Shown: in pieces, positions 1 through 64,000 of the stretch | Position numbering within the stretch: position 1 is the stretch's first letter | Layout: every line of letters starts with the position of its first letter | Assembly (NCBI GenBank): GCA_008632985.1 | Contig: QPGO01000066.1 | Location: forward strand, 327,771-391,770 | Direction of reading: 5' to 3' | Source: Psammoneis japonica | Taxonomy: Eukaryota | DNA: 64,000 bases | Position numbers and translations under genes: made by a program | Notes under the pieces: model-generated | Seen by the model: the letters and a program-made list of their open reading frames with translations, nothing else | What the model was told of the DNA's origin: nothing | Databases searched by the model: none

Positions 1-31
1 CTCAAACGTTTTTCTCATTTTTGTTTCTCAG

Positions 32-285
32 ATGTATGCGAGCGACTCCGTGTGGTTAACTTGGCCGTTTCATTGGGCTCAGTGGAGTCGCTATGTGAGC
101 ATCCTGCGTCAATGACTCATGCAATGGTCCCAAGGGAAGATCGGCTAGCTGGAGGTCTACATGATGGGCTCATTCGTATTAGTGTAGGTCTTGAACGAGC
201 CCAGGATCTCGTGGAAGATCTTCAAAACGCTCTCGACCTGTGTGACGAGGACGACATGGACACTGATGAACGTCTACAGGCTTGA
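32..285 (+). CDS. 3' terminal exon of a PLP-dependent Cys/Met metabolism enzyme (cystathionine gamma-lyase / methionine gamma-lyase family)
   Basis: Translation NLAVSLGSVESLCEHPASMTHAMVPREDRLAGGLHDGLIRISVGLERAQDLVEDL matches the canonical C-terminus of this family. Pyrimidine tract plus CAG acceptor ends at 31. TGA at 283-285. Confidence 0.9.
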
Positions 286-725
286 TACTTTGCATATATT
301 CAAGGTAAATCCATAGATAGCTTTCCTAAAGTACACGTACAATAATTATTTTGATAGGCTAGTTCATAGAGCACCTGCGCGGTAACAGGGCTGACTCTAG
401 AACTGAAGAAAGGCAGCGCCTTTGTGAATCCTACGATTCTCCTGGAGGGACTTAGCACTGCTGAAAGGGATCTACTCCAATCGGTGTAGCCACTGGGTAG
501 AGCAATGGCTCCCAGCAACTGACACCTGCAACATTAGCAGCCCCATTCGCCTGAAACACAAGACCACTGCGGCATCCCTTGGAGGCACACAAGTGGGCTG
601 CTGCGGACCGGCAGGGGTCTGAGGAAGTGTGACAGATGGAGTTGCAGTGTCCATGCCTTGCCGTTAGCTCGGCCATTGGCACATCCCCGCACCACCAGTC
701 AAATGGGAAGCACGCAACATCAACC

Positions 726-2254
726 TCAGGCACAGATTTGGGGAACCACCCGCGACAAGTGACAACAAGATGTGTAGTTTGAGCCATGTTTCTGCATGCA
801 ATGCTGGTGTGTCTTGGATGTGCAGCATTGATCCATAGCTCCGCCACAGTCGGTGTGCGGCGCCTGGAACATCGGATTGAGCGAAGATCGTGGCACCAGG
901 TGGAAGGCTGTTGTGGCCGCACACGAGCATGCAATGGTTTCTTGAACCAGCTGCTGGGGGATGCCAAATGCCAACTTCCTCTGTCCCTCTGGCAGCATTT
1001 CGGAGCACGCTCCATGCATTGCAGTGAGACAGTCCGCACCCGTGGCGGCAGAGAGGGAGTTGCAACCGTTGTCGTGGTGCCACAGTCCGTTGAAACTCAC
1101 GAGTCTTCTCATGATCAAGGATGTTGAACGGATCTCGTTGACTGCAGAATTCCCAACCATGCACGCAGCGCATCTGCTGTTTTTGGTCGAGCCTGCGCCA
1201 AGGTGCTTGCTCAGGCACACAACCTCTTGCATCCATTTCTTCTCGTCAATGCCAGTTGCCTTCTCGATTCTCTCCAAGGCAGCTTCAACTGCACTGCAGC
1301 GATTCGAAGTGATGTGGCACTTCCACCTGCATCTGAGAATGTTGAGGCCTTTTGAAAGCCATCCGCCGACTCCTCTCCATGCCGACATGAAGAGGCCCTC
1401 GATTGCCTTGATTGAATGCACTGCAACTGAAGAGGCAAATCCCAAGCCGGGGGCGGGAATGCACACGCCACCATTGCCTGTCGAGGGTGTTCCAAGGATC
1501 TCACAGCGGCAGAATGTTAAGCTGAAGCATGCAATGGCAGCAGATCCAGCTGCTTGGGCAAATTTATCGTGTGCGACGGCGTCAATGGCCGCTGGCATGT
1601 CACGGATGACTGCATGGTCGCAATCGCATGAAAACTTGCCCTTGGATTTGCAGCAGAGGTCACGCATCATGCAAACCCTGTCAACGGCGTTGTCAGGTTC
1701 TGGTTTGTTTAACTCGTCCCCACCATGCCCCAGGCCACACCATTTGCCACACGTGATGAGATCCCCAATCCCGTCGACCCCACCTGCAGGTGGCACCTTG
1801 AAATGGGTTTGTTTGGCAGGGCATGCACTGCTGTCCGGGCCGCCTGAAGCATCTCCAACCGCCACAGCTGCGGCATGCCTGGCCTCACACTGCTCGGGTG
1901 AGAGAGGAAGCACTGCAACCGGTTCGTCCATGGCGTTCGCAGAAATGGCTGGTTCGTCCACGGCGTTTGCAGAACCCTCCGGCAAACCTCTCAAATGGCG
2001 AGCATCGACGGCTGCGAACGAGAAAAAAGAAAATGAACAGGCTTGTCAAAAAGTGCCACATTCGAAAAAAGTCGACTCGCTGCCACTTGGACACCAGTTT
2101 GACGTACATGCAGTGCACTTGCATTTGTGGGCACCTCTTCCACCGAGTCTGAAACGTTGGGAAGCAATGTGAGACGACTCACTGATGGCTTTGCAAATGA
2201 TCCGCAAAGCCCAAAAGCTGCAAGGATGAGTCCTTTCTTCCAAATGAATCTCAT
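726..2254 (-). pseudogene. Secreted phospholipase A2-like gene damaged by TA->TG/CA hypermutation
   Basis: TCGKWCGLGHGG...PDNAVDRVCMMRDLCC...CDC corresponds to the sPLA2 pattern YGKWCGxGYxG...DxxDxCCxxHDxCY, with Y->C/H and catalytic H->R. Signal-peptide-like MRFIWKKGLILAAFGLCGSFA starts at 2254 and there is an acceptor near 2012 before VDARHLRG. Splicing and the true stop are uncertain. Confidence 0.7.
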
Positions 2255-2857
2255 CTTTCAATCGATGTTTTTTTCTCTTTCTCTTCAGTCGTTTTTTCAT
2301 TCTTTGTGTTTTTTTTTATGGCAACTCTTTGTGAACAGCATCTGCTTCTGCAACCAAAGGTGTCACAACAAATGTTTTGGGGCCGGGGTTCTCATTGTCA
2401 AATGTTTGCTTGATGGGATCAAGCGTCGCGCAAATGTGCGACATGATTGGTGAGGAATTCATCATCGTGGTCGTTGTGCCTCGGACGGATGTGTCCAGTG
2501 GCATCCGCACAAATCGCAGATCACTTGCAAATCCTGCGCACACCGCCCCGTGTGTGTGCGCATCACCATGTGTCGCAGAGCATCGAGAGGGCGCGGTGTG
2601 TTAGATGGAGAGAGAGGAGAAGTTGGGGGCAGTGGACTGAAGAAAGAAAACGTGAACACAGGACACTTGTGAGTGCAATGGGAATTGTGTTTAAGATGTG
2701 CAATCACGAATGTGAAAGAATTTAAAAAATTTTCAAAGAAGCGAAATTTAAGATCTTGCCGGTGCCACTGTTGGTCCTTGGGCAGTCGTTTTCTTTGGTG
2801 ATTTGTGGGGATTCGTGACCTGCAGCAGAGGATCAGGATTTGAAAAACCCAATGCTT

Positions 2858-3742
2858 TCATGGCAATGTCGCTAAAGGGAGGACCAGTGAAATAAATCGA
2901 AGTGAGTGCAGGGTTGTTGCAAGCCCAAGCCCTGTCCATTGCATCATTCCACAAACTCCGCCAATGAAATCTGCCACGTGATTGTCAACTGTGCATTTGT
3001 CCAGTGGCAGCAATTTGTCTGGAGGCGCTGGAGTGAAATCAAATGCGGCTGACATGGAAAATTGACCTGGGAATCGACTTTGCTCTTCTTGCATTTCGTT
3101 CAAATGATCCACCAGCAGCTTTCCAAATTTGCGCCTCAATTCATTGGTCGACAGAGGCACAATTCTCAGCCAGCACACACGATGCAAAGTTTTGCCAATC
3201 ATGTCATGTGGAGCAAGATTGGGACAAGGATGGCCGCTTTTGTCACAACGAGTTGCAATCATGCGGAACCCGTTTTTAAAACTCCAGCTGTTTGGGTCTT
3301 TCAGCTCTTCTCGTGCAGTGTTCATGAAGCCATCGGCAGCAGGTGTTTTTTCAACCCAACACAATTCAATGTCACCATGATTGTTTGAGTCGCTTGGAAC
3401 CTGAACAACACAAAGATGAGAGGCTTCACTTGCTTGGATGACACCGACATTGTCAATCTTTTGTTTCTTTGTTAACAAGTTCAGTGCGGTGGGTTCGGCA
3501 GAACGTTTTTGGTGCAGATCATTCTCACTGTCGGTGTTGGCAAAATCATTCATCATTTCCACTGTGGGTTTTGAGTGTCCATGTAAAATGAGATGCAGCT
3601 GTGATTGCCACAAAACATGCACAAGTCTTGTCAAAGGTGTGTCATTCGTGTTGCAAAAGGCAGATCTTGTTGCAGTTGTTTGTTGTGTTGCACGATTCCA
3701 AAGAAATTGTTGAATGTGCAGCTCATCTCGAAGTGTGAGCAT
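2858..3742 (-). pseudogene. Unidentified protein-coding remnant (hypermutated)
   Basis: 294-aa ORF with protein-like composition and no Tyr, divergent from the gene at 4192. No family recognised. Confidence 0.35.
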
Positions 3743-4191
3743 TGCTGGACAAATTGTGTGTTCGCAGCAGCAGACAAAAACAACAGTCCCCGCAAGACAG
3801 GTTGTTCTTTGTTGTTGACATGACAGGAATCACAACATCAATGATTGGATTCTGTGTGTGCTGAAGTCCCACATGTTTGTAAGAATCAACACTTTGATCC
3901 CGCTTGTGCACAACAGTGTTTGCAAGTTTGAAACAGTTGTGTCCCGGAAAAAGCAGTTTTAAAGCAAATTGATTGGTTGTCATCTGGTGTGAGGACAGGA
4001 AGTGCAAGAAAAAACATCGGCAAACAGCACTGGTCAAAAAGCAGCAGACGCAAGTCGTGGAAAGGAAGCAAGACTGAGAAAAAAGGACTTCAAAACAAGA
4101 TTCAAAAATGAAAGTGGCAGTTGTCTCACCTTGCGAGATGACAGTGTCACAATTCGGATGTGTTGTTTGTCAAAAGTCATGAGAGAACACC

Positions 4192-5826
4192 ATGCCTGAC
4201 TTCACTGAATGCTTGTCCGATTCGGCTCCACTTCTTGAGAGGGGGGAAGAGCACAATCTAACATGCGCCATTGGCACCATGACGTCTGGGCACACATTCG
4301 AACGAGATGGAAAGGTGGTCTTGTCAACATTGTTGGGCCTCAAACATGCAGCGCAAGGACAAGGCAGCAAATGTGTTTTGCATTGGAACACTCAATGCTC
4401 AACAAATGGAGCCGCTCGTCAAAGACAAAGTCAATCTGCTCCATGTGATTGCATTTTTTTCTTTGGCGATTTGCGTGATTCGAAGGGTCGATGCTTTGCG
4501 ATCATTTGCACTTCGCCTCGAGACAGCGATCAATTGTTTCGCCATGCAAAAGACAAAGCAGTGGGAGACAGTTTTCTCATTGTGGAGCCTGTCTTCACAA
4601 ACCATCTCTCACCAGGAGCTCCGATGTTGGAAACACGTCATCCGCTCCTGCCACTTAAAAATCCACAATCTCTGTTGCGCGAGATGCCGTTCCATCGTGC
4701 AGATCGGGGTGAGACACGTTTCTTTGCTTTGAAGCACAGAATTGTTGATTTTGTGTCAGCTTCGTCAGCTCAACATGACGCATCTTGTGGCGGAACGTTG
4801 TGCGACCGTCAGAGTGCAATTCCTGTCACCGGTTTGTGTGGTTGTTTCTACAAAGGACCTCCGCATGCAGTCGTCATGCAAGGATCTGTCACAATCTTAA
4901 CTGATCCCACCATTGCTGCATTCTTTAAGATTGTGAGGGAAGAAGACGGCAGTGAAGCAAGTGAAAATGCAAACAACAGCGGCGCGACGGATGGCGACAA
5001 TGAAGAAAACAATCATGGCAACAATGGGGATGACAGACGCGTTCCAGGTCCAGGTGGGACCTCGCACTGCTGAACTGTGACATCGACAGTTTTTTGAATC
5101 TCGTCGCATGTCGCGCATGTAGAATTCCACGTGATTTTTTGATGTTTTGTGTCATTTTACGGTGCACTTGTTGAGCGATCCGTCCAAAAACTTTTGACAT
5201 TTTTTGTTACAGCGCGATTCTACAATGTCTTAAAAATCGCGCAGGGCAGGTGCATTTGCAAAAACATCGAGTGGTGAGAGGCACAATTGCACCACAAACT
5301 TGGCCGTTTGTTTGATGTTGAAGATGAACACATCCATTGGTTAAATTCTCGCACTGCGGAGCTCGCACGTAGAATTCTGCGGGCCAAATGTCACACGGAG
5401 TCCCACCCAGGGCTGGAACGCGTCGACAACAATGACCACAACGAGTTGATTGTTGATGACATTGAAGAAAATCAGGAAGAAAACGACAACGAGAGAGAAG
5501 CAACATGCAACGGCAATCCAGATGGGGTTGATGTGCAAGCGCATGTTCCTGCTCGTCACGACATGTCGAATCGGTTGGCTGTTGTTGACTTTCGGAGTCA
5601 TCGACTGACCCAAGCGGTGTTTCGAAATCCTGTTTCAACGATTGATCCATCGAACTTTAACAGAGGACAATTTCGCACAAGCGTGAAACAGCTGTTTCAG
5701 TGCGTCAACGAACATGGTGGATGGACTGTGATTGCTTGGTTCCGTCAAGGAATGGTTGTGGACATGGGTGGCAACCGAAACGACGATGCTGACGAGACAT
5801 TCAGCGAAACTCAAAAGCTTGCATGA
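4192..5826 (+). pseudogene. Unknown Cys-motif protein (CxGxxCDRQ...CGC; GGWTVIAW) interrupted by a MITE
   Basis: ORFs 4192..5073 and 5287..5826 join in frame (GDD-N-NDHNEL, acidic/Asn linker) when 5036-5424 and one TSD copy are removed. Confidence 0.65.
5036..5424 (+). mobile_element. ~390-bp non-autonomous TIR element (MITE), copy 1
   Basis: Termini GACGCGTTCCAG...CTGGAACGCGTC. 4-bp TSD GACA at 5032-5035 and 5425-5428. Aligns end to end with 31598-31987. Confidence 0.92.
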
Positions 5827-6235
5827 GCTTTTTATTCCCCACTGCTGCCAACATACGAGGTGCAGCATTTCGTGCTCTGCAGCACAGGCAAGGCAACGCC
5901 AACGCACCCATTGTTGTTGACTGAGCAGTGCATCGGAAGATTCATGCAATGCATGATTGTACATCACAATTCTGCAGGTGTGTGTCTCAAAAGAATGACA
6001 GTGAGACATCGTGATGCATGTGCCAGCACAACAAGTCGTGCCCCATTTCATTGCATCGGCGCTCGTTTGGGCAAAGGTGCTGCACCATGCAAAATGTTCG
6101 CCTTTGTTTCATGCACTCTCTCTCTGCGTGCTGGCTAGAGCCCACCCGGAGCCGGCACTGTGTGTGAGACCAGTTGAGACACAGACATTGTTGTGTGTTT
6201 TTTTGTCCATTTTACAGGATTTAGATCTTCAGCCA

Positions 6236-6270
6236 GCCGGTGCAACGGTGCCCGGCACCGTTGCACCGGC
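6236..6270. repeat. Perfect 35-nt palindrome (17-bp arms)
   Basis: gccggtgcaacggtgcc-c-ggcaccgttgcaccggc. Confidence 0.85.
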
Positions 6271-7026
6271 ATTGTCATTTGGGGTTGTCCCATTCGTGGA
6301 ATGACTTGTGCACGACAATTGTGGGAAACAAGTGAGAGGCAGCATTTGTGGTTGTTTTGTTCGTGGAATGACCAATGACAAAAACAATGAGAATCCACGC
6401 AGGACAGGGCACTTGCTTTTGCAGTGCTGCGAATTGCTGAACAATTGTGCGACTCAAGTGCCCGAACGACGATTGTTGCTTCGGGCATGAAATTCGAGCT
6501 TCGCGCACGTAGAAACCATAGAAAATGTGCCAGCATTTGAGAATGTCCGATTTGTGTAGATCACGCAGCACAGCACCACGAGGTCATTTGATGAAATTCC
6601 CTCGACGACTCACACGACCACAATGAGATTTTCAACGCCATGTGCCATGCAGAATGGACATCTGCGTGAAGGGAGAATGTTGCTTCGGGCAATGACATTC
6701 GACCTTCGGGCACGTGAATCGCGCAATTGTCCAGCAATTCGCAGCGTGCAAGGCATGATGCATGTGTGGGACCGATGACTTGTGAGCCAGAAAGATTGTT
6801 GCCTTTGCAGCGAGTCTTTGCTGACATCTGGGACACACGGCATTTTGTCGCATTTGGCGACATTTTCTTAAATGAGTTGATTGTTTGTCGCGAAAAGACG
6901 CGAGCTGCGACAAAATGTCCGGGTTGGCGACAAACGGGACAGAAACATTGTCCAACCAAGTCACAAAATGATCAATGTCATTTACAACTAACCTGCACTT
7001 TGGCGATGTCGTTCAAACAAGTGGGG

Positions 7027-7680
7027 CAATTAACAGAATTTGGCGATCGATGTCATCGACGAAAATTCATCCGACAAAATTTGTCGCACCCGACAAATTT
7101 GTCGGATGTCCGACAAAATTTGTCAGCGTGCGACACGACAAGACACGACACGACAAGACACGACACGACACGACACGACACGTCACGACACGACGACTCA
7201 CGAATGAAACACCCACGCCCCCCACACACGCCAACCGCCAACGTCTCCATTGACACTGCCGGCATGTCTCTTTTGCACGATGATGCAAAGCGACGATCAT
7301 GCCGCTCTCGGCGGTCTCCATGCTCTCGTCAATGCCGGGACAACATGGTGCACTTCTGCACAGTGCAACGGAGTGTGCCGGCATGTGTTGCTGTGCTGTA
7401 CCTTTTGTCAGCACGACTGGGCACTTCTGAATGTTGGGGAGCGTTGCATTGTCGGCATGTCGCAAACGTCCGTCTGTCGGCGTTTGTCGGCTCTTGTCGG
7501 CTCTTGTCGGCGTTTGTCGTACGTTGTCGGGGTTTGTCGGGGTTTGTCGGGGCTTGTCGGGGCTTGTCGGGGTTTGTCGGATACGACAAATTTTGTCGGA
7601 CGTACGACATGTCCGACAAAATTTGTCGTATCCGACAAAATTTGTCGTACGTACGACAAAATCGCCAAAACATTAATTAA
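7027..7680. repeat. Inverted arrays of CGACAAAATTTGTCG near-palindromes with inner (CGACA)n and (TTGTCGG)n short repeats
   Basis: Motif clusters at ~7070-7125 and ~7580-7665. CACGA repeats 7131-7195 and 10-bp xxxTTGTCGG repeats 7475-7580. Outer ends AATTAA...TTTGGCGAT and ATCGCCAAAA...TTAATT are inverted. Confidence 0.8.
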
Positions 7681-8204
7681 TAAGTACAGTCTTCGCCGAA
7701 AGTTAAATTCATCATATAGCACTGTATTTGATATAACGTTTGTGTTTAGGACACGCCATCGCCAATAAAATGATGATTTTGTCTTATTTATCGCCAACGG
7801 TTGAAATTTGTCTCAAAGGGCGTTTTTCACGACAAATCGTCCAATTCATTTATGGGAATGTCGCAATTGGCGACAAAATGCCTGTGTCCCAGAGCAAAAG
7901 TCATTATTTTGACTTGGAAATGACTTATTATGGAATATTCTTTAAGTAATGGTATTATTGAGAATGACTTATTGTAACAGCCTTTTAAGTAATGTGGTTT
8001 GTTATTCAATAACTTATCATAAAAAAACCGAACGTGCCTATAAGTATTAGACATTGTGAAAAGTAGTACGTAAGTTTTGTATGGATCTGTACGGAGTGCG
8101 TATTTTGTGATCACGCTTTGTGCATGTAAAGGGCACTGCTGCATTTTCGCATTTTTGGAGTTATCGGAATCGAAATCGGGATCCGTTTGTTGTTTTAATG
8201 TTGT

Positions 8205-8517
8205 CCCAAGAGCTACTGGCTCGGGCATCGGGCTAGCTTCACTGCTACTTCGGTGGTTTCGGCTACAGTCACTCTGAGTTCTCGCTTTTAAGTGAGATCC
8301 GTTGTGAAGTTGGTCGGAAACAACTGCAAAACTACACACGTATATTGATGCCGGTATCCTAAATCTGTTGTCTTGTTCTAAAGTCGTCCCAAGAGCTACT
8401 GGCTCGGGCATCGGGCTAGCTTCATTGCTACTTCGGTGGTTTCGGCTACAGTCATTCTGTGTTCTTGCTTTTAAGTGAGATCCGTTGTGAAATTGGTCGA
8501 AAACAACTGCAGAACTT
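8205..8517. repeat. Direct duplication (~130 bp conserved, period ~183 bp) upstream of the 8534 gene
   Basis: tcccaagagctactggctcgggcatcgggctagcttca...aacaactgca occurs at ~8205 and ~8387. Confidence 0.85.
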
Positions 8518-8533
8518 TCTAAGATTTTCAGAA

Positions 8534-11500
8534 ATGGGTATACCTAGCATTCCATGGTACGGCGACGCTCCGAGGCCTCGATGGCCATCGGAACAACAAC
8601 CGGATTTAGTATTTGAGAAACCGAAAGCACCGTTCAAGTTCAAACCCGAGAACGTAAAACGATATGGATTACTTTCCAAAAAATGGAAGACGGAATCTGT
8701 CAACAGATTAGAGGTATCGGAAGCTGGGGCTTATACATTATGGGACGGACACAGTAAACCACACTGCCAAAATCCTCGTTCTGATCGTGGGAAGCTAAAC
8801 AAACTGGCAAAAGAAAAAGGTGTTCCTATCAATAGAATAAAAGGGACGTACATTGACCCTGGCGAGTTTGTGCACATTGACCATGAAAGCGATTATTGGC
8901 GTGATTGTTTTGCACCCCATTTGTCCAAGTTGGATATCAAGGGATTGGTTGACGACATATTGAAGTCTCATTCAGAAGATACTGGTGACCGTTTAAGAGG
9001 CAATGTCACTACAGGCGGTGGATATGCTTCACAAAACATACGGTTGAATGAAGAAGGAGTAACAGAACCTCAAGTCACTAAGGGGCTTAGGAAAGAGCAC
9101 GTAGAAACAATGTGTTGCATGTCTGACATACTTTATGATTGGGTAAAAGCTACTCCCGGATGGGACGAAGTACCGTTTACTGCAGACAAAAGGCGCAACG
9201 ATTACTTTGCTTCCAAACTTTGCGATAAATTTGGTCTCAACCGTATCAACAAGAACGGCAAGCAGGCACAACTGTTTGAGCACTTTACACTGGCTATGAC
9301 TTCGTTGGACGAGTTAGATCCTATTACCAAACTGGCTATATTGCTCGGATGCCATGTAGACGACTTGAATTGTAGGAAACAAAACTACAACGCTCTTATG
9401 TGTATATACTTTCATGTGTGCATTGATGGTGAGTTGTTACTATATTCTGTCTTTCATTTTTAATTCGTGCAATATACATGCTCTAACGTCGTTATTGAAT
9501 TATTTTCTATCAGGCAAATGGTATCGAATTTGTCTGATCGGATATAGTCGTCGTTGCTGCTCCGACTACTTCACTCGTTTAGCTGGCAGTGACGAATTTC
9601 TTCACCAGATGTTGAACTTCTTCCACTCCTTGCCCGAAGAGTATCGCCAAATCAATGCACGTTTCTTGCTACCATCACGTTCTGTTGGGGTTCACCATCC
9701 TTTCCCCAACATGAACAAAATGGTGTGGCACTCGGCCTTCGCCTCTGCCATACTGTGCGTGCTACGGTCTTGTCCAATCTCCATGGAGCAAGCTTGTGAG
9801 TTGCTCTTGCCAGTGGGATGGTTGACCACCCCCATTCAGATGTACGAAGTGTATAAAGGATGGGCGAAGAATGGTCTTCCCACCACCGGCAATCTCACCA
9901 AGGTGATCATCGATGAATGCGTGCGCCGTTATGGTGGGTTACTGCATGGCGACGGCAGTCGCTTGCAGCCAGCATTCAATTGCTCTACTACAGACGTGGC
10001 GATATATCGTGCATTGTTTACTCTTCTTCAATCTATTCGCAAGTCTAACGCTGGGGAGTTAGATTACGAAGGAGTAATCAAGCTTCTGACGCACCATGAC
10101 AAGAAGAATAACGTTCCAAATGTGATTGGTGTGAGGGATATTGGTGCACAGCATCTGGTTGCAGTCGGCAGCATTGTAGCCATGTACGAGGATGCAACGT
10201 TGGTGGAGCAAGCTCGGGTGTGTTCATCCACACGCACGTATAAGGTTGTCAACGAGACATTCGGAATTAGAGCTCCCGTGGTAAACGAATGTTACAAGAA
10301 GTTTGCTCGACTCACTGGTACAAATACAGCAGTGTCGGAGAATGTTGCTTGTGAACAACTCAGAACTTTGGGTGAAAATATAGACGGTGTGACGTCCGAG
10401 CTTGTCAAGAGTGGCATTTCTCAACGGATGCAGAAGAATGGCCACTGTTATCGACCCGACACTGTTCACCATGATCAATCGATCTTCGAAATTGAAAACG
10501 GCATTAGGATGGAATCCTTCAAGAAGTATCATTCGAATGAAGGAGAGGAGCACGATCTGGTGCGTCAGCCAATGGAACTTCCTCAATACAAGGTCAACAA
10601 GAGACTTGATATAGATTGTCCCTGGGTGCTGGGAAAGTTTGCATCCCTGAAACCAGTGGAAGTAAAAACTTCCGAAACATCCGTCCTCCCAGAAGATCGC
10701 AAGAAGAACGGTACTAGAAAGAAGAAGAGTGCCAAATTCAACAAAAACAGTCACTCTGGCATAGGAAGAAACTACGCATGGGAAGCAGCTCTTCGAGAAA
10801 AGATAGACAAGAATTCCAAGCTTGACTTTGAGATCACTAAATGTGAAGAGAATGATCGACCTTACTACACCAGCGTCAGTGAAGATCTCAAGTTAACGTT
10901 GACTCTCAGCAGACGAAGCGTGACTCGGAACTCGACGCGTCCCGACTTGGAAAGTATATTTGGAGCCAACCAATCAGACGGCACCTATCGAACAATAGAA
11001 TTGGCGAAATTGGCCATGACTAGTCTTGGTGCAGTAGCTTCTCGGAAAAGGAAAAGAGGGAAACGCCAATTGGTCCATTTTACAACCAATGAACAATTTG
11101 GTCGGGATCCTATTTTTACTGCCACTTTTAATTCTGTGCAACAAGTGCTTTTGCGGAAGAACTACCACGATTGCATTTTGCCATTGGAAGGACTGGTGGC
11201 ATATGAGAGAGATGTCGCGTTCTACCAGACACGTGCACAAGCCGAAGCCGCTGTCCTTCTGAAAGCTATCTTGTATCACACGTTAGGAACTAAGACGCGT
11301 TCGGAAACAAAGACAGATCCAAAATGGGCTATAGATTTTCTACCAGATTCAAGAATGAATGCTTTGGGTAGAGATTTTGTCGTGTTGCACACATGCACTA
11401 GTGCGGGTCATGGTAAAAACTCAAGAGCAGCAAATACATTGCTTGGTGTGCTATTCTTTCGAGGCGGATGCCGGATTTTGTCTATTCCTACCGACAAAAT

Positions 11501-11546
11501 GGATTTGAAAAGGATGTGGCAAGACTACTGTTTACAAAAGTTATAG
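8534..11546 (+). CDS. Intact two-exon ~975-aa protein (8534-9428, 9514-11546); candidate DNA base-modification enzyme with a TET/JBP-like 2OG-Fe motif set and an HhH/aG/PT-pyrophosphorylase-like region
   Basis: Intron 9429-9513 (GTGAGT...CTAAC...CAG) joins two long ORFs in frame. Motifs: CHVDDLN (HxDxxN), RICLIGYSR, VIGVRDIGAQHL and SENVACE. The gene model is well supported; the functional call is tentative. Confidence 0.6.
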
Positions 11547-11694
11547 TTGAAGTATGTAACCACCAGTAAATACTTGCCAATGGTTGAGCATTCAATGTTA
11601 TTGTATCGCTAACAATTGTTTCCGTATCCACAGGAATTGTCGTACAACTGCCTTTATAATGTGGCAAAATTGCAAGCTGGGGAAGGAATCGACA

Positions 11695-14600
11695 TTACGA
11701 TCGAGATTGTTGGTCATCCGTCCGTTGGCGCTGTCGACGACTTTGCTCTTCTCTGTCAATGTTTTCTCTTGTTCGTCTGTGACTGGGAACACCAGGTGGC
11801 AGCTCCATAGTTCCACAACGGATGATCCGTAAGTCATTCCCAGCTTCATTCCATTCAAGTACTTTCTCCCGAGCAATGTCATAGGCAGCCTCGGCCGATG
11901 CAGGACGTCGATGTTGGTGTATTGCATTTTGCCATGCAGCTTCGAACGTCTCTCTTTTGGCTTTGTCACCATCAAATCCGCACACAAATGCATAGTAAGT
12001 CCAAGGTCGCAGGAAATCAGATGACGACAATCTTGATCCTGATCCTCGATTGTGCTCATCAATCCGACGAAAAAGATTATTGGTGTGACCAACATATGTA
12101 GACGTGTTGTCTTTCACTGAAAGCAACAAGTACACAAATCCCGATTCATCCCTGGGATAATCAAAGTCTTTCGGACGGTATGGAAAGCATCTTAAGTCAA
12201 GCTCCGGTAGAGTCGTTTCACTCCCTTGAAATTTCTTAAGGAAGTAACACATGAAATCTGTGTATTGAGTGTGACGGAGGAGTACGTTAGCCAGAGCATC
12301 TGCTGTTTCATCAGGTTCGCCAACAAAGATGGTGTCTTGTCCACGTCATGTTCTAGACAAGAGAACTACAATCTGTTCTCGCGTCCAAAGAGAATGCTCC
12401 TTCGATGCATTGATTTCTGTCACCAAAGTTTCTATTGTTTGACCCATGATGGAGTGATTGGTGCAAGCAACTCGATGTCGCAAACCACATTGAGTCCGTC
12501 GAACTTGAAGTCCGCCTCGGAAAGAATGTGTTCTCGATGGAACACAAGGCATTGAAACTTCTCTCCATTGCAATTGAAGAAGCAAGGATTTGGAAGCACC
12601 TTGAGGAGGAAGACTCTTACATCCCTCAGGGGTGACCATCACTCGAACAGGTTCCATGTTGCGCACTTGTTGGGCCGATGGCATGTCTTCCTCGCACATG
12701 GTAGCAAGTTGCTTGGCAGAGCATTCGTTCTCTCTGTTATGTGACACTTCATAGACTGCTCCGGGAAAGAAAAGTAACTCCGACGGCATCTTTGATTCTT
12801 TGGACAGATGTTTTGACACCATGGCCGAGCGGCTAGCTCTCCAATGTCCTTCCTGCGTGGATTCTTCATCCTGAGCCATGGCCGTGACACTTGGCACGTG
12901 GCCAGTGTTGCGCATCTTGTCAATGAGCATCTTCTCTGCTTGGAAGACGGCATTCCACCTCCCGAACACCCTGAGAGCTGAGTCCGGAATGCCGGGGTCG
13001 TCCCAACCTGGGACATGATGGAAAACAGACTTGATGAGACTTTTAAACTCCAACATTGTCTCTTGTCTTAAGTCTGTTGGAAGAATTCTTGTTGTGTCTT
13101 GTACTCGTTTGCATGGTTCATCTGAAGCGGCTCTCACAGATTGCTTCAACTGAAACAATGCAAAAGATGTCAACAAAAATGGAGACAACAGTGGAGGACG
13201 ACCTCGAACTGGGGGCAACTGCAAAGGGTCCATCGCAGACATGACCAAAACGCCACCCATGAAAGCATTGGATCTGCGAATACGACGCAGCAAAACATCC
13301 AAAGCAGCAAGCAACTCCGCTGACACCTGTCCAAGTTCGTCTGTTAACAACACGTCTACGCATCTCAAGTGCAGCATTTCCTTCGGTTTACTGCACAGTT
13401 TCATGATGGCGAGTTCAGCTTGTCGTGCGGGGGACCTGTGACCAGGCCTTAGTCGAGACCATCTGTGCATGTGCCGTCCTCCCAAAGCCAATGCACGCTC
13501 GGCCATGTGAGCTGTCAACAAAGTGGCAAGGCCACGAGACATTGCCTTGATGCCCGCTGTCTCCACTCCACAAAAGGTTTTCCCACACCCCGGACCACCT
13601 GTGACACAGACAGATTTTGTGACCGTTCTAGTGTTGGCAACACAACTGTCCAATGCATTGTCCATTTTGTTGAGAACCAGACGTTGTTCCTCGAAAGACT
13701 CTCGGTTTTGTTGCTCAACATCAAAACGCACTTCGATCTCATCATGAACCGGGTTGTCAATGGCAGCTTCCAATGTTGCATCTTCAGATGGCAAAGTGAC
13801 ATTGGTCAAGTGTCTTAACCGAGCAATCAGTGTGTGGCACAAGGTGGGCTGCAATTTGTTTCGATGTTCATTCAAATCATTGTCCACCTGACGAACTAAG
13901 TGAGTTTGTGTTGCGGAAGGAGTTTCACCCAACGGAAGGCAGTCATCTGCCACAATGCCGCACAATGCTCGTTTGGCATCAGCACTCATTCTGTCAAAAC
14001 TCTGAGATCCTCCCGGAGCACACATGAGTTGTTCCCCCATGTGCCGTCGCAAGAGCCGGCGACAACATTCTTCCTCACGGCCAAGAACCAGCAGTTTGCT
14101 GCTCATTGAAGCTTGTCTCAGATTTCCGCCGGCAAATGTGTCACACTCATTGTCCATTTTACCCACACTTGTGACAAGGTGCACGACAAAAGCCTCCGGT
14201 CTGCTTGGACGGACACTGTTGAACCACACCACAGGCAGAACCTGTCCCTCATCTGAAGTGTCAAGAAAGAGGTTTGCACGTTTGGCCAACCACGTCTTGT
14301 CTCTCAATGACAACGAATGACAAGGAGCATTGGTCAAGCGGTGCAGTCGATTGAATGTGCGTTCCATTTGAATTCTTGGAGACAGGTCACCAGCAACGCA
14401 TCCAAAATCTTCATCCGTCAATGTCGCCACACATTCAATTGCCTCAGGAAGAGCTGCGACTCGCAATCTGACGCCACAATTTGTTCCATCTGTCCAGCTT
14501 GTTTTTGAGTGACACTCATCCAATGCTTCATCAAATCGCAGCTGAGCATCATCGAAGGCACCACATCCACTTAAACTGTCTCGTGTGAACCATCGGAAGC

Positions 14601-17600
14601 AATGTTTTTGTTCCCGAACAAACCGCAGCTCTGGAGGTCGAACGGCAAAAACAGTCCCAGAATCCATTGAAACACTTGAAAGCAATTGATCCTTCAGCAT
14701 GAGTGGCTCAGAAGCTGTGTGCATCCTCCAACGAGGAAATCGTCGTTTTGATTGCTGTTCGTGGCTGGGCACAACAGCTCTGCTGTCCAGGTCTCTTGGT
14801 TCTCTTGCTCGACCCGCTGGATCAACAACGCCCTCTCTTCGAAGCTTCTCGATCGTTGGCCATCTGTCAAAAGCCGGGCGCATCTCTGTGGCCCTGCAGA
14901 TGCGTGAGTGAACCTGATGTCCGTGTGCACTTGTGGATGTCCCAAAATCATGGACGTCATTTCCATCAATCCAGCCGCTCGTCCTTTTGATTGATGCTCA
15001 CAATGCCGAGAGGCCCTGTCTTTCTTTCTCTTGCATGGCAGATGAGGCAACCTTGGTGTTTGCTGGGTGTTCCATGGCAACTTCAAAGGACCTGCCTTCC
15101 TTTCCTGCGGCAATTCCCACTCGCGCTCGATTGTGCTCATCGACGCTTGCAACATGCTTTGCCAAGCATCGAGACACCAAGTGACCAGTGCAGAATTGAA
15201 GATTCTGTGATGATCTGGTTGCAGCAAAAAGACGTCCGTTGCGTGCACTTGTCTTGCCCTCTGCAGCAACGGCTGGAGGATGGTGTTTCCACGCTTCCAA
15301 TCTGGCGTCTGTTGCAACCCATCTTCCGGTTTCTTCGCTCTTCTGCGCAAGTCCAGCATCAGCCATCGCTTCACAAGCTTGTTCCGAGTGCACAATGTTG
15401 AGCAGCCTCATCGTGTGTTCATCAGCAAATGGATTCTCAAGACCATTGTCAGACACTCGACAAACAATGCCCCCATTTTTGTTCCTGCGCACGCAACGAT
15501 TGCTGCAGACGTGCAACAACAGTCGACGGGAAAGGTCTCTTGCAGCCAGCAAATCATTTTCATCCACAAGAGTGCCCTCTTCAATCAAACTTCTGACCTC
15601 ATTGACTCGAACCAAGTCACCCAAATTTCCTCGAGTGCAGCCCTCAACGACATCATTGCCCCCGGCCCATCCAACGTTGTCAGAGCATGCATGTGGGACA
15701 AATTGCCAGCAGCATCCTGGCACTCATGACGACACCAATGTCTCTTTGCAGGAGCACCAAATGGAAGCTCTTGACTCTTGGCAAGGCATGACATGAAGAA
15801 CTCTGTTGTCTCCATCCAGTTTCGCAACAGAAGCACCGCTGCCATTTGGCTCAACGACTCTTTTGCCTCTTGGCACTGTGCATGAGTTGTCACCTTGTGT
15901 TGGCTGCATGCTTCACCCAAGCATTCGTCACTGTCAAGCCATCGTTTCAATTCCTTGACCCCAAAATGATCTCTTTGGTTGCACGCAAAGGCAGCAAAAA
16001 GAGTGTGTTGTTCCGCGCTTCCAGCCGCCGACAACTGATTCACCACCGGACGGGAATCGATCATGCCAGCATCGAATGACAGAGCGCCCGTTTCCTTTGA
16101 ACGGACACCCCCCTTTCCTTGTCGTGGCGCAAAGCCCCGGCCCAGTGTGACTCGAGAGTCATTGGATCTTAGCTCCAAATTTGCCAGCGAGCCAAATGAG
16201 TGCATGAGATGTCGGGGATCCGCAGAACAGAGCAAACCGGGATCCATCGTTCTTGTCCTGATGTGATCCTCTGCACTGGCGAAACCATTCTTGGAAGTGA
16301 GTCCACTTTTGGTCAACAAGCCGCTGGGGAGAGAGCCAACAACACTCCCATCATGGAACGAACACCAAAACGTAGAAGGAAAGAGCATTGACTCTGGATG
16401 CACCAACGGCGCCGACTTTCCAGCTGCCACCGACACTGTCCTTTGCAAAAAATTGTTGGTTGTGGTGCTGCCTGCAATTTTGTGTTCTGATCTGGTCAGC
16501 AGGCTTCCACAATTGTTGAGAATGACACAACCTGGCATGCAAGTTCCTGGGGCACACGAGAAGGACGGAGCTTCTTCATCAACCGCAGGAGTGTTCAAAA
16601 ACACATCCTCTGAGAATTCAAAATTTAAACCGTCGCAAAATCCAAAAATGTCACTGAACTGTTCCGTGTTTTCAAAATCTCCATCAGGCTCAAATCCTTG
16701 ACACACATTGAAGTCATCATCCAAGACTTCTTCCCAATCTTCACAATCTGCATCGGGTGTGTCAGTGTCAGCTGCAGAGGGTGTTGCCGGAGAAGCTTCA
16801 TCATCGAAAGCATCAACGTCACCCATGTCAAAACCATCATCAACAATGTTCTGTTCCTCCCTGCCATCATGAAGCAAACCACCACCATCTTGCAGCTCAT
16901 CATCCCTCTCACTGTTGTTTGGAGCTGCGCTGTCAATGACGCCAAAACATGTCTTGTCAACGTTGGGTGGAATCTCCTTGTGATGAGCCGCGCACACTCT
17001 TGTGTTGCAACCATCGACAGGACATTGAAAGCTGCATTGTTTCACACAATCATTTGCACAACAACTGTGTTTCTTCCGAAATGGTGAAACGACCAATGGA
17101 ACATCATGGCATCGACAGCATGCCTTCGTCTGTCCCCCGAGTGATGCCAAGAATCCATCACGAACTTTGGAAAACTCCACTTGTCGACGTCGCACACAAA
17201 CGCCCACTTCCCAATTGTTGCTCAAAGCATCAATTCTAAAGTCATCATCTGTCTCACAAAAAAAAGGATGACAACATCGAACGTTGTCACCACGAAAACA
17301 CTTCCACCATCCGGGAAACATGTCATCTCCATGACGACTGCAAACTGAACCCGTCCATTTTTGGTTTTCATTGTCCCATGTCGATGCACTGACAAAGCGG
17401 AGCTCCCACTCACTCCCATCGCTTTTAATGCCATCTCGCAGTGGCGCGGCTTGAGCATGGTCTAGAGCATGAACAGCGACGATTGCGACATTGAACAGCG
17501 GATTGCGGACACGGACATCATCCGGACTCAACGCCCCCACCACAACGGAAACCCCGGACACATCCCGGAACAAACGATGGAGCTCAAAACCATTTCTGAA

Positions 17601-19670
17601 CATCGCATCCAGTTGAAGTCTGCTGTGCCGCAACAACTTTTCTCGAATTCTTTCCACCGGCCGATCTGTTGTAGAAAAATGATTTTTGCCACCCCCTCGA
17701 AACGTGCACTCTGGAAAACATTCTTTCGCTGCCATTTGCAAAACAAAACCCTGCCACGCATCGTTGCACCGCACACTGTCGTCGGTCAATTCCCACAATT
17801 GAGGCACACAAACAAGCGTGGCAACCGTGAAAAAGAGCAGTCTGTTGTTGACTCTCGATTCATGAAACGGAGGCAATGGCAGAAACTCTGCACCAAACTC
17901 TCCATTCCGACAAGGATGCACTCCAGTCAACCGTCTGGGCCAATGACTCTTGAAAGGTTCGTGAGATGCTGTGCCGCTGGCATCAATGACACGCAACAAC
18001 GGCCGACTCTCTAACTTCACAAGCTGCTGCAGTTTCAGAGCATCATGCAAAGCAACAAAAGTGGCTCCTGCCCGAGCCTCGTCCACTTCTGCCGGTGGCT
18101 TGCACTGATCAGAATGGGCCAACACATCTTCCCCTTCTTGAGACGACAAAATCCTGCCCTCTTCCTTCCACCGGCTGAACATGCCGCGCACGTCCGGCCG
18201 ATTTCTCAACGTCACGGCCTCTTGCTCTTGTCTCAACAAAGAATCAGACTCAAAGTTGTGTGTGCCCCCCAAGAACAAAGTGTCCAACCCATTGAAACTC
18301 CCCTTCATTTTGCACATTTGACACCCATTTGAAAATTCTGAACACTTCACAGACTTCATCGTCCTGGGGCGCAACACAGCAGGTGCCAACTGATCAGCAT
18401 TCTTGCCAGGTGGATTCGAACACGGATGTGCAGATGGATGAACACATCGTTTGTCATGTCCTTGATCATGCTCTCGACAGGTCATCATCACCGGGCCTTT
18501 TAATGTGGGCCGGATAGAAGGTTTAATCCGCCATCGACCCTTGCTGTGTGCCAAGTCTTCTTGCCGAGTAAAACAGTCCGGGCACGACCCAACAAGTTTC
18601 CTTCTTTTTGTTTTGCAATTCTCAAACGTCTTCATCATGGGTCCGTCCAAACAGTGCGCCATCATCACATCCAAAGGAAACTCACCCTCGCAATGTGCAC
18701 AGTCAGCACACCCCCACGGACAACGACAAATGGGGCACAATTTCCCACCCAGTGCATCAGCCAACACTCCCAGCCGCAGTTCCTCTGCTGGAACCGTCAA
18801 ATCACGGTGCCACAAAGTCATCTCATGAACAAATGAAGAAGGTCGATTTGTGGCACAATCGCGGTGGCCCCAACCTGCATTTCTCACCGACGCCACCCAC
18901 CAATGTCGCCACTCTTGAGGAATTGGACACCACACATTCGAAGCTCCGTTGGCAGCTGCAACTCGTTCATCAGAAAGTGTCATCCAGCAAAAAGCCGGCC
19001 ATGTCCATTTCCATTGTTTCGACACCGCCGGCAGCAGCTGAGCTCCATCATGTGGCACTTCCAGATGGTTGCAACACTCATCACACATCCCACACAATCC
19101 TCCAACGTCAGCGGGCACGAAACAAAACTTCTTGTTGTGCGTGCCCCTCGGAAAGTTGGTGGCAGAAACTTCCCGCACTCGAAAACTGTCAACATGAGCC
19201 AAGCCCGCATTGGCGCCATTTGTCATTTCTTCCCAATGACAATTGACACAGAAACGACCACTCCCGTTGACAGATTCATTGTTCGATGTGTCTGTGTCAT
19301 CAAAATCCGCACCCCAATCAACGGACAAATGCTGGCTAATGTCAAGTGCATTGTCAAGCATGTCGTCGACGACACCAAGACCACTGCCAGAATCAGATGG
19401 TTCCACACTGCCCCAATCACTGCCCACACTCTCTCGTGACAACGAAACACCATCGTCAGCGGTGTGCGGTGCACCAAGGGTGCCACAACCAACACTCGCC
19501 TTTTTGCAAAGACGACAATGCCCGTCATTGCAAATGAATCTGTTCTTGTGAACAAGACAAAGCTTTTTTCTGACAGCGGTCTCACGATGGCTTCTCGCCT
19601 TTTCAAACGGCATGCACCACGCCAAAATTGTGACAATTGCCTGGCAAGAAACTTGTTGTTTTCCACATTG
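11695..19670 (-). pseudogene. Giant Helitron-like RepHel: N-terminal Cys-rich region, HUH Rep, Pif1 (SF1B) helicase and C-terminal GIY-YIG endonuclease
   Basis: Rep motifs LFAAFACNQ (FxTxTCN), RHWCRHECQDAAGNLSHMHAL (YxxRxEYQ...HUH) and NLQFCTGHLVSRCLAKHV (YxxKY). Helicase motifs TGGPGCGKT, DELGQV, DPLQLPPV, LKQSVR, HSIMGQT, VVLLSR. GIY-YIG GFVYLL...YVGHTNNLFRRIDEHN is in frame behind one TGA at 12346-12348. Frameshifts near 15660 and 14900-15000. Start codon approximate. Confidence 0.88.
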
Positions 19671-22600
19671 ACATGAAAACCGTTCTGGGACTTAAACTGA
19701 ACAAGACTTGCATCGGTTGCTTGTCAGATTTTCCCCAAAATTTGGCAGTGGTGGAAAAATCGAACAACCAGCAACCAGTCGACAGCAATCCACATTGCTC
19801 AGAATCGCACCTCCATCAGGGTTGCCATGCATTGTCCTCCATTGCTCACACATCACACCCGCTGTCAACTTGTCACATGCATGACATCACTGTCCACAAC
19901 GCGAACAACCTTTAAAAACACTTTCTCAGAATCGCTCAGCAGTTGATGTCAGAATCAACAGTGCCCAAAGTGGTGCGATGTGTTTGGCCATTTTACGAAG
20001 ACCCGAACACCCCAACGATTCATGCGACCGCAGTGACGTCAAATCATGACCGCAAAAAACAGCCGAAAATCCCCAAAACGACAACATGCCTCGAAAACGA
20101 GATCATGAAGGTGTGCTTTTCTCTTTGCCAAAAAAACCGCCACGAACCATTTGCAACGAACTGGGAGTGTCATAAAAAGTCGCTGCACGATTCTTTTTTT
20201 ATGGTCGAAAAACCATGTTTTTCGTTCAGGGTCAGGCATTCATTGGCCCGCCATTCCGGTGTGTAGAGAGTTGCCATCAGATTTCAGACCGACTCCGGGT
20301 CCCTCCCTGGCGTCGACCTGTCACACGGCTGACCCACAGAAGCGCAGCCAACGGACCAAGGCTGTGTGGCATGTGCGCTGTTTGTTTCATCGTCACGAGT
20401 CTCATCTTCTGTCACACCTTCCTTCTTCGTTTTTTTGTTGTTTCGGTGGGAGCGACGACAGAGTTGGCATTGTTCAACATCATTCCTCCCATTCATTGCG
20501 GCTGGTGCAACAAACTGATGGTGGCCGTGCCACTCTACATGCGCACTGCGAAACGCGCGCGGAACATCGCGCACCCCCTGAAATTCAAACATTTGTCAAT
20601 TTGTTGCGTGGCTGCTGGAAAAGTGGAGGTTGGGACAGGGTTGCAACATTTTGTGGGAGGTTTCTGAAAAGTGGATTCTTCGTGGTGCTTGACGTTGATT
20701 CCTGCGAGGATCAGTGTTCTCTTCTTGTTTAAAACAAAATGTTGCTCAAATGTCAAAGTGTTTGAGGATCTGACTCCTTGATTTAGTGACGACTTTGTCC
20801 GAGTGATTTATGAAGTTCCATTGCATCGGTCATTTGGAAATGTCTTGGTCATCCAAAGTGAATTACAACCGCATTCGTGCACTCAGATGTTTGCTCACAT
20901 GACAGTGTTTGGCGACGATGACTCAACGAAATTTGCTTGAATGTTGAGCAATGTTTAAGGGTGACTGTCTTTCTCTGAACAAACCCGTTGTCCGTCCCCC
21001 ATGTGGGGTGAACAACCCGTGCAATGTGAGCCAAGCAAACCTTTGGTGTTGCAGTGCCCAGGTGCTTTGTTTTCTTTTTTTTGAAGCAACTGCAGCAGCT
21101 TTGTGGTGCCAGCCAAGGCACGAGCACCAACAAAGCAGGAGGGGGTGCAGCACCCTGCTTGCTGTGTTGCCCATTTTTGGGTCCAGCACCCAGCGCCAAG
21201 AGGCAAGCTGAAACGGGGCAACACACAGCTGCAAGGGGGCAGCTGCAGGCTGGAGAACAGAGCGCATTTGTGAAGTGCGTCCTGAGCTGCTCTCAGCCCT
21301 CAGGTCACAAACTTTTGGCCCTGCGGCCAGATTTTGGCCCTCATCAGAGCTGCAAAACACTCAAAATGCGGGCACTGGTGGTTTTTTGCTCTCTCCAAGC
21401 CAGCATCTTGCAGGAGAGCAGAGCAAATGTGGCAAAACACACGTGGAAAATGATGACTTTGGGTGGACTCAGCATCCCAAATTTTTGGCTTGCTTCAATT
21501 CAGTGGGCGACATTTGTGCGATGCACAACAAAAACAACAGCCGCGCACAGTGCAGCAAACATGGCAATGGCATTCAAAGTTGATGGGAGAAGCCAATCAC
21601 CCATTGTCACAGCAGGCCATGACAGTGGCACGCTGCTGCTGGCACTCTGATGACTCACGATGCTTTGTTGGTGCATTGCGGGAATGCGGGCCAGTCTCTT
21701 TTTACCTTGTTGTTGTCATCCTTTGTCGCTGGCATTTTTTTGCCTTTCTCTTTTGTTCTGCAGCGGGCTTCTGACTCTGTTGGCTCTTTGTGAATTTGTT
21801 TGCAGTTTCATTTCCTTCTGAACAGTGGCCCCAAGTCTCCAAGCCTTGCACATTGCACGTTGCTGCTCCTCAAAAATTTGACATCCAGGCAAACCTTGTT
21901 GCTGCTGCTTCCAAATCTGGCGACCCTTCCCGACCACAGCACCGCTTTTGTTCACCAATCCACCAACCCCAGCTTCTGTTGTGATTCTTCCATTGATGTC
22001 CAAGAGTGTCTTCCTTGGAATGATGTGTTGTTTGGCAAGCACAAACCGTTCCCATCATTTTGGCTTTGTGTTCTCCATTGCAACACGAGTGGTTTTTCCT
22101 CCTCTCACGACCGCAGTGTTGCCTTTGTCCACAAATGTGCTGTGAGAAGTTAGAAAAAGCATGTGCTGTCAGCCGGCAAGCAGTTGAACAAATTGACCTT
22201 GTTGTCAAGCAGGCAGAATCCACTCCAAAGATTTGTGCAAGATTTTGAGTCATTTTGGACTCACAATCAGTGCAAGATGTTTGGTGGTGGTGATGAGGAG
22301 CTTCTTTGTCCTCTGGATGTTTTCGCGCAGTGTCTTTTCAAACAGCATCAACGACATGCGTGTTGGTGCCATCATTCAGAGGCAGCTCAGCATTTTTTCC
22401 TTTTGTTTTGGGTGCTGCTGCTGACCTTGCATCTTTTTTTGCTTTCAGAGCAGTTGCTCTGTCTTTCTTTCCAATTGATCTGGAACCAGTGCCATGTGTG
22501 CAACCCTTTTCTCCATTGTGGCTGGTTCTGACTCGTGAAGACCATTGTTGACAGTTGCTCAGAAAAACCAAAATTGTGTGGGAGAAACAGCGGCGCCACA

Positions 22601-23235
22601 TTTTATGATGTGCAAGGGATCGCACACAGAACAGTGCCAGGTGCTCAAGGACATGCTTCATCAATTTTGGACATCTTGCTCAACAGCGCCTGACAAAGTT
22701 CTCATTTCATGACAGCAAACACCGCCCCACCGAAGCACAAAGTGTGTGTGCACTTCTTGGTTCTTCCTCTCAGCTCTCCACATCACATCTGTGCAGCACA
22801 CTCATCTGACTTGTTCCCACCGAGTGATCATGGCTGTGCACAAGGAAGAGCCTCATCACAAAGAATTTTTGAGACACTTAAAAAAATCCTTGAGTAAATT
22901 GTTGTTGTTTTGTTGCTTCTTTGTGGTCATTTTGAGTCTTGTTTGTGCCAAAAACTCAAAAAAGTGAGATGACAGATCCTCAGAAAATGCAAAGAAGCAT
23001 TGATTTGCACCTGGAATCTTGCAAAAATTGCAAATGTTTGTTGAGATTTCTTGTGCACAAGCAAAGCAAAAAAAAAAGCAACCGTGTGGGTCTCAGCAGC
23101 ACAGGTTCTGCATGCAAGGCATTCCATCAATTGGCAGAGGGCTTTTGCCATGTGGCAGGACGGCACTGCTCATGGTGCCAGCTGTTTGGTGTTTGAGGGC
23201 AGAGCTGGCTCTTTTCACTGAGCACCTTTTGACAT

Positions 23236-24460
23236 CATTTTTGTTTCTGTCCACAACAAAAGCAACCTTCTTCCAAGCAGGAAATGATGGCAAGTGGAGC
23301 TTGTGGCTTGCAGTTGTTTCTTTCTCAACAACTGTGCAACTGTGACAACTTTCTGGTGTTGTTCATTTCTGACAAGAACAGCGATGCTCTCATTTGTCTC
23401 ACTGACCAGATTGCACATCGGGCTGTGTGTTGCTTCATTGTCTGATTTGCACCTGTTTTGTCTTGTCATTTCTGCGCTGAATGACATGCTTTTGCTGCCT
23501 GTTTCCTGCCCTTTGTTTTTTCCATGCGTCCCACCAGCTCCTGTTGTTTTTTGCAGTCCCCACATGAGAGTGCCCCAAGCGCTTGCCCAGAAACACACCC
23601 CGGCATGGATTGCCAGGCAGATGCAGAGCTGATCAGATGGAGAGCAATGACAAGTGCCTCTCACAAAGCACCCAGGGTCACAAGCCCAAAAATGTTGCTT
23701 GTCGTTTGCAATCCAGATGGCCAACAACCTGCAAGGAAAAATGCTTGCTGCAACTGCCAGGCCCACTTGACGGGCTCCAGTTCTGGGCGGGACTCCATGC
23801 GGCATTGGGCCCACAAAATTCTGCACACAAGCTCTGCAGCACAAGAGCTCAATTGACGGAAGCACTCATCTTCAACATGTCAAACAAAAGAGCAAGTTTG
23901 CAGTGCATTCACACCTTTCCATGCTCAAAGTTTTTGAACATCCACCTGCCTCGCACCATTCCCAAGACATTTGAGAATGGCACAGAAGCAAAAAACATGT
24001 TGTGCTGAAAGTTGGCAAATGGACAGCCCAACAAAATTGTGAAACAAAAGGACACAAAATTCCACCACAAAGTCATGCAGAAATGAATGTGTGCAACATG
24101 CAGCACAATCCAAAAAACTGTTGACATCACAGTTCAGCAGTGTGAGGTCCCACCCAGAGCTGGAACTTGTCACTTTTGGCATGTCACCTCCATTGACAAA
24201 AATGTGTCAACCAAGGAGGAAGGAAATGGAGCAAAGTTCCAAATGGTGTCATTGGGTCCCGTGATGAAGTGTTGGAATTTCTGAGACTTGAGTGCGCACA
24301 AACCAGCAGTGGTTTTTGCAAACACAGGGGCTGGAGCTGCCTCCATTGGCAAAACAAAGCATTTGCACCATGCTGCCAGAAGGCATGGCCCAACTGCCAG
24401 CTGTGCCATCAGATCTGCAGAGGTGCACATTGATGGTGTCAGTCAAGGTGCCATTTGGCA
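23236..24460 (+). repeat. Dispersed ~1.2-kb repeat, copy A (copy B at ~46695-47810), containing an old MITE copy at 23769-24171
   Basis: Colinear similarity from ttgtttctgtccacaacaaaagcaacc to gccatcagatctgcagaggtgcacattga. The MITE has a TSD of ACTT. Confidence 0.85.
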
Positions 24461-27400
24461 AGCCAGTTTGCAGAAGTTGGGGCACAATTCACTGAGACAA
24501 ATCAAGGGAGAGAGACTCATGTTCTGGGGATCATGGTTGTGTGCTTTTTGACTTGCACAGGAGATGGCAAACTTGATGACTCACTCACCTTGGCACACAG
24601 ATGATGCAGCCATCCTCTTCAGAGAAACACCAACCAACTCAAGTCAGCTGTTTTGGAGCGACACACAAAATCACACTTGTTGGCTGGCAAGCCCATGTTT
24701 GATCTTGTTGTGGTCTCCTTGACAAAAAAGGTCCTTGCATTCAAAGACAACCCAACCCTGAAGGAAGAGGATCCAAGATGAGGCGTCAAAACCCAAGCAC
24801 AAATGGGCAACCCTGACTGTGAATGTGTGAGGGCATCAAGCCAAGATTGTGCACTTGGAAGCCACAAGATGACACCATGGTTGAGAGACGAGCAATGTCT
24901 CAAGACTGGGCAGCCACACAAAGTTCAAAAGTGCTTGGATTGGATGGAACTTTTCACAGGCACACATGTCCTCAAGGAGCTGTGGACTGTGGCAACAAAG
25001 AAAAGTGAGCAAATCATCAGAAGCTCGGCACTCAAAGTTTCAACAAAGATTGGTGTGAATGTGCCTGAATGAAATTTAAAAATGGAAAACCAGGCTGGCT
25101 GACAAGAGCTGAGAAGCTTGTCTTGTGCCTCACAAAAGCAACACTGCAACCACCTGTCTCTGGGCTGCCAACTGCAGGCACCATGTGTGGACAAACTGGC
25201 TTGCACTCCCTCCTTGGATTGGCAGGTTTCTCTTGGAGTTCATCACTGAATTTCCTGATGTGACTGCATCCCTGCCTTCCTGATGAACAGGCCTTTTTTA
25301 AGTCAACAATGGAGGTCAGTGCATTTTCCACTGAGCGGAGCAGTCTGATTCAGGCCGCCACCTTTCACCTGGACAACTTGTCCAATGTTTCTCTTGTTGG
25401 CAGAAATGACTTCAACGAAGTTTTCTTTTGCATCAAAAAAGGTTTTGACCCAAGCAAGCTGTGTCACATTGGCAGTCGCCAGAGCTGGTGCACACAACAA
25501 TGCAGTGGCTGTTGCAGATTCAGTTTTTGCCACCATGGGGACTGACATTTTCTCCTGAGCAATTTGCAAGAGCAGCACAAATGTTTTTCATTGCACTTTG
25601 CTTGCAACGCAGTGGTGCTCAATTCTCTTCACACAATTTCTGCCAATCAACGTTGTGCATGTTGATCTTTCATTTGGGGTTTTTGCATGCAAAAGTGAGC
25701 GGCACACTGCCTTTGTCAGATGCGTTTTGTGTGGACGTTTGTCACCTGTTTGTTTTCGTTTGTTCTCAGCAATCAATCCAAACGTGTCCTTTGCTTGATT
25801 TTGATGCATGGCAATTTGACAACAACATTGCATTTGTTTTGAAACGTTGTCTTTGACAGTTGTTTTCAACAGCTCCACCTTGCACATGCCTCGCTGCAGT
25901 GGCTGGTGTGCCCTCTGCACCCAAGTCACCCCCCATGTGCACTTCCTGCCTCATTTTTCCAGCACTTCCCAGAATTTCAGTGCACAGCTCTCTGCCCAGT
26001 TTCAAGTGCACATTCCACATGTGCGGTTGTCTGTGCACTTCACAACAGTGCATCCTCTCTCCAAATTGCATTTGACCAGAGCATGTGCTGTTGTGATTCA
26101 TGCACATTCTACGTGAATCACAACTGACTTCTTGCCATGGTGGTCAGCAACTTTGCCCCACCCCATGATGAGGTTGGCCCCAACCCTTCCTTCCAATTTC
26201 CCAATGAGGTTGATTTTGATGACATGGAATGTTTTGCCAACGGCTTTGGAATGGAGTTGTTTGGTCTCAAGCTCAAAAGCATGGTTTCAACGCATGCATC
26301 CAAAAAGCAGCTCTTCTTGGAGAGGATGAAATGGACTCCCTCTCCACAATTTCTTGCTCTTCCCTTCCTTTGCCACAAGCCAAAGTTGCGTTGAATTCCA
26401 CATGTTGTGGAAGTCATCCACGCCAACAAGGTTGTCAGGAAAACTCTTGGATGCCCTGACATTTGGTCTTGCATCAAGACTCGTGGTTGGCCCCTGAAGA
26501 AATCCTGCATGCTGAAAGGTCAGTGCATTCTTTGTCATCAAAATTTGGAGGAAGCTCTCTGTTTCTCCAAACTGCCTGGAGAGACTTTTAAAGAAGAGGA
26601 GCACCATGTGCAACTTCACCGCAACATCAAAGCGATGGCAGAGTTGTTCATGCAGTCATCACCGGCGACAACCCAAATGATCCTGTTTCTGGCAAGCCTT
26701 GTTTCCATTTTTTTTGGTGCAAAAATCTCCAAGCATTGATCAACAACCGTGCACAAGACCTTCAAGGAGCATTTTTTGTCACCAAAATCGTCATGCATCA
26801 CATCCACTGCAAAGCAAATGACTTTGGCTGTTGGTTCGCGCAGATTTTTTGCCATGTCAATGCCCAAAAGGAGTGGTGCATGTTTGTTGGCAGCTTTCCA
26901 GTCACATGCAATTCTGATGACCTGGGATCCCAGATGGGTGAGATCAAGGAATTCCTCACAACGGACAAAATTGGTGACACAAAGACAACTCTGTGATGAT
27001 GGCAGGTGACTCCCTTGCCCATCGGGAGGTGTGCAAAGAAAAAATCAATTGCATGTTGAATCATGAATTTGGGAAGCGCTGTCCTGAGGAGAAACCTGGC
27101 ACACAACCCAGGCATGGCAAGTTGCTCACAATTTTTTGTTGCAGAGCACGTGGTCAGAGGGCTGGCTGCATTGATGATGACAACAAACAACAGCATCAAT
27201 CCAAAACCAAATGCAAAATCAGGAGGACCCACAAAGATGGCACCTGTTTGTGTGACGGCATGTCCCCCCCCTGTTTTTCCTTCACCTCCTGTGTGCATTT
27301 GTTGTCTCATGCATCCTTTGTCCCTGTTGTCTTGGCGCGCCCCACAAGAGCCTTGACCGTCCCCAACAAGAAGTCAAGGACCTCATCACGCTGGAACACG

Positions 27401-28429
27401 GCATGTCCTCCATTGTCTGGTGACGTGCCATCACCCAGGGAGGCATGCCGCACTCTCGCCACTGACCTTCCCACTTTGTTGGAAACCATGGATCATGCAA
27501 AATCCTGTTCTTCCCCAAAAGGTCCTCCCTCCAAGCTGCCCACCTCTTGGCCGGTTGTTGCCACAAATCTCCTGGCTGTTTTGTCTCCTCCACTGGACCC
27601 CAATGACATGTCGTGGCTGGACATGTCTGCCCTCTGCCAGTGCTTTGACCCACCCAAGTGCTGATCTGTTGCATCAGAGGAAGTTGCTGCCCATGTGTCA
27701 TGCCTTTGCATCATTGACAAGGCCGCTGACACTGAGCATGTGCTGCACCATTCCACTGCTGACTTTCACCCTGCAGACAACCTGAGGGAAAACTGGCACA
27801 TGTTTTCCAACAAAACTCCCACAAGCAATCCCGCCACTGCCTCCCATGTCAAAGCTGAGTGCCCTCCTCACCTGGATCACTGCTTGGAGAAACTCTCTGT
27901 TGCTTGACAAGCAAACTCTCTCCACAAGGGCACTTTGGTTGCCCTCGTGTGTGAATTCCCACCCTTTTGCTTTTCATTTTGTTGAAGGGTGAGTCAAATC
28001 TAAAACACGACGGATTGCTTGCAGCTGAGAAAGAAGACAGACAAAGGACCAAGTTTTGCTGTGCTGGGCAGTTGCATCATCCAAAGGAGCCCGGCTCCAC
28101 CAAATCAGCCTTGATGTTTTTGATCCTGACAAAAATTGGACGCCAACAAGTCACCCAAAATCAAGGCCATGGTGGCAGAAATTCTCAGCTTAGCTCAGCT
28201 TTGCAAAAATGAGGTCGAGCTTTGGAAGCTCAGCAACCCTCCACCAGTCAACTGGTTGCTTCGACACAACAAGAGTTCAAAAGCACTGTGTGACGAAATG
28301 GGTTGTCTGCATTTCCAACAGGAGGACATCACCATGCAGGCATTGTGCATGTCCCAGACACATGTCAGTGTTGCAATGTCATTGTTTTTGCACAGTCAAT
28401 GTTTTTTCATTGCGACAAACAAGTTGCAA

Positions 28430-30190
28430 TGCAACGGATGATTTTCGCAAAAAAAAATTGAAGATTTGCATGCTGCTGCTGTTTGAAGGCCAGCACAAAA
28501 CATTTGTGTGTGCATTTTGTGGTGTTGGTCCACTTGCACAAAAATTTCTGTGAACACATCATGAAGACTTCAGTGCCAACAAAAAGAATCATTCAAATGT
28601 TCATGCTCCAATCAAACACAAAAGCCAGAGTGCACAAGTGTTTTGATGAACAGCCTCAACACACGAAGCTTGTGCAAATTGTGTTCAAAATGGCGGATTT
28701 TGTGTGCCACCTGGGGCTGGAACACATCATGCTTTTTGCTGAAAATTTTGAAGATTCACACACCATTGATGTTTGAAGGTTGGCACAAAACATTTCTGCA
28801 CGCACTTTTTGCAGCAGTGGTCCACATGCAAAAAATTCTCTGTGATGAAAGCAGCAGTGCATGCCCAGCGTTGTTTCCACAGAAAAGTTTTGTGGCGCAT
28901 GTCCTGAAAGGGTTTGAGCACTGACAAAAAACCATTTAAATGTTTGCACTCAAATTGAGCACAAAAGCCAGAACACACAAACGAGTTGTGACACAACGGA
29001 TGATTTTCGTGCCAAAAAAATTTGAAGATTCGCGCATGATTGCTGTTTGGAGGTCAACTCAAAACATTTCTGCATGCATTTTGCAGCAGTGGTCAACACA
29101 CAAAAAATTCTCTGTGATGAAAACAGCATTGCACACCCAGTGTTGGTTCCTCAGAAAAGTTTTGTGACACATGTCCCACAAGGATTTGAGCACTGACAAA
29201 AAAAAAAAATTGAATTCTCGCACTCAAATTGATCACAAAAGCCAGAACACACAAACGAGTTGTGACACAATGGATGATTTTTGCCAAACATTTTGAAGAT
29301 TCACACACCATCACCATTTGGAGGTTGACACAAAACATTTCTGCGCTCATTTCACAGCAGAGTTGTGACACAATGGATGACTTTCACCAAAAAAATGTGA
29401 AGATTCACACACGATTGCTGTTTGGAGGTCAACACAAAACATTTCTGCACGCATTTTGCAGCAGTGATCAACATGCAAAAATTCTCTGTGATGAAAGCAG
29501 TGGCACACACCCAGCATTGTTTCCACAGAAAAGTTTTGTGACACATGTCCCATGAGGATTTGAGTGCCGGCAAAAAAGCCATTTAAATGTTCACACTGAA
29601 ATCAAGCACAAGCAAAAGCCAGAACACACAAACGAGTTGTGACACAATGGATGATTTTTGCCAAAAAAATTGAAGATTCACACACGATTGCTGTTTGGAG
29701 GTCAACACAAAACATTTCTGCATGTGTTTTGCAGTGGTGGTCAACACACACAAAAATCTCTGTGATTGAAGCAGCGGTGCATGCCCGCATTGGTTCCTCA
29801 GAAAAGTTTTGTGACACATGTCCCACGAGGATTTGAGCACTGACAAAAAAACCATTTGAATGCTCGCACACAAGTTGAGCACAAAAGCCAGAGCACACAA
29901 ACAAGTTGTGACACAATGGGTGATTTTTTCCAAAAATTTTGAAGATTCGCACACCATCACACCATTTGGAGGTTGACACAAAACATTTCTGCACGCATTT
30001 CACAGCCAAGTGGTCCGTTTGCAACAAAATCTTTGTGATGAAAGCAGCAACGCACACTCAGCATTGTTTCCACAGAAAGGTTTTGTGACACATGTCCCCA
30101 AAGGATTTGAGCACCAATGAAAAATCCATTTAAATGTTTGCACTTTAATTGAGCATGAAAGCCAGGATGCACAAGTGTTTTCAATGTGCA
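28430..30190. repeat. Degenerate tandem repeat, ~270-bp unit, about 6-7 copies
   Basis: Recurring aaagccagaacacacaaacgagttgtgacacaatggatgatttt...gaagattc...caaaacatttctgc...agaaaagttttgtgacacatgtcc near 28620, 28965, 29240, 29615, 29885 and 30160. Confidence 0.85.
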
Positions 30191-31597
30191 GCCTCAATGC
30201 GCGAAGATCTCAAAAATTGGTTTCAAAAGGGAGCATCATTTTGTGTGTCACCTGGGGCTGGAACACATCACCAATGCAGTGCTTCTTTTGTGATCCAAGC
30301 CAACAGATTTGCGCAAGTTGGCAAAGAGTTGCAAGCAGACCAGACTGCATCACACAGCAGGGTGAGTGAGTGCTTTCAGACTCCACACCTGTCATTTGTG
30401 TTCATTGCATGTGCGCCCCATTGTGGCTGTTTGTTGGGGCTCTCTGGCATTGCTGATGGTTCCTCCAGAAAGAGACACCATGATTTTTTTGGTTTTCTTG
30501 AGGCAATCCAAAAGCCCCAGAAGCTTGGTGTTGGCCAAGCACAGGGAAGGAACGCAGCAACCGCTGCTGGCATTGTTTTGTTGCCTTTTTTGTTTTTTGG
30601 GTGGGTCATTGTGGCCAAACAAAACTTCTCCCAGAGGGAAAACCAAGGGATGTTGTTGTGAACTTGCTTTGATGCAGTCAGAAACTGTGACAAACGCAAA
30701 AAGCACAACAGGGTTGTCCAGAGGGCGGACATGTGGCTGGCGACCCTTTTGCACAAGCCCAGCAACTGGGCTGCCAAACAGCACCAGCAAAGGAAGAACA
30801 AGTGGCGGGAGTTTTGCCAGCTTTCTGTGTGCAGAACAAACGGTTGTCAGGAATGGACAGGCGTCAGATGAAGCATGGACAGACCGCAAAATGTGTGGGA
30901 ACTTTCTCATAGATTCTACAAGACAAACGGGCGACAGACAGACAAATGCGACAGAAGAAGTCGATTTCCGTCGTCCCCGTGCTTTTTGTGTGGCATTCGA
31001 TGCTGACAATGGCATGCCGCCGGTGACACCATTGACTGATTTTTGTGCGACAAAACGCACTGGACATGTCGCATGGCGAGCAACAAGTGCAGATGTGTGC
31101 CCATGTTGACTCTGGATGCAGTTTGTGGTTGATTTCAGAGCATCGTTGTCAATGGCTTTTTTTGCAATTTTCTATGTGAATCACGTGTGGCAACAATGCG
31201 GGATGTTGATGACAATGGCATCATCTCGAATGATCGATCAGAGCTGTTGGACAGACACCAGTGAGCCAAATGTTGCATCAGCTGCACTCATCATGTTCAC
31301 ATTGTCACTGAAGCATGCCTGAAATCAGTGTGGACATTGTTTTCATCCCCACATGGTCGCCATTGTCGCTTGTCATGTTGTGTTGCGTTTTTGTGCGTCT
31401 CTGTTGCATTTTTCGATCCAACCTCATCTCTTTTTTAAAATTGTGCGCAGTTTCTACATGATTGTTTTGCCGGCAAAATGCCAGGAAACTGGCGTCTGAT
31501 GCCTGTTTGTTCTTTCTGCAGCTTTCTTGGACATGACTCCAAAATCCAGTGGATTGAGGGTGGGGTGGCCCTCATCAAAAATGTGAAGGCTGTCAGT

Positions 31598-31987
31598 GAC
31601 GCGTTCCAGCCCCAGGTGGGACTCCGTGTGACATTGGGCCCGTAGAATTCTACGTGCGAGCTCCGCAGTACGAGAATTTAATCAATGGATACATTTGTCT
31701 TCAACATCAAATAAACGGCCAAGTTTGTGGTACAATTATGCCTCATGCCACTCGACGTTTTTGCAAATGCGCCTGCCCTACGCGATTCTTAAGACATTGT
31801 AGAATCGCGCTGTAACAAAAAATGTCAAAAGTTGTTGGACGGATCGCTCAATAATTGCACCGTAAAATGACACAAAATATCGCAAAAATCACGTAGAAAT
31901 CTACGTGCGCGACATACGACGCGATTCAAAAAACTGTCGATGTCACAGTTCAGCAGTGCGAGGTCCCACCTAGACCTGGAACGCGTC
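31598..31987 (-). mobile_element. ~390-bp MITE, copy 2 (least mutated)
   Basis: Same TIRs as 5036-5424. TSD CAGT at 31594-31597 and 31988-31991. Retains 19 TpA sites inside a TpA desert. Confidence 0.92.
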
Positions 31988-32930
31988 CAGTGCAGCAATT
32001 CTGGTTTGGAGAACAGACATCAAATTCGACATTGCTGTCACGACAAAATTGGGCAACACAGCCTGGCACATGTCCAAGCATGCCATTGTGCAATGACAGT
32101 GCTTCCCATCAGTGCAAATGGATGCCTGGTCCCTGTCCAGGGAGGGCAGGACAAAGTGAGCACAAGTCATGTGGATCCAGTGCATGTGGCTGGCCCACCC
32201 CAGCTTCCAGCTTCAATCTTTGGGCTCTTTGCACACTGTGCCAATGTCCTTGAGTCCTCTCCATTGTTTGGGCACCAACCGCAGGACAGTCTGTGACTGC
32301 CAAGTGCCCACAAGAGGAGATTGCATGGCACCATTTGGAAGCTCCAGGCCACGCACCACTCAACTGTTCATGGTGTGTGATCCGTTGGGGGCATTTCTTC
32401 TTGTGTCTCTCTCCATCAAGTTCTTCAGATGACAGCAATTGCAGCGCAAGGTCAAACAAGACAAATGTTTGCATGTCAACCAAGATGTGAGGAAAAAACC
32501 AAGCAAGCAGTGGCCATTGGCAAAGCCATTAAACGGCTCTCCCAACTGGTGCCGTGCGGACACTGCAGGCAGTGCACCTTTCTTGCACAGCACGTGCCCA
32601 GTCATGTTCGTGAGTCACTGCGCTTGCTTGAGTGTTTGAATGTCATTTGTTTGGGAAATGTCTTTGGGCCACGTTCTTTCGACCCCAATCTGTTGAGTCA
32701 TTTTGTTCGTCAAATGTTGTGTGCTCTTGCCCTTTTGGGAGCTCTCACAATGTCGCACAGGCCACTTGGGGGACGTCTTTGGAAGTGAGACCAACGAAAA
32801 AAGTCTGTGCGCCAGTGCGTTTGGGGCACTCAGCTGCGCGCGGCAAAAAACAAAAATCACAATCAGCAGAACTTGCTGCCAACGATGACAGCAAAGGAGA
32901 TGGCTGCGACGTAAACTCCAGTTCACTGCA

Positions 32931-33953
32931 ATGTGTGTTACGCCTGTCATTCATGCTGTTGCACCAAGTGCAAGTGATGATGAGAGCACCTCATCGCCAC
33001 GTGAGGAACGTGCTTCAAATGATCCGCGCAAAGGCAGCACGCTTCCACCGCTTTCCGCCGGTGGCAACATCCCGATTCCATCGACGAAACTTCGTGACAC
33101 AAAGGTGCTTGTTGACGAATCCATGCTCGACAGTGAGCTGAAGCAAAATGGAAATCATTGGACAGATTCAAATCTTCAGGCCGTGCTCTGCAAAAAGCTC
33201 AAGGACGTGAATCCACGTGGAAAGAAAACTGCAGGCGACAGGCGGCGATTGCCCCTCTCACTCATCCTTGATGCTCGGTCTCTCCAAGACAAGCTCATTT
33301 TAGTCAACTGGTGGTTTGGTCTTTCCGTTGAAGAGAAGCAGAGGGAATTTGACAGGCTCAAGGGCATCTGTCAGCGTCCGACAGCATCAAACCAACGTGT
33401 TCCCGAGAAGAAGAAGGTCATTTTGTGTGCCGATTCTCAAGATTTGTTGGATGAGCATGTCGAGAACAGTGCAAGCGGCCAAAAGCTTTCTGGAAAGCGC
33501 CATCGTAACAGGGATGATGTGATTAAGAAGGTGCGGCATGCAATGGGAAAACCAGTTCGAAATGCTGCAGCCTGCACGGAGAGGACCGTTGCCAACACCA
33601 TGGAGTTGGTGCGCGACGTGCCGGTCACCTGCAATGTGTCGCTTGTTTTGGAGCGTCAGGTTGGAACTCCCCGCAAATCTGGGGTTGCCCCATTAGATGA
33701 AGCTCTTCTGCCATGCCCAAAGAGAATCGTCATGGGACCAAACAGCGAGAGGCTGCTGTTCGATGAAGAAACAATTGACCGCATGAAAACAGACGAGAGC
33801 ACCACCTTCTGGCTGATGGACGAGAATGACAATGAAACGCACTCGGAGAAAAAAGCTAAGAAGCAAGCTCGTGAAACGGCAAAGAACTCGATGGAAACAA
33901 GCCAAGACACTTATCATGCGTCTTGCATCGTCGACTTGGAAAATGATCTTTGA
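32931..33953 (+). pseudogene. Second ORF of the Academ-like element, unknown function
   Basis: 340-aa charged ORF inside the TIRs, convergent with the transposase, with only one Tyr. Confidence 0.5.
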
Positions 33954-34162
33954 TGACATCAACAAAAGCACCTCATGATCATTGCAAGCAATTGCCGAAG
34001 CTCCTCATGCTGTTCTCACTCGTCGCACCACTGCAGTGCTGCTGTCTAAAGATTCAGCTGTCATTGAAAGGAGCAATGTGATGCAAGCCATCGTCTGCTC
34101 TCTGCAGCATGTGCCGGTGCCAGTCAAGATGTGGCTGTTTCTGCAACAAAAACCATTGGAAT

Positions 34163-37100
34163 TCAACAAGAAGCATCTGACATGCACAATGCAACACATG
34201 CCATAGATTGTTTCAGCCACACTAAATCTTTTCTTAGAGCACAGAATGGATCCGCACGAGCGGGACACTCCCTCTGTGCACAAAACTCGTCACTTGGTGT
34301 TGCTTCGCGTCTCTCTCGTGATGTGCTCGAATCCCCCACTTCCTGCCTCAAACCTTCATTTAAAGTCGCAAGAACTTCTGGTCGGCGGCTGAATGGTGTC
34401 TTCCTCAACTGAACTGCATTGTTGACCAACCAGTTCTTGTTGACTCCTTTCAGCTTTGAAGGTGTCAACTCCATGATTGCTTTTGCTTTTTTCTTTTGAC
34501 CGCGGCTTAAATGAGGCTCGATGACAGAGAATTCTTCAAACATCTCCGCTTTGGTCCCACTCTTTTTCAACTCCTCGACGTCAGTGGATGTCCTCCTGAT
34601 TCAGAACCTCTCAATTTTGTCTGCAACTTTCTGGCCAGTTGCCGGAATCCGATCCATGCCAATGTCCTTTTCCTTCCGGAGGACTTCATTCTGACTCTCG
34701 ACATGGAATTTAATGACACAGTTGGTCCACCTTTCTACTCCAATCTTTCTTGAATCAAGCTGTCAGGAATCCAGTGGCTGGCCATCTTTCATCGATGTGA
34801 GGGTCGTGTCATTTTGTTCCTTGTTGGACAGACCCGGTTTGAAGAACTCTCCGTCAATCAGCAGACGAAACGTTTGTGAGCAAGCTTTGATTGCTCGTTT
34901 GTTCTGTGTCCAATCTGACATGGATTTCACTGCTTCCAATGGCTCATCCTCCACAAGACCAAGACGTTTGATGGCATGCTTCGAGTGTCTCTCATTCGCC
35001 TGCGTGATGCCGGCTTGGGTGGCCTCCTCGATTTTGGGTTGATGACCCCGTTTCAGTTGATTGCCAATTTTTTCTCGAATGACCCGCACATGTTTCTCTT
35101 GCACCATGTCTCACTCCACACGTTCTTCTTGTTCACTCTTGAGTGCAAAGAGATTTTCTCTCACAACTGCATTCTCCATTTCAGACCAACACACGGTTGC
35201 GTCTCGCAAGAAATCTCCAGACATCCTGGAGCAAAGCGCTCCATGCTGCACAGCCTGCAATGGCGTGCTCAATCAAACTGTGCTCAAGCAGCGATCCCAG
35301 AGATTGTTTCTGAATGAATGCTTGAAATGCCGTGTGACAAGGTGATCAAAATACATTCGTGCAACATTCATTGTTTGGGGGCTTTCTTTTGATCTCTCAA
35401 TCATCCAATCACATGCATCCACTGGCGAGGCTTGCAGCATGCCGGCATCCTTCACACACCAGCAGACTGCAGCGGGAATTGCGGCCATGGCTGCTTCCAT
35501 CCACATTTCTGGGACGGTGGGATCTGAAAAGTCAATGAGGAATGACAGATTCTTCTCCGTTGCACTTTCTCCATCTTTTCCTGTAAATTGATCGCCAATG
35601 AATGAGACACCATCTTCGTTTGAAAGATTTGCTTTTTTGAATGTGCCATTCTTCCAGTGAAAAGGGCCAGCAACAACGACCAACTTCTTACAACGGCGCG
35701 CATTTTGCATGGAATCCTCGTCCAGCATCCTGCCCATCATCTCTGCCATGGCTCCGTCTGCCAAGAAGAACACAGAATCTTCCGACATGGGCCTCTTGGT
35801 CGGCATGTCAAGATTCCCTTGCTGGAGGGCTTTCTCAAATGCTTCCATTTGGACGTCGGCTTGATGATTCAATGCATCAGCGATTCCATGCATGGCACCC
35901 CTTGATCCAAACATCACACTCTGAATTGGACAAGGATGCAGGAAGTTCTTTTTCCATGTCGTGTCGACTTCAACAGTCCTGTTGACCATGCGCTCTGAGC
36001 TGTCCTCCCAACTAGAACACAGGCATTCGACGTCGTGCTTGTTGCCAATCCGCCACAGCCGTGGGATCTTCTTGGTGGAATTGAACGAATGTGGAGGAGA
36101 GCACAGCTTGTCACACTCGTCGATTCCCCAAGGTGTCATGTCAAGGTTGCGAAGAATGGCAGCAAAATCGGACAGTGCTGCTTTCCCAATTTCATGCGTG
36201 TCATCAGCACTTGGTGAGAAAACTGATGGGATCTTTTCACGCGCACTTTCTTTCATCCATCCTTTCCAATCAGTTCGCGTGCGTTTGAGCGGAGGGTCTC
36301 GGTTGCATGGGAGCTTTGCAATGGGAGGTGCCTGCGTCAGCATCGCGGTCTGTTCAGTTGAGCCACCCTCACCATCCTTGAAGTTGACATTGTCACCAGA
36401 ATTCATTGGAGGCACATGAGTTCCAAGGTCTGCTTGTTGAGATGTTGCCTCTACCACCCTTCTAGAAACATCAAGCGAAAGCGTGTTGCGAGACTTGATC
36501 AGTCTCATGCGTGACAGAAGCTCACAAAGTTGCGTTGGTTGGCTTCCTTCTGCTTGGAACGAGAGAACATTTGCTGTGTGTCCAATGTCCTTCCTTGGAT
36601 CGACTGAACGAACAATCAAATCTTGACAGATGGCAGCAACAAATGCCTGGGATTGATGTCCGGCATTTTTCAAGTCGATGTTTTGAAACGGAACGCGACC
36701 CGTGCTCATGGCAAACAATCCTTTCCTGAGCATGCGTGAATCGACTTTCACCATGTGACGTGGCAGATCATTTGGAGTCTGCACTTCTATGGGCACATCT
36801 TCGTCACTCTCCACCAGCGTGTACGACAATGGCATTGCTGCTGAATGCAACCACAAATTCGTGTCGATGCAATTCTTTTCATCCGTTGACGTGGGAAAGA
36901 ACTCGGCATCAGCTGACAAGGCACACTGGAGCTTTTCCACAGTGAGTTGCTGATTTGAACTGTCACCTGAGAATGACACTTTGAACATTGTGTTTGCCAG
37001 CAATCCCTTTCCTGCCCAGTCTTTTTGGTCTTGGAGATCCACATCTCGCAAGTTCGTCAGCCAAACTCGAAATGCATCGAGTGTCTCGTGATGAGACACA

Positions 37101-37381
37101 TCATTGCGCTGAATTTCAACTGATTCTAGCTCACTTCTCTCTCTCTTTCCATCATCACGCGTGCGTCTTACTTCGAGTGGTGGTTGCCAAATTTGTTGAC
37201 TGCTGACGGTGCGATCACACAGAGAGCACTGAAGCGGGCGTTTTCCTCTTTCCGCCTCCAATTCTGACAGACAGCGAAGGCACAAAATGTGGTGGCAAGG
37301 CTTCAGTTCAACACGCAAGGACTTGTTGTCATCAGACATATCCAGTGAACATCGTTGACAGTACACAATTGCCTCCGTCAT
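34163..37381 (-). pseudogene. RING-finger-containing Academ-like transposase with in-frame TGA stops
   Basis: RING pattern CQRC...PCHHILCLRC...CSLC. Motifs SGDNVNF, FLADG, AGPFHW and DMVQE. ORFs 35273-37522, 34763-35107 and 34163-34570 share one frame. Confidence 0.7.
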
Positions 37382-38073
37382 CGTCAAAGACACCGGCAGA
37401 TTTCCATGGTGTGATGTGGGATCAAGATTCAAGATGTCAAATCTGGCGCCAGCTGAACACCCCAAACGCACTGGCGTACAGACTTTTTTCGTCGGTCTCA
37501 CTTCCAAAGACGTCCCCCACACTACCGTACTCTAGAGACTCGATTGTCGGACGAGATACCGGTAGATTCAGAATTCAGAAGAAACAAAGTGACACAAGAA
37601 CAAAGATAACACGAAAAGCCATTGTGTAAGTCTTGTCTTTCACGATGACCCATGTCGATGATTCTAATCCGTTAGTTTGCTGTGGCTTTTTCCTGGAATC
37701 GCAATCTCGCCTGCCGTTGCCATAACCGAAATGCGTGGATTGAAGAGTGACAGGCTTCTCATTCGGCATTTTTGAGTGTCAGTGATCTGTCTGTTTGTGA
37801 TGATGGGACTTGACAGCTTGTCTGTTTTAATTAGCAGTTCTTAGCTTGTTGGAAATCACCACTTTCATTGCAGAAATGCAGCTCTCGGTCGGTTGGGGAT
37901 AGATGCTCAAACACAAGGACTCACCTCCTGTTCCATTTTGACGAACGCCAATCATAGGAGAAGAAAAAGTCTCGCATCTTCCGTCTCGGCGAAAGGAATT
38001 TCAATCAAAGACGCCAAGCATCAAGAAAATCCCTTGAATTCCCTTGCGATTATTTAGTACACAAGCTTCCAAT

Positions 38074-39612
38074 ATGAAGGTTCGACTCTTGCTCATATTG
38101 TCGCTCTTGCCATGGAGCTTAGGTGAGCCATGCGGTGACACCCCACATGACAAATGTCGTGGATTGGGGGGTTCTTTTATTGGTGACCGGAGCTGCATTG
38201 GTCATGACCGTGCTTGCTCACATCAAAAGGCATCAGTCGTAGAGACCGGGTCTTGCAATAATGTGCGTGCATGCTTTGGGGTACGGCGTGGAATCATCAA
38301 AAGCCGCAGTTGCAACCGGGAAGGCGCTTGCCAAAATCAAAAACTCTCAGTGGTAAATAAATGATCTTGCAATGGCAAACATGCCTGCCAAGGGACCTTT
38401 AACACAACAATAAAAGAGAACAGCTGTAACTGTGGAGGGTGCTGTGCGTTCTGCTCTCACGTCGTCATTCCCAAGAATCAGTGCAACGGAAGAAAGGGAA
38501 GATGCAAATTTTGCCCAAACATTGGGAACGACAGCTGCAAGTCAAACAAAGCTTGCTTTATTGCAACAGATACGAAAATTGGGGATAAGTCCTGCAATGG
38601 AGACTTGGCATGCACTTGCAGGAACTGTCAGGGGTTAGTTAATGCAACAATTGGAGATGAGAGCTGCAATGACGAGATGGCTTGTAGAGGTGCTGTCGAT
38701 GCTACCATAAAAAATGAGTCTTGTAACGGCCACGGTGCTTGTTTGTCTCTCCAAAACGCGACAGTTGGAGAAAAAAGCTGCAACGGTAGCGGTGCTTGTA
38801 TTAATCAACGAAACGTGACAATCGGAGTTAAATGCTGCAACGGTATCGAAATTTGTTACGGTCTACATAATTGTGTGATTGAAAATGGCTCCTGTAGAGG
38901 TACCTATGCTTGCGACCAAGTTCATAACAGCACCATCAAAACAGAATCCTGCAAAGGTGGATTTGCGTGTGACCATATTCGTGACATGAATGTCAAAGGT
39001 AACAGCTGCAATGGAAAACGCAGTTGCGAATTTTCAGAATTTTCAGTGGTTGGCAGTGGGTCTTGCAATGGGAAATACGCATGCGAAAGTATATTCCATG
39101 CAACAATTGGAGAGAACGCTTGTAACTGTGACGGGTGCTGCAGGTTTTGCACCAAGGCGATAGTGCCCAAGAATCAATGTAATGGCATTTCAGGTGAATG
39201 CAAATTCTGTCCTCCTACTCGAGCTGGCAACGGGAGCTGTGAACGCCCTTATTCTTGCTTCGAAGTCATAGACTCGACAATAGGGATAAATTCTTGCAAA
39301 CGTCTTTATTCTTGTACTGTACTGACCAATTCAACGATCGGAGACAACAGTTGCAATGATAGGTCTGCGTGTGGGAGCAGTGCTGATAATACGGTTGAAG
39401 ACTACAGTTGTAACCAAAAGCAAGCGTGCGAGAATCAGGAAGGCTCCATGATCAATCATGGGTCGTGCAATGGTTTCGAGTCGTGTCGGGATTTAGTCAA
39501 CGCCACCATCGGACCTAATAGCTGCAACTGTAAAGGTTGCTGTCTGGGTTGTTCCAACGTCACAATACCCGAGAACCAATGCAACAAAGGAGAGTGTAGC
39601 TACTGTCTGTAG
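38074..39612 (+). CDS. Secreted Cys-rich repeat protein (~18-aa IGxxSCNGxxAC repeats), ~512 codons, with one in-frame TGA at 38362-38364
   Basis: Signal peptide MKVRLLLILSLLPWSLG. The repeat register continues in frame across the TGA. Many N-x-T/S sites. Normal TpA content. Confidence 0.8.
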
Positions 39613-40845
39613 GAACAGTACCGGCAGCAACATCGATCTCATCTACATGAAATGTTTCATATATTGTTACTTGCATATTGTACATTGGAACGAGTTTAGA
39701 AGAAGCTTGAGGGAAGCATGCTACCGTACAGGTAATGTGGTTAGACAGCAAGCGCAAAGCAAAGGAGCACAAGATTAGCTTGACTCTGGCATCGAATGTC
39801 GCTCGATATGGTAGGACAGAGGACCGCAAAGGCCCATAACATTATTATTAGGCTACACAACACTGTTTAATGTCGACACCCGTCCAGACTCGGGGTGACC
39901 TGTCAGGATCCCAGTCATGACTGAGGCCTGAAATAGTTTTCAATTATTTTGCGTTCATTTCTTCTGACGCTCTCCTCTTACCGACTGCATCTTTTACCTT
40001 GTCAACAATTGTTTCTCGCACGCTTGCTGTGCGGTTTCTCGTGGTGCTTAATCGATTGCTTCGGATCAATCCCATGAAAGATGAGACGCATTATCCCGTG
40101 CAAGAGTGCCACCCAGCGCCAGCAAGTTTGCATTTTTCGACAAATGGAAACGTTGCTTCACATGGAGCAGTTTTCGTAGTCCCACTCGTCTTATCCGGTT
40201 TCGGAACACCGCCTTTTTTTTTTGCTCTCATTACAGTCGTACGCCTTGGCAAGAAAGGAAAAATGGGATCCCGTCACAACAACCGCACGACCGTCCATTC
40301 TAAAGGACGCTCGTACATTTGCACCATAATCGTAATTGGCAATGCTTCCAAATCAAAATCACTCCCCTTGTCTCTCCACCACGAGCCATTGTCAATTCAC
40401 ACGTCCCAACCAACGTCATCCAGTTGGTCGACAATGCAACATGACACCCGACAACAAGACCGTACCATGCTCCTTATTCATTGCCCGAACTTGTGTGTTA
40501 TTTTATCGCGTCCCACATTTTTCCTTTCACCACAATCTTGGCAGTTGCATGAAAAATCGAAATTTTCATTTTTCCCTGTTTTTCGCGCGTTTTCAAACAC
40601 ACACGCAAGAGAGCTTTGCGCGTCACCGCGCAGCGGCGCGGCGGGTCCATAGATCTTGCGGTGTAGCACGCATGCCGACCCCCGATGCTGCCGACTGATG
40701 CCAATGAAGCGGCATTGTCATCGTCAACGTTGGCATGTGGATAAAAACAGAAGATGCCAAGACACTGCCGACCAAGAAAGGAATGACAATGCAACTGAGC
40801 TGTTGAGTTTTGAACTTCAAACTGCTGCCTCCAGCTGCCGCTGTC

Positions 40846-41651
40846 GACGCGCTCCAGACGCAGGCGGGAATCCGCGTGGCATTGGGCCCGTAGATTCCTG
40901 CATGCAAGCTCCACAGTAAAATGACAAGGTGATGAATGTGTCAATGATTGCCAACAGAAAATGAGGCAATTTTGCGAACACACAAACTCGTCGACAGACG
41001 CGCTCCAGCTCCAGGTGGGACCTCACAGTGCTGAACTGTGACATCAACAGTTTTTTGGATCTCGCCGCATGTCGCGCACGCAGATGGCTACGTGTGACAT
41101 TCTACGAAATTGTTTCATACTTCCCATTTTGCGAAGCCAAATGCTTTCTATTTTCAACACTCACGACAATGAAAATGCGCTGGGTGCATTCTTTGGTGTC
41201 TGCAGAACATGCCCATGCAAACTGTTGTTCATGCACTGCAAGTGTGAAGGAGGAGATGCGTTCGTAAAATTGCCTCTTTTTCTGTTGGCGATCATTTGCA
41301 TTTCATTTGATTGACAATTTTGGCACAGAGCTCGCACGTGGAAGTCTGCAGGCCCAATGTCACACGGAGTCCCACCTGGGATTGGAGCCCGTCGACAATT
41401 GAAGCGCGTCATGCATTTGCTTTTTGCTCAGCCAGCTGCGCTCTTCAGACATTGAAGAATGTGCCAGGCACATTTGTGTTCCCACAATTTCTTCAAATGA
41501 AATGTCAAGGGTTTCGCAAAAAGCGAGTCTTGACAATGTTTTGGACAATCACGTGCAGAAATGTGTGCGCGAAACATGCGACGGATGACAAAAAACAATT
41601 GTGTCACACGTCAGCACTGCGAGCTCCCACCTGCAAGGGCTGGAGCACGTC
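40846..41651 (-). mobile_element. Related MITE (TSD TGTC) carrying a nested same-family MITE at 40997-41393 (TSD GACA)
   Basis: Outer ends GACGCGCTCCAG / CTGGAGCACGTC flanked by TGTC. Inner ends GACGCGCTCCAG / TTGGAGCCCGTC flanked by GACA. Confidence 0.8.
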
Positions 41652-44629
41652 TGTCACCTCCTTCTCGATGCTCTGTGCAAACCAAAATGTGAGATAAAAG
41701 AGACTGTCACATGCACCCCACTTTTCACCACCACTGTTGATCAATTGCACCTTGGGGTTTGCCACGGAGTGGCGTGTTGAGTGCTCAGTGTTTTGAGGTC
41801 AACACATGCAATCCTTGAACCATGCTTGCCCCCCAAAAGATGCACCTTGTCAGTCTTTCTTGACACTTGAATGGGCAAAGGAGTGGCAGCTGTTGAGGCC
41901 TGTGCATGACCATCCAACAACCTCATGGAGGACAGCTGGTCAGAAAGGGCCTCTGGGCACTTGCACACATCCCTGCTGAGCTCTTTTTCTTCTTGGGATT
42001 TTGCTGCCTCCACCAGCACAGCATGCAGAGAATCCATGTCCACACTTTGACTGGGCCAGTCAGAGGTGCACTGCAAAAACCAACCTTTGCCCATCACCAC
42101 CAGCTCAAAGACAGAAAGATCAGAGCAACAATGACAAGCACCAGACTTGTTCCAGACTCAGGCGCGCTCACATGCAACAAAATGACCCTTTTTGCATGAA
42201 ATGCACAGTCCACACTTGTGTCACCATTTTCAATGGTTAAAACATGGCAATTTTCAAATTTGTTGTTGTGGGCATGTGCAGAAAGGTCTTGTGCATGTGC
42301 CCATGTGTTTGAAACTCTGGATGGACCAAGTCTCATTTGCCAAATTGTGTGCTGCAAGATGAGAGCTCGATTTTCCAATGAGCAATTTGTGAATGTCTCA
42401 ATGTGAAAAGACAAACACAAAACATTTTTCTCACACACAAAGTGGCTCTTCATCACAACAAAATTAATCTTTTGTTGCATTGCGCGAGCACAGGTCACAC
42501 TCTCAATGGATTGAATGAGGCATTTGTTGATGAACAAGTTTCAGAAGACATGAGAAGAAGTGCAGCTCAGCCCACACAATGGCACTTTACTTCAGACCAT
42601 TTTTCACTGTTTGAAAGGCACAAATGACTGACGCAATTGCATCATTTGACAGAATGGAGGAAAGGCATGTGGCGCTGGAGCTTTGTTTTTGGTGGCTTGT
42701 GCCTGGTTTGTGTGTGGCTGGAACATGTTGTTTCAGCCCACTGTTTGCAGCCTCAAAGTTGTTGGGCACAGTGCAAGCCAGCCTCAAGCACTGTGCTTTG
42801 GTGGCAAAAAGGCATTTTGAGGTTGATTTGCAGCACTGCATGCACCACTGTCAAGCACCTTGGTGGTGATGCATGCACCGTCATGCACCATCATGTGGCT
42901 GCTCTTGGCTGCTTGCGCCACAATGTTGAAGCAGAATTTTTTGTCTTTCCAGCAGCACACGCACACTGTGCTCTTTTTACATTTTCTTTTTCTTCCCTTT
43001 TGTGGCAGTTGACCATTTTTTGTTTGTGTGCCTTGACCAACTTCCAGCTGGCAACATGCTTGTCATTGAGTGCCCTGTCTGTGCATCAAAGACAAGATGG
43101 CCAGGCACCGCCTGCATGCAAGGTGGTGGGGGGCATGTCAAGCACACTGTGCTTGCCACAGCAGTGGCTGCTGCTTTTTTGGGCCTTTGTGTGCATCAAA
43201 GAAGCTCACTGGTCCAAACTGTGTTGCCCGTCACCTGCAATTTAACAGGCATGCTCAGCTGCAGCACCTGCTTCCTCTGGCAAGCGACAATTGTCCACGA
43301 GGAAACACCACGCCATTCTTTTTGGGCCACACAACACAGTGCTGCTTCTGCACAATTGTGGTTGCACTCACAACCTGATTCAATTTCGACATGGATCTTC
43401 ACGTCTTGGTGAAACACCGTGCTTCGCGAGAATGACGACAAGAATTTGGCCGCAGATTGCCCAAAACCACTGATTTCGATGACAACACACCACTCATTGG
43501 TCCTCCATCACTCCCTGAGATCAACAATTCCATGACTCAGCACCACAAATCTGATTTTGTTGTTTGTGGAGCTGCTCCACCATTGTTGTTGAGCCAAAGC
43601 ACGTAAAACCCTGTACAAACAAAAAAGACGAGCTTCCATCAATGACACAGATGCAAAAACAGGCCAAACGTTGTTGTTTTGACACTTTCCACAATCGCTT
43701 GTGGGTTGATTGACAAGCCAGAGGCATCTCAGGGCAGCGGCAACGTGTTTTCGTGTCGGCAGCGGCAGCATTTTGGTCATTGTGGTGTGGTTTTGTGCCG
43801 ATTTGTGCAATCGCTGTGACGGTGCGCGTTCCGACAGCGCATCCAAAAAACATGTGGAAGCAGCACTGTGTCAAACGGCCCAAAAAAAACAACACAGTGT
43901 TTCCTCATGGACAATTGTTGCTTGCTGGAGGAAGCACCTGAAGTCCTCTGTCAGCACTGAACATGGGTGCCACAGCTGTTGCACTGCAGGTCGCACCCTG
44001 CAGACAGCAGAGAGTGCTGCCAATGTGCTCTCCACCTCTGCTGGGTGTGACACTGTGTGAAGCTGCCCCCACAGATTGGCAGCCTCCAATGAAAAAATCA
44101 GCTGCTTTCTTCAGGTGCTGAAAAATGCAGCCACCATGTCCTGGATCTGTGTTCCAAGAAATGATTGAAGCGAAGCTCTGCCTCAGCCTCTTTGCATGAC
44201 AGGGAGTGCAAAAAGCAATTTTGCAAAAAAGTGTGAACAAAAGTGTGCACAACTTTTGTGTGGTGCACAGTCAAAAAACATGCTGTGGCAGCCTGGCAAT
44301 GCAAGGCCCCATGCCCAAACCTGGAGCATGTCTGCACAAGAAGAAATCCAAAAGTTCTGCAGGTCTTTGCCATGCTGAGCAAAAGTTGACACACATGGTC
44401 ACTTGGTTGGATCTGTGCAACACAGAAAATTCCACACTGTCCAATCATTTGATGGCAATGTTTTTCATGTTGTGTGCTTCTGGAGCAGCAAGGGGCTGAA
44501 ATGGCCTGAGATGAGGACAAATGACTTTCCAGTTGAGAGTGCTGCTGAAGCTGCACATTGTTTTCATTTTCATGAGGCAGAAATTTGATGCCAGCAAGGG
44601 TGGTCATTTTTGTTGCAGATCTTTTGCTT

Positions 44630-46665
44630 GTCAGTTTGGTTGTTTTGCCCATTTGAGGTTTCCCCAAAATGGCCAGGGCAAGGGGGAGTCACCTTGTCCT
44701 TTTGGAGAAACCCCGGGAAACAGAGGGTGATTTTGTGGGAAGGAACACCTGAAAGGGCTCAGGGGAGGGGAACAAAAACTGATGGAATGCGGTGATGCAT
44801 GTCAACTGCAGTCAGGCTGGCATGCTTTTGTCCCCATGTCAACCAACAAAGTGCGACAATGACAATGTGGTGCATCAACACATCAACACAAAGCGCACCC
44901 TTGCAGCAGAGCACAAAGAAAGACAAAACTTTGCCGTTGAATCAGCCATGTTAACATTGCTCATGTGAGGTTCTGTTTTTGCCTTGTCCTTTGCTCCAGA
45001 GCCCTTGTGGTTTGCATTTGTGACCATGCGACACAAGAAGGAATGCATGGCACACTGCGTTCTGCACATGAGACAGGTCAAAGGAAAGAACAAGCAAGAC
45101 CACTCAATCTGCCATGTTTTTTCAGCCTTGTGAGGTTTTGCTTTTGCCTTGGCCTTCACCCCAGATGCCTCATGGTTTGCGTTTGCAGCTGCGTGAAAAA
45201 ACAGAGTGATTCCAAACTGTTTGCTTCATTCTGCACCACATGAGGTGTGTCAATTGGAAGAGTGATCCTGACTGTTCAATCTGCCACACATTTGTCGGCC
45301 ATGTGCAGTTCTGCTTTTGCCTTGGACTTTGCCACAAAAGCCGCATGGCTTGCATTTGTGACTGCATGACAAAAGAACAAGTGCAATGATCAGTGTGCCA
45401 GTTTTCTGCTCAATGTTGTCTGTCACACTTGAGTTTCAATTTGTCTTTTTACACTGCAGATCACAGCATTGTTCACGCCAAGATTGATTGGCATCATCAT
45501 TGTTTGTCAAAAGCCATCACAAGTGAGATGCAAATGCACCATGGCATGTTGCCCATTTTTGCTGGGGTTGGTCAATTGTTGATTTGCGCATCTGATCTTG
45601 TGCCCCCAAAAGAGCTCAGTTTGGTTTTGCCATGAAATTCCCCAAAATTCCCTGGGATTGCCACCTTTTGCCACGTTTTTCTGCAGGAAGCATGAACTCT
45701 CAAGGAACAAGCACAAATGATGCTTCACCACATGCACACCAAATCCATGAACAAAAAACAACACATTGGCAATTCCCCGTGCTTCCCCTCTTGCACACTT
45801 CCACGTGTGATCTGCACGCCAGCACACATGGAACCACACACCAGGTGCACAAATCAACAATTGACTGACCACAACAAAAGTGGGCAACACACCATGGAAA
45901 GCTTGCGCCCCATTTGTGATGGCTTTTGTCAAACAACAATGATGCCAGCCAATCTCTTGAACACAGTGTTGTGATCAACAGTGCAAAATGGGCAAAATGG
46001 GCACCCCCCGTGCTGTCCCAAATGTGAGCCATGCAATGTCTGTGGCAAAGTCCAAGTCAAAAGCAGCAGCAGAGCTGTTCATGGCTGACAAAAATGTGGC
46101 AGATTGAACAGTCTTGCTTTTTCTTCCAACTGACACATCTCATGTGCAGAATGAAGTGGATCATTTAGAATCACACTGTTGTTGTGCAGCTGCAAATGCA
46201 AACCATCATGAGGTGTCTAGAGTGAAGGCCAAGGCAAAATCAGAGCTTTGCAGGCAGGAAGCAGGCTGCTGACAAAAACATGGCAGATTGAGTGGCCACG
46301 CTTGTTCTTTCCTTTGACCTTTCTCCTTCTTGTGTTGTGTGGTCACAGGTGCAAATTACAAGGGCTCCAAAGCAAAGGATGGGGCAAAAACAGAGCCACA
46401 CACAAGTGGCACTCACATGGCTCATTTAATGGCAAAGTTTGTTCTAAAGTTTGTTCTTTCCCTGCATGACGTTGGTTGTCATGGGGACAAAAGAACAACC
46501 ACCTGACTGTGATCACTGCACATTGCTGCACTTCATTTGTTTTTGTTCCCCTCCCCTGAGCCCTTTCAGGCCCTCATCTCCCGGGTTTTCCCCAAAAGGG
46601 TGAGGCAACCTCCCCCTTGCCCTGGCCATTTTGGGGAATCCCCAAATGGACAAAACCAAACCAAG
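44630..46665. mobile_element. ~2-kb foldback/TIR element with long inverted arms and a nested inverted-repeat element at ~45455-45980
   Basis: ccccaaaatggccagggcaagggggag...gaaagggctcaggggaggggaacaaaaac (44660-44780) is inverted at 46535-46640. A second pair of ~135-bp inverted arms lies at 45460-45595 and 45842-45975. Confidence 0.7.
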
Positions 46666-46694
46666 CCACTCATGGCGCCAGCTGATTGACACCG

Positions 46695-47810
46695 CCTTTG
46701 TTTCTGTCCACAACAAAAGCAACCTTCTAAGCAGGAAATGACAGTGAGTGAGACTTGCAACTTGCAGTTGTTTCTTGCTCAACTGTTGTGCATTTGGGAC
46801 AATTTTTTGACATTGTTCATTTCTGACAACAATGACATGCAATTGCTGATGGGATTGCACGTTGGCTGTGTGTTGCTTCATTGTCTGATTTGAGCATGTT
46901 TCATTTTGTCATTTCTGCACTGATTGATGCATTGTTGCTTCCTGTTTCCTGCCCTTGTTTTTCTCATGCTGCATCCTGCCAGCTCCAGTTGTCTCCTTCA
47001 CAGTCCCTGCACAAGAGTGCCCCAAGCATTTGCCAAGAAACACATGTCCCGGTGTGGATTGCCAGACGTGTGCAGAGCTGATCAGATGGAGAGCAATCAC
47101 AAGTGCTCTGCAAAGCACCCAGGGTCACATGCCCAAAAATGTTGCTCACAATTTGCAAGGAAAGATGCTGGCTGCAGCTGCCAGGCTCACTTGAAACTTG
47201 ACAGGCTTCAGTTCTGGGCAGGACTCTGCACAACATTGGGCCCACAGAATCATGTGCACAAGCTCCACAGTGCAAGAATTCAATTGATGGATGCGCACTC
47301 ATCTTCAACATCAGACAAAAGACCAAGTTTGCAGTGCATCCACACCTTTCCATGCTCAAAGTTTTTGAACATGCAACTGCCCTGCACCATTTCCAAGACA
47401 TTTGAGAATGTCACAGATGCAAAGAACATGTGCTGAAAGTTGGTGAATGGACAGCCCAACAATTGCACCACAAAAGGACAAAAAATGTTGCCAAAGTCAC
47501 ACAGAAATGCACCCACCCAGAGCTGGAGCTTGTCACTTTTGGCATCACCTCCATTGACAAAAATGCGTCAACCAAGGAGCAAGGAAATGGAACAAAGTTC
47601 CAAATGGTGTTGTTGGGTCACATGAAGAAGTGTGTCAGTTGAATTTCTGAGACTTGAGTGTTCAAAACTCAGAGTGGTTCTTGAAAACACAGGGGCTGGA
47701 GCTGCCTCCATTGGCAACAAAGCATTTGTGCCATGCTCTGCCAGAAGGCATTGCCCAACTGCCAACTGTGCCATCAGATCTGCAGATGTGCACATTGAAG
47801 GTGTTGGCCA
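46695..47810 (+). repeat. Dispersed repeat, copy B of 23236-24460 (with an internally deleted MITE at 47200-47534)
   Basis: Colinear with copy A. Many reciprocal TG versus CA differences. Confidence 0.85.
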
Positions 47811-47839
47811 AGTTGGGGCTCACCGAAGGTGCCATTCAG

Positions 47840-49790
47840 TCATGCCAGTTTGTGGCTGGGTAAAATTCACTCACAGATTCAAACATGTCCAATGTCACAT
47901 GGTGTTTGATGTCAAGACTGAATTGACTGGGAAAGCCTGACATGTGGTGGGAGGTTGCCAAATGGAGCCACCAAAAGAATTGACTCACTCCAGTGTTGTG
48001 ACACATGACAGTGTCAGGATGGCCTTTGCAATCATGGCATTTGACAATTTGGATGTCATGTGCATGGATTTCTGGAGTGCACCATTGTTGTGCCACTGCT
48101 GGTCTGGAATTTGGAAAGCAGAACAAGTGCAGCATGCAACTGTCACATGCATGTCAACAATTGTGCATCATTCACATGTCATCAATCGTGCCACAGTCAT
48201 GGATGTGTGTGAAGGTCAGAAAGATCACACAGAGTTGATTGCAAGTCAAAAATTGATCAACAGACAATGTTGACATGTCTTGTGTGTCAATGCCAGTTGC
48301 ATTTGAAAAATCTGTTGTCATGATTGTGTTCTCTGAAAAGGCTTTTTGTCTGTGGAAGCAGCGCAGAAGCTCCAGGCCATTGAGAGCATGTTCAGAGAAA
48401 CCAAAAATCACAGAGCAAAATTCAATCTCACAATTTCCACTTTTTGCCATTTGCTCCACTTTCATTCATGCTTGTCCTTTAAGCACAGTGCACAAGGGAC
48501 AACACATCAAAAATGTTGGGGCACTGTGTAGACTCAAGAGCTCAGGTGCTGGGTTTTGGGACCACATGGTGACTGCACTGTGTGAGGCAGTTTTCCAATC
48601 TAGCCAGGGCAACCCCAATGTGTGGGTTCACAAGGCAGTTAAGCCAGATGGCTTGAAGTGCTGGGAATGTGCACTCACACATGTCAATGTCCCACTGGCA
48701 GTCTCTCATGACCCTCAAACATTCATGGATTGTGTGGCATCTCATCGTGTGCTTGAGGAAGGAAGTGTCAAGGAACTGGAAGAGCACCTGGGTGCACAAA
48801 TCTGCAAATGCCAGCTGTCCAACTTGGACAGCAAGACGCATTCTTGGGCATTGTCCTTGGACTTGCATGTCAAGAGGGCAACCGCTGACAGTGAATTTGA
48901 GCTTGGCCAGGCAGGTCAAAGCCTCAACCAAGTCCAAGGCTTCAACCCCATTGAGCCAGGGACACAGGCAAGAACTCAATGGTTCTCCTGGTGACTGGTT
49001 GCCCAGAGGGCAAGTTGCCACCAGGGGCTCATTGGCATGTTGTGCTGGATGGTGAAATTGGGCCGGATTGACATCACAGTCACCATGCCCCTCATCAATG
49101 CCCTTGTGCCTGGTGGCACCAAGAGTCAGCCCCTTGGATGAGGTGCTTCACATCATTTCACATTTGCAAGCACATGCAAAGTCTGCAATGGTGCTCAACA
49201 ACGCCAAGCTCACCTTTGATCCAACTCACTTCCAGAAGTGTGGTTGGTCGGAACATTGTCCTGGGGCAGCTGAAGCTGTCCCAAGGGATGTCCCCAAGGC
49301 ATGGGGCAACAGCATCACTGCTGCATGTTTTGTTGATGCAGATCATGCTGGTTGTCGTGTGACACAACAATCCCACACAGTGGGGGTCATCATCTTTGTG
49401 CAACAGGCACCAATTTCATGGTTCTCCAAATGGCAAAATGCCACAGAGTCATCCACATTTGGGTCAGAATTTGTTGTGATGAAAGCAGCGGCAGAGCAAA
49501 TTGAAGCTTTGCATTGCAAGCTTTGAATGATGGGGATCCCGATTGAGGGACCTGCCAATGTTTTCTATGACAACGAGGCTGCATTCAAGAACTCAATGCA
49601 ACCAGAGTCAACCCTTGAGAAGAGTCATGATGCTGTTGCTGCATGTTGCCCGACATGCAAGGCGCAGGCTGCAGGAATTGTGCAGATTGCTGGGGGGGTG
49701 AAAACATGAATCTGGTGGATGTTCTGACTGAGCTTGTGCCCGGACCAAAGCTCCAAGAACTGATTTGCCACACACTGTGGTGAATTGGCT
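47840..49790 (+). mobile_element. Ty1/copia (CoDi-like) LTR retrotransposon RT-RNaseH remnant
   Basis: HMVFDVK, THSSVVTHDSVR, ALCRLKSSGA, KCWECALTHV (YWEY..YVDD), CFVDADHAG, ESSTFGSEF, MGIPIEGPANVFYDN. Multiple stops and frameshifts. Confidence 0.9.
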
Positions 49791-51769
49791 TGTCCAAAAC
49801 GGACAGGCCAGGATGTTCTTCTCCAAAATGGAGAGGTTTTGCCCACCCCAATTTGATGTTAGATTGCACCTGGAACAGGGTGGCAGCACAGAAGGTGCAG
49901 GTCATGTCAAACTGACCCGACTGGGACCAGTGTCAGCTCAACGGGACTGAGGGATTCAACCCATGCTGTTGCCAAAACAAGCATTGGGGCCATTTGGCAA
50001 AGACCACCAACACTGTTGCCCATTTAGTGGGTGGCGCAGAGTGACTCTCACAATTTTTAGAATCCTGTTTATTGCTGCAACAACACTTTTCCATTGCATC
50101 TTGTCAATTCTCAGTGACTGCGGCATGATTTGCTCAACCTCCGGTGCACACCAACAGGGGCAGCCTGCAACATCAGAGGTGCAAAAATGCACACCAATCA
50201 GCAGGGATTTTGCAGGGGAAGGGTGCTGCATTTGCTCAAGACCCTCCCCCCCCCCATGAACCTCGGCCACATGTCGGCAGATGCGACATGACCCCGTTCA
50301 TGCAAAATTTCCACAAATGTGACAAATGGAAATTGCCGCGCTGATCTTTCAAAAATTGTTGAATGTTGTGCTTTTCCATTGTCAATCCTTTTCAAGCAGC
50401 ATGACATTGCTGCATCTCATCATAACTTTGCAACTCTCACTCTCGTTGTTGTGGCTCGGCTCTTTGTCAAAATGGGTGCAGGTGCCAAGGAGCACGCACG
50501 CCGTCTTTCTCGAAGTTAAACATGTTTCAACCCAACACACCAGTTTGCTGGAATGGGTTTGCAAGTCACACTCAGCAACAGGAAGGAGCAATGTTTAGAT
50601 GCGCATGTTGTCCATTCAATGAGAGTGTGAAGACATTCGAAAGAATGCGCTCACTCGAGTTGACTTGGGGAGAAAAATGTGTCCACGGTGCGTGAGGGGA
50701 CCGAGCCACAAGAAGGGTCACGATGCAACGTGCCACAAAATTCCAAATGCTTCCAATTGCCATCCACCAGATGAACTGACTGTTCGAGTTCTGAAAGAAG
50801 TGTGACCCAACTTCCTTCTGGTGCTGCCAAACAAATGCAAAAACAATTTATTCAGGAGGGGTCCATTGGAGAATAAATTTCTTGCCACTCAAGAAGACGG
50901 TGGGCTGCCAAGTTGCTCGGTTCTAGACTGTTTGTGGGGACACATTCCCGCTGTGGATCCTTTACATTGCTTGGTTTGCACACCAGATGCTGGTTTACAA
51001 ACGCCGCCCATGCTGAACCCGAATCTCTCGCTCGTCGGTCCAACCGACATGACGGCACGCTTGACTGACAATGTTGGAGTTTCTGATCCGCCGGATTTTG
51101 AACATTTTGGTCCAGACTTTTAGTCAACAGTGGAACACATTTTGCACGAAGAACCTCTGAAACAATGAACGACTCTCCACGAACTCCCATCATCGCCCTT
51201 CCGCCCGGTTCCGACGCCGCCATCGCCATGGGTGCAAACAAGCGTTGGCTCGTTTGGCAATCCATCACTGTTTTGCTGCCCCACCAACCTCCAAGCAGCT
51301 AATTCTGTGGCAGCAATCCCTGCTCCAGAGCCAGCAGCACCTGCATCAAAGAAGAGAAGAAGAACTGAAGAATGATTTTGCTGTGAGGGCCGGAAGCATT
51401 GTGTGCAAAACGATTTGCGCGGTCGCGTCGTGCACACCTTTCCATGCACACAAAACCACCGCGGGATTCTTTTAGAGAGAACACATGTGTTGCAGTCAAT
51501 GTTTGTTGGCAATCCTGCGACAGCAATCCCCACTCCACAACCAGCAGCATCTGCATCAAAGAAGAGAACAGTTTTGGTGTAAGGGCCGGAAGCATCATGA
51601 TGTGTACAACTGAAAACCTGGTCGCATCGTGCATGCTCACACCTGCGGTTTTCTTCTAGAGCTGGTGTGTTGTAGTCAACTGATGTTCAATTCGTTGAAA
51701 GAGGAGCGAGATCCTGATGGTGCCAACCAACCACTAATGTGTGTCTTTCCGTGGCTGATTGTTCGCCGT

Positions 51770-52100
51770 GATCGTGTCGTCGGCAGAGAACAAAACAAAC
51801 AACACCAACCATCTGCACCAGTAGAAAATAGAAAAGAACACAATAAATTTTAGGAGTCATCAAATAAAAAATACTGGTACCACCATCAAACTCGAGACAT
51901 CTCTTACCCGTCGTATCACGCCAGTACCAGTCGATTCATGAACGATCTTGTCGGCGGCAGAGAAAAAACACCAACCATTGCACCAGCAGAAAATAGAAAA
52001 TGACGCAACAACTTTGAGCAGTCATCAAATGACAAAAACCACCATAGAACTCGAGGCATTTATCTTACCTTATATGAATGCTCTTACCCGTCTTATCGTC
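51770..52100. repeat. Imperfect direct duplication (~150-170 bp)
   Basis: caccaaccat..gcaccagYagaaaatagaaaa...gtcatcaaat...actcgag..at...ctcttacccgtc occurs twice. Confidence 0.7.
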
Positions 52101-52630
52101 CCAGCGTGACGGCATGAACGGAACCGAGTGGCCATGGTGACGCGTACGCCGCGGTGTGTGGTGATGGTCGTGCGTCGGCTTGAGACCATCCCTTTGAATG
52201 AGAATCTTCCATTTCGGTCAATGAGTTAATACATACCACTCAACGGCTGTGAGATAATATTACTTAGAGCATTTTCATATTCATTACCGGTAGAACCTAA
52301 AAGTATTTGTATTTTGCATATTTTAGTATCAAAGATATTTATTTTTATTTTTGACATATGTTGCATTCGACTTCCTACAAAAATCCCAGGTTTCGTTTCG
52401 TCGTGACACGACAGATCCTCAAGAATCAAACCCAAAAAGCAGCGGAAGCAGCAACAAGCAATTCAATCCAAAAAGAGATCTAGGATTATCCTATAAAAAA
52501 GTGTAAACCTCGCGGCTCATCGTAGTAGCCTATCGGAGACGAGGGACATGGAAGGCCTCGTTCTAATCACCAATCGTGCAACCTTCCCGTCTGATATGCA
52601 TTGATATGTGAAACAGCACGCACGAGCTTT

Positions 52631-55600
52631 CTACTCCTTAACGGAGCCAAGTCGAAGCCTCCGTCGAGATGCGTTGGCCTTAATGTCGAGCAACGTGTCA
52701 TCGTCAAACCAAACTCGCACCTGGTAGTCCCAGCTGCCAGCGGTTGTTGCTCCGTCACTGCTGGTAACCTTGTTCTGGAAATCGAGACGCAAAATGGCTT
52801 CCGAGTAACCGGGAAGTGTTGCAGCGGGAGCAATTTTCAAGTTTGCAACAGACGGATCATCCGAACCGCTCCAGACAGTGTTCTTCGTGTTGCCGACAGT
52901 CAGCGTAATGCCCTTCAAGTCACCGTTCGATGCCGGCCACTCGGCATCAATGTGAACAATTGCCTGCTGCTCGCGAAAGTTGGTAAGCCTCACGGTCAAC
53001 CTCTTTCCGTTCGTCTGCAGACGGTCGATCCTGAGTCCTTGTCCAACTGTGAGTGTATCACTGTCACAAGCCCTGTCCACCTCCATGGACGAGTCTTCGC
53101 CCAGGGCACAGGCCTCGTTGGGCACCTCGAATTCATTCACCACATTGCCACACTGCTTGAAGAATTCTCCGCCCGCCTTGTAACGCTCAATATGGAAGTA
53201 CGCGACGCGATGCGAATGGACGCCCTGTGTCGGTCCAGCCGTCTCGCCCCATCCGTCAGAGAATGCATCAGAGCAAGACAGATGCAACAACATAGGCGGA
53301 TCGCCTCCCGGACCATCCAGGTCGACCAGAATGTCGTGCCTCGTAACATCCTTTACGAAATTGACCTCACTCGTCACATCCACGCCGTCCAGATAGACAA
53401 ATTCTTGGCCGGATGCCGTGTTTGTGGTTCCTTCCAACACCACAAAATCCCCCGTGTCTACGTTCTCAAAGACCAGCCTGAACTCGTCACCCCGATCAGA
53501 ATTGTAGTCGTTGCTGGCCGTGAAGGGCGCTGTGACGTACGTCACTGTGATTGTCACAGAATCACCCGCCGGAATGTTCACGGTACAATCAATGGACGCA
53601 CCAACAATGCAATCTTCTCTCGGCTCAACCGACGTGACACCGAGAATCGGATCCACCGCATCCGTCACGGAAACGCCAGACGCATCCGACGGACCATCGT
53701 TGCTCACCGTGAGTGTAAACGTTTGGGTCGAACCCTGCGGTGCGGTGGACGGATCAAACGCCTTGACGATCGACAAGTTGATGTCCGTAAGAATGCCAAT
53801 GGTGTCCGAGCCCGTGTCGCTGATGTTGGCGATGTTGTCATTACTATCCGTGTAGGTGTTGGATGCGGTGGCGGAATTCGGGACCTCATTGACTTCACCG
53901 ACATTGGAGGGTACAATGAAATCCACCGTGATTGTGACGGACTCACCGACGGCGAGTTCTGCGATGTTGCAACTAACGGACTGGCCCGAGGAGGCAGAAC
54001 AGTCCACTGTGGCGGAGGTAGCGCTCACACCAGTGACAGCGAGCCTGGCATCCACCTCGTCCTCGACCAAAGTGTCGGTCAGGACGACGTTGCCGTCGTT
54101 TGCAACCTTGAGAGTGAAGCTGCCGCCACCTACAGCACCAGCAATCACAGAATCTTGTTGGAACGACTTCGTAATATTCACAGATGGTTCGGCTCCAAAG
54201 TAGTGGCTCGGGTCGCTGTTTGTTCGGGTAGCACTGTCTCCATCGGTATCCGTGTGTTGCGCCGTGACGTTCCCCGTGTTTTTATACAAATCAGTCGTAG
54301 TAGCCGTGCCCGAACGAGAGCATGTCATTGATTCATCGACAGCCAGACTGTCCTTAGGGCAAGATATTTGACCTTCCTTGTCATCAGAGACTTGAACATT
54401 CACCAAAGGAACATCGCCATCGTTTGTCACGACGTACGACCACTCCACGTCTTCTCCAACTAGAATCTCCGGAATGAGCTTGCTGGTGTCGTCGGCATCA
54501 AACATGAATGTCGTTTTTTCGATCTGAACGGAAGGGTTGATCATGTCAACAAACGCGGTGTCGCTATCACTGACTGGAGTGCCCTCGTCGTCTTCTCCTG
54601 TGACGGTTACAGTGTCTGTTTCATCCGCATCGACAAGTCCGATAAAGCTGCAAGTGAAGGATTGGCCAGAATTGATTATCTGCCCGATTACATTTTGGCC
54701 GTTGTTGTCCAAGCACTCTACGTCTCCGTGCATGTCATCGTTAATGCCGGTAATGGTTACGGGGTCGGTCGACACACCGGTGTTACTAATGACAACCGTG
54801 AAGGTCACGTCCTCGCCAGGTGAAAAAACTTGCTTCTGATCTGCTGTTTTGACGACATCAATCGAGGGAGCCACATCAACCGCCGTCACCGTGTGATCAT
54901 CGTTGTCAGTCGCCGTCGTTCCCTCGTCATCTTTCGCAACAACAGTCACCACGTTGGTGTGGGTCTCATCCGCATCCAAGTTCAGTGGTCGGGAGAAGGA
55001 GAACGTAAAGGAATCGCCAAAGTCCAAAATGATTTGGCCACCGTTCGCTGCCTCTGCCTCGGGCAACAAATTACCGAACTTGTCATCGGTCAATGAAGTG
55101 ACTGTGAGACGGTCCGTCTCCACGCTGTCGTTGGTAATGGTGATGGAATAAGTGGCAGTATCGCCGCCCTCGTTAATCGTCGCATTGCCGTCCTTCACGA
55201 TCGCAATTACGGGAGCCACATTATCCGCCCCCACCGTGTGTGTATCGTCGGCAGTCGCCGTCGCTTTCTCGTCATCTTCCGCCACAACAGTGACCACGTT
55301 GGTGTGGGTCTCACCCACATTCAAAGTCAAATCCCTATCGAAGGAGAAGGAGAAGGATTCGCCAGGGTTCAAAGTAATTATTTGGTCACCGTTCGCTGCC
55401 TCTGCCTCGGGCAACAAATTACCGAACTTGTCATCGTCCAATGATTTGATCGTCAGAGGATCTTTGTCTCCGCTGTCGTTGGTAATGTTGATGGAGTAAG
55501 TGGCAGTATCGCCGCCCTCGTTAATCGTCGCATTGCCATCCTTCACGATCGAAATCGCAGGAGCCACATTCTTTCCCCTCACCGTGTGATCATCGTTGTC

Positions 55601-58600
55601 AGTCGCCTCCATTCCCTCGTCATCTACCGCCACAACAGTCACCACGTTGGTGTGGGTCTCATCCGCATCCAAGTTCAGTGGTCGGGAGAAGGAGAACGTA
55701 AAGGAATCGCCAAAGTCCAAAATGATTTGGCCACCATACGCTGCCTCTGCCTCGGGCAACAAATCATCAAACTTGTCATCGGTCAATGAAGTGACTGTGA
55801 GACGGTCCGTCTCCACGCTGTCGTTGGTAATGGTGATGGAATAAGTGGCAGTATCGCCGCCCTCGTTAATCGTCGCATTGCCATCCTTCACGATCGAAAT
55901 CGCAGGAGCCACATTCTTTCCCCTCACCGTGTGATCATCGGTGGCAGTCGCCGTCGTTCCCTCGTCATCATTCGCCACAACAGTCACCACGTTGGTGTGG
56001 GTCTCATCCGCATCCAAGTTCAGTGGTCGGGAGAAGGAGAACGTAAAGGAATCGCCAAAGTCCAAAATGATTTGGCCACCATACGCTGCCTCTGCCTCGG
56101 GCAACAAATCATCAAACTTGTCATCGGTCAATGAAGTGACTGTGAGACGGTCCGTCTCCACGCTGTCGTTGGTAATGGTGATGGAATAAGTGGCAGTGTC
56201 GCCGCCCTCGTTAATCGTCGCATTGCCGTCCTTCACGATCGCAATTTCGGGAGCCACATTATCCGCCCCCACCGTGTGTGTATCGTCGGCAGTCGCCGTC
56301 GCTTCCTCGTCATCTTTCGCCACAACAGTGACCACGTTGGTGTGGGTCTCACCCACATCCAAAGTCAAATCCCTATCGAAGGTGAAGAAAAAGGATTCGC
56401 CGGGGTTCAAAGTAATTATTTGGTCACCGTTCGCTGCCTCTGCCTCGGGCAACAAATTACCGAACTTGTCATCGTCCAATGATAAGATCGTCAGACGATC
56501 TGTGTCTCCGCTGTCGTTGGTAATGTTGATGGAGTAAGTGGCAGTATCGCCGCCCTCGTTAATCGTCGCATTGCCATCCTTCACGATCGAAATCGCAGGA
56601 GCCACATTCTTTCCCCTCACCGTGTGATCATCGTTGTCAGTCGCCTCCATTCCCTCGTCATCTACCGCCACAACAGTCACCACGTTGGTGTGGGTCTCAT
56701 CCGCATCCAAGTTCAGTGGTCGGGAGAAGGAGAACGTAAAGGAATCGCCAAAGTCCAAAATGATTTGGCCACCATACGCTGCCTCTGCCTCGGGCAACAA
56801 ATCATCAAACTTGTCATCGGTCAATGAAGTGACTGTGAGACGGTCCGTCTCCACGCTGTCGTTGGTAATGGTGATGGAATAAGTGGCAGTATCGCCGCCC
56901 TCGTTAATCGTCGCATTGCCGTCCTTCACGATCGCAATTTCGGGAGCCACATTATCCGCCCCCACCGTGTGTGTATCGTCGGCAGTCGCCGTCGCTTCCT
57001 CGTCATCTTTCGCCACAACAGTGACCACGTTGGTGTGGGTCTCACCCACATCCAAAGTCAAATCCCTATCGAAGGTGAAGAAAAAGGATTCGCCAGGGTT
57101 CAAAGTAATTATTTGGTCACCGTTCGCTGCTTCTGCCTCGGGCAACAAATTACCGAACTTGTCATCGTCCAATGATAAGATCGTCAGAGGATCTGTGTCT
57201 CCGCTGTCGTTGGTAATGTTGATGGAGTAAGTGGCAGTATCGCCGCCCTCGTTAATCGTCGCATTGCCATCCTTCACGATCGAAATCGCAGGAGCCACAT
57301 TCTTTCCCCTCACCGTGTGATCATCGTTGTCAGTCGCCTCCATTCCCTCGTCATCTACCGCCACAACAGTCACCACGTTGGTGTGGGTCTCATCCGCATC
57401 CAAGTTCAGTGGTCGGGAGAAGGAGAAGGAGAAGGAATCGCCAGGGCTCAAAGTAATTGGACCACCGTTCTCTGCCTGAGCCTCGGGCAACAAATCACCA
57501 AACTGGTCATCGTCCAATGATGTGATCGTCAGAGGATCCGTCTCCACGCTGTCGTTGGTTATGGTGATGGAGTAAGTGGCAGTATCGCCGCCCTCGTTAA
57601 TCGTCGCATTGCCATCCTTCACGATCGAAATCGCAGGAGCCACATTATCCGCCCCCACCGTGTGTGTATCGTCGGCAGTCGCCGTCGCTCCCTCGTCATC
57701 TTCCGCCACAACAGTGACCACGTTGGTGTGGGTCTCACCCACATTCAAAGTCAAATCCCTATCGAAGAAGAAGGAGAAGGATTCGCCAGGGTTCAAAGTA
57801 ATTATTTGGTCACCGTTCGCTGCCTCTGCCTCGGGCAACAAATTACCGAACTTGTCATCGTCCAATGATTTGATCGTCAGAGGATCTTTGTCTCCGCTGT
57901 CGTTGGTAATGATGATGTCGTAAGTGGCAGTATCGCCGCCCTCGTTAATCGTAGTCGGGCCGTCCTTGACGATCGAAATCGCAGGATCCACATCAACCGC
58001 CGTCACCATGTGATCATCGTCGGCAGTCGCCGTCGTTCCCTCGTCATCTACCGCCACAACAGTCACCACGTTGGTGTGGTCATCGCCCACATTCAAAGTC
58101 AAATCCCTATCGAAGGAGAAGGAGAAGGATTCGCCAGGGTTCAAAGTAATTGGACCACCGTTCGCATCCTCTGCCGCGTCCAACAAATCACCAAACTTGT
58201 CATCGGTCAATGAAGTGACTGTGATAGGATCCGTCCCTTCGCTGTTGTTGGTGATTTCGATGGAGTAAGTGGCAGTATCGCCGCCCTCGTTAATCGTAGA
58301 CGGGCCGTCCTTCACGATTGCAATTTTGGGAGCCACATCAACCGCCCCCACCGTGTGATCATCGTTGTCAGTCGCCTCCGTTCCCTCGTCATCTACCGCC
58401 ACAACAGTCACCACGTTGGTGTGGACATCGCCCACATTCAAAGTCAAATCCCCATCGAAGTTAAAGGAGAAGGATTCGCCAGGGTTCAAAGTAATTGGAC
58501 CACCGTTCGCATCCTCTGCCGCGTTCAACAAATCACCAAACTTGTCATCGATCAACGAAGTAATGGTCAAGGCGACGTTTCCCGTGTTGCTAATACTAAT

Positions 58601-61412
58601 GTCGTAAGTGGCGGTGTTAACGCCCTCGTCAATCGTAGCCGGGCCGCTCTTGTCAATGGAAACCCCCGGCGCACTTGCCGCCGCCACCGTTACCGTTGCA
58701 GTATCACTAGCGGTAAGCCCTTCTCCAGTCGCCGTCGCTGTATTAATCACAGTTCCCTCCGTGTCTAGTTGGACAATCTTTTCAAAGGTCGCGGTTTCAC
58801 TGACAGCCAGCGAGGTGGATGTGACGACCTCAAAGTCATCCGCCGTGTTAGCAGGAGTGCCGTTGTCGTCCGTAATATCAAGATTAGACAGTTCGGCCGT
58901 TCCAGGATTCGAGACCGTGTAACAATACTTGACGAAATCTCCGGCTGTAACATCAAGCGACTCTACGGCGTCAGCGCAATCTCCGTTTTCCGTAGTGACC
59001 TTCTTTTCGATTTCCAAGAGAGGCTCTCCAACTGATTCAACAGTTGTAGTCTCTTGATCCGTGTCGTTGTCGGAATTAGTATCATCGGAAATGGTCGTCA
59101 CTGTGACCGAGTTGACGATTTCTTCTCCAGTAAAAGCTGCATCCACTGTCACGGTAATCGTGTACTCGACACTTTCTCCGGCGGTGAGGGCGCCGACATT
59201 CCACTGGACAGCCCCATCTGTGTCGATATAAACCCCCCCATCGGAAGCACTCACAAAGTCCACGTTCGGATCCAATACATCATAGACAACCACTTCATTT
59301 GCAATTGAAGGTCCAAGGTTGGTGGCGGTGATTGTGTAGGTCAGTGTTCCTCCAGGTTGAACGGGGTCGGGGTCATCCGTCTTGGTTACTGCCAGGTCGA
59401 CCTGTGCATTGAAGAAATCACCAGGTTTCAAAAGTGGAACAACTTGGTTACCTGTGGAAATCGAATCACCATTCACCAACGTGATTGTTCCACTATTCGC
59501 GACATTGATTGTTTGATCACTGCCCGTTGCAGCATCAATCAAACGTGACTGGACATTTCCACCAATACCTTGGGGAATCGTATCATCCAAGACCAGCCAT
59601 GTCTCCATTACCACCTCGTCGCCATCATCAAGTCCAGAGATAGTGAACACACCCACTATTTCATCATTGATGACTGACCAGGTAAAAGAATCCACGGTTG
59701 CGTCATTACCTGCATCCACGTAAACACCATCACTTGTATCGATGAAGGATCCAAAAACACCATAACCAGTATCATCGGCTCTGGCATCATATCCAAAGTC
59801 ACCCGAGTTCGTCGTTAACGTGTTCCAACCAATAACTACGGTAATGACTCCACTTTCGGGCGCGGTGTCACCTGAAACCGAGATCTTAGTTTCAAAAGGA
59901 ACAATCTGACCCAACGCCATGTCCTGCGGCGCGAGACTTTCGACCCTGACATCAGAAGAGCCATCGTTAAAGTTGGCCGATGGAATCAAAGAGGAACCAT
60001 CTCCCCTCCCAGTTGGAGCAGTGAGATCAGTAGGGTAGGGAACGGCGGGGATGTAGATGGTCGGATCTGCGGCAGCAAAATTCAAGGTGTAGGCACCGCC
60101 CTCCAATCCTCTACTGCCGTGTAAGCCATCCTCCTGTTATCAACAAGACGCCGCGAAAGAACGATCGTGATTGAGATTTCATAGAAACAATTGTCGAAAC
60201 ACAAAAAAAGTCCAACACGTATCTTACCTGTGGCTTGCCCTCATGGCGCAGTCCATCATGACGAGTCGCCGCCGAGGCCAGACGCTGCGCAAAGTCTCCT
60301 TGTTTCTTTTCATTGTCCTCCACAATGAAGGTACTAGCACCTCCACCTTCGTCTCCACCGCCGCGGAGGTGATGAGGGATCAAGCTTGTCGTCTTGAAGA
60401 CCTACGATATCCGAGAGAGAAGCGCATGGTTGTGATATATGCAGGAGACTGTCGTCAGCAACAAATAGCGACACGGATTGCCCAACTTACCTCCAGTCCA
60501 TCACGCGCCTCCTCCTGCTTCTGACCGGCGTTCGCCTGAAACTGAAAGACAATAAAGTGTTGGCATAGTATGGAAGAGGCAATGCAACAAAGGAGAATGG
60601 ATAGAGCGACGCATTCATGGTGTACTATGGTGCATGGTGAGATCGAAAAAAAAAAAAAAATCGAGGTCAACGCACGAGGTCCAAAATGTGCGAGCTCGAG
60701 GAAACAATGATCTCGACACGATCGATCGGACTGCATAGGGCCTACCGGTACACCGTATTGGTGAAGGTCAGACAACGTCAACCGAACGGGCACGTATCAC
60801 GAGTGCACACAGACAATGACACAGTGGTCGTAGAATCATCCGCGATGACGTCACGGTGACGGATGAGAAGCCATCGTGTCAACAGGAACTATCTTGGACT
60901 CGTTCGATTAAGAAAGTTCCAAACGGCCCATGGCGTTCGACGACGGAAACGCCTCTTGTATGGACGTTGTGAATGCCAGATGCGTCAGCCATTCATGATT
61001 TGGAAGATATGGACATAGTATCATGCAATAGGGTAATGTAGTGGCGATATACACGTACGACAACAAAGAACGACGAAGTATCATACAGGGTTCTTGACAG
61101 TTGATCTACCACGCAAAACTGGGGAAAACAGGGGAAAACGACAAGTTTGACAACGTGCAAAGCCACCAGAACGCTAATGAAGCGTTCGGGTGCCATCATA
61201 CAAGAGCAATAGGGCAGAACGGTGAAAAGTACAGGGTGATCGGGCTGCTCCCCCTTGCCCCCCATGCACCAAACTGTGAAAAAGTGAAAAAACATCAGTT
61301 TAAACGATGCGCAGTGCCACGAATCACTTACCATAAGATCTCCATGCACCGAGGTGCATGAAAGGAGGTCAATGAGCGCCAAAGCGCTAAATGCCGTAGT
61401 CGCTTTTATCAT
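52631..61412 (-). CDS. Giant (>2500 aa) secreted acidic adhesin-like protein with DUF11/Ig-like domains and 11 tandem ~115-aa repeats
   Basis: 7.5-kb final exon 52631-60133. In-frame introns 60134-60227 and 60402-60490. Probable signal-peptide exon 61412-61332 (MIKATTAFSALALIDLLSCTSVHG, GTAAGT donor), but this link is tentative. DUF11 pattern DLAVTKTDDPDPVQPGGTLTYTITATNLGPS. C-terminal RRRLR. Confidence 0.85.
54870..58670 (-). repeat. Coding tandem array of 11 x ~345-bp units with A/B higher-order alternation
   Basis: The unit PxIxIVKDGxxTINEGGDTATYxIxITN...HTNVVTVVAxDDE recurs. Central units are nearly identical at DNA level. Confidence 0.92.
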
Positions 61413-61856
61413 GGGAAGTCGTATCGTATCGTAGTTTGTGTTGTACTGTGTGTGTTTTATTATTTTGTGAGCGCATCGTTCTGCGATCTTTTTTGAAATT
61501 TTGGTGATTGGTTTCGTACAATTCTACGTACCCACAGTATCATCGGTAATTCAGTACCGTTTGTCACGAAAGTGAGATCTGCCGAGGTTTGCATTGAAAT
61601 CCTCGTAGATTCTACGTGAATTTTATACCATGGGACAAATTGGGTCATCCCCAAAGATGTTTCTCCGACAAAAATGGGACGAGGCTTCGGGAGACAAGTA
61701 ATATTTTCTTAACGCGATATTGCCCATCGTGCGAAGAGGCTTCTGGCGACATACGTTTTTCCAAATGATGTTGTTAATTAGAAAAACAGGAGACAAATGT
61801 CGACGTGGACATGTTTAACGCTAAATTGCCCAGAGTGTCATGGAGAAATGCCTGGC

Positions 61857-62060
61857 ATGTCACGGATGTTTCTCCGAAAAGTCATTCAATGTAGAATGGA
61901 CACCACAACAATGCAATAAATGTTTTCCAACATCGAACAAACAGTGAGTCTACTCGTGAATGTCACGGATGATTTTCCGAAAAGTCAATGTAGGATGGAC
62001 ACCACAACAATGCAATAAATGTTTTCCAACATCGAACAAACAGTGAGTCTACTCGTGAAA
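61857..62060. repeat. Tandem duplication of ~100 bp
   Basis: tgtcacggatg...ccgaaaagtca...ggacaccacaacaatgcaataaatgttttccaacatcgaacaaacagtgagtctactcgtgaa x2. Confidence 0.85.
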
Positions 62061-62359
62061 TTTCTCGACAACGTCATTTGGGCAGGATGGACACCAAACA
62101 ACACACACAATGGACATTTCATTCACTGCCCGCACAGCTGCAAAAACAAACAGCAATGGTGTGAAACAGCAACCCATGTCAGGAGTGCACCATTGTCGTC
62201 GACAGAGCAGCAAAGTTCACTGTGCAAACGCTCTCTGCCGGTGATGTCGACAATGCGAAAAGAGGAGAGTGTTGTGTCATCAGTGGCAGAGGATCCCTCA
62301 CAGCCTGAAAGAGATTTCTGTGTGCATGTGGCGGGGGCGATGCTGCTGCTGCTGAGAGC

Positions 62360-62624
62360 NNNNNNNNNNNNNNNNNNNNNNNNNNNNNNNNNNNNNNNNN
62401 NNNNNNNNNNNNNNNNNNNNNNNNNNNNNNNNNNNNNNNNNNNNNNNNNNNNNNNNNNNNNNNNNNNNNNNNNNNNNNNNNNNNNNNNNNNNNNNNNNNN
62501 NNNNNNNNNNNNNNNNNNNNNNNNNNNNNNNNNNNNNNNNNNNNNNNNNNNNNNNNNNNNNNNNNNNNNNNNNNNNNNNNNNNNNNNNNNNNNNNNNNNN
62601 NNNNNNNNNNNNNNNNNNNNNNNN
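62360..62624. other. Assembly gap
   Basis: Run of N. Confidence 0.99.
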
Positions 62625-64000
62625 CTGGCCATCTCACTTGCTGCCCGTGAAGTCAATGCAGCATTGGAGTGAAACCCCATTGCAGCCAATTCAATGGGAG
62701 GAGGTGCAAAGGCAAAAGAGGCAACGGCGTTGCCTGGCTCATCTGACTGTGCATGAGTCCAAGATGCGCACTGGCGTGTCAAAATTTCCGTTGTTGTGGC
62801 CAGCCGGTTTTGTCTTGCATTGCCAATTGCTTGATGCAAGCCCCATTTGCCAGCATGCAGACAGCCAATCTTGCACATCAAATCATGGCACAATGTTGCA
62901 TGTTGACTCGCAAGCTGGCTTGTGCAAAACACAGTCTTGTCACCTGCCACGTGTTGCTGCCACAACGTTGCCCACCACAATGGCTTCTCTCTCTTGCTTC
63001 CTTTGCAACACAAACAATGTCTCTTTTCTTTGCCATCACAAATGACTGTCCTGTGTGTGGCAAACATTTGCTCCCAACTGGTCTTCAACATCACCTCAGA
63101 ACTCTCACTTGCCTTGCAAATGCTTTTTCAGTCAATGAGTCAAAGGACGATTGTGGCAAACCACCGCCAACAGCAGAACCCAAAGAACCTGGCAACGCCA
63201 CTCCCTCCTCTGCCATCCCCCCTCCCTCCATCAAATTTAATGCCATGGGTTCTCACTCCAACACCGGGTCCACTCCACAAGTTGCAGTGCAACACAATCC
63301 CCGTCCATTGAGATCCACTCGTGAAGTGGCCCCAGTGTGAGATCTGACAGGATTTGAACAAGATTTTAGTTTGTCACACACAATTGTGTGTGCTTTTAGT
63401 TTCACGTGCGATGCAGTTTGCTTTCAAAAACAACAGCCACAGTGCCGACATCATGACGCCAGTCTTTCGGCTCCTGCAACGGTCTCTGCACGGAAACTCA
63501 TCTGCCATTTGGATGGCAGTGAGGAGCCATTGTTTTCTTCCACCCAGTCATCTTCATTTTCTGTCAGATTGACAGTCTTGGCCAATGTCCACCCATTGAG
63601 CCATCATCATTGTCATCGAGAAAATCAACAACGTGCACCAATGGCGGCGGAAGCATGTGCCTGCCACCTTCACTGCTGGGTGTTGGATTGGATGTGTGCG
63701 CTTGGATCTGTCCAATGCATCCAATCGCTGGACATGTTCATTCAACGGACATTTGTTTGGTCAGGAATTTTCGCATTCTCAGGCATCTGAGATTCTGGAT
63801 TCCTTGCAGCGGATTCCACTCCTGTTGGCAGATGGACAGACCCCATCTGCACACGTTGGCGCACACACGAGACACTGCCACCCAACTCTGGCCCTGCTCC
63901 ATGCAAGCCAAGTCTGCTGCCACCCATCTGCACTGGATTGCTGGTCTTCTGCAGTTCTCCAGCCTGCATTGGGGTGAGGGTGCTTTTCCCACATCTGTTC

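Follow-up and report, generated by a model that had tools for sequence, protein, structure and literature searches.

The 64-kb window, by which we mean the whole stretch of DNA that was analysed, consists of five blocks almost devoid of TpA set among segments of ordinary TpA content (Table 1). Delimited by a two-state Poisson segmentation in 100-bp bins, the blocks range from 1.9 to 19.2 kb and together cover 43.8 kb of transposon-rich DNA, about two thirds of the window, in which 182 TpA were observed against 2867 expected (observed/expected, o/e, 0.04-0.10). Per kilobase, TpA o/e is 0.00-0.17 at 1-7, 13-31, 32-37, 41-51 and 62-64 kb, and the o/e of TG and CA in these low-TpA windows is mostly 1.4-2.1 (full range 1.23-2.71). 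Chance is ruled out, since the local normal level would give about 37 TA per kb and there are 0-5. Block edges are sharp to about 100 bp, with partly mutated shoulders, and stop-to-stop open reading frames (ORFs) inside the blocks have nearly no tyrosine (one of 1368 aa has no Tyr, 74 Cys and 54 His; one of 883 aa has a single Tyr). The depletion is thus real and extreme, as a preliminary description of this DNA had claimed, and our limits agree with those given there to within a few hundred bases.

Two of the TpA-normal segments carry host-type genes. The named relatives of the Cys-rich DUF7640 gene are all diatoms (Thalassiosira pseudonana, Cyclotella cryptica and Stauroneis constricta), and both this gene and the DUF11-repeat gene have a TpA o/e of about 0.5. 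On the strength of this one gene family and one ESM Atlas lead, the window appears to come from a diatom; exact look-ups with three of its ORFs returned nothing. The suggestion that TpA-normal segments are host gene islands holds for these two genes, but not for 7.5-12.4 kb. In Logan contigs from three runs of one sample, which is probably the source of the assembly, that segment is multi-copy (contig depth 100-375 versus 58), and it carries the intact GIY-YIG end of a transposable element; a homolog search with its 725-aa orphan ORF (9369-11543, plus strand) found none.

The relics affected in the blocks comprise a DNA transposon (Helitron-like), MITEs and a retroelement (RVT_2-like). A Pfam search of 22 ORFs in block 1 returned no family, and a 752-aa ORF in block 3 (35276-37531, minus strand) has a weak RING-finger match under the Pfam cut-off. 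Block 4 probably consists of LTR-retrotransposon relics, and its repeats are also present at 23.2-24.5 kb. The peptide strings on which the preliminary description was built are all in place: CLAKH at 15154-15168, FAAFACN at 15978-15998 and CGKWCGLGH at 1734-1751 on the minus strand, and ALCRLK at 48521-48538 and CWEC at 48659-48670 on the plus strand. The copia reading of the last two gains a lead from the ESM Atlas, where the nearest clusters to the surrounding ORF carry RVT_2 (score 0.94, Bacillariophyta), but Pfam finds no Ty1/copia RVT_2 (PF07727) in the window at E<=10. A secreted phospholipase A2 reading around CGKWCGLGH was not borne out, with no Pfam family and no PDB sequence matching at E<=10.

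Table 1. Features of the window, with TpA counts as observed/expected (obs/exp)
Feature	Positions	Strand	Observations
TpA-normal segments	1-700, 7501-12400, 31601-32000, 37501-41200, 51601-62100		TpA o/e 0.49-0.75
TpA-depleted block 1	701-7500		TA 45/437; o/e 0.10; CpG o/e 0.85
MITE-like copy	5036-5424	+	terminal inverted repeats; about half of TpA gone; 7 TA
TpA-normal, multi-copy segment	7501-12400		o/e 0.65; contains 725-aa ORF and the element's GIY-YIG end
Helitron-like Rep / PIF1 helicase / GIY-YIG coding region	11749-19421	-	located by tblastn; few frame breaks
TpA-depleted block 2	12401-31600		TA 65/1291; o/e 0.05; CpG o/e 0.53; partly mutated shoulder 12.4-14 kb
MITE-like, older copy	23768-24166	-	TpA all lost; 0 TA
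MITE-like, young insertion nested in depleted DNA	31598-31987	-	ordinary TpA; 19 TA
TpA-depleted block 3	32001-37500		TA 30/353; o/e 0.085
Host gene island, TpA-normal	37501-41200		Cys-rich DUF7640 gene 38365-39609 (+)
TpA-depleted block 4	41201-51600		TA 39/702; o/e 0.056; CpG o/e 0.29
Candidate copia-type reverse transcriptase relic	48257-48991	+	no Tyr
TpA-normal island	51601-62100		2429-aa ATG-to-stop ORF 52634-59920 (-), DUF11/DUF7507 repeats
TpA-depleted block 5	62101-64000		TA 3/84; o/e 0.036; includes assembly gap 62360-62624

The Helitron-like element was delimited with 153 homologs, whose 243 tblastn HSPs all lie on the minus strand and span the coding region given in Table 1; Pfam places PIF1 within 12349-14997 and GIY-YIG within 11698-12345. 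The C-terminal GIY-YIG domain is unusual. Pfam Helitron_like_N matches neither the window nor four intact homologs, and the homolog sequences contain an HIH motif and a Y-x-x-K-Y motif that may be a Rep site. About 7 kb of the element, above 12.4 kb, is hypermutated and the part below is TpA-intact. A single HSP of one homolog (P0029) crosses this edge, starting at 14709 and ending at 11905, which places the edge inside one colinear reading frame; the edge could instead have arisen where a mutated copy recombined homologously with an unmutated one, or where the assembly switched between two such copies.

Conserved columns, defined by agreement of at least 70% among 10 or more homologs, reveal the direction of change. 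In the depleted part, all eight conserved Tyr columns now read Cys (TGY, four) or His (CAY, four), and other conserved residues are retained at 67-100% (Cys 16/16, His 14/15, Trp 15/15, Arg 22/22, Gly 32/33), the exception being Ile (1/2). In the TpA-normal GIY-YIG end, conserved Tyr is kept at both of its columns. Changes affect 30 of 269 conserved sites; they include 11 single-step TA losses, two other A>G, one C>T and no G>A, so that TA losses make up 11 of the 14 single-step transitions. Tyr content, with a median of 3.1% in the 153 homologs, is 0-0.1% in the window ORFs and 4.2% in the TpA-intact end of the same ORF. The proposed replacements EYQ to ECQ (site 15788) and YLAKY to CLAKH (sites 15168 and 15156) hold against real homologs, and Thr to Ala after T-ending codons explains three of 12 conserved Thr. 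The preliminary description had named equally TpA-free active relatives as grounds for abandoning its claim. All 65 metagenome loci encoding relatives have a TpA o/e of 0.46-0.90, with no 1-kb window below 0.24, so TpA loss is not a trait of the element family. However, the further idea that Tyr-dependent enzymes are the target does not follow from Tyr loss, which is a by-product, because TAY codons contain TpA.

The three MITE-like copies and the contigs point in the same direction. Between the 31.6-kb and 5-kb copies there are 32 differences, 12 of which are TA in the former and TG or CA in the latter, with none in reverse. Where the intact copy has its 19 TA, the 24-kb copy has TG or CA at 13 (10 TG, 3 CA) and other dinucleotides at six. 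Because five of the 19 sites carry both TG and CA among the depleted copies, a TA ancestor is required. The summed contig depth of the 5-kb copy is 35,000-89,000. Among 40 contig variant places listed, 21 set TA in the window against TG or CA, and one is the reverse; among the 22 listed within 9373-11202, other versions from run X1 have TG or CA at 19. Together with the homolog columns, these comparisons support the central claim of the preliminary description, that TA was converted to TG or CA regionally, on transposon DNA, and that host-type genes kept ordinary TpA.

The composition of the blocks accords with conversion of TA to TG and CA. From normal to depleted DNA, TA falls from 3.78 to 0.42 and CG from 6.12 to 3.17, and TG+CA rises from 15.3 to 21.1, so that the gain in TG+CA about matches the combined loss of TA and CG, the YpR total is conserved (24.7% in depleted versus 25.2% in normal DNA) and G+C is slightly up. 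Across 63 windows, TpA o/e correlates negatively with TG+CA o/e (Spearman rho -0.86) and positively with CpG o/e (rho 0.78). As neither AA o/e (1.27 in depleted versus 1.19 in normal DNA) nor AG o/e (0.90 versus 0.85) is lowered, the specificity is for TpA alone. Both strands are used equally and locally independently: runs tests detect no clustering of TG and CA outcomes, whose scatter is close to the binomial expectation (variance 1.1-1.4 at 200-1000 bp, no higher than in normal DNA). Blocks 2, 4 and 5 have a CpG o/e of 0.29-0.53, versus 0.92-1.14 in the three large segments of normal TpA, part of this depletion being arithmetic because conversion of TA raises G+C and hence the expected CpG; the ratio is 0.64 in segment 1-700 and 1.39 in the young MITE. 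CpG decay of the methylation type co-occurs in blocks 2, 4 and 5 and does not explain the loss of TpA, and block 1 may have no real CpG loss.

We regard it as likely that the window records in-place, TpA-specific A:T to G:C hypermutation of silenced, transposon-rich nuclear DNA, with a deaminase as the probable agent. The A of 5'-TpA-3' is changed to G on either strand, yielding TG or CA until TpA is nearly exhausted, and roughly 1 kb of flanking DNA is spared along with the host genes. The enzyme would deaminate adenine in DNA, leaving hypoxanthine to be read as G, and may be guided by heterochromatin-like, 5mC-marked domains rather than by particular sequences. Its action may be episodic; the process is not continuous, because the young MITE and the 7.5-12.4-kb segment lie untouched within or beside depleted DNA.

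The alternative that fares best, though we consider it unlikely, dispenses with a deaminase and invokes error-prone repair synthesis in heterochromatin, for example by a Pol-eta-like polymerase placing G opposite T at WA. The somatic-hypermutation literature describes an error context for Pol eta that favours A to G where T precedes A, which fits, and the CpG poverty of depleted blocks suggests frequent repair of deaminated 5mC. However, WA includes ApA, which is not lowered here, and block 1 has lost its TpA with hardly any CpG loss. Far less probable is that double-stranded transposon RNA was edited A-to-I by an ADAR-like enzyme and the edited copies were then reverse transcribed and integrated. 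ADARs do favour a 5' U, according to the available text of a recent preprint (Mettrop et al. 2026, bioRxiv 10.64898/2026.01.13.699255), and one block has a probable copia reverse transcriptase relic, but the Helitron-like DNA transposon, the MITEs and unclassified low-copy DNA are depleted equally, blocks span different elements, one edge falls inside an element, and the neighbouring sites 15156 (His) and 15168 (Cys) show that both strands were affected.

We give an equally small chance to a sequencing or base-calling artefact, in which a modified base at heterochromatic TpA is misread as G or C. The three runs share one sample, with library types and platform off record, and the agreement of run X1 with the window is not independent confirmation because X1 was probably sequenced from the sample behind the assembly. 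Nevertheless, contigs of both X1 and X2 agree with the window, X1 repeating its depleted sequence (one 9153-bp contig matches 1-4599 apart from seven letters, at a word depth of 58.3, the lowest level), TA and TG/CA versions of one and the same sequence both occur within the one sample, and TpA reads normally in the MITE nested within a depleted block. Additionally, P0032, a homolog found in an unrelated ENA assembly, has the same Tyr to Cys/His pattern, and the changes reported in the preprint's available text arose de novo in Illumina-sequenced lines (10.64898/2026.01.13.699255). That the elements never had TpA, or that TpA was selected against, would suit the raw depletion alone and is refuted by the replacement of conserved Tyr (8/8) and the ordinary relatives (65/65), with the Tyr-bearing intact end of the same ORF also against it.

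In-place hypermutation resembles repeat-induced point mutation (RIP) of ascomycete fungi in that dinucleotide-specific transitions riddle transposons, form sharp compositional blocks and destroy coding capacity. RIP itself is ruled out by its opposite polarity: it is a C to T process, mainly CpA to TpA, which makes TpA and lowers G+C, whereas here TpA falls to an o/e of 0.05 and G+C rises slightly. RIP also depends on duplicated DNA and on passage through a sexual cycle, whereas the window has a depleted block at the lowest depth level. Deamination of 5mC at CpG likewise feeds TG and CA and is a second process in blocks 2, 4 and 5, but it is unable to remove TpA.

Deamination on or against selfish nucleic acids, as proposed here, has parallels in ADAR (A-to-I on double-stranded RNA), ADAT2/3 and TadA (tRNA A34) and APOBEC enzymes. 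The preference of ADAR, ADAT and TadA for U or T 5' of the edited A resembles the TpA context of the window, and the tRNA A34 target comes after the conserved U33. In contrast, the deaminase proposed for the window must act on chromosomal DNA in situ, and APOBECs alter C, not A. Literature searches found no biochemically characterised natural DNA adenine deaminase for genome defence.

The preliminary description knew of no system with this signature, but the preprint cited above, in its available text, reports the same one. In mutation-accumulation lines of Bigelowiella natans, NCLDV and virophage DNA integrated in the genome undergoes TpA to TpG/CpA hypermutation: 230 of 231 mutations in hypermutable regions are A to G or T to C, all of these on TpA, at a rate about 1000-fold over background and in some lineages only, with an ADAT2 homologue proposed as candidate (10.64898/2026.01.13.699255). 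As far as that text goes, the two cases share A to G and T to C changes only at TpA on both strands, TpA loss coupled to CpA+TpG gain in clustered 1-kb windows, apparently episodic activity and restriction to foreign or selfish DNA with the rest of the genome ordinary, although here one transposon segment (7.5-12.4 kb) is ordinary too; TpA-poor clusters of B. natans are also enriched for transposon domains, as our blocks hold transposon relics. They differ in host, B. natans being a chlorarachniophyte (Rhizaria) and the relatives of our host-type gene diatoms, and in extent, the B. natans viral region being partly depleted (Rho TpA 0.45) with clusters from 3 kb, whereas our blocks reach 19 kb at 0.04-0.10. 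Direct rate measurements belong to B. natans; the window offers only indirect hints at a comparable rate and intermittent activity, namely that conserved non-Tyr residues are retained at 67-100% (Ile 1/2) although TpA is about 95% gone, and that the young MITE is untouched. Because the available preprint text does not contain the words diatom, stramenopile or trinucleotide, and treats methylation in general terms only, the CpG co-decay, edge anatomy and flank bias are new relative to that text.

The window is thus a new instance of a very recently described TpA hypermutation, which here has reached saturation, is directed at transposons and coincides in location with CpG decay. Our searches of the literature turned up no earlier case of TpA hypermutation in diatoms, and this genome-defence-like signature has otherwise been reported in one other alga only. 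More tentatively, and leaning on balance somewhat against it, we raise the possibility that diatoms and chlorarachniophytes share an old, dedicated TpA-deaminase defence guided by 5mC or heterochromatin, and that the wider SAR group may share it too. If so, these algae would erase every TpA from transposons and integrated viruses, and so remove all their Tyr codons and TAA or TAG stops, in an A:T-directed mirror image of fungal RIP that operates alongside cytosine methylation.

TpA depletion in the window far exceeds chance, with 182 TA dinucleotides in five blocks totalling 43.8 kb against 2,867 predicted by base composition, and the signature is most likely that of in-place, TpA-specific A:T to G:C hypermutation of silenced selfish DNA. 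Per-kilobase dinucleotide counts give TpA observed/expected ratios (o/e) of 0.00-0.17 at 1-7, 13-31, 32-37, 41-51 and 62-64 kb, and in these depleted kilobases TG and CA o/e are mostly 1.4-2.1 (overall 1.23-2.71). Block limits were set by two-state Poisson segmentation in 100-bp bins, with per-block TpA o/e of 0.036 to 0.103, and 0.49-0.75 in the remaining 20.2 kb of the window. The near-absence of TpA reported in the preliminary description is borne out, its coordinates being off by a few hundred bases at most. Block edges are sharp to ~100 bp, and several carry shoulders with partial mutation (12.4-14, 5-7.5 and 50-51.6 kb). Block 5 contains an assembly gap (265 N at 62360-62624), and a tandem array of ~274-bp units (28729-30138; 2-3 copies, 80-84% matches) lies within the deepest TpA-free DNA.

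TpA-depleted blocks and the two TA-bearing MITE-like copies, by position in the window
Feature	Position	State	TA count	CpG o/e
Block 1	701-7500	TpA-depleted		0.85
Block 2	12401-31600	TpA-depleted		0.53
Block 3	32001-37500	TpA-depleted		0.69
Block 4	41201-51600	TpA-depleted		0.29
Block 5	62101-64000	TpA-depleted		0.49
MITE-like copy	31598-31987	intact	19	
MITE-like copy	5036-5424		7	

Three independent lines agree that TA is the ancestral state: Tyr columns conserved among homologs, copies of a MITE-like element, and contig variants from the same sample. The earlier reading of a directional, targeted mutator is supported. The first line comes from a Helitron-like element on the minus strand (19421 down to 11749) that encodes a ~2,500-aa protein combining a PIF1 helicase with a GIY-YIG domain at the C-terminus. 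Among columns with 70% or higher agreement across no fewer than 10 homologs, every conserved Tyr in the depleted part is changed (8/8), four to Cys (TGY) and four to His (CAY); the motif changes first noticed in the sequence, EYQ to ECQ (site 15788) and YLAKY to CLAKH (sites 15168 and 15156), are among them. Other conserved residues are kept (C 16/16, H 14/15, W 15/15, R 22/22, G 32/33, P 30/32), and the Thr-to-Ala change that had also been proposed is seen at 3 of 12 conserved Thr, matching the expectation of ACN becoming GCN after a T. Codon by codon, changes affect 30 of 269 conserved sites: single-step TA losses explain 11, other A>G explain 2, C>T explains 1 and G>A none, with 6 transversions and 10 multi-step changes making up the rest. 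Tyr content in 153 homologs of the element has a median of 3.1% (range 0.99-4.89); two ORFs in the window have 0 Tyr in 1,368 aa and 1 in 883 aa.

The MITE-like element, ~390 bp long with terminal inverted repeats, is present in four copies in the window, the two older of which retain 0 TA. The copies at 31.6 and 5 kb have 32 differences, 12 of them TA at 31.6 kb and TG/CA at 5 kb, with 0 in reverse. At 5 of 19 TA sites the depleted copies differ among themselves, some having TG and others CA, a split that requires a TA ancestor. The intact copy sits nested in fully depleted DNA, and thus the activity at that place is not continuous. Because summed contig depth over the element is 35,000-89,000 versus 58 for low-copy DNA, it may exist in hundreds of copies or more. 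It would be well suited to a polarised mutation spectrum.

Logan contigs of the sequencing run X1 supply the third line. Compared with window positions 1-20000 they show 147 A>G, 133 T>C, 107 C>T, 112 G>A and 39 transversions. Among 40 variant places listed (506 further), 21 have TA in the window versus TG/CA and 1 the reverse; of those listed within 9373-11202, 19 of 22 have TA in the window. A 725-aa open frame at 9369-11543 (+) has ordinary Tyr content and belongs to a multi-copy segment whose other versions are TpA-stripped; searches for homologs and Pfam families both came up empty for it.

The dinucleotide balance points to more than one contributor. YpR content is conserved, at 24.7% in depleted and 25.2% in ordinary DNA, while from ordinary to depleted DNA TA falls from 3.78% to 0.42%, CG falls from 6.12% to 3.17% and TG+CA rises from 15.3% to 21.1%. 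Thus, two transition processes feed TG/CA. TpA loss extends throughout the blocks and CpG loss varies in degree; outside the blocks CpG o/e ranges over 0.92-1.14 for the three large ordinary segments and is 0.64 at 1-700 and 1.39 in the 400-bp MITE. TpA and CpG o/e are correlated (rho 0.78, 63 windows), in part arithmetically, as conversion of TA raises G+C and hence expected CpG. The CpG o/e values of 0.3-0.5 nevertheless represent real loss and suggest DNA that is silenced and carries cytosine methylation.

TG and CA occur at equal frequency and scatter locally in a binomial-like manner, with no clustering in runs tests. Adjacent polarised sites alternate strands (15156 to His, 15168 to Cys). 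Dispersion and alternation together give no sign of long single-strand bursts, and strand-coordinated tracts of the kataegis type are ruled out by the binomial-like TG/CA counts and flat runs tests. The surviving TA are not random. TTAA survivors occur in every block and account for 52 of 192 residual TA and, within the deepest 20 kb, for 13 of 34; ATAT (1) and GTAT (0) are almost extinct. A one-strand multiplicative model in which TA followed by T/C is the better target roughly fits the sixteen contexts, positions -2 and +1 not being separable in the flank bias of survivors. Contig variants show no more than a trend for the 3' neighbour (TAY 16/21 versus 58% background, p=0.07), a weaker signal than that of the survivors.

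The simplest chemistry, which we propose, would be conversion of A to G via hypoxanthine. In the substrates that ADAT and TadA enzymes naturally act on, a U precedes the edited A. We ranked four rival explanations by seriousness, and the first is that Pol-eta-like error-prone repair made the changes; ApA is not depleted in the blocks (AA o/e 1.27 versus 1.19), which counts against a WA motif. Second comes editing at the RNA stage with subsequent reverse transcription; it is excluded, as DNA transposons are also affected (besides a probable copia RT relic, the blocks hold MITEs and the Helitron-like DNA transposon), both strands are used and one edge falls inside an element. That edge, at 12.4 kb, falls within a reading frame that is colinear across it; one HSP to P0029, a relative of the Helitron-like protein, spans 14709 to 11905. 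Beyond the edge, in the GIY-YIG end, both conserved Tyr are kept (2/2) and overall Tyr content is 4.2%. An edge inside a reading frame favours a process that works on chromosomal DNA and depends on position over editing of a mobile intermediate, and it may also stem from exchange or an assembly switch between mutated and unmutated copies. Additionally, 4 kb of depleted DNA occurs at the lowest contig depth seen (58.3), and thus present-day repetition is not obviously required.

Third in rank, a base-calling artefact is unlikely. In its favour, the platforms are not on record and the two runs, X1 and X2, probably come from the assembly's own sample; against it, a single sample contains both TA and TG/CA versions, the two runs agree, and the same pattern occurs in a different data set. 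The last point concerns P0032, a relative from an ENA assembly that is 37% identical to the window and has Cys/His at 11 of 16 conserved Tyr columns at the protein level; compared with P0033 (61% identical to it) it has Cys/His at 17 of 32 Tyr positions. Judged from these protein comparisons, P0032 seems to be a second, partly hypermutated copy, and thus the same process seems to have struck another copy in nature. Native composition, the weakest rival, is refuted by the replacement of all eight conserved Tyr columns and by the ordinary TpA content of all 65 related loci.

Those loci come from a search of metagenomes with an alignment of the protein's helicase part. TpA o/e is 0.46-0.90 in 65 of 65 loci encoding relatives, the lowest 1-kb window is not below 0.24, and TpA depletion is not a property of the element family; equally TpA-free relatives, which the preliminary description had named as a possible counter-result, did not appear among them. 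A representative library contains 2,142 relatives at E<=0.001 and 266 at E<=1e-30, and among the 150 best-scoring many are 2,400-2,800 aa long, with shorter partial entries. The family (2,400-3,100 aa) is widespread in marine metagenomes (P0031, P0034, P0035 and P0180 are examples) and is ordered as an N-terminal ~1,600-2,000 aa without a Pfam match, PIF1 helicase and GIY-YIG, with an Ulp1 protease in some members. HIH and Y-x-x-K-Y motifs are present, Helitron-like, and Helitron_like_N has no match in the family, which looks like an unclassified Rep/Hel transposon group. None of the 65 metagenome loci has a counterpart of the orphan ORFs at 7.8-11.5 kb or of those at 32.9-34.0 and 35.3-37.5 kb.

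Elsewhere in the window, a proposed copia element remains a lead: an ORF at 48257-48991 scores 0.94 to RVT_2 clusters in the Atlas, the nearest clusters being from Bacillariophyta, and is a probable RT relic, though it has no Pfam match. A proposed sPLA2 is unsupported, with Pfam and PDB sequence searches negative. These two claims and the two ordinary host-gene islands carry no weight in the hypermutation case. For a host-type DUF7640 gene, the only named relatives come from the diatoms Thalassiosira pseudonana, Cyclotella cryptica and Stauroneis constricta. P0026, a EukProt entry under the name Alexandrium tamarense, shares a 90% cluster with a protein of Thalassiosira pseudonana and is probably diatom contamination of the Alexandrium tamarense transcriptome. 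Three window proteins have no exact match in a collection of 15 billion proteins. An ORF of ordinary TpA content at 52634-59920 (-), 2,429 aa from ATG to stop and 2,501 aa stop to stop, comprises 10.7 tandem 345-bp units with DUF11/DUF7507 domains. The Atlas clusters closest to it are bacterial or archaeal, and this eukaryotic genome may have acquired it from bacteria as a surface protein.

TpA-free DNA is a trap for gene prediction. The window has 167 ORFs of at least 110 aa, and many long ORFs in TpA-free DNA, on both strands, are spurious (for example, 15588-19691 (-)), because TGA is the only stop left there. Transposon domains in such DNA are also hidden from profile searches: 130 ORFs of depleted DNA searched against Pfam gave no TE domain and no other credible domain, the sole matches being five weak, sub-threshold ones (zf_Hakai, TMEM239, UBM, zf-RING_5 and zf-C5HC2).

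To our knowledge, the known mutational genome defences (RIP, APOBEC and 5mC decay) all target cytosine. Fungal RIP is a functional analogue of opposite chemistry (C to T, making TpA), and CpG decay is a companion process in the window. The preliminary claim that no system with this signature had been described has been overtaken by a preprint on Bigelowiella natans, which reports the same signature (Mettrop et al., bioRxiv 10.64898/2026.01.13.699255, 2026-04-14). Of 302 nuclear point mutations in 15 mutation-accumulation lines, two integrated viral regions account for 231; 230 of these were A to G or T to C, all 230 on TpA, at ~1,000-fold the background rate and in some lines only. The B. natans genome has 124 clusters of TpA-poor, CpA+TpG-rich 1-kb windows, transposon domains are enriched among TpA-poor coding sequences, and the authors name an ADAT2 homologue as candidate enzyme. 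The preprint makes no mention of diatoms, stramenopiles or trinucleotide context. The window does not seem to come from B. natans, as the named DUF7640 relatives are diatoms and the Atlas clusters nearest to the RT-like ORF are Bacillariophyta. Full-text literature, in a coverage with few subscription journals, yielded only this preprint for TpA to TpG/CpA change, and nothing for diatoms, a SPLASH paper that came up being unrelated.

An adenine-directed, dinucleotide-specific process, first reported in 2026 from one alga in a preprint, has in the window what appears to be a second, distant algal lineage, where, set beside what that preprint describes, it is at saturation and acts on transposons. 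The saturated end state in an apparent diatom means that the process is probably not one species' peculiarity, and that it hits ordinary transposons besides viral inserts. The edges, shoulders, CpG co-decay, flank bias and strand independence are not in print, and any mechanism must account for sharp edges with shoulders, strand independence, CpG co-decay and TTAA-rich survivors. A natural DNA adenine deaminase acting on chromosomal TpA, if real, would be relevant to base editing, and the question is now testable in a group with transformable model species.

What the first reader, a model, noticed from the sequence alone, without database searches (positions are those of the whole stretch)
5036..31987. 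Two MITE copies give the mutation spectrum: A in 5'-TAY is the preferred target and TTAA is resistant
Manual alignment of 31598-31987 (reverse complement) with 5036-5424: of 19 TpA in copy 2, 12 are changed in copy 1, all to CA (8) or TG (4), and copy 1 gains none. Read on the strand carrying the mutated A, 10 of 12 are TAC/TAT and 2 are TAG; both TTAA survive. Reciprocal sites (gaCAaaTGtatc vs gaTGaaCAcatc; ccTGgg vs ccCAgg) fit independent hits on either strand. Known: TadA deaminates A in a UAC context and TadA-derived base editors favour TA; polymerase eta makes A->G at WA; 5-formyluracil mispairs with G. Inference: candidate mechanisms are a natural DNA adenine deaminase, error-prone repair synthesis, or thymine oxidation.
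Basis: partly seen in the sequence, partly recalled or inferred. Interest (0 to 1): 0.88.

Follow-up and report, generated by a model that had tools for sequence, protein, structure and literature searches.

The report
TpA-erasing hypermutation seen in MITE copies
Two copies of a very abundant small transposon differ mainly because one has lost its TA dinucleotides to CA or TG, and the same directional loss has erased almost all TA from about two thirds of this 64-kb window, matching a TpA-specific hypermutation so far reported in one alga.

Summary
Copy 2 has 19 TpA and copy 1 has 7. The 12 lost sites read CA (8) or TG (4), copy 1 gains none, 10 of 12 lie in TAY, and both TTAA survive.

Window-wide TpA O/E is 0.22, and it is 0.07 in 43.5 kb of "deserts" where total YR stays at 0.99. 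In a desert gene, 13 of 18 Tyr-conserved columns now read Cys (TGY) or His (CAY). TpA and CpG counts fall together across five MITE copies.

The context rule also holds at scale. Desert TpA retention is TTAA 0.27 down to ATAT 0.005. A two-strand additive model with TAT > TAC > TAG > TAA fits with R2 0.95.

Two caveats apply. Most of the 12 sites are polymorphic across thousands of family copies, so the pair alone gives neither rates nor polarity. Which base is hit, A or T, cannot be told.

The signature matches TpA-only A:T>G:C hypermutation in Bigelowiella natans (bioRxiv 10.64898/2026.01.13.699255). Its main text gives no flanking-base rule. The mechanism, probably adenine deamination, is inferred. 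Polymerase eta is disfavoured.

The parts
5036..5424 (+). MITE copy 1, the more decayed copy: 7 TpA, 26 CpG, 69 CA+TG. It is flanked by the 4-bp duplication GACA (5032-5035 and 5425-5428).
31598..31987 (-). MITE copy 2, the less decayed copy: 19 TpA (O/E 0.70), 31 CpG. It forms a 330-bp TA-dense islet inside a TA desert. The 4-bp duplication is ACTG in element orientation.
40997..41393 (+). Related MITE copy 3. Its ends are 85-90% identical to copy 1, its interior differs, and its duplication is GACA. It has 5 TpA and 19 CpG.
23769..24166 (-). Old family copy 4 (69% identical): 0 TpA, 5 CpG, 93 CA+TG. It lies inside a duplicated segment.
47214..47485 (-). Old partial family copy 5 (70% identical): 0 TpA, 1 CpG, 69 CA+TG.
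12434..31642 (.). Largest TA desert. 500-bp bins hold 0-8 TpA against 27-45 expected. The longest TpA-free stretch is 2182 bp (22895-25077).
40918..51472 (.). Second TA desert (0-7 TpA per 500 bp). CpG is also very low here (O/E 0.14 in 44001-48000).
837..7398 (.). TA desert that contains copy 1. Copy 1's 200-bp flanks are each covered by one contig at depth 57-59.
7399..12433 (.). TA-dense island (252 TpA, O/E 0.64, CpG O/E 1.01).
37339..40917 (.). TA-dense island (O/E 0.50) holding the DUF7640 ORF.
51473..62050 (.). TA-dense island in three runs (O/E 0.49-0.54, CpG O/E 1.1) holding the 2501-codon DUF7507/DUF11 ORF.
12349..19691 (-). Hypermutated part of a large PIF1-helicase gene, seen as two ORFs of 1368 and 883 codons with 0 and 1 Tyr. 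At 27 Tyr-rich columns of its homologs the window reads Cys 10, His 6, Phe 7, Tyr 1 and other 3.
11698..12345 (-). GIY-YIG tail of the same gene, in frame behind a TGA and collinear with homolog P0028. It is not hypermutated: Tyr is 4.2%, and 3 of 5 Tyr-rich columns keep Tyr.

Best explanation
Shown: the two sequences are copies of a very abundant 390-bp MITE with 25-bp inverted ends and a 4-bp target duplication. Their differences are dominated by loss of TpA to CpA or TpG in copy 1.

This is the local read-out of a regional, directional, TpA-specific A:T>G:C mutation process. That process has removed about 93% of TpA from roughly two thirds of the window and left sharply bounded islands untouched.

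The rate depends on the base 3' of the A, in the order T > C > G > A. It adds up over the two strands of each TpA. TTAA is slowest because both strands read TAA, and ATAT is fastest. CpG is lost to the same products (TpG/CpA) in the same regions, but more slowly.

Inferred: the process is enzymatic and chromatin- or element-targeted, not a replication bias. Most likely adenine in 5'-TA is deaminated to inosine, which is copied as G, by a deaminase related to the tRNA enzymes ADAT2/TadA. This has been proposed for Bigelowiella natans. Young MITE insertions still carry their TpA and lose them with exposure.
For: Direction:
- TpA O/E is 0.22 in the window (946 observed, 4244 expected) and 0.07 in 87 desert bins, where 192 TpA are left. 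There CA and TG stand at 1.69 and 1.68, and total YR at 0.989.
- At 18 columns where at least 50% of at least 20 homologs have Tyr, the desert gene 12349-19691 reads Cys 8 (all TGY), His 5 (all CAY), Tyr 1 and other 4. Control columns are kept: Phe 26 of 34, Trp 26 of 28, His 15 of 16, Cys 13 of 14.
- TpA and CpG counts fall together across copies: 19/31, 7/26, 5/19, 0/5 and 0/1. Since CpG decay runs one way, TA-rich means young.
- 24 TA-polymorphic sites plus 5 further TpA of copy 2 compare with 27.4 TpA expected from composition.

Context:
- Desert NTAN retention runs from 0.273 (TTAA, 52 sites in 48 distinct 10-mers) to 0.005 (ATAT).
- The additive model has R2 0.95, and desert against island context distribution gives chi2 112, p=3e-24.
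- Product excess is TGC/GCA 2.04 and TGT/ACA 1.81 against TGA/TCA 1.43 and TGG/CCA 1.46, with islands at 1.17-1.25. That is about 3:1, as a TAY rule predicts.
- Among converted Tyr codons, a preceding pyrimidine gives Cys 4 and His 1, and a preceding purine gives Cys 4 and His 4.

Regionality:
- The desert/island boundary falls inside one gene, between 12396 (converted) and 12264 (Tyr kept).

Precedent:
- In B. natans mutation-accumulation lines, 230 of 231 mutations in two integrated viral regions were A>G or T>C, all on TpA. An ADAT2-like candidate was named (bioRxiv 10.64898/2026.01.13.699255; abstract, Results and Discussion read).
Against: - No enzyme, inosine or modified base was or could be examined, because no genome is held.
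- The data are strand-symmetric, so T>C at R-T-A explains them as well as A>G at T-A-Y.
- The fitted order TAT > TAC is not TadA's UAC optimum (recalled). The only DNA-active ADAT2 whose context I read prefers GAA for adenine, not TA (PMC10354150, passages).
- Family frequencies do not track the context constants. An ATAT site keeps TA in 83% of depth while GTAT sites keep 21-31%. The family pattern is therefore shaped by subfamily history.
- At the two GTAC sites only CA is seen (60-70%), with no TG row among the 40 shown.
- 19 of the 59 read laying rows were not shown, so "no variant at TTAA" in the family is unverified.
- The run laid may be the sample the window was assembled from, so it is not independent.
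- The desert constants were fitted on bins that include copy 1 (7 of 192 survivors), a small circularity in the test.
- In the one island tandem array examined the spectrum is ordinary (44 transversions, 4 TA>CA/TG, 2 CA/TG>TA). The process is not seen there.
Confidence: 0.55

Rival explanations
1. The direction and context rule are the same, but the chemistry acts on the thymine. T in 5'-RTA is oxidised by a TET/JBP-type dioxygenase to 5-hydroxymethyl- or 5-formyluracil in silenced, methylated chromatin, and is then miscopied opposite G, giving T>C.
For: - TpA and CpG loss coincide across 126 bins (Spearman +0.75), as expected if both marks sit on the same silent chromatin.
- In dinoflagellates 5hmU is made by TET/JBP enzymes, is enriched on repeats, overlaps 5mC and silences transposons. 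Older work found it preferentially at TA and TC (PMC11572971, passages).
Against: - TpC shows no clear conversion to CpC (TC O/E 1.02 in deserts against 1.22 in islands; CC 0.86 against 0.91).
- Base-resolution mapping in Breviolum found no TA preference (PMC11071213, passages).
- 5-formyluracil also gives transversions (recalled), whereas YR content is conserved at 0.989 and the B. natans events are 230 of 231 transitions.
- The organism is not identified, and no dioxygenase could be sought.
Confidence: 0.2
2. The 12 differences are not independent hits in copy 1. They were inherited from different master copies (subfamilies). The pair therefore samples family history, not a per-copy mutation spectrum. 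This does not exclude the process above.
For: - At 11 of the 12 sites the alternative state is carried by 6-79% of the summed family depth.
- At 7 of the 11, copy 1's state is the majority.
- Copies 1 and 3 share derived states at alignment columns 26 and 76.
- Only 5 changes of copy 1 are nearly private, with its state at 5% of depth or less (5118, 5188, 5234, 5266, 5386). None of these is a TpA loss.
Against: - Thousands of copies exposed to one hot-spot process would also give intermediate frequencies by recurrent hits.
- Four sites show both CA and TG derivatives (5275/6, 5309/10, 5325/6, 5338/9). That needs at least two events per site.
Confidence: 0.5
3. The polarity is reversed. Copy 2 gained TpA by C>T at CpA, either RIP-like or through non-CpG 5mC deamination, and the reciprocal sites descend from CpG.
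For: - Majority rule gives CA/TG at 7 of 11 sites.
- In-window outgroups have CA at alignment column 82 and TG at column 376.
- 8 of copy 2's 19 TpA abut a CpG as CGTA or TACG.
Against: - Old copies have 0 TpA and the surrounding DNA has TpA O/E 0.07. A TA-creating process predicts the opposite.
- TA-rich copies are also CpG-rich.
- Tyr codons became His or Cys in the desert gene.
Confidence: 0.03
4. The cause is error-prone repair synthesis by a Y-family polymerase (polymerase eta type, A>G at WA), or a biased T:G mismatch repair like the very-short-patch repair that depletes CTAG in E. coli (recalled).
For: Both are known routes to A:T>G:C change in a short context (recalled, no call).
Against: - ApA is not depleted (O/E 1.27 in deserts against 1.19 in islands), so the motif is TA, not WA.
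- CTAG is not the most depleted tetramer in deserts. ATAT and ATAC are.
- A repair bias needs prior mismatches. It does not explain a boundary inside one gene, or the 1000-fold regional rates measured in B. natans.
Confidence: 0.05

Closest known systems
TpA-specific hypermutation of integrated viral DNA in Bigelowiella natans (Mettrop et al., bioRxiv 10.64898/2026.01.13.699255, 2026)
   Same: - Changes are A>G/T>C only on TpA, giving TpG/CpA.
- The process is regional with defined limits.
- The long-term trace is TpA depletion with CpA+TpG enrichment in clusters and in transposon-like coding sequences.
- An adenine deaminase is proposed.
   Different: - Here there is no measured rate, only the fossil trace.
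- The trace covers 87 of 126 bins of this window at O/E 0.07, whereas in B. natans the 5% most extreme 1-kb windows start at 0.43.
- A MITE family and a PIF1/GIY-YIG gene are affected.
- CpG is co-depleted.
- A 3'-neighbour rule is found. The words trinucleotide, flanking, context and CpG occur 0 times in that main text.
- Whether this window is from that species is unknown.
Repeat-induced point mutation (RIP) of fungi
   Same: It is a regional, dinucleotide-specific transition hypermutation that ruins mobile elements and leaves a compositional scar with fairly sharp limits.
   Different: - The polarity and product are opposite. RIP is C>T at CpA and creates TpA and stop codons. Here TpA is destroyed, TAA/TAG disappear and reading frames stay open.
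- Dependence on repeats is not shown. Copy 1's TA-free flanks are single-copy at 80% likeness or more.
Adenine deamination by TadA/ADAT2 and derived base editors; BjADAT2 acting on DNA (PMC10354150)
   Same: The 5'-T before the target A parallels U33-A34 of tRNA (recalled). A pyrimidine 3' of the A is favoured, as in UAC (recalled).
   Different: TAT is at least as good as TAC here. BjADAT2's DNA motifs are GAA for adenine and TCG for cytosine. No enzyme was examined.
5mC deamination at CpG
   Same: It gives the same products (TpG/CpA) and acts on the same regions. Old copies 4 and 5 keep 5 and 1 CpG against 31 in copy 2.
   Different: It explains only the CpG part. It is slower here (desert CpG O/E 0.55 against TpA 0.07).
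Introner-type MITEs of Amoebophrya (PMC7789003)
   Same: Both are short elements with 8-20-nt inverted ends and 3-5-nt direct repeats sitting in reading frames. Removing copy 1 plus one duplication restores the frame.
   Different: The frame around copy 1 has 0.3% Tyr and lies in a desert where long ORFs are artefacts. No RNA evidence was obtained, so no membership is claimed.

Membership tests
TpA-specific A:T>G:C hypermutation (B. natans type) | Changes are A>G/T>C transitions. | tested here: met
   Desert YR total O/E is 0.989 with TA 0.07 and CA/TG 1.69/1.68. Tyr codons became TGY or CAY at 13 of 18 columns. CpG decay occurs in addition.
TpA-specific A:T>G:C hypermutation (B. natans type) | Changes are restricted to TpA and spare other A/T contexts. 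| tested here: met
   Desert O/E is AA 1.27 and TT 1.29. AT at 0.87 is accounted for by ATA/TAT being the preferred contexts.
TpA-specific A:T>G:C hypermutation (B. natans type) | The process is confined to delimited regions. | tested here: met
   Deserts and islands alternate. One boundary lies between 12396 and 12264 inside a single gene.
TpA-specific A:T>G:C hypermutation (B. natans type) | The targets are foreign or mobile DNA. | tested here: inconclusive
   Deserts hold a PIF1/GIY-YIG gene with 2142 homologs and old MITE copies. The nature of the islands is unknown, and two ORFs had no viral relatives.
TpA-specific A:T>G:C hypermutation (B. natans type) | There is a measured de novo rate about 1000-fold above background, active only in some lines. 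| not testable with these tools
   This needs mutation-accumulation lines or population data from this organism.
Fungal RIP | C>T at CpA produces a TpA excess. | tested here: not met
   TpA is depleted and CpA/TpG enriched. The polarity is opposite.
MITE (non-autonomous TIR DNA transposon) | Terminal inverted repeats are present. | tested here: met
   21-22 of the first 25 nt match the reverse complement of the last 25 in copies 1-3.
MITE (non-autonomous TIR DNA transposon) | A target-site duplication differs between insertions. | tested here: met
   The 4-bp duplications are GACA (copy 1), ACTG (copy 2) and GACA (copy 3), and AAGT (copy 4, read from the alignment).
MITE (non-autonomous TIR DNA transposon) | The element is small, non-coding and high in copy number. 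| tested here: met
   It is 389-397 bp. 3194 contig pieces were laid, and summed depth is 19,000-539,000 against 57-59 on the flanks. The tool warns that this is not a copy number.
MITE (non-autonomous TIR DNA transposon) | A cognate autonomous element has the same ends. | not tested
   No genome is held. None is present in the window.
ADAT2/TadA-like DNA adenine deamination | The deaminase gene is present and active on DNA, and deoxyinosine is found in DNA. | not testable with these tools
   No genome is held. This needs biochemistry.
ADAT2/TadA-like DNA adenine deamination | The target context is U/T-A-C (recalled for TadA). | tested here: inconclusive
   The 5' T is absolute. The 3' order is T > C > G > A, with k 2.2-2.4, 1.5-1.6, 0.8-1.3 and 0.4-0.7.
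Polymerase eta WA-motif mutagenesis | A>G occurs at both TA and AA. | tested here: not met
   AA O/E is 1.27 in deserts against 1.19 in islands.
Introner element | The element sits in an expressed gene and is removed from the RNA. | not tested
   No RNA run was laid. The host frame is probably a fossil (Tyr 0.3%).

The most novel reading that the evidence does not exclude
This eukaryote runs a programmed genome defence of the opposite polarity to RIP. A DNA adenine deaminase, or an equivalent TpA-directed enzyme, is aimed at silenced domains. It converts every TpA to TpG/CpA under a simple 3'-neighbour rule (T > C > G > A). It has remodelled a large share of the non-genic genome, so that whole 20-kb stretches lack TAA/TAG stops and Tyr codons. 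Together with B. natans this would make TpA editing a recurrent eukaryotic immune strategy. Its natural enzyme would be a context-defined DNA A-to-G editor.
Probability: 0.4. Interest if true: 0.88.

Novelty: new member of a known kind. Interest (0 to 1): 0.7.

Why it matters
Directional A:T>G:C hypermutation confined to TpA was unknown until a 2026 preprint on one alga. Three full-text searches found no other report.

This window shows the same scar at far greater depth. It affects a transposon family present in very many copies and a large helicase gene. It also adds things the preprint's main text does not give:
- a quantitative flanking-base rule, which is the fingerprint an enzyme candidate must reproduce;
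- co-depletion of CpG;
- a boundary that cuts through a single gene, which argues for regional targeting rather than element age.

A natural enzyme that converts A to G in DNA at a defined context would interest base-editing work.

There is also a practical point. Such DNA has almost no TAA/TAG, so ORF finders report many long, overlapping, meaningless frames (52 ORFs of at least 150 codons here).

Tried and rejected
- **Whole genome and earlier notes.** No family-wide copy-by-copy spectrum and no enzyme search could be done.
- **More MITE copies.** A metagenome scan with a 25-nt MITE pattern found 0 matches.
- **Majority-rule and in-window outgroup polarisation.** These pointed the other way at several sites. 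I set them aside because outgroups in deserts lose TpA in parallel and because fix the direction.
- **Island tandem array 54860-58561 as a polarised test.** The spectrum is ordinary with small numbers: 44 transversions, 26 other transitions, 8 CpG, 4 TA>CA/TG and 2 CA/TG>TA. It is uninformative.
- **Introner reading of copy 1.** Not pursued, because the host frame is Tyr-poor and long ORFs are artefacts here.
- **Organism.** The DUF7640 ORF's nearest Atlas cluster is mostly diatoms. Its best homologs are at most 41% identical, with diatom and dinoflagellate names among them. ORF 9369-11543 has no homolog. The organism is not identified.
- **Viral origin.** ORF 9369-11543 and the PIF1 ORF have no relatives in viral contigs.
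- **Pfam over 143 ORFs of at least 110 codons.** Only GIY-YIG, PIF1 and DUF7640 pass their cut-offs.
- **A T-C-G-specific dual deaminase as the cause of CpG loss.** TCGA and ACGA are among the best-kept CpG contexts in deserts (0.73 and 0.70).
- **Sequencing artefact from a modified base.** Judged unlikely on reasoning, since inosine would become a fixed G after one replication. The only run laid may be the assembly's own sample, so the sequence has no independent confirmation.
- **Term-syntax errors.** Searches failed on term syntax and were corrected and resent.

Full report
**Observation.** I aligned window 5036-5424 (+) with the reverse complement of 31598-31987. The copies are 389 and 390 nt long and 91.5% identical. 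They differ at 33 columns: 26 transitions, 6 transversions and 1 gap. Copy 2 has 19 TpA and copy 1 has 7, all shared. The 12 lost sites read CA (8) or TG (4). On the strand of the changed A they are TAC 6, TAT 4 and TAG 2. Both TTAA sites are intact and copy 1 gains no TpA. Twelve of the 26 transitions fall on the 9.7% of bases that lie in TpA (p=1.9e-6). Within the pair the context bias is only marginal. Counted by hand from the table, TAY is hit in 10 of 21 strand-opportunities and TAR in 2 of 17 (p=0.034).

**The element.** It has inverted ends of about 25 nt (21-22 of 25 matching) and 4-bp duplications that differ between insertions: GACA, ACTG and GACA, and AAGT. The strand folds far better than shuffles (z -5.9). 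The window holds three more relatives. One public run holds the locus. When its contigs were laid at 80% likeness or more, 3194 pieces matched the element. Summed depth was 19,000-539,000 against 57-59 on the single-copy flanks. The tool warns that this is not a copy number. This is a MITE family of very high abundance.

**The surroundings change the picture.** The whole window has 946 TpA where 4244 are expected (O/E 0.22), with CA and TG at 1.55. The depletion is a mosaic. 87 of the 126 N-free 500-bp bins are "deserts" with O/E below 0.25, pooling to TA 0.07, CpG 0.55, CA 1.69 and TG 1.68. 31 bins are "islands" with O/E of 0.4 or more, pooling to TA 0.61 and CpG 1.04. Total YR is 0.989 in deserts, so TpA and CpG have been turned into CpA/TpG by transitions. 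TpA-free stretches reach 2182 bp. Copy 2 is itself a 330-bp TA-dense islet inside a desert, and copy 1 sits in another desert. TpA O/E correlates with CpG O/E (+0.75) and with CA+TG (-0.82) over the bins.

**Direction.** A pair cannot polarise its differences, and the obvious proxies disagree. At 7 of the 11 sites listed by read laying, copy 1's CA/TG state carries 55-79% of family depth. TA is the majority at 4 sites (site 5051 is not among the 40 of 59 rows shown). In-window outgroups show CA or TG at two sites. Three independent lines settle the direction.

- First, old copies 4 and 5 have 0 TpA and the deserts have almost none. The long-term flux therefore destroys TpA.
- Second, TpA and CpG counts fall together across copies: 19/31, 7/26, 5/19, 0/5 and 0/1. 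Because CpG decay runs one way, TA-rich copies are the young ones. A deamination process creating TpA would give the opposite relation.
- Third, there is a protein-level outgroup. The desert ORFs 15588-19691 and 12349-14997 (minus strand, 0 and 1 Tyr in 1368 and 883 codons) have 2142 homologs. At the 18 columns where at least half of at least 20 homologs carry Tyr, the window reads Cys 8 (all TGY), His 5 (all CAY), Tyr 1 and other 4. Control columns are kept: Phe 26 of 34, Trp 26 of 28, His 15 of 16 and Cys 13 of 14 (a single-homolog version is, p=1.7e-5).

In addition, the family has 24 TA-polymorphic sites plus 5 further TpA of copy 2, against 27.4 TpA expected from composition. This fits an ancestor with normal TpA content.

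**Context at scale.** The 192 TpA left in 43.5 kb of desert are not a random sample. Retention relative to base composition is:

- TTAA 0.273
- CTAA 0.094
- GTAA 0.090
- CTAC 0.063
- CTAG 0.059
- GTAC 0.047
- ATAA 0.045
- ATAG 0.032
- ATAC 0.011
- ATAT 0.005

The 52 TTAA lie in 48 distinct 10-mers, so repeats do not inflate the count. I fitted a model in which each strand's A decays at a rate set by its 3' neighbour and the two strands add. It fits with R2 0.95. The ratio TAA:TAG:TAC:TAT is 1:1.9:2.2:3.4 against composition, or 1:1.9:3.9:5.5 against the island baseline. TTAA needs no special explanation, because both of its strands read TAA.

The products agree. TGC/GCA and TGT/ACA stand at 2.04 and 1.81, against 1.43 and 1.46 for TGA/TCA and TGG/CCA, with islands at 1.17-1.25. 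The excess is about 3:1, as a TAY rule predicts. Among the 13 converted Tyr codons, a preceding pyrimidine gives Cys 4 and His 1, and a preceding purine gives Cys 4 and His 4. The desert constants separate the 12 lost from the 7 kept sites of the pair (summed k 2.86 against 1.78, p=0.003). Copy 1's bins were part of the fit, which is a small circularity.

**Limits.**
- Family frequencies do not follow the constants. An ATAT site keeps TA in 83% of depth while GTAT sites keep 21-31%. At two GTAC sites only CA appears.
- Subfamily history therefore shapes the family pattern, and most of the pair's differences are inherited variants. Only five changes of copy 1 are near-private, and none of them is a TpA loss.
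- 19 of the 59 variant rows were not shown.
- The data are strand-symmetric, so "A in TAY" and "T in RTA" are the same statement.
- The reciprocal CA/TG sites fit a TpA ancestor hit on either strand. The matching position of the 5' inverted repeat is TA in copy 2. A CpG ancestor is not excluded for them.

**Regionality.** The two desert ORFs and the GIY-YIG ORF 11698-12345 are collinear with one roughly 2650-residue homolog. The window parts N 131-1337, C 38-883 and G 1-178 align to P0028 166-1355, 1627-2470 and 2472-2650, and a TGA lies in frame between C and G. Upstream of 12349, the 27 Tyr-rich columns read Cys 10, His 6, Phe 7, Tyr 1 and other 3. In the GIY-YIG tail, 3 of 5 keep Tyr, including two columns that are 97-98% conserved. 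The last converted codon is at 12396 and the first kept one is at 12264. The desert edge therefore cuts through one gene. This argues for a regionally delimited process rather than element age, unless the gene is a recombinant of an old and a young copy.

**What is known.** A full-text search found a 2026 preprint on Bigelowiella natans. I read its abstract, Results and Discussion.
- In mutation-accumulation lines, 231 of 302 mutations fell in two integrated viral regions.
- 230 of those were A>G or T>C, all on TpA, at about 6e-7 per site per generation, and only in some lines.
- 124 genomic clusters and 324 coding sequences are TpA-depleted.
- An ADAT2-like deaminase is proposed.
- The words trinucleotide, flanking, context and CpG do not occur in its main text.

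Two further searches found no other case. This window is thus a second, much deeper trace of the same kind of process. Whether it comes from the same species is unknown.

**Mechanism (inferred).**
- Exclusive transitions, an absolute 5' T and a pyrimidine-favouring 3' position fit adenine deamination by a tRNA-deaminase relative best. The fitted order is TAT > TAC, and the one DNA-active ADAT2 I read about prefers GAA.
- Thymine oxidation remains possible. 5hmU sits on silenced repeats together with 5mC in dinoflagellates, and TpA and CpG loss coincide here. However, TpC is not clearly affected.
- Polymerase eta is disfavoured because ApA is not depleted.
- RIP-like C>T is contradicted.

**Verdict.** Polarity and context rule are supported by evidence beyond the pair. 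The mechanism remains open. This is a new member of a very recently described kind, with a new quantitative context rule.

Noticed in passing
window 11698-19691 (-): Three ORFs are collinear with roughly 2500-2800-residue proteins carrying PIF1-helicase and GIY-YIG domains, some also with a Ulp1 protease domain. There are 2142 homologs at E<=1e-3. No Helitron Rep domain was detected. This is probably the gene of an undescribed large mobile element. The first 2250 or so codons are Tyr-free and the last 216 are normal.
   Followed up: partly
whole window: Because TAA and TAG are nearly absent from deserts, ORF listing gives 52 ORFs of at least 150 codons, many overlapping on both strands. Only 3 of 143 ORFs of at least 110 codons pass a Pfam cut-off. 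Long ORFs here are not evidence of genes.
   Followed up: yes
window 52634-60136 (-), array 54860-58561: A 2501-codon ORF is built of 10.7 tandem 345-bp units (83% matches) that encode DUF7507/DUF11 repeats. It lies in a TA-normal, CpG-normal island.
   Followed up: partly
window 38365-39609 (+): This ORF has seven DUF7640 repeats and 14.5% Cys. Its homologs are at most 41% identical, with diatom and dinoflagellate names among them.
   Followed up: partly
window 23229-24450 and 46686-47815: A segment of about 1.2 kb is duplicated (78-87% identical). It includes old MITE copies 4 and 5, and both copies of the segment are TpA-free.
   Followed up: no
window 28729-30138: Tandem repeats of about 274 bp (80-84% matches) lie in a desert and carry almost no TpA.
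   Followed up: no
window 4183-5823 (+): Copy 1 interrupts an open frame, and removing the element plus one GACA restores it. This looks like an introner, but the frame has 0.3% Tyr and is probably a fossil.
   Followed up: partly
window 40997-41393 (+): Copy 3 shares the family's ends and the GACA duplication but has an unrelated interior. It is a second MITE subfamily using the same ends.
   Followed up: no
Read-laying run X3, window 5035-5187: A 154-nt contig of a small run from the same sample carries TA at all eight variable YR sites of that stretch, and CpG at 5118 and 5140. This haplotype is richer in TA and CpG than copy 2 and may lie closer to the source element.
   Followed up: no
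window 62360-62624: There is a run of 265 N (an assembly gap).
   Followed up: no

Follow-up and report, generated by a model that had tools for sequence, protein, structure and literature searches.

The question raised by this locus is why the loss of TpA dinucleotides, which is almost complete at one end of a transposon gene, fades as a gradient inside that same gene. The window, i.e., the whole stretch of 64,000 nucleotides analysed here (G000:C67:327,771-391,770 of the 91 Mb assembly), consists of alternating blocks in which TpA is either nearly absent (observed/expected ratio, o/e, near zero) with raised CpA and TpG, or present at an ordinary level. This TpA editing is regional and lies on mobile DNA, while host genes are spared: those in the 20 kb upstream of the window have a TpA o/e of 0.35-0.86. 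The host gene ending at the left edge of the window encodes a methionine gamma-lyase, and its named top homologues are diatom proteins (Cyclotella, Stephanocyclus, Thalassiosira, Fragilariopsis, Seminavis, Odontella and Cylindrotheca).

The gradient lies in a gene for a Rep-PIF1 helicase-GIY-YIG protein (RepHel; 11,695-19,301, minus strand), identified by Pfam, homologues and tblastn, the latter covering 19,301-11,812 with P0001 as query. The sequence-only reading had placed the gradient within a single ORF; this is a single gene whose frame is not continuously open, as an in-frame TGA (12,346-12,348; AGA in the paralog on contig C22) splits the helicase from the GIY-YIG part and frameshifts lie near 14,894-15,017 and 15,666 (indels relative to C22). 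The GIY-YIG domain was found at 11,923-12,141 on the minus strand (PF01541, E 3.6e-10, frame residues 69-141), and the PIF1-like helicase core at 13,204-13,653, also minus (PF05970, E 1.5e-08, residues 449-598), in the upper half of the gradient. A Pfam search of the Rep frame gave no Rep family match; the frame contains a SHMHAL motif, which we take to be HUH-like. Eleven longer homologues of 1,752-2,859 aa were found, nine of which are annotated with helicase and GIY-YIG family, and outside homologues of ~2,650-2,860 aa align over the Rep and helicase parts. By the PIF1 match and this alignment, the protein combines an HUH Rep and a PIF1 helicase, as expected of a RepHel. The gene belongs to a Helitron-like element at 8,143-20,373, in which it converges with a passenger gene on the plus strand. 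Copies of the element start at 8,143-8,188 in C180, C3 and C63 and end at 20,343-20,373 in C22, C9, C11, C108 and C138; C13 also matches 3,276-4,790 and 6,158-6,309, thus the unit may extend further left. These ends are defined by homology alone, and editing obscures terminal motifs (5' TC and 3' hairpin-CTRR, or short TIRs with a TT target).

Along the RepHel gene, TpA o/e is 0.59 and 0.61 in the two 500 bp bins of 11,001-12,000, 0.41, 0.21, 0.24 and 0.09 in the successive bins of 12,001-14,000, and 0.03, 0.03, 0.00 and 0.00 in the next ones past 14,000, which bears out the first description of TpA as near zero above 14 kb and sporadic from 12.4 to 13.9 kb. The deep edited domain at the far side (14,000-31,400) has an o/e of 0.00-0.17 in all 500 bp bins. 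Ancestral TpA sites were then scored singly against the C22 paralog, which is 94.5% identical over window positions 8,969-20,373 and has different flanks. Sites fall into those with TA in both copies, those with TA in one, and those at which one copy has CA and its partner TG; the last class represents editing of both copies on opposite strands, and its count was doubled for unseen same-strand pairs. Only 16 transversions separate the two copies in 11.4 kb, and their split is therefore recent. In the deep part, the ancestral TpA density was estimated at 30-40 per kb, so that most of the loss is later than the duplication and arose separately in the two copies. The window copy has lost 0/141 TpA between 8,969 and 11,879. 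Within the transition zone (11,880-14,000) its estimated loss climbs from ~24% to ~79%: 0.24 at 11,880-12,400, 0.46 up to 13,000, 0.63 up to 13,500 and 0.79 up to 14,000, estimates that rest on 22, 10, 13 and 9 observed sites, respectively. It reaches 0.97 at 14-16 kb, with 0.89 and 0.87 further on.

A logistic edge with a midpoint at ~12,935, a scale of 422 bp and a 10-90% width of ~1.85 kb describes the paralog-scored sites better than the best single step (lnL -201.3 vs -212.7, 11.4 units). The preference remained when flank-dependent rates were modelled (-299.3 vs -312.9); flank context is thus rejected as the cause of the slope, and susceptible RTAY sites are still present at 13,102 and 13,281. 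On raw TA density, a graded edge is better than a step by 7.3 lnL units. The gradient is also visible in the protein. The three frames contain 9 Tyr in 217 aa (11,695-12,345), 1 in 884 aa (helicase) and 0 in 1,369 aa (Rep). At 31 Tyr columns conserved in nine outside homologues, the window has kept Tyr in 4/9 below 13,500 and in 0/22 above, where 16 of the 22 are now Cys or His; conserved Trp (24/27) and Phe (23/28) are mostly kept above 13,500. This read-out agrees independently with the TpA profile. The motifs GFVYLL, TYVG and WTYY, quoted earlier as signs of a normal GIY-YIG end, are indeed present in the 11,695-12,345 frame, and Tyr is largely retained in the domain; "normal" goes too far, however, as 3/22 informative sites at 11,880-12,400 are edited and a conserved Tyr is now His at 12,396. 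In summary, the TpA mutation gradient inside the RepHel gene is real.

The sequence-only reading had named a sharp breakpoint, produced by recombination, gene conversion or misassembly, as the result that would overturn a gradient. A single breakpoint at this edge was rejected by both logistic comparisons, and the gradient stands. An unedited left arm might nevertheless have been transferred onto the window copy with a crossover at ~13.2-13.5 kb, followed by editing that leaked part-way back. Transversions are in excess on the left of 13,500 (12 in 4,531 bp vs 4 in 6,873 bp on the right, p = 0.008), as would be expected if one copy were recombinant, and when polarised those on the left are shared between the two copies. 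However, 23 switches would have to be assumed to explain the 57 informative sites by a pure mosaic, and none of the at least nine assembly matches listed is a near-identical, unedited donor for 11.9-14 kb. Position-dependent partial editing would also still be needed for 11.9-13.5 kb. We therefore regard such a transfer as unlikely. Mixing of reads from an edited and an unedited copy in the consensus can hardly be credited. No contig of the public DNA run used for the read check, which is possibly the source of the assembly, spans the whole zone, and two other runs cover this DNA sparsely or not at all. Window-type and C22-type contigs are nevertheless both present in this run at a depth of ~85-120, 39 of the 40 other letters listed are C22 alleles (115 further letters lie beyond those listed), and in a mismatch-free contig of 227 nt (12,589-12,815) one edited site is found together with five kept ones. 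Moreover, mixing with C22 cannot yield sites that are edited on opposite strands in the two copies.

More difficult to separate from a smooth slope is a staircase, in which a few editing episodes left nested tracts with sharp, differing ends, for example near 13.46 kb for one episode and near 11.88 kb for another that was weaker or did not last as long. Such a process would be positional without continuous spread. A two-step fit (breaks at 11,880 and 13,464; levels 0, 0.35 and 0.92) reaches lnL -202.05 vs -201.32 for the logistic, i.e., an equal fit with one more parameter. It would also suit the Bigelowiella natans process, reported as active in some lines only (bioRxiv 10.64898/2026.01.13.699255), and the edge of another copy, C3 (described below), where the tract ends fairly abruptly near C3 position 1,350-1,470 and a slope, again with a scale of 400-500 bp, is preferred by only 3.4 lnL units. 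On the other hand, loss still rises within the middle zone (0.24, 0.46, 0.63), albeit on small counts, and the edits form no strand runs (z -0.74 and -0.51). In addition, four window copies of a second MITE that lie inside edited DNA have kept 18/25, 7/25, 4/16 and 0/13 TA columns, a spread that looks like steady accumulation with age and is consistent with a load that builds up after insertion. Discrete episodes thus appear rather unlikely as the source of the gradient.

The changes are T/A to C/G transitions at TpA, by which TpA is lost and CpA and TpG are gained, and the directions TA>TG and TA>CA are balanced. In the zone spared in the window, C22 has lost 95/141 TpA (67%) vs 2/1,109 other A/T sites, and in the C3 tract the figures are 47/62 vs 1/643. 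Given TpA losses of 67-97% by copy comparison against 16 transversions in 11.4 kb, the copies show a TpA-directed mutator that converts A to G on either strand at a rate estimated to be hundreds of times above background. Judged from the flanks of edited sites, it is shown to act about three times faster where C or T follows the A: per strand, 116/244 such sites were edited, compared with 41/198 followed by A or G, and the surviving TA are YTAR in 77/143 cases in edited blocks vs 102/624 in ordinary blocks. Exclusivity for TpA is high at moderate load, with off-target A>G in the saturated zone, where A>G at CA, AA or GA accounts for 17/30 single changes polarised by protein comparison. Processive editing in strand-coordinated runs was not seen (the z values given above), nor was editing blocked by a following CpG (TACG edited in 8/17). 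The preference for TAY presumably resembles that of TadA-type editors. In the accessible part of PMC10661471, a TadA flank preference was not found. The genome has ten PF00383 matches, nine of them above the cut-off. A chromatin-recruited adenine deaminase of the TadA/ADAT type would be the likeliest enzyme.

Comparison with other copies of the element, one of the checks proposed at the outset, revealed that sister copies are edited in different places. C13, like C22, has lost most TpA in the 2.9 kb (8,969-11,879) left untouched in the window. C3 and C149 align collinearly over ~18 kb at ~97% identity and have deep-domain edits in common; they are therefore probably alleles. At sites where TA is kept in both C149 and C180, C3 has lost 47/62 in the initial 1.5 kb of the passenger gene and then 2/11, 2/32 and 0/62. 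Along this gene, the C3 edge has the opposite orientation to the window edge. A MITE with terminal inverted repeats (6,830-7,890) was aligned with 14 other copies, out of roughly 35 places listed. Nine of the 15 aligned copies are essentially unedited, several of them within edited DNA; one gave a partial alignment, one is edited throughout and four are half-edited. In the window copy the left half is edited at 24/28 TA columns and the right half at 3/24, L030 (21/28 vs 5/23) and L038 (24/28 vs 3/25) are similar, and L042 has reversed polarity (9/27 vs 14/25). The more edited half lies towards the TA-poor flank in 4/4, including the reversed one. Comparison of the sister copies shows that the mutator acts on them after insertion. 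Since C22 lost TpA where the window lost none, and C3 differs from C149, targeting depends on the locus and not on element sequence or ends. Sister copies thus show that the locus itself, in cis, determines the local mutation rate, and not the sequence of the element, its ends or the possession of a twin.

All edited DNA that was scored is repeated, and a process triggered by repeat pairing, leaking into neighbouring DNA, might be considered. In fungal RIP, which is premeiotic and RID-dependent, C is changed to T at CpA, which creates TpA, and both duplication partners are mutated over the shared stretch. The locus deviates in both respects: the changes are not C>T at CpA/TpG but the reverse chemistry, and 8,969-11,879 lies inside the same 11.4 kb duplication as the edited part, with 95/141 sites edited in C22 and 0/141 in the window. 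High-copy, near-identical MITEs are unedited in 9/14 other copies, and the target region in Bigelowiella is described as single-copy (bioRxiv 10.64898/2026.01.13.699255). RIP leaks over ~1 kb with a distance-dependent gradient (PMC2973834, in the part available), and an edge leakage of this type, graded on a scale of 400-500 bp, is found here. Taken together, a trigger by pairing is very unlikely.

The spared island between two edited domains (7,450-11,879; 0/141 TpA and 0/130 CpG lost vs C22 over 8,969-11,879) contains the right MITE half, a spacer, upstream direct repeats, the passenger gene and the 3' end of RepHel; no recognisable host gene was found in it, solely the element's passenger gene. 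This orphan gene (8,534-11,546, plus strand) has 976 codons and an 85-nt GT-AG intron (9,429-9,513), and in the window copy it is unedited and intact without internal stop. It belongs to no Pfam family, and for exon 2 neither a homologue among 7,999 candidates nor an Atlas match of 0.8 or more was detected. The gene has a pN/pS of 0.14-0.18 vs three other copies, and one might suppose that purifying selection, acting on sites or whole haplotypes, retains TpA in Tyr codons and splice signals of the passenger gene and the GIY-YIG part. Yet 94/137 TA sites in 8,969-11,694 have a silent or non-coding loss route and none of them was lost in the window, a silent route is also open to 28/40 of the TA retained in the RepHel frame, the GIY-YIG part sits behind an in-frame stop, and the passenger gene is edited in four other copies. 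Site-by-site selection fails on these counts; selection as the source of the profile is most improbable, with a small chance left for the removal of haplotypes whose edited stretches extend into the gene. The least edited copies are those with an intact frame and 5' end (window, C149 and C180), and truncated or broken copies are edited: C63 has a deletion, C3 a stop and gaps, and in C22 and C13 the corresponding 5' part is missing. Intactness may be a result rather than a cause of escaping the mutator. The presence of the intact passenger gene, as predicted from its frame, in the spared island fits the earlier suggestion that editing is excluded near expressed genes.

Similar soft edges had been proposed elsewhere in the window. 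Seven edges were fitted on raw TA density, and RepHel is the only clearly wide one; four are best described as sharp steps (0.5, 7.4-7.6, 51.6-51.8 and 62.0 kb), and for those at 37.5 and 40.8 kb a slope is weakly favoured (2.2 and 3.1 lnL units). A general softness of edges is not supported. At 51.6-52.1 kb, TA is partly lost over ~500 bp, as scored against a copy only 85% identical. This stretch lies inside a dispersed repeat (50,206-52,168) delimited by comparison with other copies, and a host gene (52,631-60,136, minus) has its 3' end ~460 bp from the repeat. The 7.4 kb edge is abrupt and falls inside the MITE, which is edited through 7,412 and keeps TA from 7,450. Three independently edited MITE copies switch at the same internal column, thus sequence features can fix a boundary. 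This column adjoins a subterminal tandem array that resists editing in L042 and L043 too, and a bound protein may pin the 7.4 kb boundary. The 37.5 kb edge belongs to a TIR element (32,767-37,519; inverted repeat I11, compared with C229), labelled Academ in the sequence-only reading, in which only the TIR pair and a RING finger were found. Its right TIR does read gtacgcc where the left reads gtgcgcc, a difference of a single site. Editing reaches within ~350 bp of this right TIR, in which one TA is kept; three kept sites and one discordant site fall in the last 250 bp bin, and dense TA resumes at 37,523, just outside the TIR, so that the edge coincides with the element end. The claim that targeting does not follow element boundaries consequently holds for the RepHel, 7.4 kb MITE and 51.6 kb edges and for the sister-copy profiles, but not for the 37.5 kb edge, and young insertions that are unedited inside edited DNA also run counter to it.

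A second signature marks the edited tracts. Decay of CpG to TpG is the usual footprint of 5-methylcytosine. C22 has lost 13/130 CpG in the zone where the window lost 0/130, and C3 10/89 in its first 2 kb, in and beside the tract, vs 1/170 beyond. In the deep domain, the window was compared with its haplotig C529 (99.7% identity, 18,550-28,550): 13/16 substitutions are CG/TG-CA changes, and of those polarisable by C22, 4/4 are CpG losses. An apparent loss of 46/365 CpG in the deep zone of the window was withdrawn as a measure of methylation, as protein polarisation identifies many of these differences as CA>CG edits of the other copy; among polarised CG differences there, 8/17 are such off-target edits. 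Since both kinds of change are mixed, the window's own gradient yields no CpG profile. In the available part of PMC9998398, diatom transposons are described as CG-methylated by DNMT5 and co-marked by H3K27me3/H3K9me, in methylation islands that mostly spare genes, with some spread within ~1 kb. The CpG decay in edited tracts and this methylation of diatom transposons make methylated silent chromatin a natural candidate. Decay in edited but not in spared tracts lends indirect support to the chromatin domain proposed from the sequence, and the edited domain is most likely CG-methylated, silenced chromatin.

With moderate confidence, we propose that locus-set chromatin exposure to the TpA mutator, held back by the passenger gene, explains the gradient. 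A silenced domain would nucleate over the dead RepHel gene and be held back by the passenger gene, which is intact, probably transcribed and convergent with RepHel. If the position of the boundary is not fixed but varies over time, the time-averaged exposure would decay with an e-fold length of ~400-500 bp, and mutations would be graded over 2 kb from the helicase into the GIY-YIG part. It is tempting, though more speculative than probable, to extend this to a chromatin-guided adenine-editing defence of diatoms, in which a deaminase at CG-methylated heterochromatin rewrites TAY, mutation density serves as a fossil map of occupancy, and transcription of a passenger gene gives a transposon partial escape. 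If this is true, the position and softness of boundaries and their allele-specific shifts could be read from sequence alone, and such shifts would be epialleles turned into permanent mutations in neighbouring genes. Genes beside silenced blocks would be exposed to Tyr>Cys/His and stop-removing changes, a mirror of fungal RIP leakage. How targets are found is the open question after the one published case of a TpA mutator. Here, the locus offers a measured edge, a twin copy as internal control, two probable alleles whose boundaries differ in position, and CpG decay in the same tracts. Together, these observations favour a chromatin signal in cis over repeat pairing or recognition of the element.

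With regard to known systems, the element shares an HUH Rep plus PIF1 helicase with Helitron-like elements, and a GIY-YIG domain with one HLE2 family (PMC11417382, in the part available). It differs in carrying the orphan convergent gene of 976 codons, and its extent is known by homology. Similar to DNMT5 methylation islands, the domains are centred on transposons and CpG decay marks the same tracts as TpA loss; methylation, however, explains CpG>TpG alone, and adenine mutagenesis is absent from the available part of PMC9998398. Like RIP, the process causes transitions in repeats at a specific dinucleotide, with a fringe that falls off with distance (~1 kb in RIP; PMC2973834). In contrast to RIP, it destroys TpA instead of creating it, left one partner untouched over 2.9 kb, and fades within the repeat rather than beyond it. 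By this analogy, the fading at the RepHel edge resembles RIP leakage.

Our literature search turned up no report of TpA loss in diatom repeats. On the mutator, it gave the Bigelowiella preprint alone (Mettrop et al., bioRxiv 10.64898/2026.01.13.699255), which describes TpA hypermutation of integrated viral DNA. The words "gradient", "boundary", "spread" and "flank" are all absent from its main text, and neither a 3' base preference nor a link to CpG decay is reported in the part available. There, a rate ~1000-fold above background was measured directly, whereas the diatom rates are inferred from copies, and an adenosine deaminase was proposed, with an ADAT2-like candidate (bioRxiv 10.64898/2026.01.13.699255). 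The present organism is a diatom and not a chlorarachniophyte, the targets are Helitron-like elements, MITEs and other repeats, and the loss reaches 90-97%. In both systems, as far as the preprint describes its own, TpA>TpG/CpA transitions arise on both strands, regionally and far above background, TpA-poor and CpA/TpG-rich clusters are enriched in mobile or foreign DNA, and a second copy is not needed. As read from the compared copies, the chemistry of the diatom mutator matches the TpA hypermutation of Bigelowiella.

Within the saturated zone (13,500-20,373), comparison of the window with its 94.5% identical paralog C22 showed that A>G changes were not confined to TA sites. A>G was also found at CA, AA and GA, with 17 of 30 polarised changes falling in this class, which gives the mutator a weak tail of off-target edits. 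It follows that the CG/TG differences in this zone do not represent pure CpG decay. In the same comparison, transversion density in 8,969-13,500 was about 4.5 times the deep-zone value (p = 0.008), and this excess may be the mark of a recombinant copy. Ten matches to the deaminase family PF00383 were detected in the genome (L136-L145), nine of them above the cut-off.

A shifted boundary was observed between two other copies of the element. C3:112,018-131,831 and C149:1-28,511, which probably form an allelic pair, have edit boundaries about 1.5 kb apart inside the passenger gene, and CpG loss accompanies the edits. In one contig of C22 type from the public DNA sequencing run X1, the site corresponding to window 11,292 reads TG, while both assembled copies carry TA; this is possibly an allelic or a recent edit. 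Shortly after the stop codon of the passenger gene, an intron-like stretch (GTATGT ... CTAAC ... CACAG, 11,552-11,633, forward strand) suggests that the 3' UTR is spliced or that an alternative end exists. A pair of direct repeats lies 5' of the gene (8,190-8,336 and 8,373-8,509), is also present in other copies and could be a promoter or terminal signal. Further left, 3,276-4,790 and 6,158-6,309 match, collinearly, the DNA upstream of the element copy in contig C13. Therefore, judged by this homology, the mobile unit may begin well to the left of 8,143.

The subterminal array of the half-edited MITE (7,456-7,610) is a CG-rich tandem array whose susceptible TA sites persist even in the heavily edited genomic copies L042 and L043, and the edit boundary adjoins this array in three copies. 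The array could be a protein footprint or barrier. A young copy of a second MITE at 31,597-31,987 has 18 of 25 TA columns intact and forms an unedited island within the deep domain. TpA is rather low at 37.5-38.5 kb, ahead of a gene for a Cys-rich DUF7640 repeat protein (38,365-39,612, forward strand), which is located in a spared block between two edited domains. The intron-free gene at 52,631-60,136 (reverse strand) encodes a repeat protein of 2,501 aa with DUF11/DUF7507 domains; it contains tandem 345-348 bp repeats of 80-92% identity and is unedited despite being repetitive.
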